Below, piece after piece: positions 1 through 59,780 of a stretch of 59,780 nucleotides of DNA. The position numbers were made by a program, and so were the translations under genes. This DNA comes from a virus. Lineage: Duplodnaviria > Caudoviricetes. The DNA lies in the IMG/VR virus record IMGVR_UViG_3300025084_000023, positions 1 to 59,780 of that record. One strand, 5' to 3'. The notes below the pieces were generated by a model that worked only from the letters and a program-made list of their open reading frames with translations, had not been told where the DNA came from and made no database searches. Positions within the stretch are counted from its first letter, which is position 1. Each line of letters begins with the position of its first letter.

Positions 1-185
1 AGTCTGAGTCTGAGTCTGCATCTACCACGCTAATGACATTCAGCGCTAAAGCAGAGGCATTAGAGTCTGAGAAGGGCGCTAGTCTTCGTTTGTTGTCTGA
101 TGGTAAGATAGAAGGAGTTAATGCTCGCTCTATTGAAGCACTAGAGATGCTATTAGCTAAAGCTAAAGAGCAGTTGAATGCGTAA
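1..185 (+). CDS. 3' fragment of the first early protein (full copy 58567-59148)
   Basis: Same frame and C-terminus (...LLAKAKEQLNA*) as 58567-59148. Confidence 0.85.
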   Translation, partial: SESESASTTLMTFSAKAEALESEKGASLRLLSDGKIEGVNARSIEALEMLLAKAKEQLNA

Positions 186-249
186 GGTTAACTGATGAGA
201 CTTTAATAGTCGAAACGTGAGTCTGTTCCAACAGACTTGCGTCTTAACC
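186..249 (+). ncRNA. Hammerhead ribozyme, type I (HHR1); predicted cleavage after GUC243
   Basis: Stem I GGUUAA/UUAACC, core CUGAUGA, stem II GACU-uuaau-AGUC, GAAA, stem III CGUGAGUCUGU-ucca-ACAGACUUGCG, then UC; all invariant core bases present. Confidence 0.93.
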
Positions 250-265
250 AAATAAACCAAACACT

Positions 266-1222
266 ATGAATGCACAAATTACTTACACTACAGAGGGAAA
301 CGATGACAGAGGTCGTATGTTATCCTATGGATGGGCAAAGCGCAATGGCTTACCTTATCGGTTTTTCGACAAAACACCATTCCAACATGACATCAAGCAT
401 TTACCACATAATGAGTTAAACTTAACCACCAATGTTACTGATGATGGAGAGATTGAGGCAAAGTTTACTATTGGCTTTGAGGTTGAAAAAAACCAATTCC
501 ACAGAAATGCAGTTAAGGAATATCCGTTATTCTCGCACTTTGAGACAGATGGTTCTTGTGGTGTTGAAGCCATCACAAACGTACTTCCGTTGATTGGTCG
601 TTCGGTGTGGAGAAACAAGGTATTGTCTATGTTCAGTGAGGCTAAGCATATCGTTGATGACCAATTCTCTCCATCGAACATTGATTGTGGAGGTCACATT
701 AACCTAGCCGTTAAAGGTGTGAGTGGCTCTGAGTTAGCTGATGCACTTAGACCATTCAGTGGAATTATATACGCTCTGTATCGTTTCAGATTAAAACGCT
801 CTTGGTGTCAAGCTAACATCTTTATGGATGTAGATGAGTGCGATTGGGAGGGTTTGAGAAACCACGAGAAATATCAAGTTTGTCGCATTGAAAATAATAG
901 GGTTGAGTTTAGATTGCCTAGCAGAATCAAGTCTGTGACTGACTTAAACCTACGCTACCGATTGATGTACGAGATTGTTAACTATGCCATCAATAAGCCA
1001 AACGGCACGCACAGAGGTCTTTTGAGTAAGCTAAAGCCAATCCTTATGATGATGTACAACAACAATGCTGACAAGGTATCTGAGGTTATGGAGTTATCAA
1101 AGCACTTCAGAAAGATGCTTATGACTCGAAAGATAAACCACGCAGTTCAACCATTCGTTGACCAATACGGGAGACTGAGTAGTCTGTATACACGAAGTCT
1201 TAGAGCAGATAGTCTAAGATGA
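266..1222 (+). CDS. Putative amidoligase (COOH-NH2 ligase, glutamine-synthetase fold)
   Basis: Motifs IGFEVE, DGSCGVE, CGGHIN, VEFRL typical of phage amidoligases; partner GATase/GGCT gene at 5385. Confidence 0.8.
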   Translation: MNAQITYTTEGNDDRGRMLSYGWAKRNGLPYRFFDKTPFQHDIKHLPHNELNLTTNVTDDGEIEAKFTIGFEVEKNQFHRNAVKEYPLFSHFETDGSCGVEAITNVLPLIGRSVWRNKVLSMFSEAKHIVDDQFSPSNIDCGGHINLAVKGVSGSELADALRPFSGIIYALYRFRLKRSWCQANIFMDVDECDWEGLRNHEKYQVCRIENNRVEFRLPSRIKSVTDLNLRYRLMYEIVNYAINKPNGTHRGLLSKLKPILMMMYNNNADKVSEVMELSKHFRKMLMTRKINHAVQPFVDQYGRLSSLYTRSLRADSLR

Positions 1223-1227
1223 TGATT

Positions 1228-1253
1228 GGGGAGTCTGTTCCAACAGACTTCCC
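1228..1253 (+). repeat. 18-bp palindrome copy extended to a GC-clamped hairpin
   Basis: GGGG-AGTCTGTTCCAACAGACT-TCCC directly after the amidoligase stop codon. Confidence 0.9.
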
Positions 1254-1255
1254 TA

Positions 1256-1306
1256 TCCGTCCACAAGTGAGTGCTTGTGCTGATGAGACCAAAAGGTCGA
1301 AACGGA
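1256..1306 (+). ncRNA. Hammerhead ribozyme, type III (HHR2); predicted cleavage after GUC1261
   Basis: UCCGUC^, stem I CACAAG-ugagug-CUUGUG, CUGAUGA, stem II GACC-aaaa-GGUC, GAAA, CGGA closing stem III. Confidence 0.93.
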
Positions 1307-1332
1307 AACCTTAATTTAATACCAAACAGATT

Positions 1333-1503
1333 ATGATTACCACAAAACACAGAATTACATACGCTAGATGCATTGACTCGGGGATGAGCAGCGCGTTACA
1401 GATAGCTACTATCTTTAAGATGGTGTATGATATCACAGATGCAGAAGCATTAAAGCTAACGAAGTCTTGTGCTGAGTACTACAATGAAACACTAACTAAA
1501 TAA
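1333..1503 (+). CDS. Small hypothetical protein (56 aa, MITTKHRITY...)
   Basis: ORF read manually; ATG after an A-rich leader, fills the gap downstream of HHR2. Confidence 0.6.
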   Translation: MITTKHRITYARCIDSGMSSALQIATIFKMVYDITDAEALKLTKSCAEYYNETLTK

Positions 1504-1512
1504 GTAGAAATT

Positions 1513-1662
1513 ATGAGCAAATTTACCTTAACAATGATAGGTGTATTAGCTAGCATTCTAACGATTGCAGTGTACACGATGTCCAATTGCCTAGAGATTA
1601 AACTTCTAATCACGCTAATGGACTTACCGATTATTCTATTGATTACAAACGAGTTAAACTAA
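1513..1662 (+). CDS. Small membrane protein (49 aa, MSKFTLTMIGVLASILTIAV...)
   Basis: ORF read manually; two hydrophobic stretches; tightly packed. Confidence 0.6.
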   Translation: MSKFTLTMIGVLASILTIAVYTMSNCLEIKLLITLMDLPIILLITNELN

Positions 1663-1667
1663 AAGTT

Positions 1668-1892
1668 ATGATAAAAGTATATTTTGAGAGCAATTCTCAC
1701 GCAGAGTTAGTCGCTACATTTGAGAGCGAGGAGTTGTATATAGCTAGTCTTCCTGCATTGGAGAAGAAAGCTAAAGAGCAGGGGATGATAGTCACAGAGG
1801 TTGACGAAGAACAAGAATGGGAGACTGAGTGCGAGCATAAGCAAGAGGTTGACTTAGGCATACACGATGATTATCTAGATAGATGTAACTAA
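1668..1892 (+). CDS. Hypothetical acidic protein
   Basis: ORF track; operon packing. Confidence 0.7.
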   Translation: MIKVYFESNSHAELVATFESEELYIASLPALEKKAKEQGMIVTEVDEEQEWETECEHKQEVDLGIHDDYLDRCN

Positions 1893-1904
1893 AACTTAGA
1901 GACA

Positions 1905-2060
1905 ATGAAACCAAAAGCATTTGTAATCGAGGGCAAGTTAGTAAGACTTGACGAGGATGGAAAGTTCTACCGATTAAATGGAGTCGGCAAGTGGAACGAG
2001 ATTAAACCAAAAGATTTGTATAACCTAATAACACAGACAGATGAAAAAGAGATTGATTAA
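1905..2060 (+). CDS. Small hypothetical protein (51 aa, MKPKAFVIEG...)
   Basis: ORF read manually; overlaps the start of the next gene. Confidence 0.55.
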   Translation: MKPKAFVIEGKLVRLDEDGKFYRLNGVGKWNEIKPKDLYNLITQTDEKEID

Positions 2061-2415
2061 CTTAGTAATAGATGCGTGTTATCGCATAGACAAGAAACGT
2101 GGTAAGTTAAACCATTATGAGGGCGAGACTGCACCATATTGTGGGCATCACTATAATGGAACAGATGGCGTCTTGTATAGTTCACATTATCACGAGGGCG
2201 ATGGTGGAGAGCGCGCTAACATACTTGGATTCAGATTCGGTAGAGATACAGATGATGAGTATTGGTGGGAGTTTAGATACAAACTGACTCGAGCGATATA
2301 TTTAAACGGGCAGTTCATTGCGAGAAATAACTACACCACATTCCTAAATGAATTGAAGGCTTTACACCATCACTACAAGCACGGTTTCAAAGTGAAGTAC
2401 GAGTGGAAAGATTAA
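2041..2415 (+). CDS. Hypothetical protein
   Basis: ORF track; stop codon abuts HHR3. Confidence 0.7.
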   Translation: MKKRLINLVIDACYRIDKKRGKLNHYEGETAPYCGHHYNGTDGVLYSSHYHEGDGGERANILGFRFGRDTDDEYWWEFRYKLTRAIYLNGQFIARNNYTTFLNELKALHHHYKHGFKVKYEWKD

Positions 2416-2416
2416 A

Positions 2417-2480
2417 GGTTAACTGATGAGGATTGAATATCCGAAACATAAGTCTGTTCAAACAGACTTGTGTCTTAACC
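2417..2480 (+). ncRNA. Hammerhead ribozyme, type I (HHR3); predicted cleavage after GUC2474
   Basis: GGUUAA CUGAUGA GGAU-ugaau-AUCC GAAA CAUAAGUCUGU-ucaa-ACAGACUUGUG UC UUAACC; compensatory changes relative to HHR1. Confidence 0.93.
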
Positions 2481-2570
2481 AAATATATCTCATTGCCCAT
2501 TTGGGGTTAAAAATGCCCATTTGGGGCAATGGAATGTTAACTATCTAATAATCAGAAAGTTAAAAATAAA

Positions 2571-2602
2571 TTTGGTAGTTCGAATTATTATACATATCTT
2601 TG
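2571..2602 (+). promoter_or_regulatory. Bacteroidota sigma-A-type promoter
   Basis: TTTG(2571)-N20-TATCTTTG(2595-2602). Confidence 0.85.
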
Positions 2603-2631
2603 TATAAATTTAGTACAATAAATATTAACCG

Positions 2632-2649
2632 AGTCTGTTCGAACAGACT
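2632..2649. repeat. 18-bp palindrome copy in 5' leader
   Basis: AGTCTGTTCGAACAGACT. Confidence 0.9.
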
Positions 2650-2667
2650 AATTAAAACCAAAACACA

Positions 2668-2880
2668 ATGAGTATTAGAACAACATTTTATTACGAGAGG
2701 GTAGGCGAAAGCCACGAGGTTATCGGTGCAGTAAAGCACTGCATAAGACCACAATCCACAAAGGTGTGGAAGCAGTTACAGAGAGGTCTTGATACCGACA
2801 AGTACAGACGTATAGGTTGGAGACGCAGTGAAGGTAACACGCAATGGAAAAGTTCAACAAGTATATTAAAAACAAGATAA
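2668..2880 (+). CDS. Hypothetical protein
   Basis: ORF track; first ATG after the promoter. Confidence 0.65.
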   Translation: MSIRTTFYYERVGESHEVIGAVKHCIRPQSTKVWKQLQRGLDTDKYRRIGWRRSEGNTQWKSSTSILKTR

Positions 2881-2882
2881 TT

Positions 2883-3212
2883 ATGAGCGAGTTAAAAAAG
2901 AGTTTTCAGAAAGTAAGATACGTAGGTTGGGAGAGTTCAATGTCTCCTACGATAGAGCGTGAAAAAAAGACAATGCAATACCACGTTGGTTGGGACAAGA
3001 GCAGAGAGAGAGGTTGGTTTGAAATCTACGATGTTGATAGTGGTGGCGATGACTACTACGGAGAAGGTGGGCTTGAGTTCACCGGCAATGTGTTAGATGG
3101 ATACGATGGTGTGTTCTCGTTAGACGATGAGGTTGTTAAGTGCGTCAAGGATTGGGGTGCTGATACAAAGGACATGGAAGAATCTTTAGGTTATGGCTCA
3201 GAAGACAATTAA
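2883..3212 (+). CDS. Hypothetical protein (start adjusted to MSELKK)
   Basis: ORF track 2844-3212; ATG 2883 lies just after the upstream stop. Confidence 0.7.
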   Translation: MSELKKSFQKVRYVGWESSMSPTIEREKKTMQYHVGWDKSRERGWFEIYDVDSGGDDYYGEGGLEFTGNVLDGYDGVFSLDDEVVKCVKDWGADTKDMEESLGYGSEDN

Positions 3213-3393
3213 AGAGGGTGTAGACTACGAGGTTATCGTAAGCTATACGGACGATGGTTTTGGCTTAAACGTGGAGTCGATAGAGTATGTATGTGGGACG
3301 ACGAATCAAGTCGTCCCAATAGATAACTTCCTATATGATTTCCTAGACGTGGGTGCTATCAACGAGATGGAAGATTTAATAAGAAAAGGTTAA
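3193..3393 (+). CDS. Hypothetical protein; stop codon lies within HHR4 stem I
   Basis: ORF track. Confidence 0.65.
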   Translation: MAQKTIKEGVDYEVIVSYTDDGFGLNVESIEYVCGTTNQVVPIDNFLYDFLDVGAINEMEDLIRKG

Positions 3394-3451
3394 CTGATGA
3401 GGGCTTAGTGTCCGAAACTAGAGTCTGTTCGAACAGACTTTAGTCTTAACC
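3388..3451 (+). ncRNA. Hammerhead ribozyme, type I (HHR4); predicted cleavage after GUC3445
   Basis: GGUUAA CUGAUGA GGGC-uuagu-GUCC GAAA CUAGAGUCUGU-ucga-ACAGACUUUAG UC UUAACC. Confidence 0.93.
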
Positions 3452-3468
3452 ATTAAAACTAAATTATT

Positions 3469-3681
3469 ATGGGACAGATGAAAGAATTATTTATCTCAAT
3501 GCAAGAAGGTCTTATGCAAGGGGTAGCAATCACAAACGCTCAGCGTGAGCGTCAGTTAGATAACGAGCATAAGATGAGCGTGTCGGTCGAGGAGTTCAAT
3601 CCCGACAATGAAAAGCACGTAGAGATTATGCAAGAAACACAACAAGCAATGGAGGAAAATAGCTATGGAGAAGACGAATAA
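3469..3681 (+). CDS. Hypothetical protein
   Basis: ORF track; starts 18 nt after HHR4. Confidence 0.7.
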   Translation: MGQMKELFISMQEGLMQGVAITNAQRERQLDNEHKMSVSVEEFNPDNEKHVEIMQETQQAMEENSYGEDE

Positions 3682-3886
3682 AAGGTATAGGGCTGTAATC
3701 AAGTGGCTAGATACGGGCAATATAGATTGGGTTGTTCTCAAGATAGGAGACATTGCCGAGGACGATGATGATATATTTTTCTACCTAGAAAGTGAGAAAG
3801 AGATTGAATCGTTTAAGAAGGAAGGCTCACACGAGTGGGTAATCATTAAAATTAAAGAAGAAAATAGTTATGGAGAAGGACAATAA
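3665..3886 (+). CDS. Hypothetical protein
   Basis: ORF track; overlapping junctions. Confidence 0.7.
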   Translation: MEKTNKRYRAVIKWLDTGNIDWVVLKIGDIAEDDDDIFFYLESEKEIESFKKEGSHEWVIIKIKEENSYGEGQ

Positions 3887-4169
3887 ACTTATAGCAGAAT
3901 TTATGGGGACTGAATGGCACAAAGATTTTTTTAAAGATGTTTGTATAATATCTTCAAGCAATATATCCTATAAATTTCACTCCTCTTGGGATTGGCTTAT
4001 GCCGGTCGTCCAAAAGATAGGCGATGAATATCTTAATACACCATTTGATGAGACGTACTCACACCTTACAGAGCAGTACGAAAACATTTGGACATTAGAA
4101 GATACATATAAAGCAGTAGTAGAATTTATTAAAGACCAAAAAGACAGAAAAGATGGACTTAAGAAGTAA
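3870..4169 (+). CDS. Paralog A of a tandem family (IAEFMG...SWDWLMPV...YKAVVEFIK)
   Basis: Shares three anchor motifs with the next two ORFs. Confidence 0.75.
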   Translation: MEKDNKLIAEFMGTEWHKDFFKDVCIISSSNISYKFHSSWDWLMPVVQKIGDEYLNTPFDETYSHLTEQYENIWTLEDTYKAVVEFIKDQKDRKDGLKK

Positions 4170-4722
4170 AGATGCAATAGAAAGCAGTAAGCAACACGAT
4201 ATTGATATGAGCAACATCCTTATAGCAGAATTTATGGGGTGTACCCATCCTCATAATGAGATTACAGATGCTACCTTATACAATGTTAGTCATGGTACAT
4301 TTGAATTAAGTGAGTTAAGGTATGATGTATCTTGGAATTGGCTTATGCCTGTAATTGAAAAGATAGAGAGTTTAGGGTACGAAGTACAAATAAGAAGTAC
4401 TGACTGTATTATATTCCAACTATTAGATACTCTCGACTACAAACCAATAATAGGTACTATATCAAGTGCAAGTGGTAAAATGTATAGCACTTATATAGCA
4501 GTAGTAGAATTTATTAAAGACCAAAAAGACAGAAAAGATGGACTTAAGAAGTAAAGACGCAATAGAAAGCAGTAAGCAACACGATATTGAAATGAGCAAT
4601 ACCCTTATAGCAGAATTTATGGGGGCTGAATGGCACAAAGATTTTTTTAAAGATGTTTGTATAATCTCTCCAAGCAATATATCATATAAATTTCACACAT
4701 CTTGGGATTGGCTTATGCCGGT
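3888..4722 (+). repeat. Interleaved direct repeats: 3888-4006 ~ 4604-4722 and 4112-4239 ~ 4497-4624
   Basis: Near-identical DNA blocks at offsets 716 and 385. Confidence 0.9.
4153..4554 (+). CDS. Paralog B of the tandem family
   Basis: Same anchor motifs. Confidence 0.75.
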   Translation: MDLRSKDAIESSKQHDIDMSNILIAEFMGCTHPHNEITDATLYNVSHGTFELSELRYDVSWNWLMPVIEKIESLGYEVQIRSTDCIIFQLLDTLDYKPIIGTISSASGKMYSTYIAVVEFIKDQKDRKDGLKK

Positions 4723-4858
4723 GGTTCACAAGTGTTATCAAGAACATACGTGTAGCCAAGAACGTATGAATAGTAATGATGCATATGAAATTAAGACGTG
4801 CGACATAACTAGAGTATATAAAGCAGTAGTAGAATTTATTAAAGAGTATAACAACTAA
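4538..4858 (+). CDS. Paralog C of the tandem family
   Basis: Same anchor motifs. Confidence 0.75.
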   Translation: MDLRSKDAIESSKQHDIEMSNTLIAEFMGAEWHKDFFKDVCIISPSNISYKFHTSWDWLMPVVHKCYQEHTCSQERMNSNDAYEIKTCDITRVYKAVVEFIKEYNN

Positions 4859-4909
4859 TAAATTGAGCCGAATAGAAAGACTAATTGGCTCAGAATTAAA
4901 ACAAGAGAT

Positions 4910-5269
4910 ATGAAAAAGTCAATACAAACACCATTGGGTGTATATACAGATGATGAAGCAGGTATCGAGATGATTGAGTCTTACGCCAACCAAAGAGTTA
5001 TTGATGAATTAGAGAAAGCCTCTCTAATGGATGTAAAACCAATGAAGTATAACGGATGGACAAACAGAGCAACTTGGTTGTTTAACCTTCATTATGGAAA
5101 CAAAATAAATAACGAAACTGATTTCAATAGAGAAAAAAATCAATGCGAAGAAGAACACGAAAACCTAATAAACACTATAGGTACTTGTATGTGGTCTGAC
5201 TTGATTGATATAAGAGAGATAAACTTTATCGAGTTATTTAATAGGATGAGTTCAGATTGGAGTAAGTAA
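4910..5269 (+). CDS. Hypothetical protein
   Basis: ORF track; contains a YNGWTNRATW motif. Confidence 0.7.
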   Translation: MKKSIQTPLGVYTDDEAGIEMIESYANQRVIDELEKASLMDVKPMKYNGWTNRATWLFNLHYGNKINNETDFNREKNQCEEEHENLINTIGTCMWSDLIDIREINFIELFNRMSSDWSK

Positions 5270-5285
5270 AATAAATGTAAATAAA

Positions 5286-5317
5286 TTTGGCAGTGTCTAA
5301 ATTTTGTATTACTTTTG
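5286..5317 (+). promoter_or_regulatory. Bacteroidota sigma-A-type promoter
   Basis: TTTG(5286)-N20-TACTTTTG(5310-5317). Confidence 0.85.
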
Positions 5318-5346
5318 TACAAATCAAATACAATTAATCAGAGGTC

Positions 5347-5364
5347 AGTCTGTTCCAACAGACT
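5347..5364. repeat. 18-bp palindrome copy in 5' leader
   Basis: AGTCTGTTCCAACAGACT. Confidence 0.9.
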
Positions 5365-5384
5365 CCTCACAAATCACAATCACT

Positions 5385-6314
5385 ATGTGTGTAATTATTA
5401 TCAAACAGAAAGAGCAAATGATGTCAAGAGAAATTGCAAAGACATCAGCAAGAATCAATCCTCACGGGTTGGGAATTATTTGGTTAGATACCTACGAGGT
5501 AACATACCACAAATCAAAAGACTATGGAGTTCTACTCACAGATAGACCATTCATTGCTCACTTCCGTTACGCTACGGTTGGTGCAATCAATAGAGAGAAC
5601 ACGCATCCGTTCGTATGTGGAGTTCAGAAGGATGAGTATTTAATGATGAACGGAACAATCAACGGCTTGGGAAACGCACAGATGTGCGACTCAAAGGTTC
5701 TAGCAAATCAGCTAGGTCTTAGACCAAGACATACTTGGAAGCAAGAGATAGAGCAGTTCGATTGTAGATTCGTTACAGTGAATGTGCGCAATCGCTCATT
5801 CCAAATGTACAACAGAGGAGATTGGCATTACAGAGATGGTATATGGTACTCTAAAGCTAACGTACTGCAAGAGAATATTATCGCAGTATACGGAACGCTA
5901 AAGAAAGGTTATAGCAACTACCACAACTACCTAACAACATCTAAGTTTATTGGTAGTGGTGTGACTAAAGACCGGTACCCTCTACTTATTCAAGGCTTAC
6001 CATATATGGTAGAGCAGAAAGGTGTGGGTTATAATGTGCAGGTCGATGTGTTCAAGGTATCAGACGATGTACTAGCAAGACTTGATATGCTAGAAGGTCA
6101 TCCAAAGTGGTATGTTAGAAAGCAAGTACCTATCCACGTTAAAGGTAGGATAGTAAATTGTTGGGTGTATTTCAATCCAAAGACGATAACAAAGGATACT
6201 CAGATGCACAAGACATATGTTCAGCATAGCTATAGAAACTTCTATTCGACTCCAACTACAGAGACGTACACTCCTAGTTTATGGGACGATATGGAAGCTA
6301 TATTAAATTCGTAA
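5385..6314 (+). CDS. Class II glutamine amidotransferase fused to a gamma-glutamylcyclotransferase (AIG2-like) domain
   Basis: Start 5385 gives M-C (Ntn nucleophile Cys); NPHGLG, HFRYAT, NTHPF, NG, DS motifs; C-terminal AVYGTLK...LDMLEG GGCT motifs. Confidence 0.88.
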   Translation: MCVIIIKQKEQMMSREIAKTSARINPHGLGIIWLDTYEVTYHKSKDYGVLLTDRPFIAHFRYATVGAINRENTHPFVCGVQKDEYLMMNGTINGLGNAQMCDSKVLANQLGLRPRHTWKQEIEQFDCRFVTVNVRNRSFQMYNRGDWHYRDGIWYSKANVLQENIIAVYGTLKKGYSNYHNYLTTSKFIGSGVTKDRYPLLIQGLPYMVEQKGVGYNVQVDVFKVSDDVLARLDMLEGHPKWYVRKQVPIHVKGRIVNCWVYFNPKTITKDTQMHKTYVQHSYRNFYSTPTTETYTPSLWDDMEAILNS

Positions 6315-6434
6315 GCGTGGTCAGTTTGGTCTCTCCGATGTCTTGGAGACTGAAGGGTTGCTTGCTTAAGGTTAATAGTCTAGACCACCACCTTTTCTAG
6401 GTTTCATATATAGACAAAAGCAATCAAAGATATT

Positions 6435-6467
6435 AAGAGAGTCTGTTCGAACAGACTCTTTTTTTTT
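6435..6467 (+). terminator. Intrinsic terminator whose stem is the 18-bp palindrome
   Basis: AAGAG-AGTCTGTTCGAACAGACT-CTT followed by a T run. Confidence 0.85.
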
Positions 6468-6477
6468 ACTTAAATAA

Positions 6478-6509
6478 TTTGTTTATGTATAAAATATGTA
6501 CTATATTTG
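6478..6509 (+). promoter_or_regulatory. Bacteroidota sigma-A-type promoter
   Basis: TTTG(6478)-N20-TATATTTG(6502-6509). Confidence 0.85.
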
Positions 6510-6539
6510 TACTATTAATAAACTAAAAATAAACACACA

Positions 6540-6893
6540 ATGAGTATTAAACAGAGTATACTAAATGATATTCGGGCAGAGAAGCTATGCTCTACTCCGG
6601 ATAAGTATCACGTGCAGAGATGCCAAAAGATACTTGACAATCTAGATAAGCTAGACCATCAACAATTCGTAAACACAGGTCATATTATGCCGGTAGACCA
6701 AATGAAAGACAGGTACCCGCACCGTAAGTTACGAGAGGATAGTAAGTCTGTATGCCGGTATGTAGGTGGGTTCTGCATTGAGTTTGTAGGAACTAATAAA
6801 TTCTTTTGGAACTACCACGAGGACGTAGACTTTAAGCACGTTGAGATGACGTTATTTAATCACGTAAAGAGTTTGATTGATGAGCAAGTCTAG
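6540..6893 (+). CDS. Hypothetical protein
   Basis: ORF track; first gene after the promoter. Confidence 0.7.
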   Translation: MSIKQSILNDIRAEKLCSTPDKYHVQRCQKILDNLDKLDHQQFVNTGHIMPVDQMKDRYPHRKLREDSKSVCRYVGGFCIEFVGTNKFFWNYHEDVDFKHVEMTLFNHVKSLIDEQV

Positions 6894-7161
6894 AGACTAT
6901 CAGATAAAAAGAAAGCTAAGCCTTATTCAGGATATGCTAATACAAAAGAATAGAGCGTATGGTAGTTCTGCCCTTGAGCCTCTGAATATTTTCAGTAAGG
7001 GTAAGGCTACCAACTCTCTATGCTCTCGCATAGATGACAAGCTAGCAAGGATAAAGAACGTAGGTGTATCAGATGAGACAGAGGATACTCTGTTTGATTT
7101 GGTTGGTTACCTAGTATTATTAATGATTTCAATTGACGACAATGAAAAGAGAGATATTTAA
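6880..7161 (+). CDS. DUF1599 / nucleotide-modification-associated domain protein
   Basis: KNRAYG...RIDDKLARIKN...EDTLFDLVGY pattern. Confidence 0.7.
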   Translation: MSKSRDYQIKRKLSLIQDMLIQKNRAYGSSALEPLNIFSKGKATNSLCSRIDDKLARIKNVGVSDETEDTLFDLVGYLVLLMISIDDNEKRDI

Positions 7162-7441
7162 TCAGTATGTAGACGAGATAGTTAAACTATTTCGAATAAG
7201 CAAAGAAGATTTATTTACTAAATCTAAGAGGCGAAACTTAGTGGACGCAAGGTATACCTTGTACTATTTATGTGCAACAAGACCAATGAGACTTAAGTAC
7301 ATCACTCAGTTTATGTTAGACAATGGATACGATATTGCACACAACAACATAATGCACGGCATTAAATGTATGCAAGAAAAAGTTAACGAGGATAACGATT
7401 ATAAGTTAATAATTAAAAGACTAGAGTTATGCGTAGCTTAG
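7142..7441 (+). CDS. DnaA C-terminal (domain IV)-like HTH protein
   Basis: ISKEDLFTKSKRRNLVDARYTLYYL...HNNIMHG resembles the DnaA_C signature. Confidence 0.65.
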   Translation: MKREIFNQYVDEIVKLFRISKEDLFTKSKRRNLVDARYTLYYLCATRPMRLKYITQFMLDNGYDIAHNNIMHGIKCMQEKVNEDNDYKLIIKRLELCVA

Positions 7442-7836
7442 AGGATATATTCAAAGAAGCAATGAATGATAGCTACTCAGCTATCCTAGATACTCCATAT
7501 GTAGAAGCTAGGTTAGTCTTTGGGGTTAAGATAGTAAGGGACAGAGAGAGTGGCCTTATAGAGATTCTTAATACCACAAGAGGTGGCGATTACTATAAGG
7601 AGATTACCCAAAAAGAATACCAAGAATTTTACGTAAACGGTTGGAGATATGGGGTTTATGACGTATCTTTGTCTAACTATCGAAGGAAGTTAGATATGAT
7701 TGACTACAATGTTAATGAAGCGATTGCTAACCTTGCTAGTAAGAAAGAGATAGAAGGCTTTCATACACGTAGAAAGAATATAATGAATCGCTACGCAAAA
7801 ATTTCTAATAAATTAAATCTATTAAGCAATGAGTAA
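7429..7836 (+). CDS. Hypothetical protein
   Basis: ORF track. Confidence 0.7.
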   Translation: MRSLEDIFKEAMNDSYSAILDTPYVEARLVFGVKIVRDRESGLIEILNTTRGGDYYKEITQKEYQEFYVNGWRYGVYDVSLSNYRRKLDMIDYNVNEAIANLASKKEIEGFHTRRKNIMNRYAKISNKLNLLSNE

Positions 7837-8413
7837 GAACAACTACACTACACTAGCTACGCTCCCTATCAGAGAAAAGGTTGAGCGCAAAGGAAACTTA
7901 GACTACTTATCTTGGGCAAATGCTTGGCATATGCTAAAGACAATACATCCCGACGCACAGAGGATTGTATATGAGTCTGTTCAAACAGACTTAAACTATT
8001 TCACAGACGGAACAACTGCATACGTTAAGGTTGGGGTTGTCGTGGATGGCTTAGAGCATATTGATTACCTTCCGGTAATGGATTACAGAAATAACTCAAT
8101 ACCATTAGAGAAAGTTACGTCAATGGATGTAAACAAATCTATTCAGCGTTCAACTGCTAAAGCTATTGCAATGCACGGGTTAGGTTTATCTCTATGGACG
8201 GGAGAGGATATTCCACAAATGACCACAGTTAAATCAGAATCTAAGACTAAAGCATCTAAGATAACTCTTGAGATTGCAGACGACAATTGGGCTAAGGTTA
8301 TGAAGTATATGTCAGCGAACAAGAACTTAGGTCTTACTCAGATTGTTAAGAACTTGGAGACCAAGTATAAGATGAATGCTAAGGTTAAGAAGGAACTAGA
8401 GAAGGCTATGTAA
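7829..8413 (+). CDS. Sak3-like single-strand annealing protein (DUF1071)
   Basis: YLSWANAW, PVMDYRNN, DVNKSIQR...KAIAMHGLGL motifs; next to exonuclease and SSB-like genes. Confidence 0.8.
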   Translation: MSKNNYTTLATLPIREKVERKGNLDYLSWANAWHMLKTIHPDAQRIVYESVQTDLNYFTDGTTAYVKVGVVVDGLEHIDYLPVMDYRNNSIPLEKVTSMDVNKSIQRSTAKAIAMHGLGLSLWTGEDIPQMTTVKSESKTKASKITLEIADDNWAKVMKYMSANKNLGLTQIVKNLETKYKMNAKVKKELEKAM

Positions 8414-8414
8414 T

Positions 8415-9149
8415 ATGTCAGATATTATAGAAAAACTCCGTGACGATGCTGAGTACTATGGAGGGGTAGGTAAGAACTACCTCTCTAACTCAGACATTAG
8501 CTCGCTACTAAACAATCCAAAGGAATTTGGTGTAGCTAGAGCAGACAATCCTGTATTCGCTAAGGGAAGATTATTCCATCAGCTAATACTTGAACCGGAG
8601 AAAGCTAAAGATGTTGTGTCGTTAGATATTGGTTCAAGAAATACTAAGAAATATAAAGACTTTGTAGCAGATAATGAATTAGATTTCTGTCTGCTAAACA
8701 AAGAGGTTGACGAGATAAAATCTTGGGTTAACACAATGCTTGCTAATATGAACTTCTTTGATATAATTTACGATGAAGGTAATCAGTTTGAAGTGCCTAA
8801 CGTGAAAGAGATTAAAGGAATGATGTGGAAAGGTAAGGCTGATATTGTAACGTCAGACTGTCTGATAGATTTAAAAACTACCGGAGACATTAAGAAGTTT
8901 AAGAGGTCAGCTAATCTATACAACTACGATAGTCAAGCATATATATACCAAGAGTTATTTGGCAAGCCACTTATCTTTCTAGTTATTGATAAGACAACTC
9001 ACGCTCTAGGAATCTTTAGACCATCTGAAGACTTCATTAGACGAGGAGAATTAAAGGTAGAGCGAGCAATAGAAGTGTACAATAAGTTCTTTTCAGAGGA
9101 CGCTCAGCACACTATTGAAGACTACTTTATTGAAGAGTACATTGATTAG
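8415..9149 (+). CDS. PD-(D/E)XK exonuclease (DUF3799 / RecE-like)
   Basis: LSNSDI, GRLFH, KGKADI...IDLKTT, YDSQAYIY motifs. Confidence 0.8.
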   Translation: MSDIIEKLRDDAEYYGGVGKNYLSNSDISSLLNNPKEFGVARADNPVFAKGRLFHQLILEPEKAKDVVSLDIGSRNTKKYKDFVADNELDFCLLNKEVDEIKSWVNTMLANMNFFDIIYDEGNQFEVPNVKEIKGMMWKGKADIVTSDCLIDLKTTGDIKKFKRSANLYNYDSQAYIYQELFGKPLIFLVIDKTTHALGIFRPSEDFIRRGELKVERAIEVYNKFFSEDAQHTIEDYFIEEYID

Positions 9150-9165
9150 TCTGTTCGAACAGACT
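9148..9165. repeat. 18-bp palindrome copy overlapping the exonuclease stop codon
   Basis: AGTCTGTTCGAACAGACT. Confidence 0.9.
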
Positions 9166-9174
9166 CACACAGAT

Positions 9175-9222
9175 GGCGAAACTCGATGTGCCTCCAATCG
9201 AGTCTAGCCTTTATAATGGAGG
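9175..9222 (+). promoter_or_regulatory. Candidate H-type RNA pseudoknot in the leader of the SSB-like gene
   Basis: Stem ACUCGAU/AUCGAGU (extended by GGC/GCC); loop CCUCCA complementary to downstream UGGAGG. Confidence 0.6.
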
Positions 9223-9237
9223 ATAAATATTTACACT

Positions 9238-9504
9238 ATGGCAAAAGAGAAAATCTTTGCAGACGGATTCTCGTTCAACACGAGAGACAATCAACCTGAC
9301 TTTGTTGTTGGGAGAGTATCAATCAAGTTAGAAGACGCTATACCATTCTTGAAAGAGCATGGCTCAAAGCGTGGATGGGTAAACCTTAATATCCTTACGG
9401 GTAGAAGTGGTAAGCCATACATAGAGCTTGATACGTTTGAACCAAAATCAAACACGACTAACGCTAAAACCACTACTGTGGTAGAGGAAGATTTACCATT
9501 CTAA
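9238..9504 (+). CDS. Putative single-stranded DNA-binding protein
   Basis: Small beta-rich domain, low-complexity linker, acidic EEDLPF C-terminal tip; recombination-module context. Confidence 0.65.
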   Translation: MAKEKIFADGFSFNTRDNQPDFVVGRVSIKLEDAIPFLKEHGSKRGWVNLNILTGRSGKPYIELDTFEPKSNTTNAKTTTVVEEDLPF

Positions 9505-9523
9505 ATTCCCCCTAGTTAGAGTG

Positions 9524-9556
9524 AAGAGGGTAGGCTATATGTCTACCCTTTTTTTT
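9524..9556 (+). terminator. Intrinsic terminator
   Basis: AGGGTAGGC-tatat-GTCTACCCT followed by a T run. Confidence 0.85.
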
Positions 9557-9565
9557 AGCTATGTT

Positions 9566-9717
9566 AAATGTTAATTCGACATCCCTATATATTCTATTAG
9601 GGTTTTTCTTTTATATTATTTTTTTTATTTATATATTTACACTTTAAAATTAACATTATTAACACTACTATTGATAATCAGTTAGTTAAGTACTAATCTT
9701 TAACACAAAATCAACAC
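9566..9717. repeat. AT-rich origin-like element, copy 1 (copy 2 at 57408-57570)
   Basis: Identical 21-mer TTAAAATTAACATTATTAACA, shared TGATAATCA, and several TAACA/CAACA repeats. Confidence 0.7.
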
Positions 9718-9718
9718 A

Positions 9719-12109
9719 ATGTCAGCATTACAAGTAACGATATTTAAAAATATCAAGGAAACTGCGACTCCATTCTACAGAGAAGTAGGAGTGGTATTAG
9801 AAAGAATAAGAGAAGGTGCGTCCAAAGAACTAGTCAAGAGCATTAGACTAGAGAGTGACAAAGCACAACGCAACGAGATAAAAAAATTGCTTCCGGCAGT
9901 ATGCTTCTCGGGAACATTCACAAAGCGTAGAGACGATTCAATAAGTACGCATAGTGGTCTAATGTGTTTAGACTTTGACGGCTATCCAAAGAAAAAAATT
10001 ATGCTATCCGAGAAGGAGAAGCTAAGTAAAGATAGATTTGTTTACTCTGTATTTATATCACCATCAGGTAACGGTCTCAAGGTATTAGTTAAAGTACCAC
10101 AGGATATTGACAATCACGTAAACTATTTCAACTCTCTCGAAAATCATTTCAACTCAGAGTATTTTGATAAGACTTGCAAGAACATATCAAGAGTATGTTA
10201 CGAGTCATACGACCCGTTAATCTATGTCAACGAGACATCTTCAGTGTGGGATGAAATTCAAGATATTGAATATAAGGAAGTGTCTGTTATAAAAGATGCA
10301 CCTACGATTCCAATCACAGATGAGAATAAGATTGTTGATATACTTGTTAAGTGGTGGACTAAGAAGTATCCAATGGCTGAAGGTCAGAGAAATCAAAACG
10401 CATTTGTTTTAGCGATGGCTTTTAATGACTATGGTATAAATAAAAGTTTAGCATCCTACGTTCTTAATAGTTACTCAACTGAAGGCTTTAGTTTAAAAGA
10501 GATAGCACGAACAATTGATTCAGCTTACTCTAACTCTCAAAACTTCGGAACTAAATACTACGAGGATGAAGAGAGGGTAAACAATATCAAGTCTCAGTTC
10601 AGACGTGGTGCATCAAAAAAGGAAATCCGTCAAGAACTAGAAGACTCGAGTCTAGACGGAGCAGTGATAGAGTCAGTGTTATCTCGAGTGCTAGACGAGG
10701 ATTCCCTAAAACAGTTTTGGACTAAGAATGACAAGGGAACTATAAAGATTGTTCACATCCTTTTTAAAGCGTTCTTAGAGGACAACGGATTCTATAAGTA
10801 TTGCCCGGAGGGAAGTAAGAACTACGTCTTTGTGAGGGTTACTAACAACCTTATAGACCACACATCAGAGAAGGAGATTAAAGACTTTATTTTAGGTCAT
10901 CTTATTTCGCTAGAGGATTTAAGTATCTACAACTACTTTGCAGATAGCACACGATTCTTTAGAGAGGAATTTCTTACCCTGCTATCAACTATTGATATAT
11001 ACTTTATATCAGACACCAAAGACTCAGCGTACTTGTACTACAGAAATTGTGCAGTACAGATTACTAAGGATGCAATCAAACCAATAGACTACCTAGACTT
11101 AGGTGGTTACGTTTGGAGTGACCACGTGATTGATAGGAACTTTAATCTATGTGAGGTTGGTGACTGCGACTACAAGAAATTTATAAACAATGTATGTGGT
11201 AATGATTCGGAGCGAATTAAATCAATGGAGAGTACGATTGGCTTTATGCTTCACGCACACAAGAACCTATCCTACTGTCCGGCAGTGATTCTAAACGATG
11301 AGGTTATCTCTGACAATCCTGAGGGTGGTACGGGTAAGGGTTTATTTATGAATGCTCTATCTAAAATGAAAAAGGTTGTAACGATTGATGGTAAATCATT
11401 TACGTTTGAGCGTTCGTTTGCATACCAACTTGTATCAGCAGATACGCAGATACTTGTATTCGATGACGTTAAGAAGCACTTTGATTTCGAGAGATTGTTC
11501 AGCGTGGTTACTGAAGGTCTTACGCTAGAGAAGAAGAACAAGGATGCTATCAAGATACCATTCTCAAAATCTCCTAAGATTGCAATCACAACTAACTATG
11601 CAATCAAAGGTTCAGGTAATTCATTTGCTAGACGTAAGTGGGAACTTGAATTGCATCAGCATTACAACAAGAACTTTACTCCGTTGGATGATTTCGGTAA
11701 GTTAATGTTTGGCGATTGGGGTGATGACGAGTGGTGTGGCTTTGATAACTATATGATTGGATGTCTACAGAAATACTTAGGTGGAGGTCTTAAGAAGAGT
11801 GCTTTTGTTAATTTAAATGTTAGACAATTATCCTCAGAAACAAGTCACGAATTTATTGAATGGTGTGGATTGGTTGAAGGAACTGAAGGTTCGGCTAACC
11901 TACCTTCAAATACAAGACTAACTACTAATCAGTTATTCTTTGATTTCATTGAGGAGTATCCTGACTATCAACCAAGAGGAGGTCGTGCTTCATTGTCACG
12001 AAATAAGTTCTATAAATGGTTAGTTTCATACGCACTATTTAAAGAAGGAATTCAGCCTGAGGTTGGAAGAGACGTGCACGGTAAATTTATAATCATAAAA
12101 ACACAATAA
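9719..12109 (+). CDS. Primase-helicase (VirE-N/BT4734-like primase domain, PriCT, SF3-type helicase)
   Basis: CFSGTF...SGLMCLDFD...SPSGNGLK primase motifs; EGQRN PriCT motif; Walker A GGTGKG, ILVFDD, ITTN. Confidence 0.85.
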   Translation: MSALQVTIFKNIKETATPFYREVGVVLERIREGASKELVKSIRLESDKAQRNEIKKLLPAVCFSGTFTKRRDDSISTHSGLMCLDFDGYPKKKIMLSEKEKLSKDRFVYSVFISPSGNGLKVLVKVPQDIDNHVNYFNSLENHFNSEYFDKTCKNISRVCYESYDPLIYVNETSSVWDEIQDIEYKEVSVIKDAPTIPITDENKIVDILVKWWTKKYPMAEGQRNQNAFVLAMAFNDYGINKSLASYVLNSYSTEGFSLKEIARTIDSAYSNSQNFGTKYYEDEERVNNIKSQFRRGASKKEIRQELEDSSLDGAVIESVLSRVLDEDSLKQFWTKNDKGTIKIVHILFKAFLEDNGFYKYCPEGSKNYVFVRVTNNLIDHTSEKEIKDFILGHLISLEDLSIYNYFADSTRFFREEFLTLLSTIDIYFISDTKDSAYLYYRNCAVQITKDAIKPIDYLDLGGYVWSDHVIDRNFNLCEVGDCDYKKFINNVCGNDSERIKSMESTIGFMLHAHKNLSYCPAVILNDEVISDNPEGGTGKGLFMNALSKMKKVVTIDGKSFTFERSFAYQLVSADTQILVFDDVKKHFDFERLFSVVTEGLTLEKKNKDAIKIPFSKSPKIAITTNYAIKGSGNSFARRKWELELHQHYNKNFTPLDDFGKLMFGDWGDDEWCGFDNYMIGCLQKYLGGGLKKSAFVNLNVRQLSSETSHEFIEWCGLVEGTEGSANLPSNTRLTTNQLFFDFIEEYPDYQPRGGRASLSRNKFYKWLVSYALFKEGIQPEVGRDVHGKFIIIKTQ

Positions 12110-12369
12110 TGAAAGGATACGATACACTACTAGATTTCCTTGTTGAGCAATATGACGATAGGGAATTTCTAAAGGCAGATGGATATGACTCTGCCTGTAT
12201 AGGATTTGATTACAAGACAAAGAGATTAATATACTCTACAAGCAAGTGTATTAAGATACTTGTAGAAGGCGGAATGTCAGAAGAGGAAGCCTGCGAATAC
12301 TTTCAGTTTAATACATTAGAGGCTTACGTTGGTGAGAAGACTCCAATATTTGCAATAGACGAATGGTAG
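12109..12369 (+). CDS. Conserved phage hypothetical protein
   Basis: ADGYDSACIG...EYFQFNT..AYVGEKTP pattern. Confidence 0.7.
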   Translation: MKGYDTLLDFLVEQYDDREFLKADGYDSACIGFDYKTKRLIYSTSKCIKILVEGGMSEEEACEYFQFNTLEAYVGEKTPIFAIDEW

Positions 12370-13607
12370 AGACTGTGAAGTGGAGAGAATACCAATCGGA
12401 TATAATTGGTAGAGCCACAAATATACTCAAGACTAAGAACTTTGTGTACCTAGCTATGGAAGTTAGGACGGGGAAGACTCTTACTAGCCTTGGAATATGT
12501 GAGAAGGTTAATGCTGAGAATGTATTGTTCCTTACAAAAAAGAAAGCGATACAATCAATCAGTGATGACTACGACTTGCTATGCCCTGTAAGGTTTAGCT
12601 TGTTTACAATCAACTATGAGTCGATGCACAAGGCTCCCAATATAAAGTGGGATGTGATTATATGCGATGAGTCTCATAGTCTTGGTGCGTTTCCTAAACC
12701 AAATAAAAGAGCCAAGGGCGTGCGAGATTTGATTGTAAAGACAGGAGCAAAGGTTATACTTCTGTCAGGTACACCAACACCTGAATCGTATAGTCAGATG
12801 TACCATCAAGTGTATGGAATAAAAGGCAATCCATTTTCTACGTTTAAAAACTTCTACAGATTCTGTGATAGATTCGTAAACGTAACGGAGCGAAAGATAA
12901 ACGGCTTAATGATTCGAGACTATTCAAATGGTATGCAATCAATACTAGATGCAGTCAAGCCATTTACTATAAGTCTTACGCAGAAGGAGGCAGGGTTTGT
13001 TACTGAGACTACAGAGGATGTGCTTGAGGTTAAGATGCTAGATACCACATACAACCTAGCCAATAAGCTAAAGAAAGACTTGGTTGTTGAGGGTAATGAT
13101 GAGGTTGTATTAGCAGATACTCCTGTGAAGTTAATGATGAAGCTGCATCAGATATACTCCGGCACAGTAAAGTTTGAGGGTGGTAATTCAATGATAGTAG
13201 ACTACTCGAAAGCTGAGTTTATTAAAGAGCATTTCAAAGGTAAGAAGATTGGAATATTCTATAAGTTTAAGGAGGAGTTGAATGCTCTGAAGAAGGTATT
13301 CGGTGACGACTTAGTGACTGAACTTAGTCTGTTCCAACAGACTAATAAGCATATAGCTTTACAGATTGTTTCAGGTCGTGAAGGTATATCCCTCAAGGAT
13401 GCTGACTGCTTAGTCTACTACAACATTGACTTCAGTGCTACAAGCTATTGGCAGTCTAAGGATAGGATGACAACTAAAGAGCGTCTTAAAAATAAAGTTT
13501 ATTGGGTGTTCTCTAAGGGAGGTATCGAGTCTAAAATCTATAAGGCAGTTACAAAGAAGAAAGATTATACCTTACAACATTTTAAAAGAGATTTATTATC
13601 TTTATAG
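12363..13607 (+). CDS. SNF2-like superfamily 2 helicase
   Basis: REYQ, RTGKT, DESH, LSGTP, SGREGISL, QSKDR motifs. Confidence 0.88.
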   Translation: MVETVKWREYQSDIIGRATNILKTKNFVYLAMEVRTGKTLTSLGICEKVNAENVLFLTKKKAIQSISDDYDLLCPVRFSLFTINYESMHKAPNIKWDVIICDESHSLGAFPKPNKRAKGVRDLIVKTGAKVILLSGTPTPESYSQMYHQVYGIKGNPFSTFKNFYRFCDRFVNVTERKINGLMIRDYSNGMQSILDAVKPFTISLTQKEAGFVTETTEDVLEVKMLDTTYNLANKLKKDLVVEGNDEVVLADTPVKLMMKLHQIYSGTVKFEGGNSMIVDYSKAEFIKEHFKGKKIGIFYKFKEELNALKKVFGDDLVTELSLFQQTNKHIALQIVSGREGISLKDADCLVYYNIDFSATSYWQSKDRMTTKERLKNKVYWVFSKGGIESKIYKAVTKKKDYTLQHFKRDLLSL

Positions 13608-13608
13608 A

Positions 13609-13851
13609 ATGACAGAGCAACAGATACAATCTAAAAGAATCAAGGAGTTGGAGTCTCAAGGTTATTATGTTTTGAAATTAATCAAGACTAATAAGAATGG
13701 GATTCCCGACTTGGTTGCATTCAAGCCTAACGCTGATGTATTATTCAGTGAGGTCAAGAAACCTACAGGGAAGGTGTCTAAATTACAAGAGTATAGACTT
13801 AAAGAATTAGAAAGCTATGGATTCAGAACAGAAGTCTACAGAGGGGATTAG
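13609..13851 (+). CDS. VRR-NUC nuclease
   Basis: TEQQIQ...GIPDL...EVKKPTGKVSKLQ; follows the SNF2 helicase. Confidence 0.85.
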   Translation: MTEQQIQSKRIKELESQGYYVLKLIKTNKNGIPDLVAFKPNADVLFSEVKKPTGKVSKLQEYRLKELESYGFRTEVYRGD

Positions 13852-14161
13852 ATTACTCTTAACAGAAGAGTTTGTTGATGACTTAGATTTTTATCAGGAC
13901 GATGAAGTAGAGTTTATAATCAAGAGTCTAAGTAGAGAGCAAGAAAAGTTTAAGGTTCTTAATAACTTAGCACAGTATGTGTATGGAGTTATTCAGATTG
14001 AAGACCCTTTATACTTTAAAGTTGAGTTCGTTAATCAAGAAGGCGAGAGGCCAACATATCTATCACTAGAAGGTGTAGGTGTTGATGAGTTTCTTGACGC
14101 AATTAATAACAATCAAACACTAGAATTAAATGAAAATAGAGGAATTAATAGTAAGAAATGA
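13817..14161 (+). CDS. Hypothetical protein
   Basis: ORF track. Confidence 0.65.
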   Translation: MDSEQKSTEGIRLLLTEEFVDDLDFYQDDEVEFIIKSLSREQEKFKVLNNLAQYVYGVIQIEDPLYFKVEFVNQEGERPTYLSLEGVGVDEFLDAINNNQTLELNENRGINSKK

Positions 14162-14681
14162 AACAAAGTCTGAAGTTAAAATAAGATTAAAGGCTGTTGT
14201 TGAGTCTGTTTATAGGTTAGATATTTCTAGAAAGAACAGACAAAGAGAGTATGTATCTGCAAGGATATCCTATATACGAATTTTACGTGACGTAGGTTTT
14301 GGTGTACAAGATATTGGTAGGTCAATAAATAAACATCACTCAAGCGTAATACACAATGATAAAAAGTTTGAAGTGTATTATAAGTTTGATAAAAGGTTTA
14401 GAAAATTTCACGATATTATACTAGAAAAGTTTTATGTTGATGAGAATACTGTTATTGACTACAAGGTGTGTGAGTTAGAAAATGATAATAAATCTTTGAA
14501 TTTAAAGATAAAAGAATTACATTCGCAAAACGAGCAACTAAAATTAAGAATACAATACCTTGAAAATCAGGCAGAAAAAAATAAGTCTCTTCACGAAATG
14601 ATTAACATAAGAGTTAAGCCGGGAACAGAAAATAAAATTCATTCTAAACTAAACAGATTTTTCAATGGAGTATACTCATAA
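14130..14681 (+). CDS. Second DnaA-C-like HTH protein with coiled-coil tail
   Basis: RKNRQREYVSAR...IGRSINKHHSSVIH. Confidence 0.6.
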   Translation: MKIEELIVRNETKSEVKIRLKAVVESVYRLDISRKNRQREYVSARISYIRILRDVGFGVQDIGRSINKHHSSVIHNDKKFEVYYKFDKRFRKFHDIILEKFYVDENTVIDYKVCELENDNKSLNLKIKELHSQNEQLKLRIQYLENQAEKNKSLHEMINIRVKPGTENKIHSKLNRFFNGVYS

Positions 14682-14895
14682 TAACATAGAAGACATCTTA
14701 GGTTTTACAACTTGGGATGATAAGAAAAAGTTAGACGAACTTCTGCGTATAGATTGTAAGATGTATACTAATTTAGGTTCGGACTCAACTAAGAAAGAGG
14801 TTGCTGATGTTAAAGCAATATCTAAAAAGATTTATAAAGTAATACAAAAAATAAACCCACAGATGGGAAAGACTTTTCTTTCCTGCTTTGATTAA
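14665..14895 (+). CDS. Hypothetical protein
   Basis: ORF track. Confidence 0.7.
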   Translation: MEYTHNNIEDILGFTTWDDKKKLDELLRIDCKMYTNLGSDSTKKEVADVKAISKKIYKVIQKINPQMGKTFLSCFD

Positions 14896-14900
14896 GAGTA

Positions 14901-15092
14901 ATGCAACAGAAGTCTAATCTCCACAAGTCAAGAATAACGCACATCAATTTACTGATGAAGGAGATACACGACTCTACCAATACCATATACGAATGCCTTA
15001 TTGATAGAGAGCATAAGCAATCAAAGGCTGAGATAAAGCGTTTAATAAAAAAGCTCTCATCGGTTTTAGAATCTTTACAGGATGACATCTAA
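14901..15092 (+). CDS. Hypothetical protein
   Basis: ORF track. Confidence 0.65.
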   Translation: MQQKSNLHKSRITHINLLMKEIHDSTNTIYECLIDREHKQSKAEIKRLIKKLSSVLESLQDDI

Positions 15093-15474
15093 GACTCAGG
15101 AATGTAGGGATTGTAAAGAGCAGAAACCATTAAGTTATTATTGGTCTGCAGGTGTTAAGAATGGTAAGAAGTATTACAGAAAGCGATGTAAGATTTGTTA
15201 TAGTACAACTAAGTATAGTTATAAACATAAACTAAAAGATTGGTTTAAGGATTATAAACAGAATTTAGAATGCTTTAAGTGTGGATACTCTAAGAAGACT
15301 CATAAATCTTTTAATGTAAAGGCTTTACAGTTTCATCACACTGATGATAATAAAGAGTTCGCAGTATCAGAAGGTGTGTGCGATGGTTTTTCTATAAAGA
15401 GAATATTAAAAGAAATAAAAAAGTGTCAGGTACTATGTGCTAGATGTCACGCAGAACATCACTATGAGATTTGA
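15082..15474 (+). CDS. HNH endonuclease-like zinc-finger protein
   Basis: Multiple CxxC pairs, LQFHH, CQVLCARCHAEHH. Confidence 0.8.
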   Translation: MTSKTQECRDCKEQKPLSYYWSAGVKNGKKYYRKRCKICYSTTKYSYKHKLKDWFKDYKQNLECFKCGYSKKTHKSFNVKALQFHHTDDNKEFAVSEGVCDGFSIKRILKEIKKCQVLCARCHAEHHYEI

Positions 15475-15874
15475 ATCTGAGGTGGACTTAACAAGAGAGC
15501 AGCAAGCTATACAAAAGTTTGTAGATATTTTCGGTGGTAGCTTTAAGAAGCTAGGCCCGAATGATATTGATTACAGAGTGTTTAATAGCTCAAATGAACT
15601 CATTGCTTACGTTGAGGTTAAAGGAAGATTAAGACCTCTTAAAGAGGCTTATCCATTACCTGTCGCTGCACGTAAGATTGTTAAGCTATGCGATAAGAGA
15701 TTGAATCCTGTAATGATATGGGCTTGTGAGGATGGTATCATCTACGCTAAAGTTTCAGAGATACAAGGTGATGTTAGGTGGGGAGGTAGAAAACCAAGAG
15801 CACACTCGGTTAATGACGAGGAGTTAATGATTTATTATAACCAACAAAAAGGATTTAAGTATGTACGATTCTGA
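15464..15874 (+). CDS. PD-(D/E)XK-fold protein (start adjusted to MRFESE)
   Basis: IDY...YVEVKGR motif. Confidence 0.6.
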   Translation: MRFESEVDLTREQQAIQKFVDIFGGSFKKLGPNDIDYRVFNSSNELIAYVEVKGRLRPLKEAYPLPVAARKIVKLCDKRLNPVMIWACEDGIIYAKVSEIQGDVRWGGRKPRAHSVNDEELMIYYNQQKGFKYVRF

Positions 15875-16019
15875 AAAACCTGACATAAAAGAGTTTGTCT
15901 TTGCGGCAGTAGTTAGTGCAACAATTATTTACACTATATGTTATTTTATATAGAAAGTATTGTTATATTTGCTATGACTATTGTGCTAAATAATTGAGTG
16001 TTACTTGCTCGGTTGTATT

Positions 16020-16054
16020 GGAGAGTCTGTTCGAACAGACTCTCCTTTTTTTTT
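16020..16054 (+). terminator. Terminator at the convergence of the two arms; stem is the 18-bp palindrome
   Basis: GGAG-AGTCTGTTCGAACAGACT-CTCC followed by T9. Confidence 0.88.
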
Positions 16055-19000
16055 ATCTAACACTACCTCTACCTCTACCTCTGCTGCTAGACCTTCCTGA
16101 AGCTCCTCCTCTACCTCTAATCTTAGATTTGTTTCTATCGGTAGGTTTTGTGTAATTATACTTAGAATCTTTCTCTTCACGTTTAGCTTTTCTTTCAGCA
16201 GACTTCGCATCCTTAATAGCTTGACGCTCTAAATAGCCTTCTGATTCAGGTCCGAATGTTTTATTCCACAACTTCTTATTGTATCGCTTCATATCAGTCT
16301 CGTTGTCGTACTGACCTAGCTTATCTTCTTTGATTTGCTTAGCTGACTTTCCTTTAGGTCTGTATGAAGAGCTTATACCAAGCATATCGTACACATTTTC
16401 TTCGTTAAAGTCTCCCGTAGCTGTACGGGCAAGTCCTATGAACGGGTCAAACTGTACACCTGCGGCAAATTCTAAAAGACCACGAGTAGTGTTACCAATA
16501 ACTTTAGCGTAGTCACCTTTTTCAACGCCCTTCGATATCTTCTTTATCTTTTGATACACACCACCAAGAGGGTTAACAACATCACTAACAGGTTTGTCGC
16601 CCACGCCTTTAGCTTTATTAGATATCTCCTCAACTACGGTACCCAACATAGGTATTTTATATATCTGATTCATACCAACCATAGCCTCACCCATCTTCTG
16701 AAGTACTTCCTCTCTATCCTCTTCATCACCTTTAAGCATCCTAGCAGCGTTCGCAGCCACAGCAAATAGTACGTTAGCTACACCTAGGTTTAAGAATAAA
16801 GACCTTACATCCTTAGAGCTAAGAGGTTTCTTTCCTGAGATAGCTCTAGTTATATTGGTGTAGGATTGCATAACCTTATTCATTTGCAAGAATAAAGTAC
16901 TCCCAAACATTGTAAACGCCCTAGTGTACGGGCTCTTAGCCATTTGAAGAGGAATCTTTTCAGTACCTCTACGTGTCTGCTGAGTAGCGTTATAGTCTTC
17001 AAACTTTGCCATAGCCTCAGCTTTGCTCATACCATTAGCTATATCACGGTTATAGTTAATCATATAACCCATCACGCCCATAACATCACCTATTACTGTA
17101 GGTGCTGCTGCTGCAGTCTTAAGGGCTTGTCTAATCTTACCGATAGGGGGTTTACCTGATTCTTTGTAAATCAACCCACCTGATTCAAGGGAATGAACAT
17201 CCCCTTCCAATCCTTGAAGTAAACGCTCTTGAAGCATTGGAGACATCTCCCAAGCTCTCTTTACATTAGACCTAAAGTTTACTATTAAGTTTGCCGCATC
17301 AACCATAAACATAACAGCATCAAGGCCGGGTATTTTCTTTTGTCCTTTTGGTCTATATGAATAATCTTCATACGCATTAATAAAGGATGTAGCTTGCTTT
17401 GGTATCTGCATTAGCTTTAAAGCTAAAGCAAAGCTAGTGTATTTGGTTTGAAGCCTATCTAATATACTAGGCTCTAAAGCACTCTGATAAGAGCCCGGAT
17501 TTACATCCATATTTATAGCGTTCTTCACTGCCTTGGTTAGACCTGCTTGTTCAAGTAAAGTCTTTACTGCAGGGAAGTTCATTATTGCGGCTAATTTTTT
17601 AACCGTAGGAGCGTAGGCTTTAAACCTCTCCATCGAGTCGATGTGGTTATCTAAAACCTCAGTAAAGTTTGCATTCAAATCAATCTCACCCTCAACATTA
17701 TCTCTATCCTTAAGAGCGTCAGCAAACTGAGCGTCTTGTATAGCTCTGAAATCACCATCCTCTAACATCTTAGAGTTTGTTTTTTCTTGATGAGTTTTAG
17801 TAGGGAAATAATTATCAATGTAACTAAGGTTAGAGTCGTTAACATCTCTATAAACCTCATTGGTTTCGTTGTAGTACTCAGTACTTAAGTATTCTACGGT
17901 CTTGTCTACAAACTCCACAACCTCTTTACCTAGAATAGCTTCAATCTCTTTTAGCTTTGCGTCAGTAAAACCTTGAGCGAGTAATTTTTTACGTTGCACT
18001 TCGTTCTTACTAAGAGCTAGGATTCTCATTAGCTCGTTTGCAGAGAAGTCCATCGTCCCAATGTCTTTACCTTTCTCTTTTATACCGCTCAATGTGTGGA
18101 CACCTGTATAAAGTTTATTCTTTATATCAGCATAGCTATTAATACCTGTTATAGTTTTAGCTATAGAGTCAAATTTCTTACGCTTAACTTGAAGTCCTTT
18201 AGTATAATTACTTACAGCTCTGTTTAGTGGCTTATATATATTGTCAGTAAAGAATGTCCCCGACTTGTCTAAACCGTTTGTTAGAGTACCTAAGTGAGTT
18301 AAAGAGTTTTTAAAAGCCTGCATAGATTTAGAGAATGATTTGAAATCAAAAACACCAACGTAGTCAGATATGGCTTTACCCAAACCTTTACGCCAAATTT
18401 TAGACTCTATATCTCGCTGCTCTTTCTTTAGCTGAGTAGGGCCTTTAAGCGTGCCATCCTCATTGTAAAGTTCAGAGTAACCATCATTAATATCTTTATC
18501 TGCCTGCTTCTTTGTTTCTTTAATCTCAGCTCTAAACGCTTCCTTTCTTAGTTGAAGTGCAGAACGGCCGCCCTTCTTTCCTTCTTGAACATCCTTAAGT
18601 AAAGACTCTAGCTGTTCCAAAGACATATTATTTATATCTTTAATAGAGTCTAAACTTTCGTATGCGTACACCTTCTGCTTTTGAGTTGGAGTAAGGCTAT
18701 CAAAATCCTGTTCAAGCAATGTGTCGATGTCGCTAAATAACTTATCTTTAATTTGAGCTGCAGTTTTATTATCTATAGCCATAGCTAAAACCTTTCGCAT
18801 TGCATTAAAGAATGCTGCAGTCTCAGGGTCAAATGATTTAGATTTCTTAACAGCATCATTTACTTTGCCGACAATATCTTTAACTATAGACTTCTTTAAC
18901 TTACCTTCAGACTTGTTGTACACATTCTCCATATAGTCAACAAACCTATCAACTTGAGCTTCACTTGTTACATCTGTAGCTGCAAATCTTTTTAGTATAC

Positions 19001-22000
19001 GTTGAGCTTGACTGTTAGTGATGTTTCCATTCTTAACTAGCTTACCTACCTCGGCTGCTAAGTTCTTCTCAGCCTCAATGATAAACTTCTTCATATCCTT
19101 ACCACCTCTTATAGCGTCTTTAATACCTTGTATAATACCATCAGCAGCAGATAATGTTACTTGGTCTGATTTTTTTATACCCAATATTCTTTTTACAGAA
19201 GGAGATGTCTTTTCTTTTGCTCCAAGTTTTTTTCTTAAATCTCTTACAGCGGTTTCTTTCTGTATGTCGGTAGCTGCTTTGTAAGCGTCTGTAGTTTTTA
19301 GTACAGCTACAGCACTATCAATCTTAGCTTGAAAACTCTTACCTCTCTTGCCTGTCTTTTCGTACTTACTTACTAAATCGGTAATGATGTCAAACATCTT
19401 CATACCACCCTTAACGGTGGTCTCAATCTTAGAGCCTTTGATTTTTTTATTAGCCTCCTTAACCTCAGCCATTGCTTCGGTTATAGACTTAGCGTCTAAA
19501 CCTCTTTGCTTTAATGTAAATTCTATTTGCTTATCACTCATACCAAGAGCTAATGCTTCTTTGATTGTAGCCTTAACATCTCTACCTACCTCGAACCTAG
19601 CCTTAGATGATTGAGCTTCAGTCTTTGCGTCAAACTTAGTCTTAGATTTTGCATCTAAAGGTTTACCACCAAACAAGTCAGCAAGACCTGTGTTAATAAA
19701 TTCGTCAAGTGTTAAGTTTTCTATATCCTTCATCTTTAAATCTTCAGATGTAGTAAACTTCTCTTGAATATATTTAAAGGTAGCGTTCATCCACTCCTTA
19801 AACTTAGATTGTTGAGCAGCATTAGCAATAGTCTCACCTTTAGTAGCCATAAGTTCTACTAAGGCTTCCTCTCTAGCCAACTTAGTATCACCGTACTTTT
19901 CAATCGCAGCTTTTAAGGCATCAGTACCTTCAACTAACTTTAAACCACGAGCCAAAAGAGCTGTACCTTTTTTACCTGAAGCATCTGAACGTAAGAAATC
20001 AGTCCATATATGACCGAACTCGTGTATTGGCGTAGCTAAGGAATCAAAAGCAGGGTTTATAAATATCTTACCATCCTTAGTTAAACCAAGAATAGTTTTG
20101 CCATTAGACTCTTGAGTTCTAACGCCCGGTTGGTCTAGTATAGCATCAAACTCAACCTGACTTGTTGCTACATTAACCGATGGGAAGGCAAACTTTAATT
20201 TACCTATAAGTATGTCAAGGTTTGACTGCTTCGTTTTAGCAGCGTCAGATTGAAAAACCTTATCATTAAAGAAAGACCCCCCAACTTGCTGTGTTGCAAA
20301 GTCTTTAGTTGGGAACTTCCCTGTTTTTTCTCTCTTAAAAACTCTACTAGCTTTAGCTCTCCAAGTTGAGAATACATCAATACCGTGTTTTGGTTTAGAG
20401 ATTAAAGCTATCGCTTTACCTTTAGGTCCGAAGCCATAGTTGTCGTGATTTACTTTTGTTACACCGCCTTTATCCGTAACATCAATACCAACAACAGCCA
20501 CAATATCTCCGTGCTCTCCCTTCATCATTGAAGGTTCTCCGATTGCTTTGTATATGTTATCAGCAAAGAAAGCGTCTGTATTAAACTTAGGATTCCCTTC
20601 AGCTAAAGATTTTATTACAGCCCTACTATTTGTTTTAGCCCCCGGTGGATATATCAATGATTCAAATAATAACTTTCTCTCGTCAAGATTTAGGGTGTTC
20701 ATATCACCCTTAGCTCTTTGGTTTGCTTGTTTAACAACTAAGTCAGTTAACTGACCTAGGTTTTTAATCTTATTCTTATTAATAAATTCCTTCAGTTTAA
20801 TCGCTGAAGCAACTTTCTTTTTACCTACCGTAGATTTTTGAGAGGCATTCATTGCTGCGTCTAAAACAGATTGCAAATCTGCTAAAGCCTTTACTTGATT
20901 CTTTTTTGGTGCAGCCTTTATTGCAGGGCTTACATATCTAAATATAGCTTCATTAGAATTAATGGCACTATCAGACATTCTAGCTATAGCCATAGGTACG
21001 TGACCTTGAGGTAGCTTTCCGTCAGCCCATAGCTTGTCAAACAACACTTTATTTTTTTCATATAATTTTACAGCGTTGTCAAATTGAGTTTTAGCACCAT
21101 CTTTATTCACACCCGCCCAAGCGGCTTCTGTATTCTTACCTAGTATATTAAACATTAAACCCCCATCAACATCCATATTGTTCCCTTGAGCATCTTTTAC
21201 TGTACCGGAAGCGAGGATGTCTGACATACCTGTTAGCATAGGTATACCATCAAAGAAGTCAATAGGTTTAATTAAATCGTTCTCACTTTTAACACCTATA
21301 AAGTCTAAGACTTTTCGTGAAATCTTTTTAATCGAGTTACTTTCTTTTATTGGATTAACTTCATAATCCCTAGAAGCTCCTGATGCTTCAAACTCAATCT
21401 CATTCTTGTCCATCTTGTTCATCTCCTCAGTAATAGAAGATGTTTCTTGGTCTTGAGTTTCTAATCCATCTAATCTAAACCTAGGTTTACCCTCTACCCC
21501 CGTTTCGACATCAGGTTCTTGAACTTCTTGTGTAGTCTCTTTGGTAAGTTCGCTGACTTCGGCGTCTCCCTCTCCCACTGTTTGGCTATCTCCGGTTTGT
21601 TCTTGTACATCCACCGTCTCTGTGCTTGGCTCTTGAATGGCATCTGCTTGTTCTTTTAAAAGTTGTTCTTTCTTTGATTGTATCTGTTCTGCAGTTGGGT
21701 TTACTACACCTTCTTTATTAAGAGCTTCTACTGCAAACTCTTCAGTCACTATATTAGTTGTTGTGCTAACATCGTCACCATCAACTATTGTCTCAGTTTC
21801 TCTAGCTTCACCTTCTGTAATAGGATTCTCCTGAAGGGATTTAATCTTAGACTTTATCTCTGATGATTTATCTTTAGCAAATTGAGTATCATTACCTTTT
21901 AAACCATCTAACTCAACCTGAAGCTCTGTTATTGCGTTTAATGTAGGTTCATTAATACTAGAGTCTACCTTTAAAATATCATTCTTTATAGTAGCCTCCT

Positions 22001-23435
22001 TAAACTTCTCGTCATAAATTGCTTGAAGTTCAGAATCGTTCTCTATATTAATATCTGCTTTAAGTAATTGCTCGGGAGTTGACTCTCGTAAAAACTTAGC
22101 CATCATAGGCCCCGACACCTTAGCGTCATTACCCGTACCATTAATCTTGTACTTAGGAGACTTATATAAACCATATCCTACGGATATTGGAGCTGTAGCT
22201 GTACCTGCCACACCTTCAAATAAAATCTCTGCCACGTCCATCTCTTGACCTGCAGCTACCCTACCTGCTATCTCACCTACAGAACCACCTACAGCTTCAG
22301 TTGCCCCACCGGCTGCTGAAGCTAATAATTTTCTACCCGTAGACTTAGCTACAGAGGTTGTTAATTTACTCGCTACACCACCAAACGCTGCGTCTACAGC
22401 TCCAATAGTTAAACCTCTAGCTACAGCTTTAAATCTAATATCGTCCATCATCTCTTCGTCCTGAAGAACTTCACGGATATTTTCATTAGTCATTGGCTTA
22501 TCACCAAGCTGTTCTTGAAGTAGCTCTGAGTACGTAAGACCTGCTTCTAGAGCTGTACCTGCACCACCCATAGCTCCCGCTATAGCTCCTGCTCCAACAC
22601 CAAAAGGTGTAAGTGTAGCTGACCCTGCAACAGCTCCTGCACCCGCACCTGTGGCTGCACCCGCTAATACTGCAGGCGTTAGCATAGCACTAACCGAGGA
22701 TACGAATAGTTGTGGTATAACAGTTGGGTTAGCGGCAACGCCTTTTATAAAACCAAGGACACCACCACCATCTTTTTGATATATTTTTTGAAAGTCACGC
22801 ATTTCATCAGATTCACCTGCGTCCTGCATTCTTTTTTGTGCAGCTATAAAGTCTTGTATATCTTCATCGCTTGCGTCAGCGCCCTTTGCAAATAATTCAA
22901 GTGACTCATCTACTGAACCACCCTGTGCTTGACCTGCTGCACCGGCTCTATATAAGTCACCAAATAAATCTGTAACTACATTCTTACCGAATGCTCTTTC
23001 AAGGGCTGTATCTTTCTCGCCTTGCTCAAACTCAGCATCTGAGAAATCTAAATTAATGCTTTGAGGTTCAGGAGCAAAGTCTGTTGGAACAGACTCATCT
23101 ACAATTGAAACCTCTTGCTCTTGTATTGATTGAGGGCTAGCCTCTTGTATTGGAACTGAAACATCCGATGAGATAACTTCTTCCTGCTCTGTTGGTGTAA
23201 TGGATTCCGTAACGTCCTCTTGAACAATAGAAACGGATTCGTCTTTTTTTTTTACTCCAACAAGAGTAGAGAAATCTTCTATAGATTTTCCGTATCCTTT
23301 TTCTTTAAATAAAGTATACGAATCATTTAAAGCATCAGGATTTGTATTTATAAGATTCACGTATTCATCAAAAGATTTAGTATAACCTTTCTGTTTAAAT
23401 AACTCGTAAGAATCTTTTAGTGCTTGCTCGTTCAT
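16053..23435 (-). CDS. Large internal virion / ejection protein with zincin-like HExxH motif
   Basis: 2460 aa, last gene of the virion operon; TPIHEFGH..EEAL; Gly/Ala-rich hydrophobic region; RG/RS-rich C-terminus. Confidence 0.7.
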   Translation of the reverse strand: MNEQALKDSYELFKQKGYTKSFDEYVNLINTNPDALNDSYTLFKEKGYGKSIEDFSTLVGVKKKDESVSIVQEDVTESITPTEQEEVISSDVSVPIQEASPQSIQEQEVSIVDESVPTDFAPEPQSINLDFSDAEFEQGEKDTALERAFGKNVVTDLFGDLYRAGAAGQAQGGSVDESLELFAKGADASDEDIQDFIAAQKRMQDAGESDEMRDFQKIYQKDGGGVLGFIKGVAANPTVIPQLFVSSVSAMLTPAVLAGAATGAGAGAVAGSATLTPFGVGAGAIAGAMGGAGTALEAGLTYSELLQEQLGDKPMTNENIREVLQDEEMMDDIRFKAVARGLTIGAVDAAFGGVASKLTTSVAKSTGRKLLASAAGGATEAVGGSVGEIAGRVAAGQEMDVAEILFEGVAGTATAPISVGYGLYKSPKYKINGTGNDAKVSGPMMAKFLRESTPEQLLKADINIENDSELQAIYDEKFKEATIKNDILKVDSSINEPTLNAITELQVELDGLKGNDTQFAKDKSSEIKSKIKSLQENPITEGEARETETIVDGDDVSTTTNIVTEEFAVEALNKEGVVNPTAEQIQSKKEQLLKEQADAIQEPSTETVDVQEQTGDSQTVGEGDAEVSELTKETTQEVQEPDVETGVEGKPRFRLDGLETQDQETSSITEEMNKMDKNEIEFEASGASRDYEVNPIKESNSIKKISRKVLDFIGVKSENDLIKPIDFFDGIPMLTGMSDILASGTVKDAQGNNMDVDGGLMFNILGKNTEAAWAGVNKDGAKTQFDNAVKLYEKNKVLFDKLWADGKLPQGHVPMAIARMSDSAINSNEAIFRYVSPAIKAAPKKNQVKALADLQSVLDAAMNASQKSTVGKKKVASAIKLKEFINKNKIKNLGQLTDLVVKQANQRAKGDMNTLNLDERKLLFESLIYPPGAKTNSRAVIKSLAEGNPKFNTDAFFADNIYKAIGEPSMMKGEHGDIVAVVGIDVTDKGGVTKVNHDNYGFGPKGKAIALISKPKHGIDVFSTWRAKASRVFKREKTGKFPTKDFATQQVGGSFFNDKVFQSDAAKTKQSNLDILIGKLKFAFPSVNVATSQVEFDAILDQPGVRTQESNGKTILGLTKDGKIFINPAFDSLATPIHEFGHIWTDFLRSDASGKKGTALLARGLKLVEGTDALKAAIEKYGDTKLAREEALVELMATKGETIANAAQQSKFKEWMNATFKYIQEKFTTSEDLKMKDIENLTLDEFINTGLADLFGGKPLDAKSKTKFDAKTEAQSSKARFEVGRDVKATIKEALALGMSDKQIEFTLKQRGLDAKSITEAMAEVKEANKKIKGSKIETTVKGGMKMFDIITDLVSKYEKTGKRGKSFQAKIDSAVAVLKTTDAYKAATDIQKETAVRDLRKKLGAKEKTSPSVKRILGIKKSDQVTLSAADGIIQGIKDAIRGGKDMKKFIIEAEKNLAAEVGKLVKNGNITNSQAQRILKRFAATDVTSEAQVDRFVDYMENVYNKSEGKLKKSIVKDIVGKVNDAVKKSKSFDPETAAFFNAMRKVLAMAIDNKTAAQIKDKLFSDIDTLLEQDFDSLTPTQKQKVYAYESLDSIKDINNMSLEQLESLLKDVQEGKKGGRSALQLRKEAFRAEIKETKKQADKDINDGYSELYNEDGTLKGPTQLKKEQRDIESKIWRKGLGKAISDYVGVFDFKSFSKSMQAFKNSLTHLGTLTNGLDKSGTFFTDNIYKPLNRAVSNYTKGLQVKRKKFDSIAKTITGINSYADIKNKLYTGVHTLSGIKEKGKDIGTMDFSANELMRILALSKNEVQRKKLLAQGFTDAKLKEIEAILGKEVVEFVDKTVEYLSTEYYNETNEVYRDVNDSNLSYIDNYFPTKTHQEKTNSKMLEDGDFRAIQDAQFADALKDRDNVEGEIDLNANFTEVLDNHIDSMERFKAYAPTVKKLAAIMNFPAVKTLLEQAGLTKAVKNAINMDVNPGSYQSALEPSILDRLQTKYTSFALALKLMQIPKQATSFINAYEDYSYRPKGQKKIPGLDAVMFMVDAANLIVNFRSNVKRAWEMSPMLQERLLQGLEGDVHSLESGGLIYKESGKPPIGKIRQALKTAAAAPTVIGDVMGVMGYMINYNRDIANGMSKAEAMAKFEDYNATQQTRRGTEKIPLQMAKSPYTRAFTMFGSTLFLQMNKVMQSYTNITRAISGKKPLSSKDVRSLFLNLGVANVLFAVAANAARMLKGDEEDREEVLQKMGEAMVGMNQIYKIPMLGTVVEEISNKAKGVGDKPVSDVVNPLGGVYQKIKKISKGVEKGDYAKVIGNTTRGLLEFAAGVQFDPFIGLARTATGDFNEENVYDMLGISSSYRPKGKSAKQIKEDKLGQYDNETDMKRYNKKLWNKTFGPESEGYLERQAIKDAKSAERKAKREEKDSKYNYTKPTDRNKSKIRGRGGASGRSSSRGRGRGSVR

Positions 23436-23444
23436 ATCTTAATC

Positions 23445-25673
23445 TTAATATTGTGATGTATCTAAGTCAGTCGTAATATCAGAATCCTTGTCGAATCCAT
23501 ACACATCAGCTAAACCGTTAAGGTTTGCTTTACCAATAGATGTTAAATAACTTCTAAGTTTATCTCTTTCTTCAGTATCAGATGAATCAAAGTAGTTGTT
23601 AGTGTCAATTGTAACAGTCTCTTCAACTCCCGGGAAGGATAATGTAACTTGATTACTAAACCCAAGACCTCTTTCTCCCGCAGTCTCAATGACCATATTA
23701 CCAAATCCTCTTAGTGGACCGTCACCTCCAATCATTTTCTCAAGAGCAGCCTTAAAGTTTTCATCGTCTGAACCTACCTCTGCGTCTGATATACTAAATA
23801 AATCTCTATCAATAGCGCCATCAACTATATTTGCTAACTGAAGCTCGTATGACGAGTCTACTTGCTCAGCAGTTTGAACCTCAGTAGAGGCATCGTAGTC
23901 AGTGTAAGTACCTTGGTCATCGTAACCCATATCATCCATAATGTCTACAACATTAAGCTCATTAGCTACTAACGCTGACATAGACTCAACAAAGTCTCTT
24001 TTATTCTCTATTGGTATACGTTTAACTATAGGCGTCTTTCCATCAACATCAAACATCTCAACAACAACCTCGTTGTTATTTCTTTCAATGCTTGTAATGT
24101 CTCTGTTAGCGTTAGATATATAGTTTAGAGCTGCATCAATTTGAGATTCAGAACCATCAAACACGTGGCCAATCTTACTAACGTAGTTAGACACAAGTTT
24201 TTTCTCTTTTATATCTTTAGCCTCCCACTGCGTAGGTTTGTTTATTTTTGTAATCTGTGCTTCAGTATATATATTTCTTAACTTTTTCTCCTCGTCAAGG
24301 TACTTAAGCTCTATTCTTTCTTTTTCTTCCTTAGTCTTAGCTGCAGCCATATCAGAATTGTGCTTAGCTGCACGCTCTTTCATAATAGCTTCAGTGTTTT
24401 CAATAGATAAGTCCATTGTCTCAAGCTCCTTAGGATTCTTTAGAGCAAGATGTTTAATTACTTGGTCTAGCTTTTCATTAGATAACCCCATAGCCTTCAA
24501 CTCAAGTGGAGTTTTCTGAGCTATAACTGATATTTGTTGTTGAGCAGCCTCGTTGTCTAACTCCAACTTGCCTTTCTTAAGGCTTTTTGTATCCTCAAAG
24601 AAGTCAATGGCTTGCTGTGTTTGTTCGTTAGCCAACTTTTGAGACTCTCTTTTAACTTCCAAGCTAGAAGTTTCTGTAACACCTATCTTAGAATCTATAG
24701 CCGTTCTAAGTATTTCAGCCGCTTCAGCCTCCTGATTCTTCGTAAGTAAAGGTTGTGAAGCACCGCTATTAGGGTTTGTTGGGTCAGGTACTAAATATAT
24801 AACACCCTCTTCTTGTACCTCAGGTAGCTTGTTGTTTGGTAGTGTTTCAAACCTATACTCTTTACCTGCTCTATTTGTAAGTATACTAGCTGCGTTGTGA
24901 GTGTTAACCAACTCTCTTTGTATTAAATCATTAGTGGCTTTTACAAAGTCAGGATTTTTCTTCATATCATTAAGAAGACCAACATCACCACTTTCAATAA
25001 CCCTTTGATACTTCACGTCATATGCTCCCTTGATTCCTTCAGAAAACTTATTAACATCGAAGTTATCTATCTTACGTTCAACTGTATTCTTTAAGCTAAA
25101 GATTGACTTTCTGTCGCTAGGGTTTGAAGACATAACCATATTTCCGTCACCATCATCAACCATCTTGCCTACCGACATCTGTCCTGTAACCGGGTCAATA
25201 TATACACCTGAGTTTGCAGGGTCACCAAATGCTTGTATCTGTGCGTTTTGGTATATCTCTTCAGCCGAAGCATTACCCGAATTAGCTCTTTCTAGACTAG
25301 CTGCATAATCAGCGTTAAACTTTTTTGAAACCTCAAACATATCTACTGTTCCTTGCTTAAGGTTTGCTCGCATTGCGTTGTATTGCTTAAGAGGTAACTG
25401 ACCTGCCTTTAGTTTCTTATCTAAGTCAAGCATATATGCAGACGCATCAGAGGCAAATCTAGACATCCTTTCGTTAGCACCATCGTGCTGACCCTGAGGG
25501 GTGTCATTAAACTCACGCATATAATCACGTGACTCCTCGTCAAGTTTTATCTTTAAATCCTCACGTCTCTTTTCTTCAGCTAATAACTTAGCACTAAGGT
25601 CAGTACTAATTTGTCCCCAATTAACACCTTCAACAACAGGTCTTTCGCTTTGCTTATAATATGACTTAGCCAT
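23445..25673 (-). CDS. Putative internal virion protein
   Basis: 742 aa, helical; position between pilot-like and large virion genes. Confidence 0.6.
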   Translation of the reverse strand: MAKSYYKQSERPVVEGVNWGQISTDLSAKLLAEEKRREDLKIKLDEESRDYMREFNDTPQGQHDGANERMSRFASDASAYMLDLDKKLKAGQLPLKQYNAMRANLKQGTVDMFEVSKKFNADYAASLERANSGNASAEEIYQNAQIQAFGDPANSGVYIDPVTGQMSVGKMVDDGDGNMVMSSNPSDRKSIFSLKNTVERKIDNFDVNKFSEGIKGAYDVKYQRVIESGDVGLLNDMKKNPDFVKATNDLIQRELVNTHNAASILTNRAGKEYRFETLPNNKLPEVQEEGVIYLVPDPTNPNSGASQPLLTKNQEAEAAEILRTAIDSKIGVTETSSLEVKRESQKLANEQTQQAIDFFEDTKSLKKGKLELDNEAAQQQISVIAQKTPLELKAMGLSNEKLDQVIKHLALKNPKELETMDLSIENTEAIMKERAAKHNSDMAAAKTKEEKERIELKYLDEEKKLRNIYTEAQITKINKPTQWEAKDIKEKKLVSNYVSKIGHVFDGSESQIDAALNYISNANRDITSIERNNNEVVVEMFDVDGKTPIVKRIPIENKRDFVESMSALVANELNVVDIMDDMGYDDQGTYTDYDASTEVQTAEQVDSSYELQLANIVDGAIDRDLFSISDAEVGSDDENFKAALEKMIGGDGPLRGFGNMVIETAGERGLGFSNQVTLSFPGVEETVTIDTNNYFDSSDTEERDKLRSYLTSIGKANLNGLADVYGFDKDSDITTDLDTSQY

Positions 25674-26437
25674 TAGTAAAGTTTTATAGGGTTACCATAC
25701 ATATCAACAGCATCGGGCTGTCCGTAAATATTAAATGGATTTTGAAACTGCTGAGCAGGAGTCATTGAGAGTGACATATCAGGTCTAATTAATTGTGCTT
25801 GATTTGTAGGAATGGACGAAGGTGTTATAGTATCTAAAGTTACTGCCGTGTTAGTATCACCCGCTAATCTTGCAGCTCCCCCAACTTTATCCTGCTTATA
25901 CAACTCAGAGTTCTCATACAACGACATACCTGCATTAGCAAGCCCTGTAACGCCTGACATTATAGCTTGGTTTTGTTGGTTCTGCGCTTGTGCTGCAGCT
26001 ATTCCGGCACCCTCTGCTTGGTCTAAAGATAGATTAGCTCTTTCTCCCGCCAACCTTGATTCTTCTGCAGCCACTAATTTATTTAAAGCCTCTAAATCTT
26101 TTGTTTGCTTATCTGTAATACCTTGCTGTGCTATATTAGATTGAGCAAGTACTCGACCTGCAGTAGCAGCACCACCTCTCTCTGACTCACGACCCATCTC
26201 CATTGCTTGTGCTGCCTGTTGAGCTATCGCTTCTCTTTGGTTTAGGTATGGTGTCTTACTGATACCAAGCTGCTCAAAGTAATTCACGTCAAGCTGAGCT
26301 TCAGCCTTTTTAAACGCTGCGTCTGCCGCTGCTTGTGCGTCTTTAGCTAACTTTTTTTGTTTACCCGCTTGTGCAAAAGACATTCCTGTACTTGCTAAAG
26401 TTGCGCCCGTTGCTATTATTGCTGTTGCTGCTGCCAT
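25673..26437 (-). CDS. Putative ejection/pilot protein
   Basis: Ala/Gln-rich with hydrophobic N-terminus, typical of podovirus internal proteins. Confidence 0.6.
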   Translation of the reverse strand: MAAATAIIATGATLASTGMSFAQAGKQKKLAKDAQAAADAAFKKAEAQLDVNYFEQLGISKTPYLNQREAIAQQAAQAMEMGRESERGGAATAGRVLAQSNIAQQGITDKQTKDLEALNKLVAAEESRLAGERANLSLDQAEGAGIAAAQAQNQQNQAIMSGVTGLANAGMSLYENSELYKQDKVGGAARLAGDTNTAVTLDTITPSSIPTNQAQLIRPDMSLSMTPAQQFQNPFNIYGQPDAVDMYGNPIKLY

Positions 26438-26438
26438 A

Positions 26439-26843
26439 TTATAATACTTTAATCATTTCTTTGTTGTATGAATCACCTGTCGTATAACCCTGCTGCTCAT
26501 AAACACCAATAAGTCCGTTATGCTTTATAAGGGCATAAGCGAACTTATTATCTAGGTTCTTTGCAACTGATGTTAATGTCTGTATCAATATTGATAACGC
26601 TTCTTTACGTGATTCTTTATACTCCTTGTTAGATATAATCCAATCTACCCACGCTACTTTTGAGTTGGTGTTATATAAAAAGCCTGCGCATACAGGTGTA
26701 TCACCGTCCCAAACCATTATACCACCTTGACCATCTTGAGGTAAGAAATCTCTGCTAGGAGCTTCCCATCCCCAATCCTTCCACCATCCCTTAAGGATGT
26801 TGTCGTAATCTTCGTGCTGTAGTGGAGTTGTATTGAATTTCAT
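26439..26843 (-). CDS. GNAT-fold-like virion assembly protein
   Basis: 134 aa, PVCAGFLY..WVDWIIS; position before the ejection genes. Confidence 0.5.
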   Translation of the reverse strand: MKFNTTPLQHEDYDNILKGWWKDWGWEAPSRDFLPQDGQGGIMVWDGDTPVCAGFLYNTNSKVAWVDWIISNKEYKESRKEALSILIQTLTSVAKNLDNKFAYALIKHNGLIGVYEQQGYTTGDSYNKEMIKVL

Positions 26844-26865
26844 CTAGTAGCAAAGATACTAAATT

Positions 26866-27663
26866 TTAAGGATAACTTTTCATTAACTCAGACTCAATAG
26901 CAAAAAGCTCACTAGCTGTGGTTACCGTGCTAGGAAGCGTAAGAGTTATCTCAGTATAATGCCCCATCACACCAAGCGATTCAGCCTGTGCATTTTTAAA
27001 GTACATAACAAAATCACTTGGACTTGGGAGTGTACCTCCTGTATTGTTTATTCTAATATAGTTAGTGATTATAGTATCACCATTACTCACTGCGGTAACA
27101 ACTCCGGCAAAAGAAAGGGTAGAGCCCGAACCTGCATATATTGAATCACCTACAGATAATTGGCTGTTAATGTCAACAGAAACAGCAAATCTTAAATCAG
27201 TTACTGAACCTCCACCGGCTAAAGAATTTACCTCACCAACACCACCATTAGCTCGTGACTTAAAGTCAGACTCAGTTAATGCACCGCCTGAAGCTGCACC
27301 ATTAGTCCGAACGTAAGCAAAGTAGTTACCTTCTTTTTTTACAAACGATGTGCTATCTATAGAGCTTGACTGAGCCGCTACATCTGTAAGTAGTTCAGCA
27401 GACCACGCGTCAGTAGACTCAAGATTAAGCGTTTTAAAGAGCTTATTATCTAGAGGCATCTCATTTATCACGGTCTTTATAGTAGACGTATACGTAGTGC
27501 CGTAATAGCTATTACGAGTCTCATTGGTATTATGCCTATATAGCTGACCATTCTTAAAGCTATAAAAGAAATTATTCATCCCTATCATATACTCAGGATT
27601 GTAGCTATAGAATGAAGGGAATCCTTTAGAACCTTCGCTGTATGTAAGTGTATAGTTTGGCAT
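26866..27663 (-). CDS. Tail structural protein
   Basis: YSEGSKGFPSFYSY, KLFKTLNLE, FVKKEGNYFAY, LFAIES motifs resemble the C-terminal part of tail stabilization proteins. Confidence 0.6.
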   Translation of the reverse strand: MPNYTLTYSEGSKGFPSFYSYNPEYMIGMNNFFYSFKNGQLYRHNTNETRNSYYGTTYTSTIKTVINEMPLDNKLFKTLNLESTDAWSAELLTDVAAQSSSIDSTSFVKKEGNYFAYVRTNGAASGGALTESDFKSRANGGVGEVNSLAGGGSVTDLRFAVSVDINSQLSVGDSIYAGSGSTLSFAGVVTAVSNGDTIITNYIRINNTGGTLPSPSDFVMYFKNAQAESLGVMGHYTEITLTLPSTVTTASELFAIESELMKSYP

Positions 27664-27672
27664 ATCTTTATT

Positions 27673-28710
27673 TTAACAATCTTCTACTTGACTAATTATC
27701 CCATCCTTTGAATAAAAAATGCACGTGTAATCCGGTATAGGTGTACCTTGGGTAGCTTCAGGGAAATCTATAGATAAAGCCTTCCACCAACCATCATCAA
27801 GTTTTTCATAATCAAGGCTGCTTGTACTACTAGCTATAAAAATATAATCTCCGTTTTTAAACTTACCGTCTACAGTTCCTCTAACTTTGCCGTGAACTAG
27901 TGTTCTGCCTCCAAGGCCTTTAGCGCAAGCCGAACCTTGAGTTGTACTAACAGTTGTACTTAAACTTGAGTTAAAGGTGTGTAAAGCAGTAGGGCACTCA
28001 ACATTAACCGTTGGTGTAGGACCACCACATGGATAGACTGCAATAACATCTATAGTGTCAAGCGCTGTGGTAGTCTTTGGTATATAAGTTACAATATCAC
28101 CAACAGTTGTTAATAGTCCGTTAGTAGGGTCTGTCATCTTGTTACTATACGAAAAGCTACTTGTAGTTCCGGTTGGCACAAACAAACCTGTATTTGGATT
28201 ATACTTATACTCAGGAAGTTCAGCACTTCCATTAGTCCAACCTTGACAAACCCTCATGCCGTTAACATAAAAATAACTAGGTACTAAGCTGTTAGGAGCT
28301 GTAATGACATTATTCTGAATACCTGCTAATCCTGTAGAAGAGAATGTGTTGTACGCTGCAGCTAAATCACCCGTACCTCTTATAGATATACCTATAGGGC
28401 TACCACTTGATTGAGTTATTCCTGAGATGGTAGCCTTTATAGCACCTCGAGAAGCATTCATCTTATAGTTAATACGACATTCAGATGCCGTCACAGGTTG
28501 TATTGTAATATTTTTTTCGCAATTAAATTCACCGCACGCAGGGCAGTCTTCCACAGGAAGTAAACCAATGCCTGTTACTTGTCTTCTAACAACTAAGCCG
28601 TCAGAATAATAACCATCTGCAGCAAAAGTGGTTAAAGCACTTGTTGTGTAAACCGCAGTTGAGCTCTGAAGATTAGCTCCGTCTAAAAAAAAATCTGAAT
28701 ATTCTGCCAT
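27673..28710 (-). CDS. Putative tail/virion protein
   Basis: Thr/Ser/Cys-rich, AADGYYSDG motif; within the tail block. Confidence 0.55.
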   Translation of the reverse strand: MAEYSDFFLDGANLQSSTAVYTTSALTTFAADGYYSDGLVVRRQVTGIGLLPVEDCPACGEFNCEKNITIQPVTASECRINYKMNASRGAIKATISGITQSSGSPIGISIRGTGDLAAAYNTFSSTGLAGIQNNVITAPNSLVPSYFYVNGMRVCQGWTNGSAELPEYKYNPNTGLFVPTGTTSSFSYSNKMTDPTNGLLTTVGDIVTYIPKTTTALDTIDVIAVYPCGGPTPTVNVECPTALHTFNSSLSTTVSTTQGSACAKGLGGRTLVHGKVRGTVDGKFKNGDYIFIASSTSSLDYEKLDDGWWKALSIDFPEATQGTPIPDYTCIFYSKDGIISQVEDC

Positions 28711-28725
28711 TTTTTATTTTAATTA

Positions 28726-31700
28726 TTAACAATCACAATTTACAATCTCTATAGTAATGTCTGTAGCACCTACAGGAGTGTAAGTTGGATATATACTTGA
28801 ACACGTTACAATAGATTGATTAGTAAAAAGTTCACTAGCCCCATCTGAGACCAATACTTCTATAGTGCTAGTACCGTTGTTGGTAATTCTATAAGTGGTA
28901 TCTACAGCAGCGTTACAAGCACACTCACAGCAAACAGCCTCTAATCCTGTTGATGTAATATCCGAGTCATAACATAACAAAGTTTCATTTGCTGCTCTTA
29001 AATCCCAAACTAAATACAATATCTTATTACTGCCCGTTATAGTAGGTAAATCAAACGTATCAACAAAAGTAGGGTTTACACCTGTAGGGGTAGCTGAGTT
29101 AGCCGCAGGAATAGCATTTAATAAGTTACGTAGCCCTGTCTGATTGTTTGCATAATCTATTGGGGTTACAAGGAACTTAAATTTATCAAGCCTATCGCCT
29201 GTATTTCTAACATTATATGTATCACTTGAATACTTAAAAGTAGACATATCCATAGTGGCACCGCTAAATGGTATAATTCCGTGACCTTGGAATCCATCAT
29301 ATATTACATATGAAGATGCAAAAGGTGGTTGAGCATTTTGTACAAAATTAGACACCTGAGTAGGACCTGACACCAAACCTTCAACACCCGAACCAACTCT
29401 GTATGTCCAACGATAATGTATTGACTTACCTTCATCTTCATTATTCGTAAGAACAATAGCTCTAACCTGAAGTGCATTAGCCGTTGGGCATATAGATGTC
29501 ACTGACACAACAGGTTTATCTTCAGCATTAACTTTAGATATAGTGATTGTAAGCTCGTTAGGGAATATTAAATTCTTTACAAAAGTAGGGGAATAAGTAG
29601 ATGGAACTACCTCAGAAAATTGCTGAACTCCGTTCCAAGTCCCTGTAACATTAACCGATGCGGTAGTACTAAACTGAGTTGTTACCGTACCAATATCATC
29701 AGATAAATTAATAACATAAGATATTGAGTCCTCAGTATCAAGAGTGATTGTATTTGAAGAACCACAAGGTATAGATTCAATTTTTTGAGGTAATAATACA
29801 TCGTTGCTAGATAGAACGTACTCATTCATATAGGGGTCGTAGCCACCTAATTTTTGAGTATTAAAACTATCTTGAAATAAATCTCTAAACCATCCACGCA
29901 TACCATACTCCGATATAACATTTAACTGCTCGTTAGAAGCACTGCTTCCTTTAAGCTGTATTAAAGAACCTCTCTTAGCATCAGTAAAAAACTTATCAAC
30001 TCCATATGAAACGAAACTCTCAGTGTTGTCACTAATACCAAAGTCTTCAATTCTAGCTATCTGCTTACCTAACACCTCAGGCACTGACGTAAGAACATCT
30101 CCCCCTGATGCGTCTGACAATAAGTTCTTGCCCGATAGAACGTACGAAATCTTATCCTCTTGCAATGCAAGTATGTCAGTCTCACGAGCAAACATTTTAT
30201 TGATAGGCCCAAAAGAAGCCTCAAGTGGCTTAAAGTTTAGCAGCCCTAAGTTAAATTCGTTAAGTCTATTTAAGTTGGTTTCATCGTTATATAAGCCACT
30301 ATATGTTATATCAGAACTTCTATGAGCTCTCTTGTAATCCTGTTCTGAAACAGTTGTTACACGATTACCTATACTCATCTCCTTCCCCTTAATAGAGTCT
30401 CTAATCTTGTAGCTCTCAGCACCATTACCAAATGAATAGCAGTTAGCAAAATTCAAATTAAATATACCATCAACAGATGAGGTTTGATTGGTATCTCCTG
30501 TAATGTTAGACTCGTGAAAACCTAATGCAGATACAGGGTATGAGTCCTGACCTTCATACCAAACATCAGGTAAAGACTCTGATGGCTCAGTTTCAAATAT
30601 AACAGTACCGTCAGATAATATAATCTTAAAAGATGCTTTTATCTTAGCCCTACCGCTTGAACTATAGCTACTTGATGGACAAGCATCAAACCCTCTAATT
30701 AAAAACTTTATTTCATTAAGAGTGGCAGAGTCAGTACTTTTAAACCAAGCAAAGTTTACTTTGGTATTACCTGATGTAGTAGTACCATTCCTCCAATTCG
30801 TAATATTTGTTTGTTCTTGAGTATCGTAATCAAAAGAAATTCCGCTACTAGTATTTGCAGATGAGAACGTAGAAGCTATATTGTCACCGTTAAACCAATC
30901 AATAATATCATCATAGTTATCTGAAGCTGTAAATGTTCTATTAAATTTAAAGTAAAGATAATCACAAGATTGAGTAAAGTTAGTAGACGCATTCCTATAT
31001 AAATTAAGATTCATCTCTATTGAAGAACCTTGAGGTATAGCGTAATTACTAAACGTATTATTTGCTATACTCTCTTCAAAGTTTTTATAATCTAAAAAAG
31101 TAGGTGCTGCGTTAACTGAAGATGGTGATTCTTGCGAACCGGGATTTACATAACTATTCTCCTCAAGACTTGTAGAAAAATTAGAAGGTTGTATTTTCAT
31201 ATACGTACCTGCAGGTAGCGTTACATTAGGGTCGGTTGTTATTATATCTCCTTCAGCTAAAGTAACCTTCTCAAGAACGGTTGCGTATAAGCAACTATCT
31301 GAAGGGCCTGATGCTGACCTTTTTACAATATATCTATCACCCTCTTCAACCTTAGCTATGTTTTCTCCTTCTAATTTAAAATAGGTAAAACTTGTACCCG
31401 CTTCCTCAAAGTATAATTGAGAGTATATAGTCTCGTAATCTTCACCATCAGGTTTTATTACAAACTTAAATCTTTTAGCAAAATCAGGAGCTATTTGAGA
31501 TGTAGGCATTGTAAGTTTAATAGTATTTTTATTTATACTATTAGCACACGGTATGTATATATTGTTGTTATTACTAACTAAAGCTGTTGAAGCTCTATTA
31601 AACTCATCCATATAAACAATACCAACTTCATATCCTCTATTGCTATGTAAACTTAAAGAGCTGCCTATTTCTGAATACGAGAAGTCAATGTTTGTTAAAT

Positions 31701-33396
31701 TAAAAAGCTCGTAAACTGTATTGGATGTTGATGGAGCCGAAGTATCTGTAGTATAACCCATAGTTATAACAGATAAATTTAAAACAAATGAACCTGTGGA
31801 TGCAGTAACTAATATAGGTTCTCCTGCCGTAGCTATACCGCTTTCAAATTTATTGTATGAACCTATTTCAGTTAGTAATGAATCGTTTATTATATCTGTA
31901 AAAGTAGAACCTGTCCCTGAAAGAGCTACTGTTTTAATATTACTTGCCGTACCCATTTTCTCTTGAAAATCAATACTATTAACTAACTCAGATACGCTAT
32001 TAAAATCTTGTAAAAGAGTATAATTAAACGCAACTGTAGTAGGAGGGTTTATACTTGTGGGAATAGGGGCACTCGGAGTTGAAGGCTCCCAATCATCGTG
32101 TTCAATTGTAAAGCTAAGTGTAAGATTACCTCCTGCTTTTAATTCTGTTATTTCACTAAGATTTACTTCTACTCTACCACTAGACTCTTCTGCGTTTGCT
32201 AAAATATATTCTTGCCCGTCTAAAGGAACATCAAAAGTAGTTATTGGTGTAAGCCCAAACGACTTACTAATTGACTCAATATAATAATCAAATTTAGTTT
32301 TTACACCATCACGCTTTAAATCATACCCGTCAACATAATTACCATACATAAGTCTATTTCCCATAAGGGTCTGACTTTTAGCTAATAAAGGTACATTATC
32401 GTAAAGTCTTAATATCTCACCACTTGAAAGTATCGTAAATATTTTACTGTCTTCAAAAGTATATTGTTGGTCTGTATTATTAGGAAGCGTAGTTGCATCT
32501 ATAGATTCAATTACTTTTATAATATTAGATGATGATTCTTTAAATAATATCTCTACCTCAACAACCTCACTACCTCCTGTGTTATACGTAAGAGTAGCTC
32601 CGTTTTTTGAGTTGACCATCCCTTCATTTAAAAAGTTATCTGAAGATAGTGAAAATGGTTGAGGAACAAAACTAGGGTTTGTGAATTGAGACGTGGCTGA
32701 GTACTCGTTGTTTTTATATTTATACCTATAAGAAAAACAGATAAACCTTTCTTGCATAAACGTATCTAAAGAACCTGTAACTGTATTTATAACAGATGGA
32801 GCATATGACGGTGGTTTAACTACAACAAGAATATCATTGTAGTGAAAGTTATCCACCCCACCAATACTCGCAGGGTAAGCATACGAATCGTTTACATTAA
32901 TTTTTCTAGGAGGGTTGTAGTTATCTGTAAAAAATAATAAATCACCAATTTTATTTACATTAGATATAAGATGTGATGGACTAAAGTTTAAGGTAGTATT
33001 AGTCGTGTCTTCAGAGTTCTTAAAACTTTTTACGTGGTATCTTAAGTTAAATGTTTTAGTGTTAAATGATACTATTAAATCAGCCTTACCTGTAGATGTC
33101 GATGTAGAATTGCTGTCGTGTATAAACCAATATATAGTTTCATTTACACCATCTTCAAAAGCTCCTATACATCGAGCGTTTGAACTAAGATTATAAGTGG
33201 TAGAACCGAAAATACCTAGATTTACTGAAGTTAAAATAGTGTTACCCTTTGAGTTTTCTACAGAACCAATCTCCGAATCCTCAGTAGAACCAAGGCGTAC
33301 GTTCATTGCATCAATATACTGACCGTTAGGCACAAGTCTCTCGTCAAGCGACTTGTTCATCTTACCCGCTATAAAATTTCTTTTACTATTAGCCAT
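28726..33396 (-). CDS. Tail stabilization (nozzle/muzzle-like) protein
   Basis: GKMNKSLDERLVPNGQYIDAMN N-terminus, GNRLMYGNY, LGGYDPY; 1556 aa. Confidence 0.75.
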   Translation of the reverse strand: MANSKRNFIAGKMNKSLDERLVPNGQYIDAMNVRLGSTEDSEIGSVENSKGNTILTSVNLGIFGSTTYNLSSNARCIGAFEDGVNETIYWFIHDSNSTSTSTGKADLIVSFNTKTFNLRYHVKSFKNSEDTTNTTLNFSPSHLISNVNKIGDLLFFTDNYNPPRKINVNDSYAYPASIGGVDNFHYNDILVVVKPPSYAPSVINTVTGSLDTFMQERFICFSYRYKYKNNEYSATSQFTNPSFVPQPFSLSSDNFLNEGMVNSKNGATLTYNTGGSEVVEVEILFKESSSNIIKVIESIDATTLPNNTDQQYTFEDSKIFTILSSGEILRLYDNVPLLAKSQTLMGNRLMYGNYVDGYDLKRDGVKTKFDYYIESISKSFGLTPITTFDVPLDGQEYILANAEESSGRVEVNLSEITELKAGGNLTLSFTIEHDDWEPSTPSAPIPTSINPPTTVAFNYTLLQDFNSVSELVNSIDFQEKMGTASNIKTVALSGTGSTFTDIINDSLLTEIGSYNKFESGIATAGEPILVTASTGSFVLNLSVITMGYTTDTSAPSTSNTVYELFNLTNIDFSYSEIGSSLSLHSNRGYEVGIVYMDEFNRASTALVSNNNNIYIPCANSINKNTIKLTMPTSQIAPDFAKRFKFVIKPDGEDYETIYSQLYFEEAGTSFTYFKLEGENIAKVEEGDRYIVKRSASGPSDSCLYATVLEKVTLAEGDIITTDPNVTLPAGTYMKIQPSNFSTSLEENSYVNPGSQESPSSVNAAPTFLDYKNFEESIANNTFSNYAIPQGSSIEMNLNLYRNASTNFTQSCDYLYFKFNRTFTASDNYDDIIDWFNGDNIASTFSSANTSSGISFDYDTQEQTNITNWRNGTTTSGNTKVNFAWFKSTDSATLNEIKFLIRGFDACPSSSYSSSGRAKIKASFKIILSDGTVIFETEPSESLPDVWYEGQDSYPVSALGFHESNITGDTNQTSSVDGIFNLNFANCYSFGNGAESYKIRDSIKGKEMSIGNRVTTVSEQDYKRAHRSSDITYSGLYNDETNLNRLNEFNLGLLNFKPLEASFGPINKMFARETDILALQEDKISYVLSGKNLLSDASGGDVLTSVPEVLGKQIARIEDFGISDNTESFVSYGVDKFFTDAKRGSLIQLKGSSASNEQLNVISEYGMRGWFRDLFQDSFNTQKLGGYDPYMNEYVLSSNDVLLPQKIESIPCGSSNTITLDTEDSISYVINLSDDIGTVTTQFSTTASVNVTGTWNGVQQFSEVVPSTYSPTFVKNLIFPNELTITISKVNAEDKPVVSVTSICPTANALQVRAIVLTNNEDEGKSIHYRWTYRVGSGVEGLVSGPTQVSNFVQNAQPPFASSYVIYDGFQGHGIIPFSGATMDMSTFKYSSDTYNVRNTGDRLDKFKFLVTPIDYANNQTGLRNLLNAIPAANSATPTGVNPTFVDTFDLPTITGSNKILYLVWDLRAANETLLCYDSDITSTGLEAVCCECACNAAVDTTYRITNNGTSTIEVLVSDGASELFTNQSIVTCSSIYPTYTPVGATDITIEIVNCDC

Positions 33397-33397
33397 A

Positions 33398-34321
33398 CTA
33401 CTTAATCCACTTGTTTTGTCCTCTTAGATTCATAAGCAATCTACCCGGATGTATGTTACTGATTCTTATCTTTGCATTACGTAGAAGCGATGACTTCTTT
33501 TTTCTTGCTCTATTTACAATATACTCCTGAACGCCTAACTTACTATCTAAGATAGAGTATTGGATGTATGCGTACACGTACTCCTCAAACAATTTATTAA
33601 CTGTTATAAGTGAGTTGTCACCACCCTCCATACCATCAGATACATACTCTACTATAACACTCTTACCTGACATCGTAGAATCAAAATTAATAACCCCTGC
33701 CTTCGAATCTATTCTAAAGGTAGGGTTAGCATTAGCCGTCTCCGTATTAAGACCGTAGCGAGCTCCTATTGCAAAATCAAAGTACCACATACCATCACAG
33801 CAATAACCTTCTGCGTTGTTGTATGCGCTATTCTCATTCAAGTATATCGTCTTCTTAGTACCTGTAATTCTATCAACGTCAATTGGTGAAAACTCAGGCT
33901 TTAATACACTGCCCGATTCGTCAAATAATATCTTAGCATTATTATCTTGCAAGTATGCTTGTGCTGATGTTAACTGAATATTCTCAGTCATTGGATATAG
34001 TACACCATTCTCATACAGAGAAACACGAACCCAATTAACATAGTCTGAAGGCAACACGAATCGTACTGCATCATTCACTGTAAGTTGAAGGGTTTTAATC
34101 TCCTTAAACGCATCGTAGTTAAGCTCCTGCACTGCACGCTTAGCGTGAAATAGAATCTTAAATCGGTCCTCGTTATTCACTAGAGAGTGGTTTCCTTGAT
34201 ACATCAACATAAAGTTGTTGACTATATCCTTTAGACTAACGTATTGGTATGAACCCCAATTAGCATCCTCAGGATTTGCTCCTGAATTTTCGTAGTATTG
34301 ATACTGAGATATATATGCCAT
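33398..34321 (-). CDS. Tail adaptor/ring structural protein
   Basis: Position upstream of the stabilization protein; FVLPSDYVNWVR. Confidence 0.6.
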   Translation of the reverse strand: MAYISQYQYYENSGANPEDANWGSYQYVSLKDIVNNFMLMYQGNHSLVNNEDRFKILFHAKRAVQELNYDAFKEIKTLQLTVNDAVRFVLPSDYVNWVRVSLYENGVLYPMTENIQLTSAQAYLQDNNAKILFDESGSVLKPEFSPIDVDRITGTKKTIYLNENSAYNNAEGYCCDGMWYFDFAIGARYGLNTETANANPTFRIDSKAGVINFDSTMSGKSVIVEYVSDGMEGGDNSLITVNKLFEEYVYAYIQYSILDSKLGVQEYIVNRARKKKSSLLRNAKIRISNIHPGRLLMNLRGQNKWIK

Positions 34322-35034
34322 TATTGTTGTAAGTTATTTTGTTGTTCTTCTCCCTGTGCGTACTGCACCACCATCGCTTCACGTATCTCAACACCTGCGT
34401 ACTGACATATCTTTACAACCAAATCATTTAGGTTGTCAAGCGGTAGCTCAAAGTCTTGATAATCACTTGCAGATGGATTGAATACAGGACCTTGCGCTTG
34501 TAAAGCTATACTATAAGTCCATTTAGGTGTTAAAGGGTATCTAACGTACTGAGCTGATATATCGTTAGCACCATTAAATGTACTAGGATAAATTGTCATT
34601 ACAGAGCCTTCAGTCGTGTATGCAGGAAAATCAACGCTAGGTGCTGTAAGTAATGAAGCGTTAAGCATTGTAATCTTTGACTGACTAACCCTTTCAGCTT
34701 CTCCTTTAAACGCACCACCACTTGAACAAAGTACCTTATTGATTAAGTAATAATCTGAAGGCATTGTGTATGTATTAGTAGCAACTTGAACTAACGAAGC
34801 TGTCTTTGAAAATAAATCAATAGTCTCTTGTATTCCTTTAGATAAGTTAGCATACTCAGTTCCTGACCTACGTGCATTCTCTAAGTTAAGCTGTGTGTTG
34901 TATTGGTAAAAACAATCCTCAAATATCTCTAACTGTGCTTGTTGTGCATACAGGTTAAAGTCTGATGGGGAAAGGTATCCATAGTTATTCTTATTAAGTA
35001 TAGCAAGGACTGTATTTCTTACTGCATTTATCAT
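34321..35034 (-). CDS. Tail tubular/ring protein
   Basis: LNKNNYGYLSPSDFN..AQ...YVRYP..PKW pattern. Confidence 0.65.
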   Translation of the reverse strand: MINAVRNTVLAILNKNNYGYLSPSDFNLYAQQAQLEIFEDCFYQYNTQLNLENARRSGTEYANLSKGIQETIDLFSKTASLVQVATNTYTMPSDYYLINKVLCSSGGAFKGEAERVSQSKITMLNASLLTAPSVDFPAYTTEGSVMTIYPSTFNGANDISAQYVRYPLTPKWTYSIALQAQGPVFNPSASDYQDFELPLDNLNDLVVKICQYAGVEIREAMVVQYAQGEEQQNNLQQ

Positions 35035-35049
35035 CTTAAAATCTTTTCA

Positions 35050-35057
35050 CAAATATA
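35050..35057 (-). promoter_or_regulatory. -7 promoter box TATATTTG
   Basis: CAAATATA on +, 16 nt upstream of ATG 35034. Confidence 0.6.
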
Positions 35058-35060
35058 CGC

Positions 35061-35091
35061 AAAAAAAAAGAGCCCTATAAAAGAGCTCTTT
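35061..35091 (-). terminator. Intrinsic terminator
   Basis: On the - strand, AAAGAGCTC-tttta-TAGGGCTC followed by T9. Confidence 0.7.
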
Positions 35092-35113
35092 AGTAGTTTG
35101 TTTGCTTGCTGTA

Positions 35114-36613
35114 TTAGCTTGCAACTATATCAGTTATAAGCACCGGAGGAGTTATCTCTAAGACCTCAGCAGTATTATTGCTATTCGCTAAACGAATGAT
35201 ACTGTCTTGGAAGAAGTTTCTCATCTGCACTCTTGAAGATGCGGATGCACCTGCGTAAGTTATAGTAAGATTGTCAGCTCCATCAGTAAGTCCGTTGTTT
35301 ATTACAACAGTATTGTCTGTTGGTGCACTTACCATTGATACATTATCAACTCCGATAAGCTTTGGTTGGTTCACAACCTCTTGAACTGATGCAGAGTCAA
35401 GGGTTATTTCATAATCCTCACTATCGTTAAGGGTACTAAGAACAAAAACCGTTTGGTATGATGTCGTTTTAAACCTAAACTCATTCTCACCGAGCTTTAA
35501 ATCTTTAAGTTCAATAAAGCTTGTACCCGTCCATACTCTAAAGTTTATACCCTCAGTAAAAGAGAGTACATTAAATTTTAACAAAACTTCAGTACCTGAA
35601 GAGTATGCGCTAGTATTACCATATACTTTAGTATCCTGCCCGGTCATAGTCAGGTTGCTATTACTAAAGGTAATTCCTTCTTGAGCTTCACCCTGTGGCC
35701 TTTCCCACCCATAAGCAAACTGATTGGTTGCTTGTAATGATATACCTGCGTAGTTTGTTTGTTTAGAACCAAGTCTATCGCCTGCGTAAAATGAAATAAG
35801 TGTGTTATTAGAGAGGGCAGTAAAAACAAAATCAACCGAGCCGCCTGTAGTATCAACATTAAATGAAACTACTCCTATAGAATTATTAGCTAAATCACCT
35901 GTAACGCTGTCAATCTTAAGCCTGTACTCAGCACCTGCAATTGTAGGAACTACTAAAATAACAGCTTGATTTGTTGCACTAGATACACACTCTAGAATAT
36001 TTGACTCAACATTTGCAGATGATAAAGTAGAAGATAGCCATTGTGAAGACACAGTAGTTACAGCAGTACCGTCAGCTATAGCTGTAAAATTACCGTTACT
36101 TACACGTTCAACAATACCTGTTTCTTTAACAGACACATTATCAAACTCCATATATTCTCCTGATACAACTGTTCCATTTTTTATTAATAAATACAAGTCT
36201 TGAGTTGCAGTTGCAGTAAAAATGTAACTATGAATCCCATTTGTTTGAAACTTAGTTCCACCCAAAACATCACCTGTATTAAATGTTGTTCCTAAAAAAA
36301 GTTGAGATTGTGCATTTGAAGACGTTCCTTGAAAACTTTCATATTTTATCTCATACGTTTTACCTGAAACTACTGATAACGTAGGTGCTCCATTAATAGA
36401 TGTAAATCCTGCAGCAGTTCCATCTCCATTTGTTACACGGATTTTATCATTAACAATACTTAATTCTACTGCAGGGTCATTGCCGGCCCAACCCGATAAC
36501 CCTGATGAGAAATCACCGTTTGTTACCAATTCAGGACCGTACTCCTCAAAAGAACCATTACTCAGGACCTCAGGTCCCAAGTATGATTTATTTAGTTTTA
36601 AAAAATTTGCCAT
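35114..36613 (-). CDS. Virion protein with repeated carbohydrate-binding-like (NGxF) modules
   Basis: EVLSNGSF, ELVTNGDF, ERVSNGNF ... DNVSVKE modules. Confidence 0.6.
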   Translation of the reverse strand: MANFLKLNKSYLGPEVLSNGSFEEYGPELVTNGDFSSGLSGWAGNDPAVELSIVNDKIRVTNGDGTAAGFTSINGAPTLSVVSGKTYEIKYESFQGTSSNAQSQLFLGTTFNTGDVLGGTKFQTNGIHSYIFTATATQDLYLLIKNGTVVSGEYMEFDNVSVKETGIVERVSNGNFTAIADGTAVTTVSSQWLSSTLSSANVESNILECVSSATNQAVILVVPTIAGAEYRLKIDSVTGDLANNSIGVVSFNVDTTGGSVDFVFTALSNNTLISFYAGDRLGSKQTNYAGISLQATNQFAYGWERPQGEAQEGITFSNSNLTMTGQDTKVYGNTSAYSSGTEVLLKFNVLSFTEGINFRVWTGTSFIELKDLKLGENEFRFKTTSYQTVFVLSTLNDSEDYEITLDSASVQEVVNQPKLIGVDNVSMVSAPTDNTVVINNGLTDGADNLTITYAGASASSRVQMRNFFQDSIIRLANSNNTAEVLEITPPVLITDIVAS

Positions 36614-36614
36614 C

Positions 36615-37934
36615 TTATGAAAGTGTTATTGCTATTGTTACCAATAGTTGATTATATTTATGGTCTCTAAACTCATTAAGAGGAATGTCTAACCTACTAG
36701 CTGTTGCTGACTGAGAATTTAATCTCTGAACAAACCTCTCAATCACGTCAGCCACAAAGTACGTGTTGACCGCATCGTTAAGTTGTGTTAGAGTTACCTT
36801 GTCAGCCTGAGGACCTGCAGCAAACCAAAATGATGATTGGATAGGTACACTCGTAGCTTCGTCATACTCAGACATAATGTAGTTATCTATCCGAAGAATC
36901 TGATTCCCTCTTGTATCACCATTAGGTGCAAATATAAAAAACGCATCTCCTGCATCTGAAAGAATATCGTTAGATAATAACAACGTGTTATTGTCAAGCA
37001 CTTGCAAAACAACAGCCTCGGTATCATCGTCAGAGTTAAACACTACATCACCAACCTTACATTGCTTTAAGAAATCACCACTTACTACCTGTAGATAGTT
37101 GTACTGAACCTCTTTAACTGTAATACCACTTAATGTAAATGTTAAAGCGTTAGTCCCTGAAACGAATCTTAAATCAGGAGATGTGCTTTGGTCTTCATCA
37201 TAAACAGAGTTAAACAAGTTACTACCATTAGTACTCCTAAACTTTAAGTCAGTTCCAACCTGACCAAATGCCCCTGTACTACTAATACCTGCAGTGTTTG
37301 CTTGACTCATATTAGATAAGGTAAATCCTACTTGATATGACTTACCGTCTACAAGCTGTGAAGTTACATTAGGTACTAAATAGTCAGTACTAGTAGCCAC
37401 ACCTCTAGAAGCTGACGAACCATTTAAAGTCCAACCATTTCCTGCGGTAAAGTTTGCAGGAATATAATCACTAGAAACTATCTCCTTACCTAAAACATAC
37501 GGTACTTCTTTTACGGATACATTCGAAATAGAACCTGCAAAAGTGCCATCAGATGCTCTTAAATTTAATATATCATAATTTCCACTAGCATTAACAACTT
37601 CTGTATATGTACCATCTACACTTCTTGCAGTTGTGTCTAAAACACCATCTCCTCCTAATCTAATTAAAAATGAACCTGCTGAAACATCTAAAGTATATGT
37701 AATAATATATCTTTTACCACTTACAAAAGAGACATCTTGAGATGCACTTGTAGTCCCACTTTGAGCAGTTCTAGTTATTCTATTGTTTACTTCATCTATA
37801 TCCCAACCTGCACCCTCTGTCCAATCAGAATTAGTTGCAAAATCTCCATTAGTAACCAACTCCGGTGACCCGTAGGTTGGAGTGACTGTCGTACCGCTTG
37901 CCACCTGAAGTGGTATTCCTAAATACTTTGCCAT
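36615..37934 (-). CDS. Virion protein with carbohydrate-binding-like modules
   Basis: ELVTNGDFAT...ISNVSVKEV module. Confidence 0.6.
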   Translation of the reverse strand: MAKYLGIPLQVASGTTVTPTYGSPELVTNGDFATNSDWTEGAGWDIDEVNNRITRTAQSGTTSASQDVSFVSGKRYIITYTLDVSAGSFLIRLGGDGVLDTTARSVDGTYTEVVNASGNYDILNLRASDGTFAGSISNVSVKEVPYVLGKEIVSSDYIPANFTAGNGWTLNGSSASRGVATSTDYLVPNVTSQLVDGKSYQVGFTLSNMSQANTAGISSTGAFGQVGTDLKFRSTNGSNLFNSVYDEDQSTSPDLRFVSGTNALTFTLSGITVKEVQYNYLQVVSGDFLKQCKVGDVVFNSDDDTEAVVLQVLDNNTLLLSNDILSDAGDAFFIFAPNGDTRGNQILRIDNYIMSEYDEATSVPIQSSFWFAAGPQADKVTLTQLNDAVNTYFVADVIERFVQRLNSQSATASRLDIPLNEFRDHKYNQLLVTIAITLS

Positions 37935-38055
37935 AGGCTTAAGTCTAAGTTATTTATAAATTTAACCATCTTCTTTTTTTTGTTTTAACTACATAAATGA
38001 TTAATAATGTCACAAAGATAGCAAAAAAAAAGGAAGCATTTCTGCCTCCCTTTCA

Positions 38056-38808
38056 CTACTTAGTCTCTGCGACTTTTTCTAGAAATTCTAGAACGTCTAG
38101 ACCATCATCACTTTGTAAGTAAGATGAGACCACATATAACGGGTCCTCTCCAAACGGAATAACAAGCATCCGTTTTTTATTAGTAGGAGTGTTAAAGAAC
38201 ACTTCCTTCTTATTCTTTCTAAAAGCTAACACGCCTTTATCAAAGAATGATTGTACCATTGAGTCAATATGTAAAGATGAATCTCCTACAACCTGCAAGA
38301 ATGCCGCAGGGTTCTGCTTAGCAAATAATAAAATATCTCTACGAAGCTCAGATGATGTAATTGTACTAGGGTCAGTACCAAACGCTACACGAGTAACCGC
38401 TTCTATTTGGTCTATGTTTAACTCACGAGCTGCAATCAACGCATCAGCTTCTAAGTTTAAATCCTCTAGTACTTCAGAAGCCTCTTTGGTTTTATCAACT
38501 AAAGAATACTTAACATCCTTTGCAGGGTGTAAATCTAAAAACTTCTGTAATACTTGGTTTGATTTTGGAACCGTTAAAAACCCATCCTCAAATACAATTG
38601 GCTCTAGTATTGCGTTGCCATCTTGCTCGTCCTCGAATGGACTCTGTTGGTTTCTTGCGTATCGAAGTGCTCTTTGCTCTCCCTTCTCCTCATCAAACCA
38701 TAGTAATGGGAATCTTCTTGAATTTCTTGAAGCAAGCATAAACGATAAAGGTGCGTCTTGACCTAATAGCTTGTACTGCTTATCTACGTACTCTACTGTT
38801 TTTTTCAT
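38056..38808 (-). CDS. Conserved phage protein downstream of the capsid gene
   Basis: LRYARNQQSPFEDEQ motif; ORF track. Confidence 0.7.
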   Translation of the reverse strand: MKKTVEYVDKQYKLLGQDAPLSFMLASRNSRRFPLLWFDEEKGEQRALRYARNQQSPFEDEQDGNAILEPIVFEDGFLTVPKSNQVLQKFLDLHPAKDVKYSLVDKTKEASEVLEDLNLEADALIAARELNIDQIEAVTRVAFGTDPSTITSSELRRDILLFAKQNPAAFLQVVGDSSLHIDSMVQSFFDKGVLAFRKNKKEVFFNTPTNKKRMLVIPFGEDPLYVVSSYLQSDDGLDVLEFLEKVAETK

Positions 38809-38871
38809 TTGAATTTAATTAGAATTTAAAAAATAGTTGTCACAAATATTTGCTAAATTTGTGACAAAATA

Positions 38872-38904
38872 CAAAAGTAAAAGGAGTCTGTTCGAACAGA
38901 CTCC
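38872..38904 (-). terminator. Terminator after the major capsid gene; stem is the 18-bp palindrome and the U-tract overlaps a TACTTTTG promoter box
   Basis: On the - strand, GG-AGTCTGTTCGAACAGACT-CC TTTTACTTTTG. Confidence 0.8.
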
Positions 38905-38916
38905 CTTTATAATCTA

Positions 38917-40362
38917 CTACTCTTGGAATAAGAAGAAGTTGTTTGCACCTAAAGTACATACAGCTCTCTCAGACAAGAAGTTAACCTCCATTGCATCCAA
39001 GTCAGAAGTAGCTGCGCCACCTGCTGAACCTGTAATCCAAGTCTTGTAACGTCTGTCTTCAGTTTGTGAAGCTCTGTAACGTACGTGTAAGAAAGGACGC
39101 TTAGCGTTCTTACCTAAGATTTGGTCATACACTGAAGTTGAACCTGCAGGCACTAATAACCCATTGATTCGACCTGAACCCGGACCTGTTGGTAAGCCAC
39201 CACGCATAGTTGGGTCATTTAAGTATTTCCAATCAGACTTGTAGAAGTCATAACCTCTTCGGAATCCTGTGAATCCTAAGTTTAACGCCATCTCTTGGTC
39301 ATTATCAAACAAACCATATGAAGTACCACCTGCTCCGTAAGAGTTTTGTGCTGCTAACATATCGTCAATGTCAAATCCAAACTGACGGTCAACGAAGATT
39401 ACATTCTCCTCAATCGCACCTTGCTTATCAAGACGTTGAATAATTGAATCAAAGTCACCTAATATGTTAGGGTTACCACCTGACCATACGTTACCACGTT
39501 GACTTACAGAGTAGAATACACCTTCAGAACCTGCGTTTACTGTACCTGCTGCACTTGCTGAAGATAAAGCTGCTTCTGCACCTGAACCTGTAGCTGCAGG
39601 AACTGCTTCCAACATAGCTGTCTCTAAGTAATCATCAAAACGTAAACGAGTTTCGTGCTCTGACTTCAAGTACCAAAGGTAACCTGTAGCACCGTTCTCA
39701 GTAGTTACTTCAACCCATCCAATCTGAGCCATATCAGAACCTGACACTGCGTACTTATCTTTTAAGATAATTGGCTTGTTTTCAAAGAATACGTCATCAG
39801 CTTCTAAAGAACCTACCATTCCTGCTGAACCTTTCTTAAATTCAGAACCGTAAACAAACATTGTGTACTTATCTGCAGTAACACCTGTGTGATTTGACCC
39901 ATAGTACGCCAACTCTATTTGGTTTGCATTTAATCCTCCTGCTACACCTACTTTTGTAACTAAGGCTTTAAGGTTTGCTCCACCTGTATTTTTAGTCAAC
40001 ATAACTGTTTGACCTACACGTATAGCAATAGTACCCGTACCCGGAGATAAATTGTCTCCAATAGTCCAAACTGCTGATGATGCAACACCTGCTGCACACG
40101 CAACGTCAACATACTTAGTGTGTAATCTTCCTTGCTCAGCCCATTTGATAAGGTCAGAGTTAGAAGGCATCTCTGCTCCTACTAAACGTAAGAAAGATGC
40201 TACGGTACGATTTCCGTAACGCTCAAATTCCTTCTCATAAGTATCAGGTAGATACTGATTTAAGAAGTTAAAATCTGTAATATAGTTACTCTGTAATGCA
40301 ACTTGCTCCGCACTCGGCTGTAATGCCGGTTGCCCTGCAGCTCCTGTAATAGCTCCTGCCAT
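38917..40362 (-). CDS. Major capsid protein
   Basis: Follows portal and scaffold genes; strongly biased codon use; QYLPDTYEKEFERYGNR...KWAEQGRLH pattern; terminator downstream. Confidence 0.85.
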   Translation of the reverse strand: MAGAITGAAGQPALQPSAEQVALQSNYITDFNFLNQYLPDTYEKEFERYGNRTVASFLRLVGAEMPSNSDLIKWAEQGRLHTKYVDVACAAGVASSAVWTIGDNLSPGTGTIAIRVGQTVMLTKNTGGANLKALVTKVGVAGGLNANQIELAYYGSNHTGVTADKYTMFVYGSEFKKGSAGMVGSLEADDVFFENKPIILKDKYAVSGSDMAQIGWVEVTTENGATGYLWYLKSEHETRLRFDDYLETAMLEAVPAATGSGAEAALSSASAAGTVNAGSEGVFYSVSQRGNVWSGGNPNILGDFDSIIQRLDKQGAIEENVIFVDRQFGFDIDDMLAAQNSYGAGGTSYGLFDNDQEMALNLGFTGFRRGYDFYKSDWKYLNDPTMRGGLPTGPGSGRINGLLVPAGSTSVYDQILGKNAKRPFLHVRYRASQTEDRRYKTWITGSAGGAATSDLDAMEVNFLSERAVCTLGANNFFLFQE

Positions 40363-40381
40363 TTTTTCTAATTTTTAAAAT

Positions 40382-41464
40382 TTATGTTCTTTTAATACTT
40401 CTAATCTTTAAACCACGACCTGAATCATTATTTAAAGATTTAAACTGTGTCCCTGATTTAGACGATACCTCAGGTGTGTTACGAGTTGTCATATTGATGT
40501 TCTTAGTCTTCCTCATCACATCCTCTGTGGCATTTGCCTTACCCTGCTCATAAAAATATTGAGCAAACTTTTCAGGATTCATTGCAACTGCTAACGCTTT
40601 ATGGTATCCTACAGCGTCCTTCATAAGCCCGTTTTCATCTAAGTACTTGTTAACAAAGTTCATAGGTGATAACTGTGACTTCTTAGTTTCTTCTGCACTA
40701 CCCGGACTATACGTAACTTTATTTTCTCCAATATTGAACTCAAAACCTTTGAACTCATTGTTAAAAACTTCATCAGTCTTCTGCATAAACCACTCAGACT
40801 TTCGTTTAGTTTCCTCTTGCTGCGTTGCAGCTTCGTTTAAATATTGCTTGTAAGCATTGTACTGCTCCTTCTCACTCTCAGAGATAGCTTCCGGCCTTGA
40901 CTCAAGGGGTTGCTTGTATTTCTCTTGCTGCTCAATAAAGTAGTTTTTAGCTTTAGCAATAGCTTTCTTCTTTGCTACTTTGACTTTCTTAATATCCGAC
41001 TCGTCATCTAAGTCTGCATCGTAGGAGTACTCATCCATTAATGACTGTATATCGTCATCATCAAGAGCTGTCTCCGTAGCCTTAAGGTAGTCACGTAGCA
41101 AAGCATCAGGATTCGCTTCATCAAAATTACGTTGTAACTTAACGTAATCACTTATCCCACGTCCTGTTTCTTTTTTATATTTAAAATAAGCAGCAACATC
41201 TTCAGGTAGCTCTTCTTGAGATTCTCTCTCAGCAAAAAGCTCATCCATTGATGAAATCTCCTTATTGTATCTATTCTTAATATGTGAAAGAACTTGCTCT
41301 TCAGTTAAGCCTTCGGGTTCAGTAGTCTCTACTACCTGCTCAACAACTTCTTCTTTAGGTGTTGAGTCCTCAAACTGCTCTTCGTGCTTTTCTAATAATT
41401 CTTCTTCGACTTGTGCTATAGATTTTTCTTCTATACCGTCTACTGCTCTTACTTTTAATTCCAT
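40382..41464 (-). CDS. Capsid scaffolding protein
   Basis: Acidic coiled-coil directly upstream of the MCP; FYEQGKANA motif. Confidence 0.7.
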   Translation of the reverse strand: MELKVRAVDGIEEKSIAQVEEELLEKHEEQFEDSTPKEEVVEQVVETTEPEGLTEEQVLSHIKNRYNKEISSMDELFAERESQEELPEDVAAYFKYKKETGRGISDYVKLQRNFDEANPDALLRDYLKATETALDDDDIQSLMDEYSYDADLDDESDIKKVKVAKKKAIAKAKNYFIEQQEKYKQPLESRPEAISESEKEQYNAYKQYLNEAATQQEETKRKSEWFMQKTDEVFNNEFKGFEFNIGENKVTYSPGSAEETKKSQLSPMNFVNKYLDENGLMKDAVGYHKALAVAMNPEKFAQYFYEQGKANATEDVMRKTKNINMTTRNTPEVSSKSGTQFKSLNNDSGRGLKIRSIKRT

Positions 41465-41480
41465 TTGATTTGATTTTATG

Positions 41481-41488
41481 CAAAGTTA
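41481..41488 (-). promoter_or_regulatory. -7 promoter box TAACTTTG for scaffold/MCP
   Basis: CAAAGTTA on +, 17 nt upstream of ATG 41464. Confidence 0.6.
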
Positions 41489-41507
41489 AACAATTAATTG
41501 ATACGAT

Positions 41508-41753
41508 TTAAGCGTATTTAGATGTGACCTTTCCCGCCTTGGTATTAGACACAAACTGCTTTGTTCGTCCGCTTTTCTTTTTCTTTTTTGCTGTAGCTGC
41601 TCGCTCTGACTTAGACATACTCTTAGCCTTAGCTAGAGGTAAACACCTGTCAGGGTTTTTCTTATTCTTACTAGTACCGCAGGCTCCCTTAATAGAACCA
41701 TCGGTTCCAATACGAACCCACTTCTCGTCTCTCCACTTCTTTAACTCACCCAT
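41508..41753 (-). CDS. Small basic protein
   Basis: LKKWRDEKWVRI...CG...CLP pattern. Confidence 0.7.
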   Translation of the reverse strand: MGELKKWRDEKWVRIGTDGSIKGACGTSKNKKNPDRCLPLAKAKSMSKSERAATAKKKKKSGRTKQFVSNTKAGKVTSKYA

Positions 41754-41905
41754 TACTTTGATTTTTTAGCGTAATTAGGGTCCTTGCAATATTTACTCGC
41801 AGCCATATTTGCATACGCTGACGGGTACCTATCGAATGTTCTTTTAGCCCAAGCTATTCCTGCAGGGCATATCTTATTTCCTTTTGTTCTTCCTTTTGTA
41901 GCCAT
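41753..41905 (-). CDS. Small basic protein (50 aa, MATKGRTKGNKICPAG...YPSAYAN)
   Basis: ORF read manually; TAATG coupling with the next gene. Confidence 0.7.
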   Translation of the reverse strand: MATKGRTKGNKICPAGIAWAKRTFDRYPSAYANMAASKYCKDPNYAKKSK

Positions 41906-41907
41906 AT

Positions 41908-44343
41908 CTATCTAGGTGAAAATTCAGACAAATCAAAACCATCTAAGCTATCCTCGTTAGACTCAAACTTCATAGGAGGAAGGTTATTTTTTCTCTGACT
42001 TATTAACTTACTTTGTTCTGTATTTTGTTGGCTTATACGAGCACTCTTAGCTTCTTCACGTTGAGTCTCTCTACTTTGCAGTGCATTCTCAGATATATCT
42101 CTAAGACGCATATTAAAGTCAAACTCTTTATCCATAAGCGTAGCCTTAAGCTGTGCCTCGTTATTCATCTTCTGAATATCAAATGCAACCTCCGCCTGTT
42201 TAATCTGCATCTTGGCTTGAGTCTCAGCCTGTATCTTTTGCATAGCTGTTTGAGCTGCAAGCTGCTGTGACTTAATCTGCTGCTGAGCTGTAACAGCCTG
42301 CTTCTGCATAGCCATCTTTTCATCACGCTCTTGTTTCTTAATACGCTTAACTTTAAGAAGTTGATTAGCAACTTTAAGATTTCTAAGCTCTCTAATATCA
42401 ATTGCATCCTCTAGGTTTATATCACCCTTAGATAGAGCCATCTGTATATTCTGCTCTAACTGTGCTCTTTCCTCTTCATCAGGAGAAACCTCTATAAATA
42501 TCCCGAAATCATATATATATAAATCGTTAATCTCATTAAGGATACCTACGTTATATTTTCCTATCTGATTAGCAAACTCATCTTTAAAATCTGCGTACTG
42601 CAAAATATCAGATACTCTATACGTTAAGGCTTGAGCTAAACTTCTGTACATAAATAAACTTGCATCTAGTATATGCCTTGTAGCTGTGTTTGAATTTAAA
42701 GCAGCTAACTTCTGCACGCCAACCAATGAGTTTGGGTCAGGAGTAGAACCATCTCTAGCTTCATTTAATCCTGTCACCGCACGTATCATTCCTAAGTAAT
42801 GGTTATAGTTTCCTATAAGCATCTGAGTTTTACTAGCTCCCGAGTTTGATGTAAGCTGTTGAATAGGAACCTTACCTTGATTGTATTCACCATCCTGCGT
42901 GTAACTTCTACCTATCACACTACCTGTTTGGAAGTACAATCGTAAAGCATCTTCAGGGTTATAAGCATTACCTGTACCTAAATCAACCTCGTTTAATCCG
43001 TCCGCATCTATATAAACACCGTCAGGTACAACCTTAGATATAACCTGCTGCAGTTTTAAGTGAGTCATCTGAATTAAATCAGCAAAAGGAATCATCCTTC
43101 TAACTAACGACTCAATCACACCCTTATACATTCTTGGTGCTACAGCTACATAGTTTGGTATAGCGTGCTGACTAGCCGACTTAGGTCGAACCATATTCTC
43201 AGCAAGCTCCCACTTTAATATAATGTTAGTACCCATAACCATAACGCCATCGTACCATACATCAATAGTCTTCTCAACCTTCTCAAACTTACCCTCATCC
43301 ATCATCTCTTGTGGTGGATTGAATTGGTCATCCTTCTCAATCATCTTAGAACCACCATTATCGTACACCTTCTTTTTGTATACAATCTTTTTTGTGGTCT
43401 TGTAATTAAAGTATAATAACGTAGCTGAATCCCTAGAGAATATATTGTTTTGGAACATCTGCGCTGAGTTGTAGTAATCGTACCAACTCTGACTATACTT
43501 TGATATTTTCTGCAAGTCATCGTTAGTAAGTGAAGGGTCAATCTTCATCAGCTCTATTATAGGTAGAGTCTTTATCTCTCCCCAATAGAAACAATCTTTA
43601 AAGTGAGGGTCTTCAGTATAGCTGTAAACTACATTTGCAGGGTCTACATAACTAACCTTTACTCCCGAGCCCGGAAGGAACTCGTGCTTTGCTACGCCAA
43701 TACCAATAACAGTAAGGTCGTAGTCAAATCTTTTACGTAGGTCAACGTATTCATTCTCAGCAAACAAAGTATTTATAGCTTCCTCTTCTGCTATCTCAAT
43801 AGCAGGTTTGTAGTTAAGATTCATATACAACGAAAGCTCCTCGTCATTTTCAGGCAAATCATCAGGGTCCATAGTAAATGGATTCATTCCTGTATTCTCC
43901 TGTATAGTTGTAAGAACATCCTTGGCAGCCATCTGCCCTTGTATCATATCTTGAAACTTACTTCGCTTGTCTTGAGACATAGCATCCTCAGCATACGCAC
44001 TAACCTTAAATAATCTGTCAGACATTCCATTAACAACGATGTCTACAAACTTAGGAAGTATAGGTACGGGTGTCCAATCTAAATTAAGGTAAGATAAATC
44101 ACCATCTACAGCAAGCTCATTTTTATACTTAGCAATCGACTGCTCGCCTCTTGCGTATAAACGTAGCCTCCTAAAGTCTCTTTGTTGGTCGTAGAACTTA
44201 CAGTTATTAGAATCCTTCTTAAACCATTCATACTGAATAGCTTGACCTATCTGTAATCCAAACTCATCCGTAGCTTTTTCAGCATCAGAAACAAATTGAC
44301 TAGGAAATCCTGCAGCCGTAATATTTATATTTACCTCTTTCAT
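41908..44343 (-). CDS. Portal protein
   Basis: 811 aa directly after the terminase; LRLYARGEQ, WTPVPILPKFVDIVVNG, TGLNEARDG; Gln-rich coiled-coil tail. Confidence 0.85.
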   Translation of the reverse strand: MKEVNINITAAGFPSQFVSDAEKATDEFGLQIGQAIQYEWFKKDSNNCKFYDQQRDFRRLRLYARGEQSIAKYKNELAVDGDLSYLNLDWTPVPILPKFVDIVVNGMSDRLFKVSAYAEDAMSQDKRSKFQDMIQGQMAAKDVLTTIQENTGMNPFTMDPDDLPENDEELSLYMNLNYKPAIEIAEEEAINTLFAENEYVDLRKRFDYDLTVIGIGVAKHEFLPGSGVKVSYVDPANVVYSYTEDPHFKDCFYWGEIKTLPIIELMKIDPSLTNDDLQKISKYSQSWYDYYNSAQMFQNNIFSRDSATLLYFNYKTTKKIVYKKKVYDNGGSKMIEKDDQFNPPQEMMDEGKFEKVEKTIDVWYDGVMVMGTNIILKWELAENMVRPKSASQHAIPNYVAVAPRMYKGVIESLVRRMIPFADLIQMTHLKLQQVISKVVPDGVYIDADGLNEVDLGTGNAYNPEDALRLYFQTGSVIGRSYTQDGEYNQGKVPIQQLTSNSGASKTQMLIGNYNHYLGMIRAVTGLNEARDGSTPDPNSLVGVQKLAALNSNTATRHILDASLFMYRSLAQALTYRVSDILQYADFKDEFANQIGKYNVGILNEINDLYIYDFGIFIEVSPDEEERAQLEQNIQMALSKGDINLEDAIDIRELRNLKVANQLLKVKRIKKQERDEKMAMQKQAVTAQQQIKSQQLAAQTAMQKIQAETQAKMQIKQAEVAFDIQKMNNEAQLKATLMDKEFDFNMRLRDISENALQSRETQREEAKSARISQQNTEQSKLISQRKNNLPPMKFESNEDSLDGFDLSEFSPR

Positions 44344-46590
44344 CTATCTTAATAATTCACTGATTGACCCCTTGTTGTTATATCTCCCAAAGGTAATACT
44401 TATTTTTGACTCTTTTTGTTCCGGAAGGTAGGTGTGCTTTTGGTTTGCCATTATAGCTAGGCCTGAACTTATAGAAGCATCAAACTTAGTTCTGTTATTA
44501 ATATCAAACCTAGCCCAATCTTCTAGCGTAGAAGCAAAAGGCATAGTACCCATCTCGTCCGAATCTCTGTAGTTACTGTTCATATCTAGTCCGATATGCT
44601 TTTCAATGTAAGACTCAATTGCGGATGCGTGAGACTGCTTAACATCCTCAGATGAGTTAGGTATCCCTCCCAACTCTTTCTCTGTCTTAGAGAGCTTGTT
44701 AAACTGCTTGTCAGGTCTATTCATTGAGTACCCTCTGTAACCTCTGTTCTTGAAGTGGTATAAAAGCCTAGGCTTATTATTCTCACACAAGATTGGCATA
44801 CCATAAAATATACAGGCCATAAGCACTTCCTCGAAAAATATCTCAGCCGTCTGAGGCCTTGCGATATACTCTAAGAAAAACTCACTACTTGGAGCCTCGT
44901 CCATATTAAACTTAGTAAGCCCGTGCAAAGAACCGTTAGAACCTTTACCTCCAACAGTACCTGATATGTCGTATGAGTCACACCCAAATGACCCGATGTG
45001 CTCATTCCCCGGGTACTTCATACCCCTTTTTGTTACGATATTATTCTGTAGATTTTTATTCGGAACCCAACTAACCAAAAACCTACCACGAGAGTCAGGG
45101 CTAAATACAACTTGAGTATCCTTCTGACCATCCTTCCAATGAAACGAACCACGAGTTACGTGATGCTCCATTATTAGTGAGTCATTGTAATCTATCTGTT
45201 GGTATATCTTAGTTAGGTTAAATAAAGATGATTTACTTTCATCTCTAAATGCGTGCGACTCTGTGCGAGGGAATTGTCTGTAAAATTCATTTAACGCATC
45301 AGCGTCACTCTTTAAAGAGTCAACCTCTGCAGTCCAATAATCAACAGCCCCATTACTTATCATTTCTCCATCTACTCCCTCAATTGGTTTAGAAGGTTTT
45401 TTAAATACAGGCATTCCGTATCTATCAATAAAGCCCTCCATATTCCATTCCATAGGAATAAATAATGCATACATTCCACTTTTAGTCTGTCCGTTTGCAT
45501 TTCTACTCTCTACATTTGAATCCTCGTATAGCTTCTTGAAGTTATTACCACCCTTAGATAATGCATTTGAGGTTGACCCCATCATACACTTACCTATAAT
45601 CTTACTACCCAAACGTAGACAGGTCTTTGTAACACGCCAATTGTTTAGTATGTTATTTGGTTTAATCCACTTCCCACTCTCATCGTGTACTAGGAGTAAT
45701 AGCTTCTCACCATCATACGAGTTGTCATCTGTGTTCTTCCAATCTATTGTAGTATCCAAGCCTTCAAGCTCTTCCGCTTCAACGTCATACATATTCTTCT
45801 TTGTAATCTTAGATGCAGGAATCCTAAAGGCTAACTCAGTCTTTGGCTTATCCATACCATCCATAATAGGTTTAAAGAAGAAAGGAAGTCTACCGTTTAT
45901 AGGAACTACCTTGTCTGTAAACATCTTTTTAGCATCCGAACCCGTCTTAGATAGTATCCCTACCCTAGAGTCTTTTGCTAACGTACCTGTATTAACAGCT
46001 TCCGATGAACCCATAAAAGAAAACCCTGAACGTCTTATCTTTAGATAGGTCATTCCAAACGAACGCTTATCAGCTTTACACGCTTCCCAAAAAATAAAAA
46101 AGATTCTGTTAGCCTCACGATAGTCAGGATAACCAACATCAATACTAGTCCATTGAAGATACATATAATGAGAACCTGTGATATACGTAGGTTCTCCTTT
46201 ATTCATAAACCAATAACCGTCTTCCCTTCTGTCAAACTCAGTCTCAATGTAATCAATCCACCTATCCTTAAAGACAGCAGGCATCTCATTCCATTGGAAT
46301 ATTGAGTTTATCTTTTGTAATTCTTTCGGGAACTCTGCTCGCTCCCAATACTGAAGCGATTTAGTCTTGTGTCTTTGCGGGGTTATCTCAGGTCTTAATG
46401 GTAGTCCTATCTTTAATCCTGATATCTCTACCACTTCTCCTATCTGCCCGGTCTTAGATATATTTATAAAGTCGTATTGCTCGTTGTAACCATACAACCA
46501 ACTTCTTCCGTTATTTTTTTTCTTTAACGGTCCTTTAGGTATGTAGCCATCGACTACTCTGTATAAGTTATTTTGACCTTCGTTCTGCAA
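44344..46590 (-). CDS. terL: Terminase large subunit
   Basis: LKIRRSGFS Walker A variant, HDESGK Walker B, GSTSN, FGCDSYD nuclease motif, C-terminal FDASIS. Confidence 0.9.
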   Translation of the reverse strand: MQNEGQNNLYRVVDGYIPKGPLKKKNNGRSWLYGYNEQYDFINISKTGQIGEVVEISGLKIGLPLRPEITPQRHKTKSLQYWERAEFPKELQKINSIFQWNEMPAVFKDRWIDYIETEFDRREDGYWFMNKGEPTYITGSHYMYLQWTSIDVGYPDYREANRIFFIFWEACKADKRSFGMTYLKIRRSGFSFMGSSEAVNTGTLAKDSRVGILSKTGSDAKKMFTDKVVPINGRLPFFFKPIMDGMDKPKTELAFRIPASKITKKNMYDVEAEELEGLDTTIDWKNTDDNSYDGEKLLLLVHDESGKWIKPNNILNNWRVTKTCLRLGSKIIGKCMMGSTSNALSKGGNNFKKLYEDSNVESRNANGQTKSGMYALFIPMEWNMEGFIDRYGMPVFKKPSKPIEGVDGEMISNGAVDYWTAEVDSLKSDADALNEFYRQFPRTESHAFRDESKSSLFNLTKIYQQIDYNDSLIMEHHVTRGSFHWKDGQKDTQVVFSPDSRGRFLVSWVPNKNLQNNIVTKRGMKYPGNEHIGSFGCDSYDISGTVGGKGSNGSLHGLTKFNMDEAPSSEFFLEYIARPQTAEIFFEEVLMACIFYGMPILCENNKPRLLYHFKNRGYRGYSMNRPDKQFNKLSKTEKELGGIPNSSEDVKQSHASAIESYIEKHIGLDMNSNYRDSDEMGTMPFASTLEDWARFDINNRTKFDASISSGLAIMANQKHTYLPEQKESKISITFGRYNNKGSISELLR

Positions 46591-46849
46591 ATCCTTGTTT
46601 GGTGTCTGTTCTTTTTGGTCCCTGAGCTTCTATCTTTAAATTATCTTGCTCGCTATCAATGCGCTTAAGTATCTCAAACGCATCGAATATAGATAGCTTC
46701 TTTGATGCAGCCGCATTCTTTAACTTGTCTGCAGCTAAATCATCTTCAGGGTCAGGCTTTATAATATCCTCCTTAGCAACCTTTATCAGTTGCTTCACAG
46801 CTTTATATCCTGCCTCTATAATTTCTTTTCTTAACTCTGTAGAATCCAT
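46568..46849 (-). CDS. Putative terminase small subunit
   Basis: Small helical ORF overlapping the terL start. Confidence 0.5.
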   Translation of the reverse strand: MDSTELRKEIIEAGYKAVKQLIKVAKEDIIKPDPEDDLAADKLKNAAASKKLSIFDAFEILKRIDSEQDNLKIEAQGPKRTDTKQGFAERRSK

Positions 46850-46850
46850 A

Positions 46851-47414
46851 CTAAGCCTTCATAGTTATCTGATGGTCAAATACTCTGTAGAGAACCTCGT
46901 CATCAATTGTAAACTCATACTCGCTATCAGGCGTAAAGAAAACTCTATCACCATCCTGCACGCCTTTAGATTTTAGATAATCATTCGAGTACACCATATC
47001 ACCCATAAGAGGTTCGTACTTACAGGCCTTGTCCATAAAGCTGTCTAACTTATCTATAGGTTTTACAAAACAAAATCTATCGTGACTATTCCAACGTCCG
47101 TCTCTTTTGTATAAGTAAAATTGGTCATTATCTACAAAGAATAAATCATCCTTGAAATAACTCTTACCACTTTTACGTCTACCCTTAATATCGTTGTAGA
47201 ACTTAAATACGTTATGGTGAACTAAAAGAACATCACCTATACTTACAGGTCCTTTATATCCTACAGGAGTCTCAACCACCGTAGCCTGCCTATTAGAAAA
47301 CTTGTGCTCTTCCTCTGAAGTATTGACGATAAACTCCATACCACCAATAGTCTTGGTGTTCGAGTATCGTTTACCCTCAATAGGTCTTACTATGAAATTA
47401 AATGGGGACTTCAT
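46851..47414 (-). CDS. GroES-like two-domain protein (start adjusted to MKSPFN)
   Basis: FIVRP...GG..IV...ATVV..P...GDVLLV and FVKP...GDRVFF segments recall the cpn10 fold. Confidence 0.5.
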   Translation of the reverse strand: MKSPFNFIVRPIEGKRYSNTKTIGGMEFIVNTSEEEHKFSNRQATVVETPVGYKGPVSIGDVLLVHHNVFKFYNDIKGRRKSGKSYFKDDLFFVDNDQFYLYKRDGRWNSHDRFCFVKPIDKLDSFMDKACKYEPLMGDMVYSNDYLKSKGVQDGDRVFFTPDSEYEFTIDDEVLYRVFDHQITMKA

Positions 47415-47569
47415 TAAGAGCCGCACGCTTCACAGTCCTCGTCATCTATACTGCAAGCCTCGGGCTGTTCTTTTTCTTCTAGGTCAACTATCCAAGAATC
47501 TAAAGTATCCTTCTTAGATTTGTCTGCTCTTTTTGCAGAGTCTTTTATAAAATCGTCATCGTAACTCAT
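47414..47569 (-). CDS. 51-aa acidic peptide ending ACSIDDEDCEACGS
   Basis: ORF read manually; ATG 2 nt after the upstream stop, TAATG coupling downstream. Confidence 0.75.
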   Translation of the reverse strand: MSYDDDFIKDSAKRADKSKKDTLDSWIVDLEEKEQPEACSIDDEDCEACGS

Positions 47570-47570
47570 A

Positions 47571-47795
47571 CTAGAAATTTATATTGTATTCGATTGAAAT
47601 TGGTATACTAGAGTTAAACTCTTTCCACAAAACTATAACATCCTCACGTTGAATCCAAATCTTATACGATATAGATTCTTTATCGTACTGTATAAGGTGT
47701 ATCTTGTGTGATGCTCCTAGAATTTCCTGACCAACTAAGTAGTGCATTGCACCTGACTTGTAGTCCGGTCCAACAGATATTTTTCTAATATCCAT
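47571..47795 (-). CDS. Conserved phage hypothetical protein
   Basis: IRKISVGPDYK..AMHY.VGQ pattern. Confidence 0.7.
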   Translation of the reverse strand: MDIRKISVGPDYKSGAMHYLVGQEILGASHKIHLIQYDKESISYKIWIQREDVIVLWKEFNSSIPISIEYNINF

Positions 47796-47800
47796 AATTA

Positions 47801-48418
47801 CTAAGAGGTTGTAAGAGTTCTAAAAACAGTAATATTAGCAGAAGGTACTTGGTCAAGCTGTACTTGGCTTTGAGAAACCAACCCCATATTTGAAGAGTTT
47901 GTAATCATTTTAAAAGTCAATACATCTGAGGCTGAAGCCTCAAACATAAAACTCATATTGATAGACTCTCCCCCGCCAATACCCTCATTTGCAGGATAAT
48001 ATTGAGTATCCCTAATAGTACGCATTATTTGAGTTCCATTTTTAAAAACACCAAAAGATATTTGCATCATTCCCGAAGGGTTAGTAGCTGTTACTAGTCC
48101 TTTATTTACAGCATAATCAATATAATAAACTCCTGCAGTATTGAAAGTTAAATCACCTGAGTTGCTCAAAGAAGTATTAGTGCCATCCACTCCCGAAACT
48201 CCAAAGGTAATTTGTTTAAGAGTATTTAGAGAAGGAGGTTGTTGGGAGTTAAGACTAGCAGCAGTTAGGTCTTGTGTAAAACCTATAGGACCTACCACTA
48301 ATCCTATTACATCACCAACCGTAAAGTTTTTTGTAGCTGAGTTATCATTAGCATCAGTACCTATTAGCCTGTCTGTTAATGCAGGTGCTGTTGTTGAATA
48401 CGAACTTATCTTTGGCAT
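47801..48418 (-). CDS. Putative virion protein
   Basis: KISSY...DRLIGTD...TKNFT N-terminal module; beta-rich C-terminal domain. Confidence 0.55.
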   Translation of the reverse strand: MPKISSYSTTAPALTDRLIGTDANDNSATKNFTVGDVIGLVVGPIGFTQDLTAASLNSQQPPSLNTLKQITFGVSGVDGTNTSLSNSGDLTFNTAGVYYIDYAVNKGLVTATNPSGMMQISFGVFKNGTQIMRTIRDTQYYPANEGIGGGESINMSFMFEASASDVLTFKMITNSSNMGLVSQSQVQLDQVPSANITVFRTLTTS

Positions 48419-48420
48419 AA

Positions 48421-48654
48421 CTATTTTTTTTCAGGTGGCTTTATCTCTCCTGTCTCAATATTGATGACAGAATCCTTACCGTATTTATCTATTAACTTTC
48501 TTTCTTCTTGTGCTGACTGCTCCTTAAGAGCTGACATTTTTCCTATAAGAGCGTGCTGCTGTAGGACTGTTTCACCTAACTGCATCTTGCACTTATTAAA
48601 TTCTTTTAATGAGCCTTGAAGAGACTCTAGCTCTTCACTTGTTAAATTTGCCAT
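48421..48654 (-). CDS. Small coiled-coil protein
   Basis: KYG...INIETGEI motif. Confidence 0.7.
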   Translation of the reverse strand: MANLTSEELESLQGSLKEFNKCKMQLGETVLQQHALIGKMSALKEQSAQEERKLIDKYGKDSVINIETGEIKPPEKK

Positions 48655-48688
48655 TTGATTAGATTTAGTTTCCTACAAAGATAGGAAA

Positions 48689-49078
48689 TTATTTCTTAGA
48701 CGAGCCGCCAAAGAAAAAGTCAATAATCGTATTCACCTTACTAGACATTGCTCCAAAGACTGTGCTTATAAATCCTATCTCATAATCAGACAACTCAAGC
48801 GTGTTCATTACAAAATACTTAAACATCGTGTATGATAAAAAGAAATAAGCTGCTGTAAAAATAATAGCAAGAACCTTTTGTATTATGCTGTCATCAGCAA
48901 ATAAATTACGTGCACTCTTTCTATCCTCTACTTCTAAAGCATACATTTCTTTTTCGTGGTCTTGAACAACCTCTTCAAACTTTTGCTTTAAAGCTAATCG
49001 TTCTTCATCCGTAGTAACAACCTCATCTATAATTTCAGAAGCCTGCCCTACCAATTTACCTAATATATTTTTAAACAT
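48689..49078 (-). CDS. Putative holin (start adjusted to MFKNILG)
   Basis: Two transmembrane segments, FFFGGS end; adjacent to the endolysin. Confidence 0.65.
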   Translation of the reverse strand: MFKNILGKLVGQASEIIDEVVTTDEERLALKQKFEEVVQDHEKEMYALEVEDRKSARNLFADDSIIQKVLAIIFTAAYFFLSYTMFKYFVMNTLELSDYEIGFISTVFGAMSSKVNTIIDFFFGGSSKK

Positions 49079-49526
49079 CTGCATATCTGTATTTAGTATC
49101 TCCACCCTTATCTTTATAGGCTTCGAGTACTTGGTTTCTATTGTCTTCTTTTTTTAAGGATATATGTATCCAAGCGAAGTCAAACTCGTTTATCATTTGG
49201 TCAAACTCTATACCTGAATCTAAAATCCATTCATAGATAAGCTCGTTCATCATTTTTCCGTTTTGCCAAAACTGCAGGTCCAATGCCTCACCTTTGCAAT
49301 GCTGCGAAGAACGACTACCCCCAATAGCACGATTGAGTTCCGGGTTGCGATAACCACTACTGACCCTGATAGGACCAACAGCGTCACGAAGAGGCTGTAT
49401 AAGATTGTCCACAAGGTACTGCATATTCTGTAGGTGCGTTTCAGTCGGCTCATTATCTATCCCTAATCTTTTGGCTGTATTGCTGTGTGTTATTTCAGAC
49501 AATGCAAAATTCTTACTTAATTTCAT
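49071..49526 (-). CDS. Endolysin, peptidase M15A family
   Basis: SGYR..LN..IGG...SQH..GEALD...WIHIS zinc-peptidase motifs. Confidence 0.88.
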   Translation of the reverse strand: MKLSKNFALSEITHSNTAKRLGIDNEPTETHLQNMQYLVDNLIQPLRDAVGPIRVSSGYRNPELNRAIGGSRSSQHCKGEALDLQFWQNGKMMNELIYEWILDSGIEFDQMINEFDFAWIHISLKKEDNRNQVLEAYKDKGGDTKYRYADV

Positions 49527-49541
49527 TACTCAGTTTTTTGC

Positions 49542-49640
49542 TTAAGAATGCGTTAAAAATATAAACCCTACTATATACAACACTACCATAGTAGTCCAAA
49601 AAAATGCAATGGCTATAGTAGAATTATGTACCTTCTTCAT
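49542..49640 (-). CDS. 32-aa single-TM peptide in the lysis region
   Basis: ORF read manually: MKKVHNSTIAIAFFWTTMVVLYIVGFIFLTHS. Confidence 0.45.
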   Translation of the reverse strand: MKKVHNSTIAIAFFWTTMVVLYIVGFIFLTHS

Positions 49641-49642
49641 AA

Positions 49643-49801
49643 CTATGGATTATTTTTTTTATAAGCTGTGTGAAAATTATATATCGTATAGGCTAGACCT
49701 ACAACTAAAGCCGCTAGTCTTAAAGCCTGTTCCACTTCTGTAAAGCTAACTCCTATTGCCGCACCGTTCACTAGTATGTTTTTTATCGAGTCTTTATCCA
49801 T
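49643..49801 (-). CDS. 52-aa holin-like membrane protein
   Basis: ORF read manually: MDKDSIKNILVNGAAIGVSF...ALVVGLAYTIY..KKNNP. Confidence 0.6.
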   Translation of the reverse strand: MDKDSIKNILVNGAAIGVSFTEVEQALRLAALVVGLAYTIYNFHTAYKKNNP

Positions 49802-49802
49802 C

Positions 49803-50096
49803 TTACCACTTTGCTTTATCCGCCCAATACGCAGCAGAACATTTACCTTTAGCTATATTCTTTGCGTGACGTGCCTTGAACGAACGTCTCTTTGCACTCA
49901 TCTTTGAGCCCTCACCTTTTTTAGGAGCTCCGGCTGTTTTTGCACCTTGCTCACCAAAACGTATTGTCTTAACCTTACCGTTGCAGTTGGTTACTACAAT
50001 ATGTGATTTCTTTGGATGACTTGGTGTTCTCTTTGGTTTGTTAAGACCTGATACACCGGCTCTCTTTATTGCTGATGCTTTTCTTTTGCTATCCAT
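49803..50096 (-). CDS. Conserved basic phage protein
   Basis: IRFGEQG...RRSFKARH...AAYWA.K.KW. Confidence 0.75.
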   Translation of the reverse strand: MDSKRKASAIKRAGVSGLNKPKRTPSHPKKSHIVVTNCNGKVKTIRFGEQGAKTAGAPKKGEGSKMSAKRRSFKARHAKNIAKGKCSAAYWADKAKW

Positions 50097-50147
50097 ATGT
50101 ACTTTATTTTTGTACAGTTAAATGTTGCTGTTGTTGTCCACATACTA

Positions 50148-50507
50148 TTATGTATCTAAACTTTCTGAGTTGTCTCGAATAAATTTAGCTGCCTCAGTTC
50201 TAGTCATTAAACAATTGTTTGGATATTCTTTACCCTTACCTAAATCAAGCAATGCAGAAAGCTCTCCATCTATCCAACTTGCTTCGAGTTCTACTATATG
50301 AAGTTTAGCGTTTCCAATTTTAACCATAGGAACAGAACCAAACTTTCTGCGGTTATACTCTCCAAGCTCTTTGAATGTTGGATGAATTACTCCGTTTTGA
50401 ACACCCTCTTCATCGTACTCAGGTATTCCGTAAGTAGCTACTAACTCTGTTGGTATTAGTTTATTAAAAGTTGTGTTATCTAAACACATATATACATTTC
50501 CTCTCAT
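50148..50507 (-). CDS. Hypothetical protein
   Basis: ORF track. Confidence 0.65.
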   Translation of the reverse strand: MRGNVYMCLDNTTFNKLIPTELVATYGIPEYDEEGVQNGVIHPTFKELGEYNRRKFGSVPMVKIGNAKLHIVELEASWIDGELSALLDLGKGKEYPNNCLMTRTEAAKFIRDNSESLDT

Positions 50508-50512
50508 AATAC

Positions 50513-52660
50513 TTAATCGTTTGTATGTGCAGATAAACCTGCGTTATAATTGTTTTCTATTTCGGTTGATGTAAGGACTGTATCGTAAATTAAAACATCA
50601 CTTATTAAACCATCAAGAGTTTCAGTTCCTATAGAAAACTCTGTCCATAAATTAATATTTATTCCTGTAAATGTATAGAAGTGCCAATCATTGTCATACA
50701 AAGGTTGACTGCTAGAAACAGCGTTATCAATAAATGTATTTATAGTTGCTGTACCTCCATTTGACCAAGCATTATTATTAGTTCTCCCAATATATTCTTT
50801 AGCTACAGCACCTTCTAATATAGTGAAATTAGTATCTGAAGTCTTTAACCAAAATTGTAAAGTACCATTAGTAATTCCTAATGAAGTACTATCATCCACC
50901 TTAGCATAACCTGTTCCATCTAAATTAAACGAGTTCAATCTATCTCGAACTGCGTTACCTAAGATGTCTTCAGATGTGTTGTTTGGTTTAGGTATTAAAG
51001 TAACCTCATCTGCCACAGGGGTACTCTTCGCCCAATTCATCATACCTAGTTGTTGTATTCTTGGTTGAGCAGGTTCGTATGCAGCACCATTTATATAACC
51101 TACACTTATTTCTTGAAGAGCAACATTATCTATTGTAACATCTGTGCCACCTGTTTGCCCTCCTTTTCTTTTTATTGTAAGTTCATCTATGTTTCTATTC
51201 CAAGTAAAAACAAGTTTTCTGTTTGTGCCTGTGGTTGAAGTGTTTAAATCTAAATCAGATGCTTGTTGTAAAGCTAGTAAATTCCCATTTGTAGCAATAA
51301 CATCATAAGTAAACACAAATGTTTTACCAAATGGATTATTTGTAAGGAATTGCTTAACAAATGCAATTCCACCTGTAACTGTATTATTTACCCTCGCACC
51401 ACTTGCAGTTATTTCTGTACCATTTCCTATATCCCAATTATTATTTGGTAAGGGAAAATCTCCATCAACAACCACATCAGCTCCTAATGGAACTGCACTA
51501 TTGTAAGCTAATGAACCTGCACCCTCACTCATTGCCCAATATGCTTTTAAATTAGATAAAGTTATTGATGTACCACTTCTATCAGTTACTAAGTTTTGAG
51601 GATTTGCGTAATCGTATGCGATGTCATCTGTACTCCAATAAGCATTATATATTTGGAAGTCTGACAGACTACCATCTAGTCTTTGTGTTGTACCAAAATT
51701 ATTTCTTCCTCCAATAACTGAATTGTTAATATTGCTATAATTATGAGCTGTGGCTAATGATTGAGTTGTTCCTGATTGTATACCATTAACATAACACTCA
51801 ACTGTTGTAGGACTTACTCTAAATACTACTCTTTGCCATTCATTTTGAGTTGGTGTACCAAATTGCCTAAATCCACCGGGATTGTTATACCAAGCAAATT
51901 TTTGTGGGTCTGAGTTTTCCTGAAATAAACCCAATATACTTCTTTGATTAGTACCTACAACATCTAAGTCCATTATAAACTGATATGTAGTAGCTTTAGG
52001 GTAAATCCAAAAGGCAAAGGTAAAACTTGTACCTGCCATTTCAAAACCTGTTGTATTTACATAATCATTAGCCCCATCAAAATCAAGAGCCTTACCTGTA
52101 AACAACTCACCTACATTATTGTTACCCGATTTGTCAGGTGTGATTTGGGTTAGTTCTTTAAGTGAAACGCTTTCAATAGTTATGTCTACATTTGCACCAT
52201 TTCTATAAAACTGTATTGGATTTGATGAGTTAGAAACAGCAGTAAAACTATATGTAAATGTATCAACAGAATCAAATAAATAGTTTACACTTCCTGTTGC
52301 ACTGTTTTGAATTTTAATTCCACTTGAGCCTTGATATTCACTTATAACAACCTTAATTTCATAACTTCTACCACTTACAATATTTGCAGTATCACTTGTA
52401 AATGTTAATAATGGGCTTGTAGTATCTGATTTGAATCTTGCCCCATTAGATGTATGTGTTACTGTATGCGTGCTATCACTATCTGCAATTGACCAATTGC
52501 TTAAATCAGTAGCAAAATCTCCATTAACAACTTCCTCCCTACCTAATGTTTCGCTCGTTTCAAATCCAAGCCACATCTTTAGATTGGTTGTGATTACCTT
52601 TGCTGCAGCCGCACCGATTCTCCTAGCTACCTGTATTGCATTTGCTATAGATATTTGCAT
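50513..52660 (-). CDS. LamG/concanavalin-like domain virion (fibre/receptor-binding) protein
   Basis: ALDFDGANDYV, FTFAFWI, GSLSDFQIYN, second LamG domain at the C-terminus; NGDF modules. Confidence 0.75.
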   Translation of the reverse strand: MQISIANAIQVARRIGAAAAKVITTNLKMWLGFETSETLGREEVVNGDFATDLSNWSIADSDSTHTVTHTSNGARFKSDTTSPLLTFTSDTANIVSGRSYEIKVVISEYQGSSGIKIQNSATGSVNYLFDSVDTFTYSFTAVSNSSNPIQFYRNGANVDITIESVSLKELTQITPDKSGNNNVGELFTGKALDFDGANDYVNTTGFEMAGTSFTFAFWIYPKATTYQFIMDLDVVGTNQRSILGLFQENSDPQKFAWYNNPGGFRQFGTPTQNEWQRVVFRVSPTTVECYVNGIQSGTTQSLATAHNYSNINNSVIGGRNNFGTTQRLDGSLSDFQIYNAYWSTDDIAYDYANPQNLVTDRSGTSITLSNLKAYWAMSEGAGSLAYNSAVPLGADVVVDGDFPLPNNNWDIGNGTEITASGARVNNTVTGGIAFVKQFLTNNPFGKTFVFTYDVIATNGNLLALQQASDLDLNTSTTGTNRKLVFTWNRNIDELTIKRKGGQTGGTDVTIDNVALQEISVGYINGAAYEPAQPRIQQLGMMNWAKSTPVADEVTLIPKPNNTSEDILGNAVRDRLNSFNLDGTGYAKVDDSTSLGITNGTLQFWLKTSDTNFTILEGAVAKEYIGRTNNNAWSNGGTATINTFIDNAVSSSQPLYDNDWHFYTFTGININLWTEFSIGTETLDGLISDVLIYDTVLTSTEIENNYNAGLSAHTND

Positions 52661-52663
52661 AGA

Positions 52664-53140
52664 CTACCAAAGAGCTACAATATTAGTTGCTATCGTTCCT
52701 GTAGCAACAGTCGCATTCACCCTTAGTACTTGAACAGGTATAAATAATCCTGCAGGCAATCCTGCAAACTCAACGGTATCACCACCGGTTGTTAGAACGC
52801 TAATAGTTCCTTCACCACCGCAGTATAACACACATCCGTTCTGAGAGTTATTTGCTTGTGAATAGATAGTATAAGCTGTAGCTGTTGGTATACTAACTGA
52901 AGTACTAAGAACAGTGGCACTATCAATAGCGGTTACTGTTGCTGCAACTGTACCTGCATATATAATGTCACCAATAGATACTCTTTTATCTAAAAAAGAA
53001 GCATCACCATCAGTTAATTTATTTGCCGTACCCGCTGTTGTTTCTCCTGTAGCTGAAACTGCAGCTACATTTGGAATGTTTATAGTATCGCTAGGAATTA
53101 CAGCTAAAGCTCTACCTGCTTGTAATTTTTGATATGCCAT
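52664..53140 (-). CDS. Putative virion protein
   Basis: VLYCGGEG...F.GLPAG.FIPVQV.RV...T.ATNIVALW. Confidence 0.65.
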   Translation of the reverse strand: MAYQKLQAGRALAVIPSDTINIPNVAAVSATGETTAGTANKLTDGDASFLDKRVSIGDIIYAGTVAATVTAIDSATVLSTSVSIPTATAYTIYSQANNSQNGCVLYCGGEGTISVLTTGGDTVEFAGLPAGLFIPVQVLRVNATVATGTIATNIVALW

Positions 53141-53304
53141 TACTTGTTATCTTTATTGTAGGGGAAGACCCTGTTTAATGTATCCTTTCTTTGACCGCAC
53201 CCGCAATCTTTACCTGTAGCTTGTGCAATCTTATTGACAACAGTCTTTATACCCGTTGCCTTCGTGAACTTCTCTACAGTATCTCCTAATCCTTTTGACT
53301 CCAT
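53140..53304 (-). CDS. 54-aa conserved phage protein (SKGLGDT...DCGC)
   Basis: ORF read manually; TAATG coupling. Confidence 0.7.
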   Translation of the reverse strand: MESKGLGDTVEKFTKATGIKTVVNKIAQATGKDCGCGQRKDTLNRVFPYNKDNK

Positions 53305-53308
53305 TTAA

Positions 53309-53659
53309 TTACCTTTTTATTTTAGATTCAAACTTAGAAGAACCTTTACCTGTAAGTTTAATTAATTGCTTATTAAGTTTTGTTGCGTCTTTAGAAATGT
53401 CACGCATTGATTGAGTAAAACTACTATAACCTCGCTTTGTTTGAACTTCTTTCGCACTTTTAAAAGACTCTTCTAAGCGATTAATCTTATCTTTAATCTT
53501 TTTAACTTTTACCTTATCTAAAGGTTTTGGACCTACAAGAGGTTTATCTTTAGCTTTGTTAGTGTCAGACTTAAGGACCCCAAAAGATTTCTTTTTCTTA
53601 GGAGGGTCTCCAAACGTAGACGCTAAAGGCTTGCCTAAATCTCTTTTATAGCTAGCCAT
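53309..53659 (-). CDS. Lysine-rich hypothetical protein
   Basis: ORF track. Confidence 0.6.
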   Translation of the reverse strand: MASYKRDLGKPLASTFGDPPKKKKSFGVLKSDTNKAKDKPLVGPKPLDKVKVKKIKDKINRLEESFKSAKEVQTKRGYSSFTQSMRDISKDATKLNKQLIKLTGKGSSKFESKIKR

Positions 53660-53877
53660 TACTTCTTGATTATAGAACTTAAGTGCGCTCCTACTTTACC
53701 GCCTTTAATACATTGGTGTTCGTATGACATTGAGTGGTCTCCACCATAAGCGTGACCTGAATCTTTCTTAGACATAGCCTTCGACTCATCTCTTCTTGAC
53801 TTCATTGACTGAGACTTCTTTCCGTTCTTAGCCCCTAATGATTCATCTAATCTTGAATTGTAACCTTGCTTTTTCAT
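53659..53877 (-). CDS. Basic hypothetical protein
   Basis: QGYNSRLDESLG motif. Confidence 0.7.
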   Translation of the reverse strand: MKKQGYNSRLDESLGAKNGKKSQSMKSRRDESKAMSKKDSGHAYGGDHSMSYEHQCIKGGKVGAHLSSIIKK

Positions 53878-53895
53878 AATATTTTTTTGTTTCTA

Positions 53896-53927
53896 CAAAG
53901 ATAGCAAATTATTTTGTGCTACTTTTG
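53896..53927. promoter_or_regulatory. Back-to-back -7 promoter boxes
   Basis: CAAAGATA (53896-53903, - strand TATCTTTG) and TACTTTTG (53920-53927, + strand). Confidence 0.65.
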
Positions 53928-53955
53928 TTACTACAAATCTACAAAATTTAATCGA

Positions 53956-54390
53956 ATGAATAATGACTACCTAAAGTATTGGCGTGTAATAAGATACTTC
54001 ATAAAAGCTAAGTACAATCTAACACAAGGCGACTTAGATGTGGTGCTATTTTTAAACTCAGAAGGTTACTTCGATAAAGCAAAGTTTGATGAGTTCGATG
54101 AACTACTTAGTTGGGATGAAGGAAGGTTTAAAAGATTGCTGCGTGATGGATGGATACAGGTGTTTAGAAAAAGATGCGGCCCAACCAAAACAATATACGT
54201 GCTCTCATACAAAGGCAAAAGAGTATGCACCTCAATCTACAAGAAACTAAACGGTGAAGAAATACCAACTAGTTCAGCAGGTAACCCTATGTTTGCAAAG
54301 AATGTGAAGTACACCGATAAGGTGTATAGGAACTTTATTAAAGAGATGAACGCTGCTACACGACAACAACGACATCGTGCTCCTGAATAA
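53956..54390 (+). CDS. Winged-helix-like putative regulator; the only + strand gene in the late arm
   Basis: Start adjusted to MNNDYLKYW; F.RL.RDGWI...Y.LS.KG wing pattern. Confidence 0.6.
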   Translation: MNNDYLKYWRVIRYFIKAKYNLTQGDLDVVLFLNSEGYFDKAKFDEFDELLSWDEGRFKRLLRDGWIQVFRKRCGPTKTIYVLSYKGKRVCTSIYKKLNGEEIPTSSAGNPMFAKNVKYTDKVYRNFIKEMNAATRQQRHRAPE

Positions 54391-54613
54391 TCGTAAACTG
54401 CTCGTTCTCAATAAACATAGAGTAACCGGCCCTGCTATCGTAGTATATCGTGTCACCCTTGTTGATTACATTCACGTCAGTACCTGATTCAGATACATTA
54501 GCTTTCTTATAGCGTATACCATCAACGTCATCACCTGACAAAAGAAGTCCTGACTTGGTTTTTACCTCTTCCTTGATTTCTTTAATCGCTATGTATTTTC
54601 CTATTGGTTTCAT
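54356..54613 (-). CDS. groES: Co-chaperonin GroES
   Basis: KPIG...TKSGLLL mobile loop...GDTIYY...IIQEHDVV. Confidence 0.88.
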   Translation of the reverse strand: MKPIGKYIAIKEIKEEVKTKSGLLLSGDDVDGIRYKKANVSESGTDVNVINKGDTIYYDSRAGYSMFIENEQFTIIQEHDVVVVV

Positions 54614-54843
54614 TTTCTTTCTATTTTATTTTGAGTTTCAATCCAAACCTTAGCACCACAAGATAAAGGTTTATTTGGGCTGTAAACTACCTTAGCAGCC
54701 TCTAAACCGTCTTGCCCGTATATAATAGCTTCGTGAGCATAGTCGTTTGTCTTATAGGTCTTGCAAGTAAGAACAGGTTCGTTTTCCCCTTTCTTTGCGT
54801 TAGATTTAATTATATGTTGATTAACATGGATAATTGTTTTCAT
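54610..54843 (-). CDS. Conserved phage hypothetical protein
   Basis: IHVNQH..K.N...KPLSCGAKVWIET. Confidence 0.75.
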   Translation of the reverse strand: MKTIIHVNQHIIKSNAKKGENEPVLTCKTYKTNDYAHEAIIYGQDGLEAAKVVYSPNKPLSCGAKVWIETQNKIERK

Positions 54844-55500
54844 CTAGTATCCTGTTAAAAGTTTTAGTACGTCATTTATTGCTTGGTGTCTGTGGTTATC
54901 CTCTAGGATTACCTTGAACACGTGCTTGCTATCCTTAATCTTATGAACGTCATCAATCGCTGAGTTTAGCGTAGACCCTAAGTCAATCTGTTGATTATCC
55001 CCGCAGAATATCATTATTGAATCCTTACCTAATCTACCCAACGCCATACGTAGCTGTGGTTTGGTTAGGTTCTGAAACTCATCCACAATAACTACAGCGT
55101 TGTCAAATGTCCTACCCCTGAAGTGCGCAAGAGATACAAGCTCAATCTCCTCTTGCTCCACCATCTTTGCTATCTTCTCAGGCTTGTTATAAACCTTACG
55201 CATATTAGACATTATGGGTACAAGCCAAGGCTCTAGCTTCTCCTTCTCATCACCGGGTAAAAATCCGTTGTCCTCAGTAGCTACGGTAGGTCTTGTGATT
55301 ATTATCTTATCATACTGCCTTTTAAAAAATAAATCCAAAGCCACCTGTACGGCTAAGAGAGTCTTACCTGAGCCTGCTTTACCTACAATGAAACTGTAGG
55401 CGTGATTCATTATATTCTCCTTTGCTTTCTTTTGCTCGTCCGATAAAGTTATATTGAACTTCACGTTTCCCCTAGGTGGCTTCTTATCTTTATTGCTCAT
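54844..55500 (-). CDS. phoH: PhoH-family ATPase
   Basis: GKAGSGKT, ITRP, GFLPG, RGRTF, VDEFQN, GDNQQID. Confidence 0.92.
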   Translation of the reverse strand: MSNKDKKPPRGNVKFNITLSDEQKKAKENIMNHAYSFIVGKAGSGKTLLAVQVALDLFFKRQYDKIIITRPTVATEDNGFLPGDEKEKLEPWLVPIMSNMRKVYNKPEKIAKMVEQEEIELVSLAHFRGRTFDNAVVIVDEFQNLTKPQLRMALGRLGKDSIMIFCGDNQQIDLGSTLNSAIDDVHKIKDSKHVFKVILEDNHRHQAINDVLKLLTGY

Positions 55501-55639
55501 CTAAATTTTTTATTCGTTTATTTAGAACAGCTACAGTCGTTACAATTTTGTGCTTTACTCTTAGATACCTTTGAACAACGCTTAGCGTCATACCTTTTTT
55601 GATTGAGGCTCGAAGAGCTTTTGATATTATTCCACGCAT
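55490..55639 (-). CDS. 49-aa basic hypothetical protein (MRGIISKALR...)
   Basis: ORF read manually; overlaps the phoH start. Confidence 0.5.
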   Translation of the reverse strand: MRGIISKALRASIKKGMTLSVVQRYLRVKHKIVTTVAVLNKRIKNLDEQ

Positions 55640-55748
55640 CTTTAATTGCTTTGATTAATACTGATAAACTACTTATCACTTGAGAAGGCATTTACAATAA
55701 CAGATATTGATGTTATTGTGGCTATTATAATTATAATGTTTGAAATCA

Positions 55749-57356
55749 TTACTTTGTCTCATAACTTCGTGCCATCGTTACAATAGCGTTAGTACTTAGA
55801 AGAGTGACAGCTACTGACACCGCATTTTGAAGTGCGCTCTTTGTAACCTTCATCGGGTCAATAACACCCATTGTCATTAATCTCCCTCTCTTGTCATTCT
55901 TTACGTCATATCCGAAACCTCTTGGCGTTTCATCATTATACAGGTCATCATATTTCAGCCCTGCATTTGACAGTATAGTATTGATAGGCGCAAGCAATGA
56001 CTGCTTAAGTATCTTGTAAGCAACCTTCTTCTCATCAGACCACTTATCACTTATAGTCATAAACCTTGAGATGTTCTCAAGAGCTAAGCCACCACCCGGT
56101 AGTATACCTTCGAGCGTAGCTGAACGCACTGCACATACAGCATCGTCAACCCTGTCATACAACTCTTTATGTTCTAACTCAGTCTGACCTCCTACGTATA
56201 TCACTCCAACACCACCGGTAAGAGATGCTATTCTTGATTGAATAAACTCTTTCTCTTCCTTTGTTTTAGATATTTCACACGCTCCGTGTAGCTGTGATAC
56301 TCTCTCGTTAATATCATCCTGAGATACAACAGACTCATCTTTCACTATAATCGTAGATGCTCTATCAACTATAACCTTCTTAGCTCTACCTAAATCATTT
56401 GGCATAATTAAACTCAAATCATCACCGGTCTTCTCACTGTAGTAAGTAGCACCAACTGAAAGAGCAATGTCATTCATCAACTCGTGCTGCTTGTAACCAA
56501 AGTTAGGCGGCTGAACACAACATATCTTTAAACCATTCTTCATCACGTTAGCCGATAACGTATTAATCACGTTAGTTGAGCAAGGTGCAATAATAAGCAA
56601 TTTACTACCCTCCTGTATGATTGGCTTTAACACATTCTCAATCTGTAATATATTACTTATCTCAGCGTCACTAACCAATACACGAACATCCTCAAAGATA
56701 CACTCGTCCTTCTTGTGATTGTTTACAAACAAGTTAGATGAGTATCCTCTATCTACTTTTATTCCTTTTGTAGTCTCAAAGTATGTATTAGGGGTTTGCG
56801 AGCGTTCAACAGTAACAATACCATCCTTACCTACCTCTTTGTAGACATCTGCTATCACACCACCTATAAATGGGTCGTTGTTAGCTGATATGGTTGCTAC
56901 ACTAGCCAAAGTCTTATCAGTAACCGGCTTACTCATTTTATTAAGACTCTTCACAATATCTTCTGTACCCTTAACCATTTCACGAAAGACAGCGGTCTTA
57001 TTCAACCCGTCTTTTATATGCTCGTCTCCATTTCGAACCAAGGCGTTAGATAACACTATAGCCGTTGTGGTTCCATCACCCGCAGATACAGCAGTCTTCT
57101 CCGCAGCCTCTTTTACAATTCTGACTGCAAGATTCTCCACAGGGTCAAGCAAGCTAATAGACTTAGCCACTGTGACTCCATCCTTAGTAACCGTCATTCC
57201 CGATAAATGTTCTTGTGATTCGATGAGCACTGTATGACCTTGAGGTCCAAGCGTGCTCTGTACTGCGTTAGTGATTTTCTCTAGACCATTAAACAATTTA
57301 GTTCTACCTTCATCTGAGAAATGTAACTCCTTTGGAGTGTAACCTGATTGATTCAT
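55749..57356 (-). CDS. groEL: Chaperonin GroEL (phage type, no GGM tail)
   Basis: TLGPQG, TKDGVTVA, AGDGTTT, ATISAN, GILPGGG, GVIDP. Confidence 0.95.
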   Translation of the reverse strand: MNQSGYTPKELHFSDEGRTKLFNGLEKITNAVQSTLGPQGHTVLIESQEHLSGMTVTKDGVTVAKSISLLDPVENLAVRIVKEAAEKTAVSAGDGTTTAIVLSNALVRNGDEHIKDGLNKTAVFREMVKGTEDIVKSLNKMSKPVTDKTLASVATISANNDPFIGGVIADVYKEVGKDGIVTVERSQTPNTYFETTKGIKVDRGYSSNLFVNNHKKDECIFEDVRVLVSDAEISNILQIENVLKPIIQEGSKLLIIAPCSTNVINTLSANVMKNGLKICCVQPPNFGYKQHELMNDIALSVGATYYSEKTGDDLSLIMPNDLGRAKKVIVDRASTIIVKDESVVSQDDINERVSQLHGACEISKTKEEKEFIQSRIASLTGGVGVIYVGGQTELEHKELYDRVDDAVCAVRSATLEGILPGGGLALENISRFMTISDKWSDEKKVAYKILKQSLLAPINTILSNAGLKYDDLYNDETPRGFGYDVKNDKRGRLMTMGVIDPMKVTKSALQNAVSVAVTLLSTNAIVTMARSYETK

Positions 57357-57379
57357 TTTGTACTTGATTTGATTTAATG

Positions 57380-57410
57380 CAAATATAAGACATATTTTTT
57401 AATACGCAAA
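57380..57410 (-). promoter_or_regulatory. Bacteroidota promoter for groEL
   Basis: On the - strand, TTTG-N19-TATATTTG. Confidence 0.75.
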
Positions 57411-57570
57411 TGTTAGTTTCAACTACCCCTACTCTATATATATATAATCCCCTTTATTATTATTTTTTTATTTCTATAAAATAGGATTAAAATTAACATT
57501 ATTAACAGTAGTACTGATAATCAAATAGTTAGCTCTTTCATTTCAACATTAAATCAACATCACTTTAACA
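57408..57570. repeat. AT-rich origin-like element, copy 2
   Basis: Colinear similarity to 9566-9717, including an identical 21-mer at 57487-57507. Confidence 0.7.
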
Positions 57571-57579
57571 TATAATGTC

Positions 57580-57607
57580 AAAAAAAAGAGGGAACTTAAT
57601 CCCTCTT
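57580..57607 (-). terminator. Intrinsic terminator
   Basis: On the - strand, AAGAGGGA-ttaagt-TCCCTCTT followed by a T run. Confidence 0.8.
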
Positions 57608-57659
57608 CTCGAATTGAAAGTCACTACCCAATCAATTCAACCATCAAACACAATGAATC

Positions 57660-57851
57660 TTAAATGCCTTTGAATAATTTATTCATATCTTTTTTCATCT
57701 CAGCTCGCTCAATACCATCAGCAATCATATTGGTCTTTTCATTCTTCTTAACCATCTTGCGAAGTTCTGCCGCTTCCTCGATTCCACTTTTTCCTACCGG
57801 GCGATTATTAATCAATCTGCCGTTCTTTACTGTCAATCCACTATAGTTCAT
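57660..57851 (-). CDS. Hypothetical protein
   Basis: ORF track; GLTVKNGRLIN. Confidence 0.7.
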   Translation of the reverse strand: MNYSGLTVKNGRLINNRPVGKSGIEEAAELRKMVKKNEKTNMIADGIERAEMKKDMNKLFKGI

Positions 57852-57993
57852 CTTTGTATATTTTTATGTGTAAACTAATTAATCCTAAGTATAGTATGTA
57901 CTCAGAGAACTTAAAATCTTCATCAGATGGGAAGATTGAGAAACCCAATACAAATCCTACCTTCATTCTATTCTGTAATTCTATCTCGTACAT
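57841..57993 (-). CDS. 50-aa hypothetical protein (MYEIELQNR...)
   Basis: ORF read manually; overlaps the next gene start; TATCTTTA box just upstream. Confidence 0.55.
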   Translation of the reverse strand: MYEIELQNRMKVGFVLGFSIFPSDEDFKFSEYILYLGLISLHIKIYKDEL

Positions 57994-58274
57994 TTGGTAA
58001 AGATACAAAAAATTTTAGATATATAGGGGTTGGGGATTCCCCCCCGCCGCGCGCGCCCGACCCCCCGACAGAAACCGACATTCTCGCAAAGGGTGGGGGT
58101 TGCCTCTCGGTCTCGGTGTCTCGATTTTTTAGGCTTTTGCATAGCACTGCCTAACTGCCTGTGCCTGTGGTGGTTAACCTATTGCACCGCTGTTGTCATC
58201 GCTCTGTATCTCCTGCTGTCACTAGCTTTGACGTAATCGCTCACTTGCTTTCACGTATTCACTGCGCTACGGAT

Positions 58275-58292
58275 GGTCTGTTGGAACAGACT
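58275..58292. repeat. 18-bp palindrome copy (1 mismatch)
   Basis: GGTCTGTTGGAACAGACT. Confidence 0.8.
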
Positions 58293-58473
58293 GCATTCAG
58301 CATAGACTCACAGAGTGAACGTCTAATTGTAGCATATGCTTACAATGGAGGTTATCCATTCCCTACACCAAACCACCATAAACAAACTGCTCACAATATA
58401 CCTGTCGTTATTCCTAGCATTTACTGACATCTGAAATTAAATGTACATTTTTTAAACATTTCTTTGCGTGTAA

Positions 58474-58505
58474 TTAGTTTTATACAAAATTTATACTTAA
58501 TTTAG
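58474..58505 (+). promoter_or_regulatory. Variant early promoter
   Basis: TTAG-N20-TAATTTAG, same spacing as the other early promoters, upstream of the first early gene. Confidence 0.55.
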
Positions 58506-58566
58506 CAAAGCGAATGAGAGATACGCTCTCATCATAACGAGCTAAGATGCTCAAAATCAAACAATT

Positions 58567-59148
58567 ATGAGTCAAATTAACAGAAATTTAGAAGAATTAC
58601 TAGAAAACAATGTTGCAGATTTCAATGGTCTACACCAATTAATGAGTGAAACAAGAGACATCTCACAAGGAGTCTTTGATAAGCAGGTTATCATTGGTCA
58701 GCGTGTAAACACCACCTACAATTGGTTTAAGTCTGCAGAAGGTAAACAAGCAATGGAATACGTAGGTATAGTGATGGATAGAAACGAATTTATCTCACAA
58801 GTTGTTGGAGATAGAAGTTGGTTTTATGAGTTGATTGCTATTGGTAAAGTGAGAGAGGAGTCTCCTAACCTAATCTCTGAGTATAAGGAGTCTACAGAAA
58901 ATCGCTCTGTGAGAGGATGCCTTAAGTTTATCAAGAATGGTGGCGCTGAGTCTGAGGAGACTGAGTCTGAGTCTGAGTCTGCATCTACCACGCTAATGAC
59001 ATTCAGCGCTAAAGCAGAGGCATTAGAGTCTGAGAAGGGCGCTAGTCTTCGTTTGTTGTCTGATGGTAAGATAGAAGGAGTTAATGCTCGTTCTATTGAA
59101 GCATTAGAGATGCTATTAGCTAAAGCTAAAGAGCAATTGAATGCGTAA
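58567..59148 (+). CDS. First early protein, hypothetical, with (SE)n linker
   Basis: ORF track; GAGTCT tandem repeats encode the acidic linker. Confidence 0.8.
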   Translation: MSQINRNLEELLENNVADFNGLHQLMSETRDISQGVFDKQVIIGQRVNTTYNWFKSAEGKQAMEYVGIVMDRNEFISQVVGDRSWFYELIAIGKVREESPNLISEYKESTENRSVRGCLKFIKNGGAESEETESESESASTTLMTFSAKAEALESEKGASLRLLSDGKIEGVNARSIEALEMLLAKAKEQLNA

Positions 59149-59212
59149 GGTTAACTGATGAGACTTCAATAGTCGAAACGTGAGTCTGTTCGAACAGACT
59201 TACGTCTTAACC
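59149..59212 (+). ncRNA. Hammerhead ribozyme, type I (repeat copy of HHR1); cleavage after GUC59206
   Basis: Same fold as 186-249 with three structure-preserving substitutions. Confidence 0.92.
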
Positions 59213-59228
59213 AAATAAACCAAACACT

Positions 59229-59780
59229 ATGAATGCACAGATTACTTACACTACAGAAGGAAACGATGACAGAGGTCGTATGCTATCCTACGGATGGGCT
59301 AAAAGAAACGGATTACCTTACAGAATGTTCGATAAGACTCCGTTCCAACATGACATCAAGCATTTACCACATAACGAGTTAAATTTGACTACCAATGTTA
59401 CTGATGATGGTGAGATTGAGGCGAAGTTTACTATTGGCTTTGAGGTTGAGAAAAACCAATTCCATAGAAATGCAGTTAAGGAGTATCCGTTATTCTCGCA
59501 CTTCGAGACAGATGGTTCCTGCGGTGTTGAAGCCATCACAAACGTACTTCCTTTGATAGGTCGTTCGGTATGGAGAAACAAGGTATTGTCTATGTTCAGT
59601 GAGGTTAAGCACATTGTTGATGACCAATTTTCACCATCGAACATTGATTGTGGAGGTCACATAAACCTAGCAGTAAAAGGTATGAGTGGCTCTGAGTTAG
59701 CTGATGCACTTAGACCATTCAGTGGAATTATATACGCTCTGTATCGTTTCAGATTAAAACGCTCTTGGTGTCAAGCTAAC
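59229..59780 (+). CDS. Amidoligase, 5' part (repeat copy, truncated by the window end)
   Basis: Allelic to 266-817. Confidence 0.85.
   Translation, partial: MNAQITYTTEGNDDRGRMLSYGWAKRNGLPYRMFDKTPFQHDIKHLPHNELNLTTNVTDDGEIEAKFTIGFEVEKNQFHRNAVKEYPLFSHFETDGSCGVEAITNVLPLIGRSVWRNKVLSMFSEVKHIVDDQFSPSNIDCGGHINLAVKGMSGSELADALRPFSGIIYALYRFRLKRSWCQAN

What the first reader, a model, noticed from the sequence alone, without database searches (positions are those of the whole stretch)
186..3451. Array of hammerhead ribozymes at early-gene junctions, with stem III made of a genome-wide regulatory hairpin
Seen: three 64-nt type I hammerheads (186-249, 2417-2480, 3388-3451) and one type III (1256-1306) in 3.3 kb. 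Each type I begins at or within 2 nt of an upstream stop codon. All have the full CUGAUGA/GAAA/GUC core. Stems II and III differ between copies but stay paired (GACU/AGUC, GGAU/AUCC, GGGC/GUCC; CGUG/UGCG, CAUA/UGUG, CUAG/UUAG), which indicates selection on RNA structure. Stem III of every type I copy is capped by the same AGUCUGUUCNAACAGACU hairpin found at promoters, terminators and inside genes. Known: hammerheads occur in phage intergenic regions, mostly with unknown function. Inference: the early transcript is cut by self-cleavage into gene units, and one hairpin-binding factor could couple cleavage, RNA stability and termination genome-wide. I do not recognise this combination as a described system.
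Basis: partly seen in the sequence, partly recalled or inferred. Interest (0 to 1): 0.95.

Follow-up and report, generated by a model that had tools for sequence, protein, structure and literature searches.

The report
Hammerhead ribozymes with hairpin-capped cut sites
A marine phage carries self-cutting RNA motifs between its early genes, each placed so that a strong hairpin is left at the end of the upstream message; many other phages share this layout, which hints at what such ribozymes are for.

Summary
The window is a whole ~59-kb phage contig. It carries canonical hammerheads at 186-249, 2417-2480 and 3388-3451 (type I) and 1256-1306 (type III). A fifth lies at 59149-59212, inside a 94%-identical terminal overlap. 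All have the full core, fold as hammerheads and covary in their stems, yet Rfam calls none at its gathering score. The 18-nt hairpin occurs 15 times against 0 expected.

Arrays of hammerheads flanking phage genes, and the idea that they cut long transcripts into gene units, were published in 2011, so that part is known.

The new part is a layout rule found in relatives. Of 45 type III hammerheads in the family, 40 have a perfect hairpin just 5' of the cut; 3 have one 3' of it (background 9.9%). In 34 of the 45 it is that phage's own repeated junction hairpin. In 12 of 21 intact type I copies, from 4 lineages with different hairpin sequences, the phage's own hairpin caps stem III. The other 9 carry unrelated caps. 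The rule also holds in 49 of 61 locally unrelated phage hammerheads.

Best reading: the ribozyme cuts in cis and the hairpin caps the new 3' end of the upstream mRNA. A single hairpin-binding factor is not supported. No RNA data were available.

The parts
186..249 (+). Type I hammerhead. Stem I is 186-191/244-249, the core CUGAUGA 192-198, stem II 199-211, GAAA 212-215 and stem III 216-241 with the hairpin 220-237 as its cap. Predicted cut at 243/244. It starts directly after the stop codon at 183-185. The next ATG is at 266.
   Evidence: (89.1 bits with the family model R2)
1228..1252 (+). Repeated hairpin (core 1232-1249) lengthened by non-conserved flanking pairs (GGGG../..UCCC). It ends 12 nt (extended helix 9 nt) before the type III cut and lies 6 nt after the stop codon at 1220-1222.
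1256..1306 (+). Type III hammerhead. Stem III is 1256-1259/1303-1306, with the predicted cut at 1261/1262. Stem I hairpin is 1262-1279, the core 1280-1286 and stem II 1287-1298. The next ATG is at 1333.
   Evidence: (78.6 bits with the family model R1)
2417..2480 (+). Type I hammerhead with hairpin cap 2451-2468 and predicted cut at 2474/2475. It starts 1 nt after the stop codon at 2413-2415. It is the last element of the first early gene block.
   Evidence: A strain variant in public contigs carries a double compensatory change in stem II.
3388..3451 (+). Type I hammerhead with hairpin cap 3422-3439 and predicted cut at 3445/3446. The stop codon 3391-3393 of the upstream ORF lies inside the 5' strand of stem I. 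The next ATG is at 3469.
59149..59212 (+). Fifth type I hammerhead with hairpin cap 59183-59200 and predicted cut at 59206/59207. It lies in the terminal overlap (58964-59780 matches 1-817 at 94%), so it is a diverged duplicate or strain allele of 186-249. It differs from that copy at 3 positions, one of which turns a U-G pair of stem III into U-A.
2572..2649 (+). Promoter-like site of Bacteroidota type (TTG-N19-20-TAnnTTTG, 2572-2602), followed by the hairpin 2632-2649 in the 5' leader of the ORF that starts at 2668.
   Evidence: The promoter consensus is recalled, and the full motif is not enriched genome-wide (10 hits against 4.85 in shuffles).
5287..5364 (+). A second promoter-like site of the same type (5287-5317), followed by the hairpin 5347-5364, which lies 20 nt before the ATG at 5385 of the glutamine-amidotransferase/GGACT gene.
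6435..6462 (+). The hairpin lengthened to 12 pairs and followed by a T run: terminator-like, at the end of an early gene block.
9148..9165 (+). Hairpin copy overlapping the stop codon at 9147-9149 at a gene junction, with no ribozyme. This is the layout seen 14 times in the relative MW202828.1.
16020..16045 (.). The hairpin lengthened to 11 pairs with a T run after it, placed where the + strand and - strand gene blocks converge. Terminator-like.
7974..7991 (+). Hairpin copy inside the Sak-like annealing-protein ORF. Its role is unexplained. Further copies inside ORFs lie at 13326-13343 and 23078-23095. Other copies lie at 38885-38902 (between - strand genes) and 58275-58292 (1 mismatch, in the large non-coding region).

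Best explanation
The window is a roughly 59-kb podophage, probably of marine Flavobacteriia. Host RNA polymerase reads its early genes (+ strand) as a few polycistronic RNAs.

At four gene junctions a canonical hammerhead cuts the RNA in cis. Three are type I: each starts at the upstream stop codon and cuts 22-23 nt before the next ATG where a gene follows directly. One is type III.

In both topologies a long, stable hairpin sits immediately 5' of the scissile bond. In type I it is the cap of stem III. In type III it abuts the 5' strand of stem III. After cleavage the upstream mRNA therefore ends in a 10-12-bp hairpin, a tail of a few nucleotides and a 2',3'-cyclic phosphate. The downstream mRNA starts with a 5'-OH on a short, A/C-rich, unstructured leader.

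I infer that the hairpin protects the new 3' end against 3'-to-5' exonucleases, as REP elements and terminator hairpins do. On this reading, ribozyme plus hairpin make a defined mRNA 3' end without stopping the polymerase and without a host nuclease. The phage reuses its own lineage-specific junction hairpin for this. The same hairpin also serves, with a U run, as the terminator stem, and sits in 5' leaders.

Shown: the motifs, their conservation and covariation, their position at junctions, and the one-sided placement of the hairpin across many phages. Inferred: cleavage in vivo, protection of the 3' end, and any effect on translation.
For: Core and folds. All five copies have the full consensus core, a G-C pair closing stem II and a GUC cut site. 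Each folds into the hammerhead as its minimum-free-energy structure.

Covariation within the window. Stems II and III differ at 3 pair positions each while staying paired. The core, stem I and the cap are invariant.

Family models. Over the window plus L001-L082 (1.50 Mb), model R1 (type III) finds 45 matches of at least 50.7 bits, and model R2 (type I) finds 22 of at least 45.4 bits. All are on the gene strand of the early region, in 33 of 83 sources.

Covariation in the family. For type III, 12 of 14 pairs change on both sides, with a covariation score of 0.735 against 0.238 in shuffles (0 of 500 shuffles reach it). For type I, 20 of 21 pairs do, with 0.613 against 0.151 (0 of 500).

Strain variant. 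Contigs of two public runs carry GGAU/AUCC changed to GACU/AGUC in stem II of 2417-2480.

Junction anatomy. In 18 of 22 type I matches the matched stretch, which includes 1 nt before stem I, starts between -10 and +4 nt of the end of the upstream stop codon. For type III the median distance from stop codon to ribozyme is 33 nt. The median distance from ribozyme end to the next ATG is 25 nt for type III and 17.5 nt for type I.

Hairpin placement. Of 45 type III hammerheads, 40 have a perfect hairpin of at least 6 bp ending 1-18 nt before the cut, and 3 of 45 have one in the 52 nt after the ribozyme. Background is 1303 of 13200 random windows (9.9%), binomial p = 5e-35. None of 21 type I copies has a hairpin downstream. 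In 34 of the 45 it is that locus's own repeated hairpin.

Helix length. Hairpins next to ribozymes are lengthened by non-conserved, complementary flanks. The mean helix is 10.1 bp beside type III and 11.1 bp as a type I cap, against 7.9 bp for other intergenic copies and 6.9 bp for copies inside ORFs (p = 2e-6 and 2e-10).

Loop asymmetry. Among ribozyme-linked copies the loop centre reads C first in the sense strand in 27 cases against 3, which fits a role at the RNA level.

Reach beyond the family. Among 61 type III hammerheads from IMG/VR with no local similarity to the family loci, 49 have the upstream hairpin and 4 a downstream one.

Independence from the ribozyme. The relative MW202828.1 has 14 copies of its own palindrome. 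Eight follow a stop codon by 2-3 nt and lie about 15-40 nt before the next ATG. It has no hammerhead, so the junction hairpin has a role of its own.

Terminators. The same hairpin followed by a T run gives the two top terminator-like sites in 1-17000.
Against: No RNA evidence of any kind was obtained. No listed run is on record as RNA, and the two runs labelled metatranscriptomic are held only as contigs that are probably DNA.

Rfam's curated models do not reach threshold.

A purely structural role does not explain two things: why all 15 copies in one genome share one sequence while relatives use other sequences, and why 3 copies lie inside ORFs.

The sequences used for the covariation counts were picked by a descriptor that demands pairing, or were aligned to the model. 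The percentage of paired cells is therefore partly circular. The A5 count also includes three weak rows that are not hammerheads.

The family loci are related to one another, so the counts are not independent events. Many of the 61 'unrelated' cases are near-duplicates of each other.

The hairpin could equally serve as a folding clamp for the ribozyme.
Confidence: 0.6

Rival explanations
1. A phage-encoded (or host) factor recognises the hairpin sequence and, through it, couples ribozyme cleavage, RNA stability and termination across the genome. In relatives without ribozymes, the same factor, or a nuclease specific for the hairpin, would do the cutting.
For: All copies in one genome share one sequence, while lineages differ (AGTCTGTT.., AGTCCGTT.., AATCCGTT.., GTGTCTT.., GTGTCCT.., GTCTCTT.., GTGTCGTT..). 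Such change in concert is what a co-evolving recognition partner would produce. In 4 lineages with different hairpins, the type I cap follows the phage's own hairpin (12 of 21 intact type I). MW202828.1 has 14 copies of its own palindrome, most at gene junctions, and no ribozyme.
Against: Nine of 21 intact type I hammerheads have unrelated caps, two of them (L072, L079) in phages that do have a repeated hairpin. Phages without a repeated hairpin place unrelated GC-rich hairpins at the same spot. No RNA-binding or nuclease family turned up among the early proteins. No gene cluster is present in all hairpin-rich loci (best 18 of 23 against 4 of 20, confounded by phylogeny).
Confidence: 0.2
2. 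The hairpin mainly helps the ribozyme fold. It acts as a stable clamp or insulator, coaxial with a short stem III. It keeps upstream coding sequence from mispairing with the ribozyme and has no role after the cut.
For: In both topologies the hairpin continues or abuts stem III. Stem III of the type III copies is only 3-5 bp. Ribozyme-linked hairpins are longer than other copies. The 89-nt context 1222-1310 folds with an alternative pairing of the stem III strand, so folding competition is plausible.
Against: The same hairpins stand at junctions without any ribozyme, in this window (9148) and 14 times in MW202828.1. In most loci the majority of copies lie away from ribozymes. A clamp would work on either side of a type III ribozyme, yet it is found 5' in 40 of 45 and 3' in 3 of 45.
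Confidence: 0.25
3. The palindrome works at the DNA level. It would be an operator or roadblock site for a dimeric phage regulator (as with mycobacteriophage stoperators or the phiC31 inverted repeats), or a linker for cassette recombination. On this view it sits in or beside ribozymes only because both belong at gene junctions and a palindrome is tolerated only in a hairpin-compatible place.
For: It is a perfect 8+8 palindrome, lineage-specific in sequence, with copies just downstream of two promoter-like sites and inside ORFs. Between the window and its 98%-identical relative L003, insertions and deletions are cassettes bounded by hairpin-plus-leader or ribozyme repeats. One variant contig joins 2649 to 254.
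Against: The loop centre is strand-asymmetric in ribozyme-linked copies (27 against 3). In the window, 7 of 7 copies with an asymmetric loop and an assignable gene strand read C first in the sense strand. Non-conserved flanks keep pairing. One cap holds a U-G wobble (L009). The hairpin forms terminator stems with U runs. Unrelated hairpins occupy the same place in other phages. No repressor or integrase family was detected.
Confidence: 0.12
4. The hammerheads are inactive relics or remnants of a mobile element. Alternatively, they act through cleavage followed by ligation, to make circular or spliced RNAs rather than simple cuts.
For: One relative holds a truncated copy, L003:737-804, whose 3' half is replaced. 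Gene units flanked by two ribozymes would carry 5'-OH and cyclic-phosphate ends, which can be ligated. Perreault 2011 raised this possibility and did not detect such products.
Against: The core is intact in every window copy. Compensatory changes occur between copies, between strains and across the family. Placement at junctions is strict. The helices that hold the products are short (6-bp stem I in type I, 3-5-bp stem III in type III), which favours product release.
Confidence: 0.05

Closest known systems
Clustered hammerheads flanking genes in prophages (Perreault et al. 2011, PMC3088659; passages read)
   Same: Several hammerheads of mixed types lie close together and flank single genes or short blocks of phage genes. 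The inference is the same: long phage transcripts are processed into gene-length mRNAs. In that paper, three such arrays cleaved in vitro.
   Different: The main text of that paper does not mention an adjoining hairpin, a terminator or a long stem III ('terminator' 0 hits, 'exonuclease' 0 hits). Its supplements could not be opened. Here the arrays lie in the early region of a lytic-looking marine podophage family, with a fixed order of stop codon, hairpin, ribozyme, leader, ATG.
RAGATH-1 hammerhead (Rfam RF03152)
   Same: Best Rfam hit. It is type I, with a short stem I, a GACU.. start to stem II and a long stem III hairpin (alignment).
   Different: The score is 26.1 bits against a gathering score of 56.3, so it is not a member by Rfam's criterion. 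The window copies have a regular 4-bp stem II. The upstream hairpin in that model has no convincing counterpart here.
HHphage of haloviruses HF1/HF2 (Perreault et al. 2011, discussion)
   Same: A hammerhead in the early region lies 13 nt before a start codon in a polycistronic transcript. A mapped 5' end lies within 3 nt of the cut site. This is the nearest precedent for cleavage in vivo just ahead of an early gene.
   Different: It is a single, core-variant ribozyme in an archaeal virus. No hairpin coupling was described.
REP elements and intercistronic stabiliser hairpins of E. coli operons and phage T4
   Same: These are repeated palindromes between cistrons. As RNA hairpins they block 3' exonucleases and stabilise the upstream message. 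This is the proposed role of the hairpin here.
   Different: In those systems host nucleases make the 3' end. Here a ribozyme built onto the hairpin would make it. Stabilisation is untested here.
Mycobacteriophage stoperators and phiC31 conserved inverted repeats (recalled)
   Same: These are lineage-specific short repeats, present in a dozen or more copies, mostly in short intergenic gaps of phage operons.
   Different: They are DNA sites for an immunity repressor in temperate phages. Here no repressor or integrase was found, and several features point to an RNA helix.
RiboJ-type synthetic insulators (recalled)
   Same: A self-cleaving hammerhead is joined to a designed hairpin to make gene expression independent of context.
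   Different: In the synthetic part the hairpin lies 3' of the cut, in the new 5' leader. In these phages it lies 5' of the cut.

Membership tests
Hammerhead ribozyme | Conserved core: C3 U4 G5 A6 N7 G8 A9, G12 A13 A14, the A15.1-U16.1 pair and H17 at the cut site | tested here: met
   All five copies read CUGAUGA .. GAAA .. U-C, with the last A of GAAA pairing the U before the cut-site C.
Hammerhead ribozyme | Three helices radiating from the core, each directly adjacent to it with no mispair next to the core, and supported by covariation | tested here: met
   for the window. In the family, 12 of 14 pairs and 20 of 21 pairs change on both sides. Caveat: the sequences were selected by, or aligned to, the structure.
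Hammerhead ribozyme | Topology: type I has stem I open; type III has stem III open | tested here: met
   In 186-249, 2417-2480, 3388-3451 and 59149-59212 both ends lie in stem I. In 1256-1306 both ends lie in stem III.
Hammerhead ribozyme | Score at or above the Rfam gathering threshold for Hammerhead_1, Hammerhead_3 or a related model | tested here: not met
   No matches at gathering. Hammerhead_1 scores 17.8 and 15.6 bits against a cut-off of 34. The long stem III insert and the type III loops fit those models poorly.
Hammerhead ribozyme | Site-specific self-cleavage giving 2',3'-cyclic phosphate and 5'-OH ends | not testable with these tools
   No RNA reads were available.
Hammerhead ribozyme | Tertiary contact between stem I and stem II or its loop, needed for fast cleavage at cellular Mg2+ | not tested
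   Loop I of the type III copies (GUGAGUG or GUGUGUG) and loop II (AAAA) are conserved, which is suggestive only.
RAGATH-1 hammerhead (RF03152) | Rfam gathering score of 56.3 bits | tested here: not met
   26.1 bits, E = 0.27, at 169-248.
Clustered phage hammerhead arrays (Perreault 2011) | Two or more hammerheads on one strand flanking single genes or short blocks of phage genes | tested here: met
   Four sites lie within 3.3 kb on the + strand, each at a junction.
Intercistronic stabiliser hairpin (REP-like) | A repeated palindrome placed between cistrons or at the 3' ends of messages | tested here: met
   15 copies in the window; about 10 of 15 are intergenic or at junctions. In MW202828.1, 8 of 14 copies follow a stop codon by 2-3 nt.
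Intercistronic stabiliser hairpin (REP-like) | It raises the half-life of the upstream mRNA segment | not testable with these tools
   Needs RNA decay measurements.
Intrinsic terminator | A GC-containing stem followed by a U run | tested here: met
   Copies at 6435-6462 and 16020-16045 are the two top terminator-like sites in 1-17000. The copies inside hammerheads have no U run.
Operator or stoperator system | A cognate DNA-binding repressor encoded by the phage | tested here: inconclusive
   No repressor or integrase family was found in the Pfam or PHROG scans of 42 ORFs. Many small ORFs have no family at all.

The most novel reading that the evidence does not exclude
The lineage-specific junction hairpin is the recognition element of a still unidentified, co-evolving phage factor, such as a hairpin-specific RNA-binding protein or endoribonuclease. 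That factor would process and stabilise early operon RNA in Bacteroidota phages, whose hosts initiate translation without Shine-Dalgarno pairing. At some junctions, hammerheads built onto the same hairpin would have taken over the cutting step. Ribozyme and protein routes to monocistronic mRNAs would then be interchangeable within one phage family.
Probability: 0.2. Interest if true: 0.8.

Novelty: new variant of a known kind. Interest (0 to 1): 0.6.

Why it matters
What bacterial and phage hammerheads are for is still listed as an open question (review PMC6765202, passages read). This phage family offers at least 66 natural cases with one fixed anatomy: stop codon, strong hairpin, cut, short leader, ATG. 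The hairpin rule repeats in locally unrelated phage contigs.

That turns a vague idea ('they process transcripts') into a specific and cheap test. The test is whether ribozyme plus hairpin together define and protect an mRNA 3' end while transcription runs on.

Three further points follow. Curated Rfam models miss a whole clade of canonical hammerheads. A cultured relative with its host exists for experiments. And nature has its own counterpart of the ribozyme-plus-hairpin insulators used in synthetic biology, with the hairpin on the opposite side of the cut.

Tried and rejected
Rfam at gathering thresholds gave no hit in the window and only two tRNAs in MW202828.1.

RNA evidence: no RNA holder is listed. 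The four runs I laid are contigs, and no places where molecules begin or end were reported. Nothing can be said about expression or about cleavage ends.

Loose ends at 2451, 2631, 6431 and 6463 carry the flanks of other hairpin copies (7974, 9148, 38885). I read them as contigs from elsewhere in the genome that match only the hairpin, not as rearrangements.

The sigma-70 promoter scan was uninformative: 52 sites against 54.1 in shuffles. The full Bacteroidota-type promoter motif is not enriched either: 10 against 4.85. Only its intergenic placement at 2572, 5287, 6479 and 57409(-) is suggestive.

Search for a hairpin-binding factor. Pfam and PHROG scans of 42 ORFs found no RNA-binding protein, nuclease of that kind, RNA ligase, RNA polymerase, repressor or integrase. 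A co-occurrence screen covered 2160 + strand ORFs from 82 sources (the window's first 22.5 kb, L001 and L003-L082). It compared 23 hairpin-rich with 20 hairpin-poor loci among the 49 that have at least 6 kb upstream of the primase gene. It found no cluster present in all hairpin-rich loci, and its top hits are confounded by phylogeny.

The idea that the giant 2460-aa protein is a virion RNA polymerase using hairpin promoters (as in N4) was considered. Nothing supports it: the protein has only a PHROG of unknown function, and a ribozyme needs read-through across the hairpin.

Rows dropped. L014:135-239 is a 105-nt hit found only by the descriptor and not recovered by R2. Long or weak descriptor hits in L027, L038, L045, L076 and L079:3411 were also dropped. 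L003:737-804 was dropped as truncated. L083 is the same contig as L003. The weak R1 and R2 matches below 25 bits were not counted as ribozymes, although three of them sit in alignment A5, which one search used.

Literature searches found no paper linking a hammerhead to an adjoining or capping repeated hairpin in phages.

Full report
WHAT THE WINDOW IS. The window is the whole of a one-contig assembly of 59,780 bp. Its first 817 bases repeat at 58964-59780 at 94% identity. The contig is therefore a circularly permuted or terminally redundant phage genome of about 59 kb whose two ends come from slightly different copies or strains.

The + strand from about 58.5 kb round to 16 kb holds small early genes and a replication and recombination module. 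That module includes a glutamine amidotransferase/GGACT protein, a Sak-like annealing protein, a PDDEXK exonuclease, a primase-helicase with a BT4734-like N-terminal domain, and an SNF2-type helicase. The - strand from 16 to 57 kb holds portal, large terminase, virion proteins, a 2460-aa protein, an M15 peptidase, PhoH, GroES and GroEL.

The primase finds phages of Flavobacterium, Polaribacter, Cellulophaga, Nonlabens and Maribacter. Public runs that hold the sequence are mostly labelled marine metagenomes. The host is therefore probably a marine member of the Flavobacteriia. This is an inference.

THE OBSERVATION. Each has the full core, a G-C pair closing stem II and a GUC cut site. Each folds alone into the hammerhead shape as its minimum-free-energy structure.

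Among the four type I copies the core, stem I (GGUUAA/UUAACC) and the 18-nt cap never vary. Stem II and the base of stem III differ at three pair positions each and always pair. The terminal copy differs from 186-249 at three positions, one of which turns a U-G pair into U-A. Contigs of two public runs carry a strain variant in which stem II of 2417-2480 reads GACU/AGUC instead of GGAU/AUCC, a double compensatory change.

The hairpin has 15 copies against none expected. Rfam misses all five ribozymes at its gathering scores. The best sub-threshold hit is the RAGATH-1 hammerhead at 26.1 bits against a cut-off of 56.3.

One correction: the stop codon before 3388-3451 lies inside stem I.

RELATIVES. 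The primase protein retrieves 175 related stretches in IMG/VR, of which 80 loci were kept. It also finds GenBank MW202828.1, an uncultured 60.9-kb 'Podoviridae sp.'.

I built two covariance models from descriptor hits: R1 for type III (24 sequences) and R2 for type I (19 sequences). I searched the window plus L001-L082, 1.50 Mb in all. R1 gives 45 matches of at least 50.7 bits and R2 gives 22 of at least 45.4 bits. All lie on the strand of the early genes, in 33 of 83 sources. One R2 match, L003:737-804, is a truncated copy, which leaves 21 intact type I.

Covariation is strong. For type III, 12 of 14 pairs change on both sides. For type I, 20 of 21 do. No shuffle out of 500 reaches the observed scores. 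Two caveats apply. The sequences were selected by, or fitted to, the structure. Three weak rows that are not ribozymes are included in the second count.

The placement is very regular. In 18 of 22 type I matches the matched stretch starts between -10 and +4 nt of the end of the upstream stop codon. Type III copies lie a median of 33 nt after the stop codon. The next ATG follows the ribozyme by a median of 25 nt for type III and 17.5 nt for type I.

THE HAIRPIN. Many family members have their own repeated hairpin, with a different sequence in different lineages. Examples are GTGTCGTTAACGACAC (14 copies) in MW202828.1, AGTCCGTT..AACGGACT in L004, AATCCGTT.. in L009 and GTGTCTTCAAAGACAC in many others. 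In most loci the majority of copies lie away from any ribozyme. In MW202828.1, which has no hammerhead by descriptor, by Rfam or by R1/R2, 8 of the 14 copies follow a stop codon by 2-3 nt and lie about 15-40 nt before the next ATG. The hairpin is therefore a junction element in its own right.

The link with ribozymes is one-sided. Of 45 type III hammerheads, 40 have a perfect hairpin of at least 6 bp ending 1-18 nt before the cut, and in 34 it is that locus's own repeated hairpin. Only 3 of 45 have a hairpin in the 52 nt after the ribozyme. Background is 9.9% of random windows, p = 5e-35.

Of the 21 intact type I copies, 12 carry the phage's own hairpin as the cap of stem III: window 4, L003 3, L004 3, L009 1, L045 1. 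That covers four different hairpin sequences. The other 9 carry unrelated caps, though mostly still long ones of 5-12 contiguous pairs. None of the 21 has a hairpin downstream.

Ribozyme-linked hairpins are lengthened by non-conserved, complementary flanks to about 10-11 bp, against about 7-8 bp for other copies. Their loop centre reads C first in the sense strand 27 times against 3.

A scan of IMG/VR for the commonest type III stem II motif gave 99 matches in 96 further loci. Of these, 90 were type III by descriptor and 89 had a full upstream window. In those 89, 76 had a hairpin upstream and 10 downstream. Among the 61 with no local similarity to the family loci the figures were 49 and 4. 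Many of those hairpins are GC-rich with a UUCG loop. Many of the 61 are near-duplicates of each other, so the number of independent lineages is smaller, perhaps around twenty.

MECHANISM. Both topologies leave the hairpin on the upstream product. The helix that holds the departing product is short: a 6-bp A/U-rich stem I in type I and a 3-5-bp stem III in type III. That favours release. The upstream mRNA would end in a stable hairpin plus a few nucleotides and a cyclic phosphate. The downstream mRNA would begin with a 5'-OH on a short A/C-rich leader, 22-23 nt before the ATG at 266, 3469 and 59229.

I propose that ribozyme plus hairpin together form and protect an mRNA 3' end inside an operon, without a host nuclease and without terminating transcription. 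In this window the same hairpin followed by a T run forms the two best terminator-like sites. It also sits about 30 nt downstream of two promoter-like sites of Bacteroidota type, in 5' leaders (the consensus is recalled and the motif is not enriched overall).

This model leaves two things unexplained: why all copies in one genome share one sequence, and why three copies lie inside ORFs.

Several observations count against a purely DNA-level reading: the loop asymmetry, the paired non-conserved flanks, a U-G wobble in one cap, the terminator use, and the substitution by unrelated hairpins in other phages.

One observation counts against a pure folding-clamp reading: the hairpin stands at junctions that have no ribozyme.

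I found no candidate binding protein.

Between the window and the 98%-identical L003, gene cassettes come and go at hairpin or ribozyme repeats. The repeats may therefore also serve as recombination joints.

WHAT IS KNOWN. Perreault et al. [quoted passage not shown] They showed cleavage of three such arrays in vitro and one in vivo in a cloned context, and proposed processing into operon- or gene-length mRNAs. They also noted a halovirus hammerhead 13 nt before an early gene, with a mapped 5' end at the cut (PMC3088659, passages read). A 2019 review still calls the purpose undefined (PMC6765202, passages read).

The array itself is therefore a new member of a known kind.

I found no text linking hammerheads to an adjoining or capping hairpin at the cut site (searches; 'terminator' and 'exonuclease' are absent from the 2011 main text). 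The supplements could not be opened. REP elements, T4 intercistronic hairpins, stoperators and RiboJ are comparisons from memory.

VERDICT. The cutting of early transcripts is plausible but already proposed in print and still untested here. The single hairpin-binding factor is not supported. The hairpin-before-the-cut rule is the part that appears new and directly testable. A cultured relative, Flavobacterium phage elemoF with its host, carries a canonical type III hammerhead ahead of its first early gene and could be used for the test. Interest 0.6; new variant of a known kind.

Noticed in passing
window 1-817 and 58964-59780: The two ends of the contig overlap at only 94% identity, not 100%. 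This is either a real diverged duplication or an assembly that joins two strains. Public contigs at 90-95% identity show that such strains exist.
   Followed up: partly
window 58020-58110: A short, very GC-rich island (runs of G and C, including CGCGCGCG) lies in the otherwise AT-rich 1.2-kb non-coding region between the GroEL gene and the first early gene. It could be an origin, a packaging site or a structured RNA.
   Followed up: no
window 266-1222 and 5385-6314: A 318-aa early protein with no Pfam or PHROG family is flanked by two hammerheads. It and the amidotransferase/GGACT fusion protein are the two gene clusters most enriched in hairpin-rich relatives (14 of 23 against 2 of 20, and 18 of 23 against 4 of 20). 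From memory, the 318-aa protein looks like a glutamine-synthetase-type amidoligase, which would pair with the amidotransferase. This was not tested.
   Followed up: partly
window 3869-4845: Internal direct repeats (4104-4239 matches 4489-4624 at 95.6%; 3869-4016 matches 4585-4732 at 90%) show recently duplicated small early genes. Public contigs show several alternative joins in this stretch.
   Followed up: no
L084 (NC_055853.1) 16030-16137: The annotated + strand CDS gp66 of Flavobacterium phage elemoF_6-3D lies over a type I hammerhead-like motif on the - strand (16044-16103, 45 bits), between two - strand genes. The CDS is probably spurious. Stem II of this motif is reduced to its closing pair, as in RAGATH-1.
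   Followed up: partly
L002 (MW202828.1) 523-630: A tRNA match carries a 46-nt insertion in the anticodon region. It may be an intron or another embedded element, and it lies next to a second, short tRNA-like match.
   Followed up: no
L003 737-804: In the near-identical relative, the hammerhead ahead of the 318-aa gene keeps stem I 5', the core, stem II and the hairpin. It has lost its 3' strand and cut site to an insertion. An intact copy almost identical to window 186-249 sits at 2130-2193 after an extra small gene.
   Followed up: partly
L106, L109, L119 (IMG/VR records of 366, 457 and 377 nt): Very small 'viral' records contain the same hammerhead core and stem II motif. They may be viroid-like or satellite circular RNAs rather than phage fragments.
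   Followed up: no
L095, L102, L116, L140, L151, L165 and others, upstream of their type III hammerheads: In another phage lineage the hairpin before the hammerhead is preceded by a run of 7-8 A. On the opposite strand it would read as a perfect intrinsic terminator.
   Followed up: no
window 2487-2530: Just after the hammerhead at 2417-2480 lies a twice-repeated GCCCATTTGGGG motif. On the - strand it forms a terminator-like hairpin with a T run (2528-2514). A strain variant replaces 70 nt here with 8 other letters.
   Followed up: no

Follow-up and report, generated by a model that had tools for sequence, protein, structure and literature searches.

An 18-nt palindrome repeated across a phage genome is probably the DNA copy of an RNA hairpin used in hammerhead ribozymes and terminators

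Introduction

Arrays of hammerhead ribozymes flank genes in prophages and phages, and in the available text of Perreault et al. (2011, PMC3088659) their proposed role is to turn long transcripts into single-gene mRNAs, their biological purpose being described there as unknown. The phage genome analyzed here (IMG/VR record IMGVR_UViG_3300025084_000023; the whole stretch of 59,780 nt is called the window) resembles those arrays, as that text describes them, in having several hammerheads between short genes of a phage early region. It differs from them in mixing types I and III and in having as stem III a fixed-sequence hairpin of at least 12 pairs. The stem III sequence is also present outside the ribozymes, in terminators, 5′ UTR hairpins, and genes, and it changes in concert between lineages; the available part of Perreault et al. 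held no link between a fixed stem III sequence and nonribozyme sites.

Other described systems share single aspects of this arrangement. The PeSL cassettes of T4-type phages (Arbiol 2010, PMC2839356; Comeau 2014, PMC4122927) carry, according to the accessible portions of both papers, a motif made of a promoter and a stem-loop terminator, and as in the window a small regulatory motif is repeated amid nonessential early genes and bounds indels or gene swaps; the unit repeated here, in contrast, is an 18-nt stem-loop only, combined with ribozymes and found also inside conserved genes. REP elements are likewise multicopy short palindromes at gene ends and, in the excerpted account of PMC3733652, are thought to stabilize mRNA or terminate transcription and have RAYT transposases, whereas the 18-mer is unrepeated in every bacterial genome scanned, some of its copies are intragenic, and no RAYT-like gene was found in the phage open reading frames scanned. 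The 5′ UTR hammerheads of eukaryotic RNA viruses, which in the part of Lopez-Galiano et al. (2026, PMC13725137) that was available make the translated 5′ end by self-cleavage and enable cap-independent translation, are similar in that a type I hammerhead lies shortly upstream of a start codon, but the window belongs to a DNA phage with polycistronic RNA.

Intrinsic (factor-independent) terminators are a further likeness, in that T-runs follow the hairpins at 6440, 16024, and 38885; the stem sequence of ordinary terminators is not prescribed, whereas these three have a common stem and two others of the phage differ. At the RNase III sites of T7 early mRNA and at the histone mRNA 3′ stem-loop with its SLBP, adjacent cleavage leaves a protective 3′ hairpin. 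These systems also place a conserved stem-loop at many gene ends, but here a cis-acting ribozyme would be responsible for the predicted cut. Hairpins of the lambda boxB/N system and of coat-protein operators occur once or twice in a genome and are recognized through bases of the loop and bulge, while the stem can covary. The original prediction had proposed these two as analogs of the palindrome, which would resemble them in being a short hairpin of a phage transcript with a protein as its reader. However, the element has no 5-bp stem with a GNRA-like pentaloop, as boxB would require, and it encloses no start codon, as a coat-protein operator would. Both models are in fact reversed in the window, where 14 copies have a fixed stem and a variable loop, and neither an N-like nor a coat-like partner, nor any other binding protein for the hairpin, was identified in this phage.

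Distribution of the palindrome

The 18-mer, with C at position 9 and no mismatch allowed, occurs at 14 positions (220, 1232, 2451, 2632, 3422, 5347, 6440, 7974, 9148, 13326, 16024, 23078 on the minus strand, 38885, and 59183), giving 21 strand-matches across the window, and in none of 100 dinucleotide shuffles. A looser scan with a free center and up to three mismatches added one position, 58275, for a total of 15, whereas the same scan of shuffles gave a mean of 0.44 matches and a maximum of 4; no copy is expected by chance. The mismatch scan confirmed both the dispersal of the palindrome over the window and every coordinate given for it earlier. In the copy at 58275, position 1 is G rather than A, which forms a G·U pair on the plus strand and an A·C mismatch on the minus strand. 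Positions 1 to 817 and 58964 to 59780 match without gaps at 94.0% identity (49 mismatches) as an overlap of the record's ends, so 220 and 59183 represent a single locus, present as two variants with loops TCCA and TCGA, respectively. The earlier count of 14 loci plus a terminal-repeat copy thus stands as 14 distinct loci, except that one of them is inexact and the terminal repeat is this imperfect overlap.

Four of the 15 positions are in stem III of type I hammerheads, one is directly 5′ of a type III hammerhead, three are terminator stems, two are promoter-proximal 5′ UTR hairpins, three are intragenic, one lies on a stop codon, and one is in noncoding DNA between the two arms of the genome. 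The hammerhead and terminator contexts, overlooked earlier, account for most copies. The stem is the most conserved part of the palindrome and the loop the least conserved. Genomes of 185,579 species yielded four single matches to the 18-mer, which is not a host repeat; the host of the phage is probably a member of the marine Flavobacteriia.

Hammerhead ribozymes

Every hammerhead in the window has a full catalytic core (CUGANGA, GAAA, and GUC or GUA) and covarying stems, and the palindrome hairpin is stem III at three type I loci (four record positions), all on the plus strand. In the hammerhead at 186 to 249, stem I (186-191/244-249), a CUGAUGA core (192-198), stem II (199-211), and GAAA (212-215) are joined by a stem III at 215-242 that includes palindrome 220-237, and the predicted cut, C243/U244, lies 22 nt upstream of the ATG at 266. 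Its minimum-free-energy fold is the hammerhead (z −4.2), and its covariation cells are 100% paired. The second variant of this ribozyme, at 59149 to 59212 in the overlap of the record's ends, has three differences, all in loops or from U·G to U-A. The other two type I hammerheads are at 2417 to 2480 (palindrome 2451-2468 in stem III, predicted cut 2474/2475) and at 3388 to 3451 (palindrome 3422-3439 in stem III, predicted cut 3445/3446), the latter with the stop codon of gene 3193-3393 in its stem I.

A different arrangement follows gene 266-1222. A free-standing plus-strand hairpin of 11 to 12 bp at 1228 to 1253 (GGGG, palindrome 1232-1249, and UCCC, with one G·U pair) starts 6 nt past the stop codon and precedes by 2 nt a type III hammerhead at 1256 to 1306 on the same strand, which consists of stem III (1256-1260/1302-1306), a stem I hairpin (1262-1279), the core (1280-1286), stem II (1287-1298), and GAAA (1299-1302), with a predicted cut at C1261/C1262.

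In an alignment of eight type I sequences from three genomes, 176 of 176 cells were paired and 7 of 22 pairs had changed on both sides; the covariation score was matched by none of 500 shuffles, and slid controls were 23 to 36% paired. For the hairpin with the type III hammerhead (eight sequences, six genomes), pairing held in 98.0% of 205 cells, and both sides had changed in 12 of 26 pairs. All four window ribozymes had the hammerhead as their minimum-free-energy fold (z −3.5 to −4.9). No hammerhead of the window reached its Rfam gathering score. The best match of 186 to 249, a weak one, was RAGATH-1-hammerhead (RF03152; 26.1 bits, gathering score 56.3), which is likewise of type I, its stem I being short and its stem III long (9 pairs), but has an upstream hairpin that is not conserved in the window copies; the type III hammerhead scored 17.8 bits with Hammerhead_1, whose gathering score is 34.

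Terminators and 5′ UTR hairpins

The top two terminator-like sites within positions 1 to 17000 are palindrome hairpins. One, at 6435 to 6462 on the plus strand, has a 12-pair stem including palindrome 6440-6457, then a T-run, with a promoter-like site downstream at 6478-6509; the other, at 16020 to 16045 on the plus strand, consists of GGAG, palindrome 16024-16041, and CUCC, followed by T9, at the convergence point of the two arms. These are the two palindrome-stem terminators of the early arm. The late arm has one, a terminator-like hairpin at 38878 to 38909 with the minus strand as sense, which has 14 pairs including palindrome 38885-38902, one G·U pair, and a T-rich tail. Since other terminators of the phage, at 38053-38028 and 35091-35067, have unrelated stems, the hairpin is dispensable for termination as such.

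Two copies are located about 30 nt downstream of promoter-like sites on the plus strand. The site at 2571 to 2602 precedes the hairpin at 2632 to 2649, whose stem has no extension and which lies 18 nt upstream of the ATG at 2668; the site at 5286 to 5317 precedes the hairpin at 5347 to 5364, which has a GAGG/CCUC extension across a 2-nt bulge and lies 20 nt upstream of the ATG at 5385. The motif used for these sites, TTTG-N-TAnnTTTG, which we take to be the Bacteroidota promoter consensus, had nine matches in the window against 5.4 in shuffles, and the motif alone is weak evidence.

Copies in genes and between the arms

Five copies have no obvious processing role. Three are intragenic: 7974 to 7991 (plus strand) in the gene for a Sak-like single-strand annealing protein, where codons 49 to 54 read ESVQTD; 13326 to 13343 (plus strand) in an SNF2-type helicase gene, where codons 322 to 327 read SLFQQT; and 23078 to 23095 (minus strand) in the gene for a 2460-aa protein, where codons 114 to 119 read ESVPTD. 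The fourth, at 9148 to 9165 on the plus strand, lies on the stop codon of exonuclease gene 8415-9149, 72 nt upstream of an SSB-like gene. The fifth is the imperfect copy at 58275 to 58292, in a 1.2-kb noncoding region between the arms, and its loop orientation is flipped between relatives.

Variation among related genomes

Within a genome, the copies have one common stem sequence, and lineages switch that sequence in concert at orthologous sites, open reading frames included. In the window, G003, and G001, the sequence at 9148 is AGTCTGTTCGAACAGACT, and its orthologues read AATCCGTTATAACGGATT in G006, AGTCCGTTTAAACGGACT in G010, and AGTCCGTTTCAACGGACT in G011; the flanks are identical, and the palindrome is lineage specific. 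Orthologues of 5347 in G006, G010, and G011 likewise have the lineage's own variant between conserved flanks. In the Sak gene, the switch of one stem pair took two synonymous substitutions (TCT to TCC and ACA to ACG), and in the SNF2 gene the same pair is switched by two nonsynonymous ones (L to P and Q to R). What stays constant across lineages ahead of gene 266-1222 and its homologues is the hairpin: it is contained in a type I hammerhead in the window, is followed by a type III hammerhead in G006 and G007, and is accompanied by only a ribozyme remnant in G005. The more distant relatives MW202828 and G008 had neither hammerheads nor the repeated hairpin, and their terminators were all different.

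One sequence per genome together with concerted switching implies either a sequence-specific reader or homogenization between copies. The main alternative to a reader for the identity alone, which we consider less likely than not, is that spread or homogenization by recombination at the DNA level made the copies alike as a side effect and that the sequence has no reader. The palindrome with its hammerhead or promoter would then be a recombination linker that shuffles gene cassettes, with RNA folding used where convenient, after the models of the PeSL elements and of selfish palindromes in organelle genomes. Copies of the palindrome lie at the edges of several indels: at the site of the window's lone copy 2632, G003 has two (39443 and 39774) with an additional small gene between them, and at the site of 23078, also a lone copy in the window, two copies in G004 and G001 enclose an in-frame insert of 354 nt. 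There are also a chimeric hammerhead in G003 whose junction is the palindrome and a metagenomic contig joining 2649 to 254, and a Sak-type annealing protein and an exonuclease are among the gene products of the phage. Ends of early-arm BLAST segments fell within 40 nt of a palindrome center in 8 of 59 cases against 3.3 expected (P ~0.02), but this enrichment is confounded, as intergenic regions are breakpoints anyway. However, 18 bp is a very short homology for gene conversion, and the flanks at orthologous sites are conserved right to the first and last bases of the palindrome. The same 18-mer is retained in G002, which is only ~70% identical overall and so indicates purifying selection on the 18-mer, and the strand-specific G·U pairing described below points to selection on RNA at nearly all sites, intragenic ones too.

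Strand bias

The original prediction had taken the orientation of the loop with transcription as a sign of a single-stranded hairpin rather than a symmetric double-stranded DNA (dsDNA) operator. Within the window, the loop rule was borne out at all seven asymmetric copies of clear gene direction, the direction of 220 being taken from the gene downstream. A wider set comprised 91 family sites from 10 related genomes, with a sense strand assigned for 73; 34 of these had symmetric loops, 30 had C9 on the sense strand, 5 had the opposite orientation, and 4 were otherwise asymmetric, many of these nonindependent sites being orthologues. Grouped by flank similarity, nine groups follow the rule, three go against it, and one is mixed, so that in the wider genomes the orientation is a tendency and no strict law. 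Mismatches, extensions, and GNRA loops outweigh the loop orientation as evidence for a single-stranded hairpin. Transition-type mismatches in the eight stem pairs of the 73 sites, read on the mRNA-sense strand, were G·U at 19 sites and A·C at 1 (10 versus 1 by flank group), which argues for selection on a transcribed hairpin and not on a symmetric dsDNA site. Stem extensions beyond the 18-mer, through G·U pairs, occur on the sense strand only, and in G001 two orthologous terminators have GNRA loops (GUGA and GUAA) on that strand. The sense transcript of the element folds as a hairpin of 7 to 14 pairs.

These data make it improbable that the palindrome is primarily a symmetric dsDNA operator bound by a dimeric regulator of the phage, e.g., a helix-turn-helix protein, serving as a roadblock or parS-like site with its use as RNA structure secondary. 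Perfect dyad symmetry, an invariant stem with a variable center, the two copies just past promoter-like sites, the intragenic copies, and helix-turn-helix proteins at 7133-7441 and 14130-14681 (weak Bac_DnaA_C matches) would all suit an operator, yet equal loss of the two halves would be expected of it, contrary to the G·U excess, and the sense-strand preference for C9, the strand-specific extensions, the GNRA loops of G001, and the location of 9 of 15 copies in or directly beside recognizable RNA elements also speak against it. Still less probable is a hairpin acting as single-stranded DNA on the sense strand (the lagging-strand template), as a priming or initiation signal or as an N4-type hairpin promoter serving a virion RNA polymerase: strand bias alone cannot distinguish sense RNA from the sense DNA strand, GC skew and gene direction switch together at 16 kb, and the late-arm end encodes the giant 2460-aa protein of no assigned function, but that protein has no Pfam polymerase match and its sole PHROGs match is a family of unknown function, hammerhead folding requires upstream parts cotranscribed with the hairpin, three copies are followed by T-runs, GNRA loops are an RNA feature, and the copy number and gene-end positions are unlike those of N4 early promoters.

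Proposed role

The comparative evidence makes it likely that the 18-mer encodes an RNA stem-loop, a standard part of the mRNA-processing and termination signals of this clade, combined with hammerheads and terminators. We hypothesize that the polycistronic early RNA is cut between genes by the ribozymes and that the upstream RNA would end, whether by ribozyme or by termination, in a stable 3′ hairpin, which after a ribozyme cut would also bear a 2′,3′-cyclic phosphate. The downstream gene would then be left with a 5′-OH and an unstructured A/C-rich leader of ~20 to 30 nt. The result may be that stability and translation of adjacent genes are uncoupled in a host that does not use Shine-Dalgarno sequences.

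Given the identity of the copies within each genome and the concerted switching between lineages, which extends into genes, the exact stem sequence could have a sequence-specific reader, the likeliest being an RNA-binding protein or nuclease encoded by the phage; we hold this at slightly under an even chance. A strict reader is disfavored because G001 has both U-A and C-G versions of pair 5/14, and presence or absence across the genomes compared yielded no candidate reader protein. An invariant stem with a variable loop is unusual for protein-RNA hairpin recognition. A hairpin common to ribozymes, terminators, and genes offers a concrete handle on why phages have ribozymes.

Occurrence and context of the palindrome

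The 18-bp palindrome was found at every position originally claimed for it, 14 of the copies being exact and the one at 58275 carrying a single mismatch, versus chance expectations of 0 for exact matches and 0.44 for the mismatch scan. The copies at 220 and 59183 represent two variants of a single locus, because the ends of the record overlap: positions 1-817 match 58964-59780 at 94.0% identity, with 49 mismatches and zero gaps. The identity of most copies was settled by their flanking sequence. The copies at 220, 2451, 3422 and 59183 share the layout GGUUAA-CUGAUGA-(stem II)-GAAA-C-NNN-[palindrome]-NNN-G-UC-UUAACC, which is a complete type-I hammerhead ribozyme whose stem III consists of the palindrome and four further pairs, G.U pairs included. 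The copy at 1232 is a separate hairpin in which the palindrome is extended by GGGG/UCCC, and a type-III hammerhead begins 2 nt later. A direct repeat, TGCCCATTTGGGG, occurs twice at 2494-2530, between the hammerhead at 2417-2480 and a promoter-like site at 2571-2602, and is kept in the relative G003.

The copies at 6440 and 16024 (+) and at 38885 (-) form extended hairpins followed by a T-run, giving intrinsic terminators at 6435-6462 (+), 16020-16045 (+) and 38909-38878 (-); these are the only 3 of the 15 copies that combine a G+C-containing hairpin with a U-run on the transcribed strand. The hairpins at 6440 and 16024 are the two best terminator-like sites of the early arm. Two further copies, 2632 and 5347, lie approximately 30 nt downstream of TTTG-N19-TAnnTTTG sites and 18 to 20 nt upstream of start codons. 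We take this motif to be the Bacteroidota promoter consensus; across the window it was not enriched (9 matches versus 5.4 in shuffled sequences), and a sigma-70 promoter scan gave no excess (52 versus 54). The copies at 7974, 13326 and 23078 are each inside a gene that has homologs, the copy at 9148 overlaps a stop codon, and 58275 falls within a noncoding region of 1.2 kb.

Several neighboring genes were also noted. The gene 3' of hairpin 9148 (9238-9504, +) encodes an 88-amino-acid protein ending in EEDLPF, which we presume to resemble the acidic tail of single-stranded-DNA-binding proteins. The 2,460-amino-acid open reading frame that closes the late arm (16053-23435, -) has no Pfam family, matching only phrog_32588, of unknown function, and its product is highly variable among close relatives; the palindrome-encoded peptide ESVPTD occurs at least once per genome in the N-terminal part of this protein.

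Genome organization, relatives and host

The window is a complete virus record of 59,780 bp with an estimated completeness of 100%. The record is probably a composite of two strain variants of one genome, ~58,963 bp long and either circularly permuted or terminally redundant; the IMG/VR classification is linear, without end repeats. Rightward genes run from ~58.5 kb across the end of the record to 16 kb and carry early and replication functions (Sak-like annealing protein, exonuclease, primase-helicase, SNF2 helicase and nucleases), and the leftward arm, from 57.4 kb to 16 kb, encodes a GroEL-like protein, a PhoH-like protein, the terminase, the portal, virion proteins and the 2,460-amino-acid protein. 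The noncoding 1.2 kb between the arms (57360-58560) may serve as an origin or in packaging. It contains a (TA)n run near 57437-57450, an island near 58028-58112 that is G+C rich in a genome of 37% G+C, and two iteron-like repeats, TTT(G/C)ACGTA(A/T)TC, immediately 5' of palindrome 58275.

The large terminase shares 76% identity with its counterpart in MW202828, an uncultured podovirus, and no more than 46% with those of the next-listed phages, whose hosts are Flavobacterium. The 87 records with matching terminases also include phages of Cellulophaga, Tenacibaculum and Maribacter, all below 60% identity. We infer a host among the Flavobacteriia from these terminase identities, which reach at most 46% for the Flavobacterium phages. 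Nine related records (G001 to G007, G010 and G011), 70 to 92% identical to the window, were retrieved for comparison.

Other features of the genome include a phage-encoded GroEL-like chaperonin (55749-57356, -) and a small protein (54356-54613, -) with 53% identity to an MW202828 protein annotated as a 10-kDa chaperonin. The gene at 5385-6314 (+) encodes a fusion of a glutamine-amidotransferase-like domain with a gamma-glutamyl cyclotransferase-like domain (Pfam GGACT, E value of 1e-22), and the gene at 266-1222 (+), which has ribozymes on either side, encodes a 318-amino-acid product without a family match. Both genes are conserved out to MW202828.

Hammerhead architecture and covariation

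The catalytic core was defined as C3-U4-G5-A6-N7-G8-A9, G12-A13-A14 and an N-U-H cleavage triplet, and it was present in 16 of 16 aligned sequences as CUGAUGA, GAAA and GUC or GUA, with CUGACGA in one G003 copy. Among eight type-I sequences from the window, G003 and G006, 176 of 176 alignment cells were paired and 7 of 22 pairs had changed on both sides; among eight sequences comprising the hairpin and the type-III hammerhead, from six genomes, 98% of 205 cells were paired, with 12 of 26 pairs double-changed. A three-helix architecture with covariation was thus found for both types. In the type-I copies, stem I is a simple helix of 6 bp that was invariant in the first alignment and shows a compensatory change, GAUUAA/UUAAUC, in G010 and G011. 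In hammerheads, rapid cleavage at low Mg2+ depends on a tertiary contact of stem I with stem II. The minimum-free-energy structure was the hammerhead in all four window ribozymes that were folded.

An Rfam scan at gathering thresholds gave no matches in the window. Scores below threshold were obtained for RAGATH-1-hammerhead (26.1 bits; gathering threshold, 56.3) and Hammerhead_1 (17.8 and 15.6 bits; gathering threshold, 34), and it is likely that the long stem III depresses these scores. Type-I hammerheads with the stem I GGUUAA/UUAACC are widespread in IMG/VR viral contigs of many sizes, with at least 141 complete copies at at least 120 loci, and several contigs carry 2 to 4 of them within a few kilobases. 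Among the 141 matches listed, 4 have the stem III of this family, all of them in relatives of this clade, and the remaining listed hammerheads have a stem III of mostly 4 to 8 bp; a second copy of its own stem III core was present in the locus for 4 of the 141 matches listed.

Concerted changes of the stem among relatives

Within a genome, all copies have one stem in common, the exception being the mixed G001. The stem is AGUCUGUU..AACAGACU in the window, G003, G004, G005 and the distant G002, AGUCCGUU..AACGGACU in G010 (14 sites) and G011 (13 sites), and A(A/G)UCCGUUAUAACGGA(U/C)U in G006 and G007. G001 (L030) has mixed stems and, in addition, a related hairpin of 24 nt, GGAUGUCCGCUUAAGCGGAUGUCC, which includes two G.U pairs and occurs in three identical copies at about 14467-14490, 14830-14853 and 15642-15665; the contexts of these copies repeat three types already described, namely upstream of a type-III hammerhead, intergenic, and within a 5' untranslated region that follows a promoter-like site. 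The switches between stems occur at orthologous sites with unchanged flanks, comprising the exonuclease stop codon, a 5' untranslated site, three terminators and the ribozyme stems. They extend into coding sequence, since the same pair was switched through two synonymous substitutions in the Sak gene and through two amino acid changes, L to P and Q to R, in the SNF2 gene. The SNF2 linker of MW202828 has no hairpin, and neither MW202828 nor G008, another more distant relative, contains any hammerhead or repeated hairpin.

What precedes the homologs of the 266-1222 gene varies with the lineage: either a ribozyme, of type I or of type III, or the hairpin accompanied by no more than a ribozyme remnant. 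In G005 (L041; 1102-1160, -), the hairpin before this homolog is kept and the 5' half of the hammerhead is a degenerate remnant, which makes this a natural ribozyme-loss variant. In these comparisons, the hairpin is the constant element and the ribozyme the exchangeable part.

Strand asymmetry of the element

A family scan of the window and the nine relatives identified 91 sites, for 73 of which the sense strand could be assigned. As originally predicted, the element does not behave as a symmetric operator in duplex DNA. Such an operator should show equal degeneration of its half-sites, whereas, on the sense strand, transition-type mismatches read G.U at 19 sites and A.C at 1 (10 versus 1 when counted by flank group), a pattern not expected of a symmetric duplex-DNA site. 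By inspection, several of the sites lacking a sense assignment carry G.U in the orientation in which a hammerhead or T-run reads. The stem extends past the 18-mer on the sense strand only, and two orthologous terminators of G001 have the sense-strand loops GUGA and GUAA.

The accompanying proposal that the asymmetric loop reads UCNA in the transcript holds as a bias, with C9 on the sense strand at 30 sites versus 5 in the opposite orientation, and fails as a strict rule. By flank group, 9 follow the rule, 3 oppose it and 1 is mixed; among the exceptions are the SNF2 site (G010 and G011), the late terminator of G011 and the site G002:7422, and the loop of 58275 reverses its orientation between relatives.

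Explanations for the uniform stem

Two explanations for the uniformity of the stem sequence carry most of the weight. The first, recognition by a sequence-specific reader, falls only slightly short of an even chance in our judgment. The second, which we consider possible at a lower probability, is that recombination homogenized or spread the palindrome. Indels bounded by palindromes are consistent with this, as is the precedent of PeSL cassettes, which are known in T4-type phages (PMC2839356, PMC4122927). A PeSL-type cassette combines a promoter with a stem-loop, is repeated in the variable early region and has copies that bound indels. In the present genomes, a promoter-like site precedes the hairpin at 2 copies, and four palindrome-bounded rearrangements were seen; the enrichment of breakpoints at palindromes is weak (P of about 0.02) and confounded. 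The remaining probability is shared among a DNA operator, a role as single-stranded DNA and other explanations.

Both analogies offered in the original prediction fit poorly. A boxB site has a 5-bp stem, a GNRA-like pentaloop, boxA nearby and an arginine-rich protein of the N type. The phage hairpin has a stem of 7 to 14 bp and a 4-nt loop read as UCNA, and an N-like protein was not found among the open reading frames scanned against Pfam and PHROGs. A coat-protein or translational operator, which would enclose or adjoin the start codon or ribosome site of the gene it regulates, is similarly disfavored: the hairpin lies 18 to 29 nt from the ATG at four copies and 72 nt from it at 9148, and the remaining copies are at gene ends or inside genes. 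A host or REP-RAYT repeat, the latter being a palindrome present in many copies in a host genome together with a Y1 transposase, was rejected, as the 18-mer gave 4 single matches in the genomes of 185,579 species; no transposase was found among the open reading frames scanned. We also considered an N4-type hairpin promoter or mimicry of a T-loop (UUCNA) and dropped the idea because the loop motif is not retained in the G006 (UUAUAA) and G001 lineages.

In public RNA data, only parts of the early arm were recovered, at word shares of 0.05 to 0.25, in Logan contigs from libraries labeled as marine metatranscriptomes; such contigs do not permit RNA ends or strand to be read, and no position was listed as a start or end shared by many molecules. 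One such contig ends at 9164 and another, of higher depth, begins at 9138, perhaps an artifact of assembly; depth was also raised over the 9238-9504 region.

Possible function and candidate readers

The ribozymes would cut the transcript between genes. Both this cut and termination would give the upstream RNA a 3'-terminal hairpin. Cleavage by a hammerhead yields a 2',3'-cyclic phosphate and a 5'-OH, and the gene downstream of a ribozyme cut would have a short, unstructured leader with such a 5'-OH. As a tentative and rather doubtful extension of the reader explanation, we propose that a phage-encoded reader, either a protein or RNA acting through hairpin-hairpin pairing, recognizes the lineage-specific stem and couples all of the sites into one switch. 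This would tie together transcript cutting by the ribozymes, termination, the stability of mRNA and what becomes of the mRNAs of three replication or virion genes, and the hammerheads would be regulated ribozymes with stem III as the control handle. The reader would coevolve with all 14 sites, and such coevolution would account for the concerted switches and for the toleration of amino acid changes in the helicase.

A search for such a reader, based on the presence, absence and identity pattern of open reading frames across genomes, found none that is in all hairpin-bearing genomes and yet missing from MW202828 and G008. Those tracking the hammerhead-bearing genomes, which are also simply the closer relatives, were the PhoH-like ATPase (54844-55500, -; Pfam PF02562, E value of 4e-53), the open reading frames at 41508-41753, 41753-41905 and 48689-49084, and the first early gene (58567-59148). 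The PhoH-like ATPase is present in every hammerhead-bearing relative covering the region (G001, G004, G006, G007, G010 and G011) and missing from G002, G008 and MW202828. The PhoH family is linked to RNA helicase and RNase partners, and this ATPase is a lead for an RNA-handling factor whose co-occurrence may merely reflect relatedness. In the ESM Atlas, the 58567-59148 protein matched unnamed viral clusters only; a DUF3102 cluster (score of 0.94, 161 shared features) is regarded only as a lead.

Significance for phage hammerhead ribozymes

Hammerheads flanking phage genes, PeSL-type cassettes and intrinsic terminators are already known. Several hammerheads flanking phage and prophage genes were reported in 2011, with their purpose left open (PMC3088659). 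The literature searched contained nothing joining hammerheads, Cellulophaga and phages, and the matching papers listed on such ribozymes named no Flavobacterium or Cellulophaga phages; the supplements of these papers might list such ribozymes. Nor did this literature describe a ribozyme arm doubling as a genome-wide dispersed hairpin with concerted lineage switches into coding sequence, and relative to it this combination, as read from the genomes compared here, appears to be new.

The clade offers unusually clear material for addressing the purpose of phage hammerheads. Its gene-ribozyme-leader-gene units are compact and have predicted cut sites; one and the same gene stands, in different natural variants, behind a type-I ribozyme, a type-III ribozyme or a bare hairpin; and the ribozyme arm is tied by sequence to terminators, untranslated regions and coding sequence. 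The lineage variants that switch in concert number at least three, with complete genomes of ~60 kb available for each, and together these features make it possible to swap hairpin variants and to look for a reader. Such a reader, should there be one, would represent a new mode of regulating ribozymes and mRNA ends; if there is none, the case shows how an 18-nt palindrome can stay identical at dispersed sites even when this costs amino acid changes.
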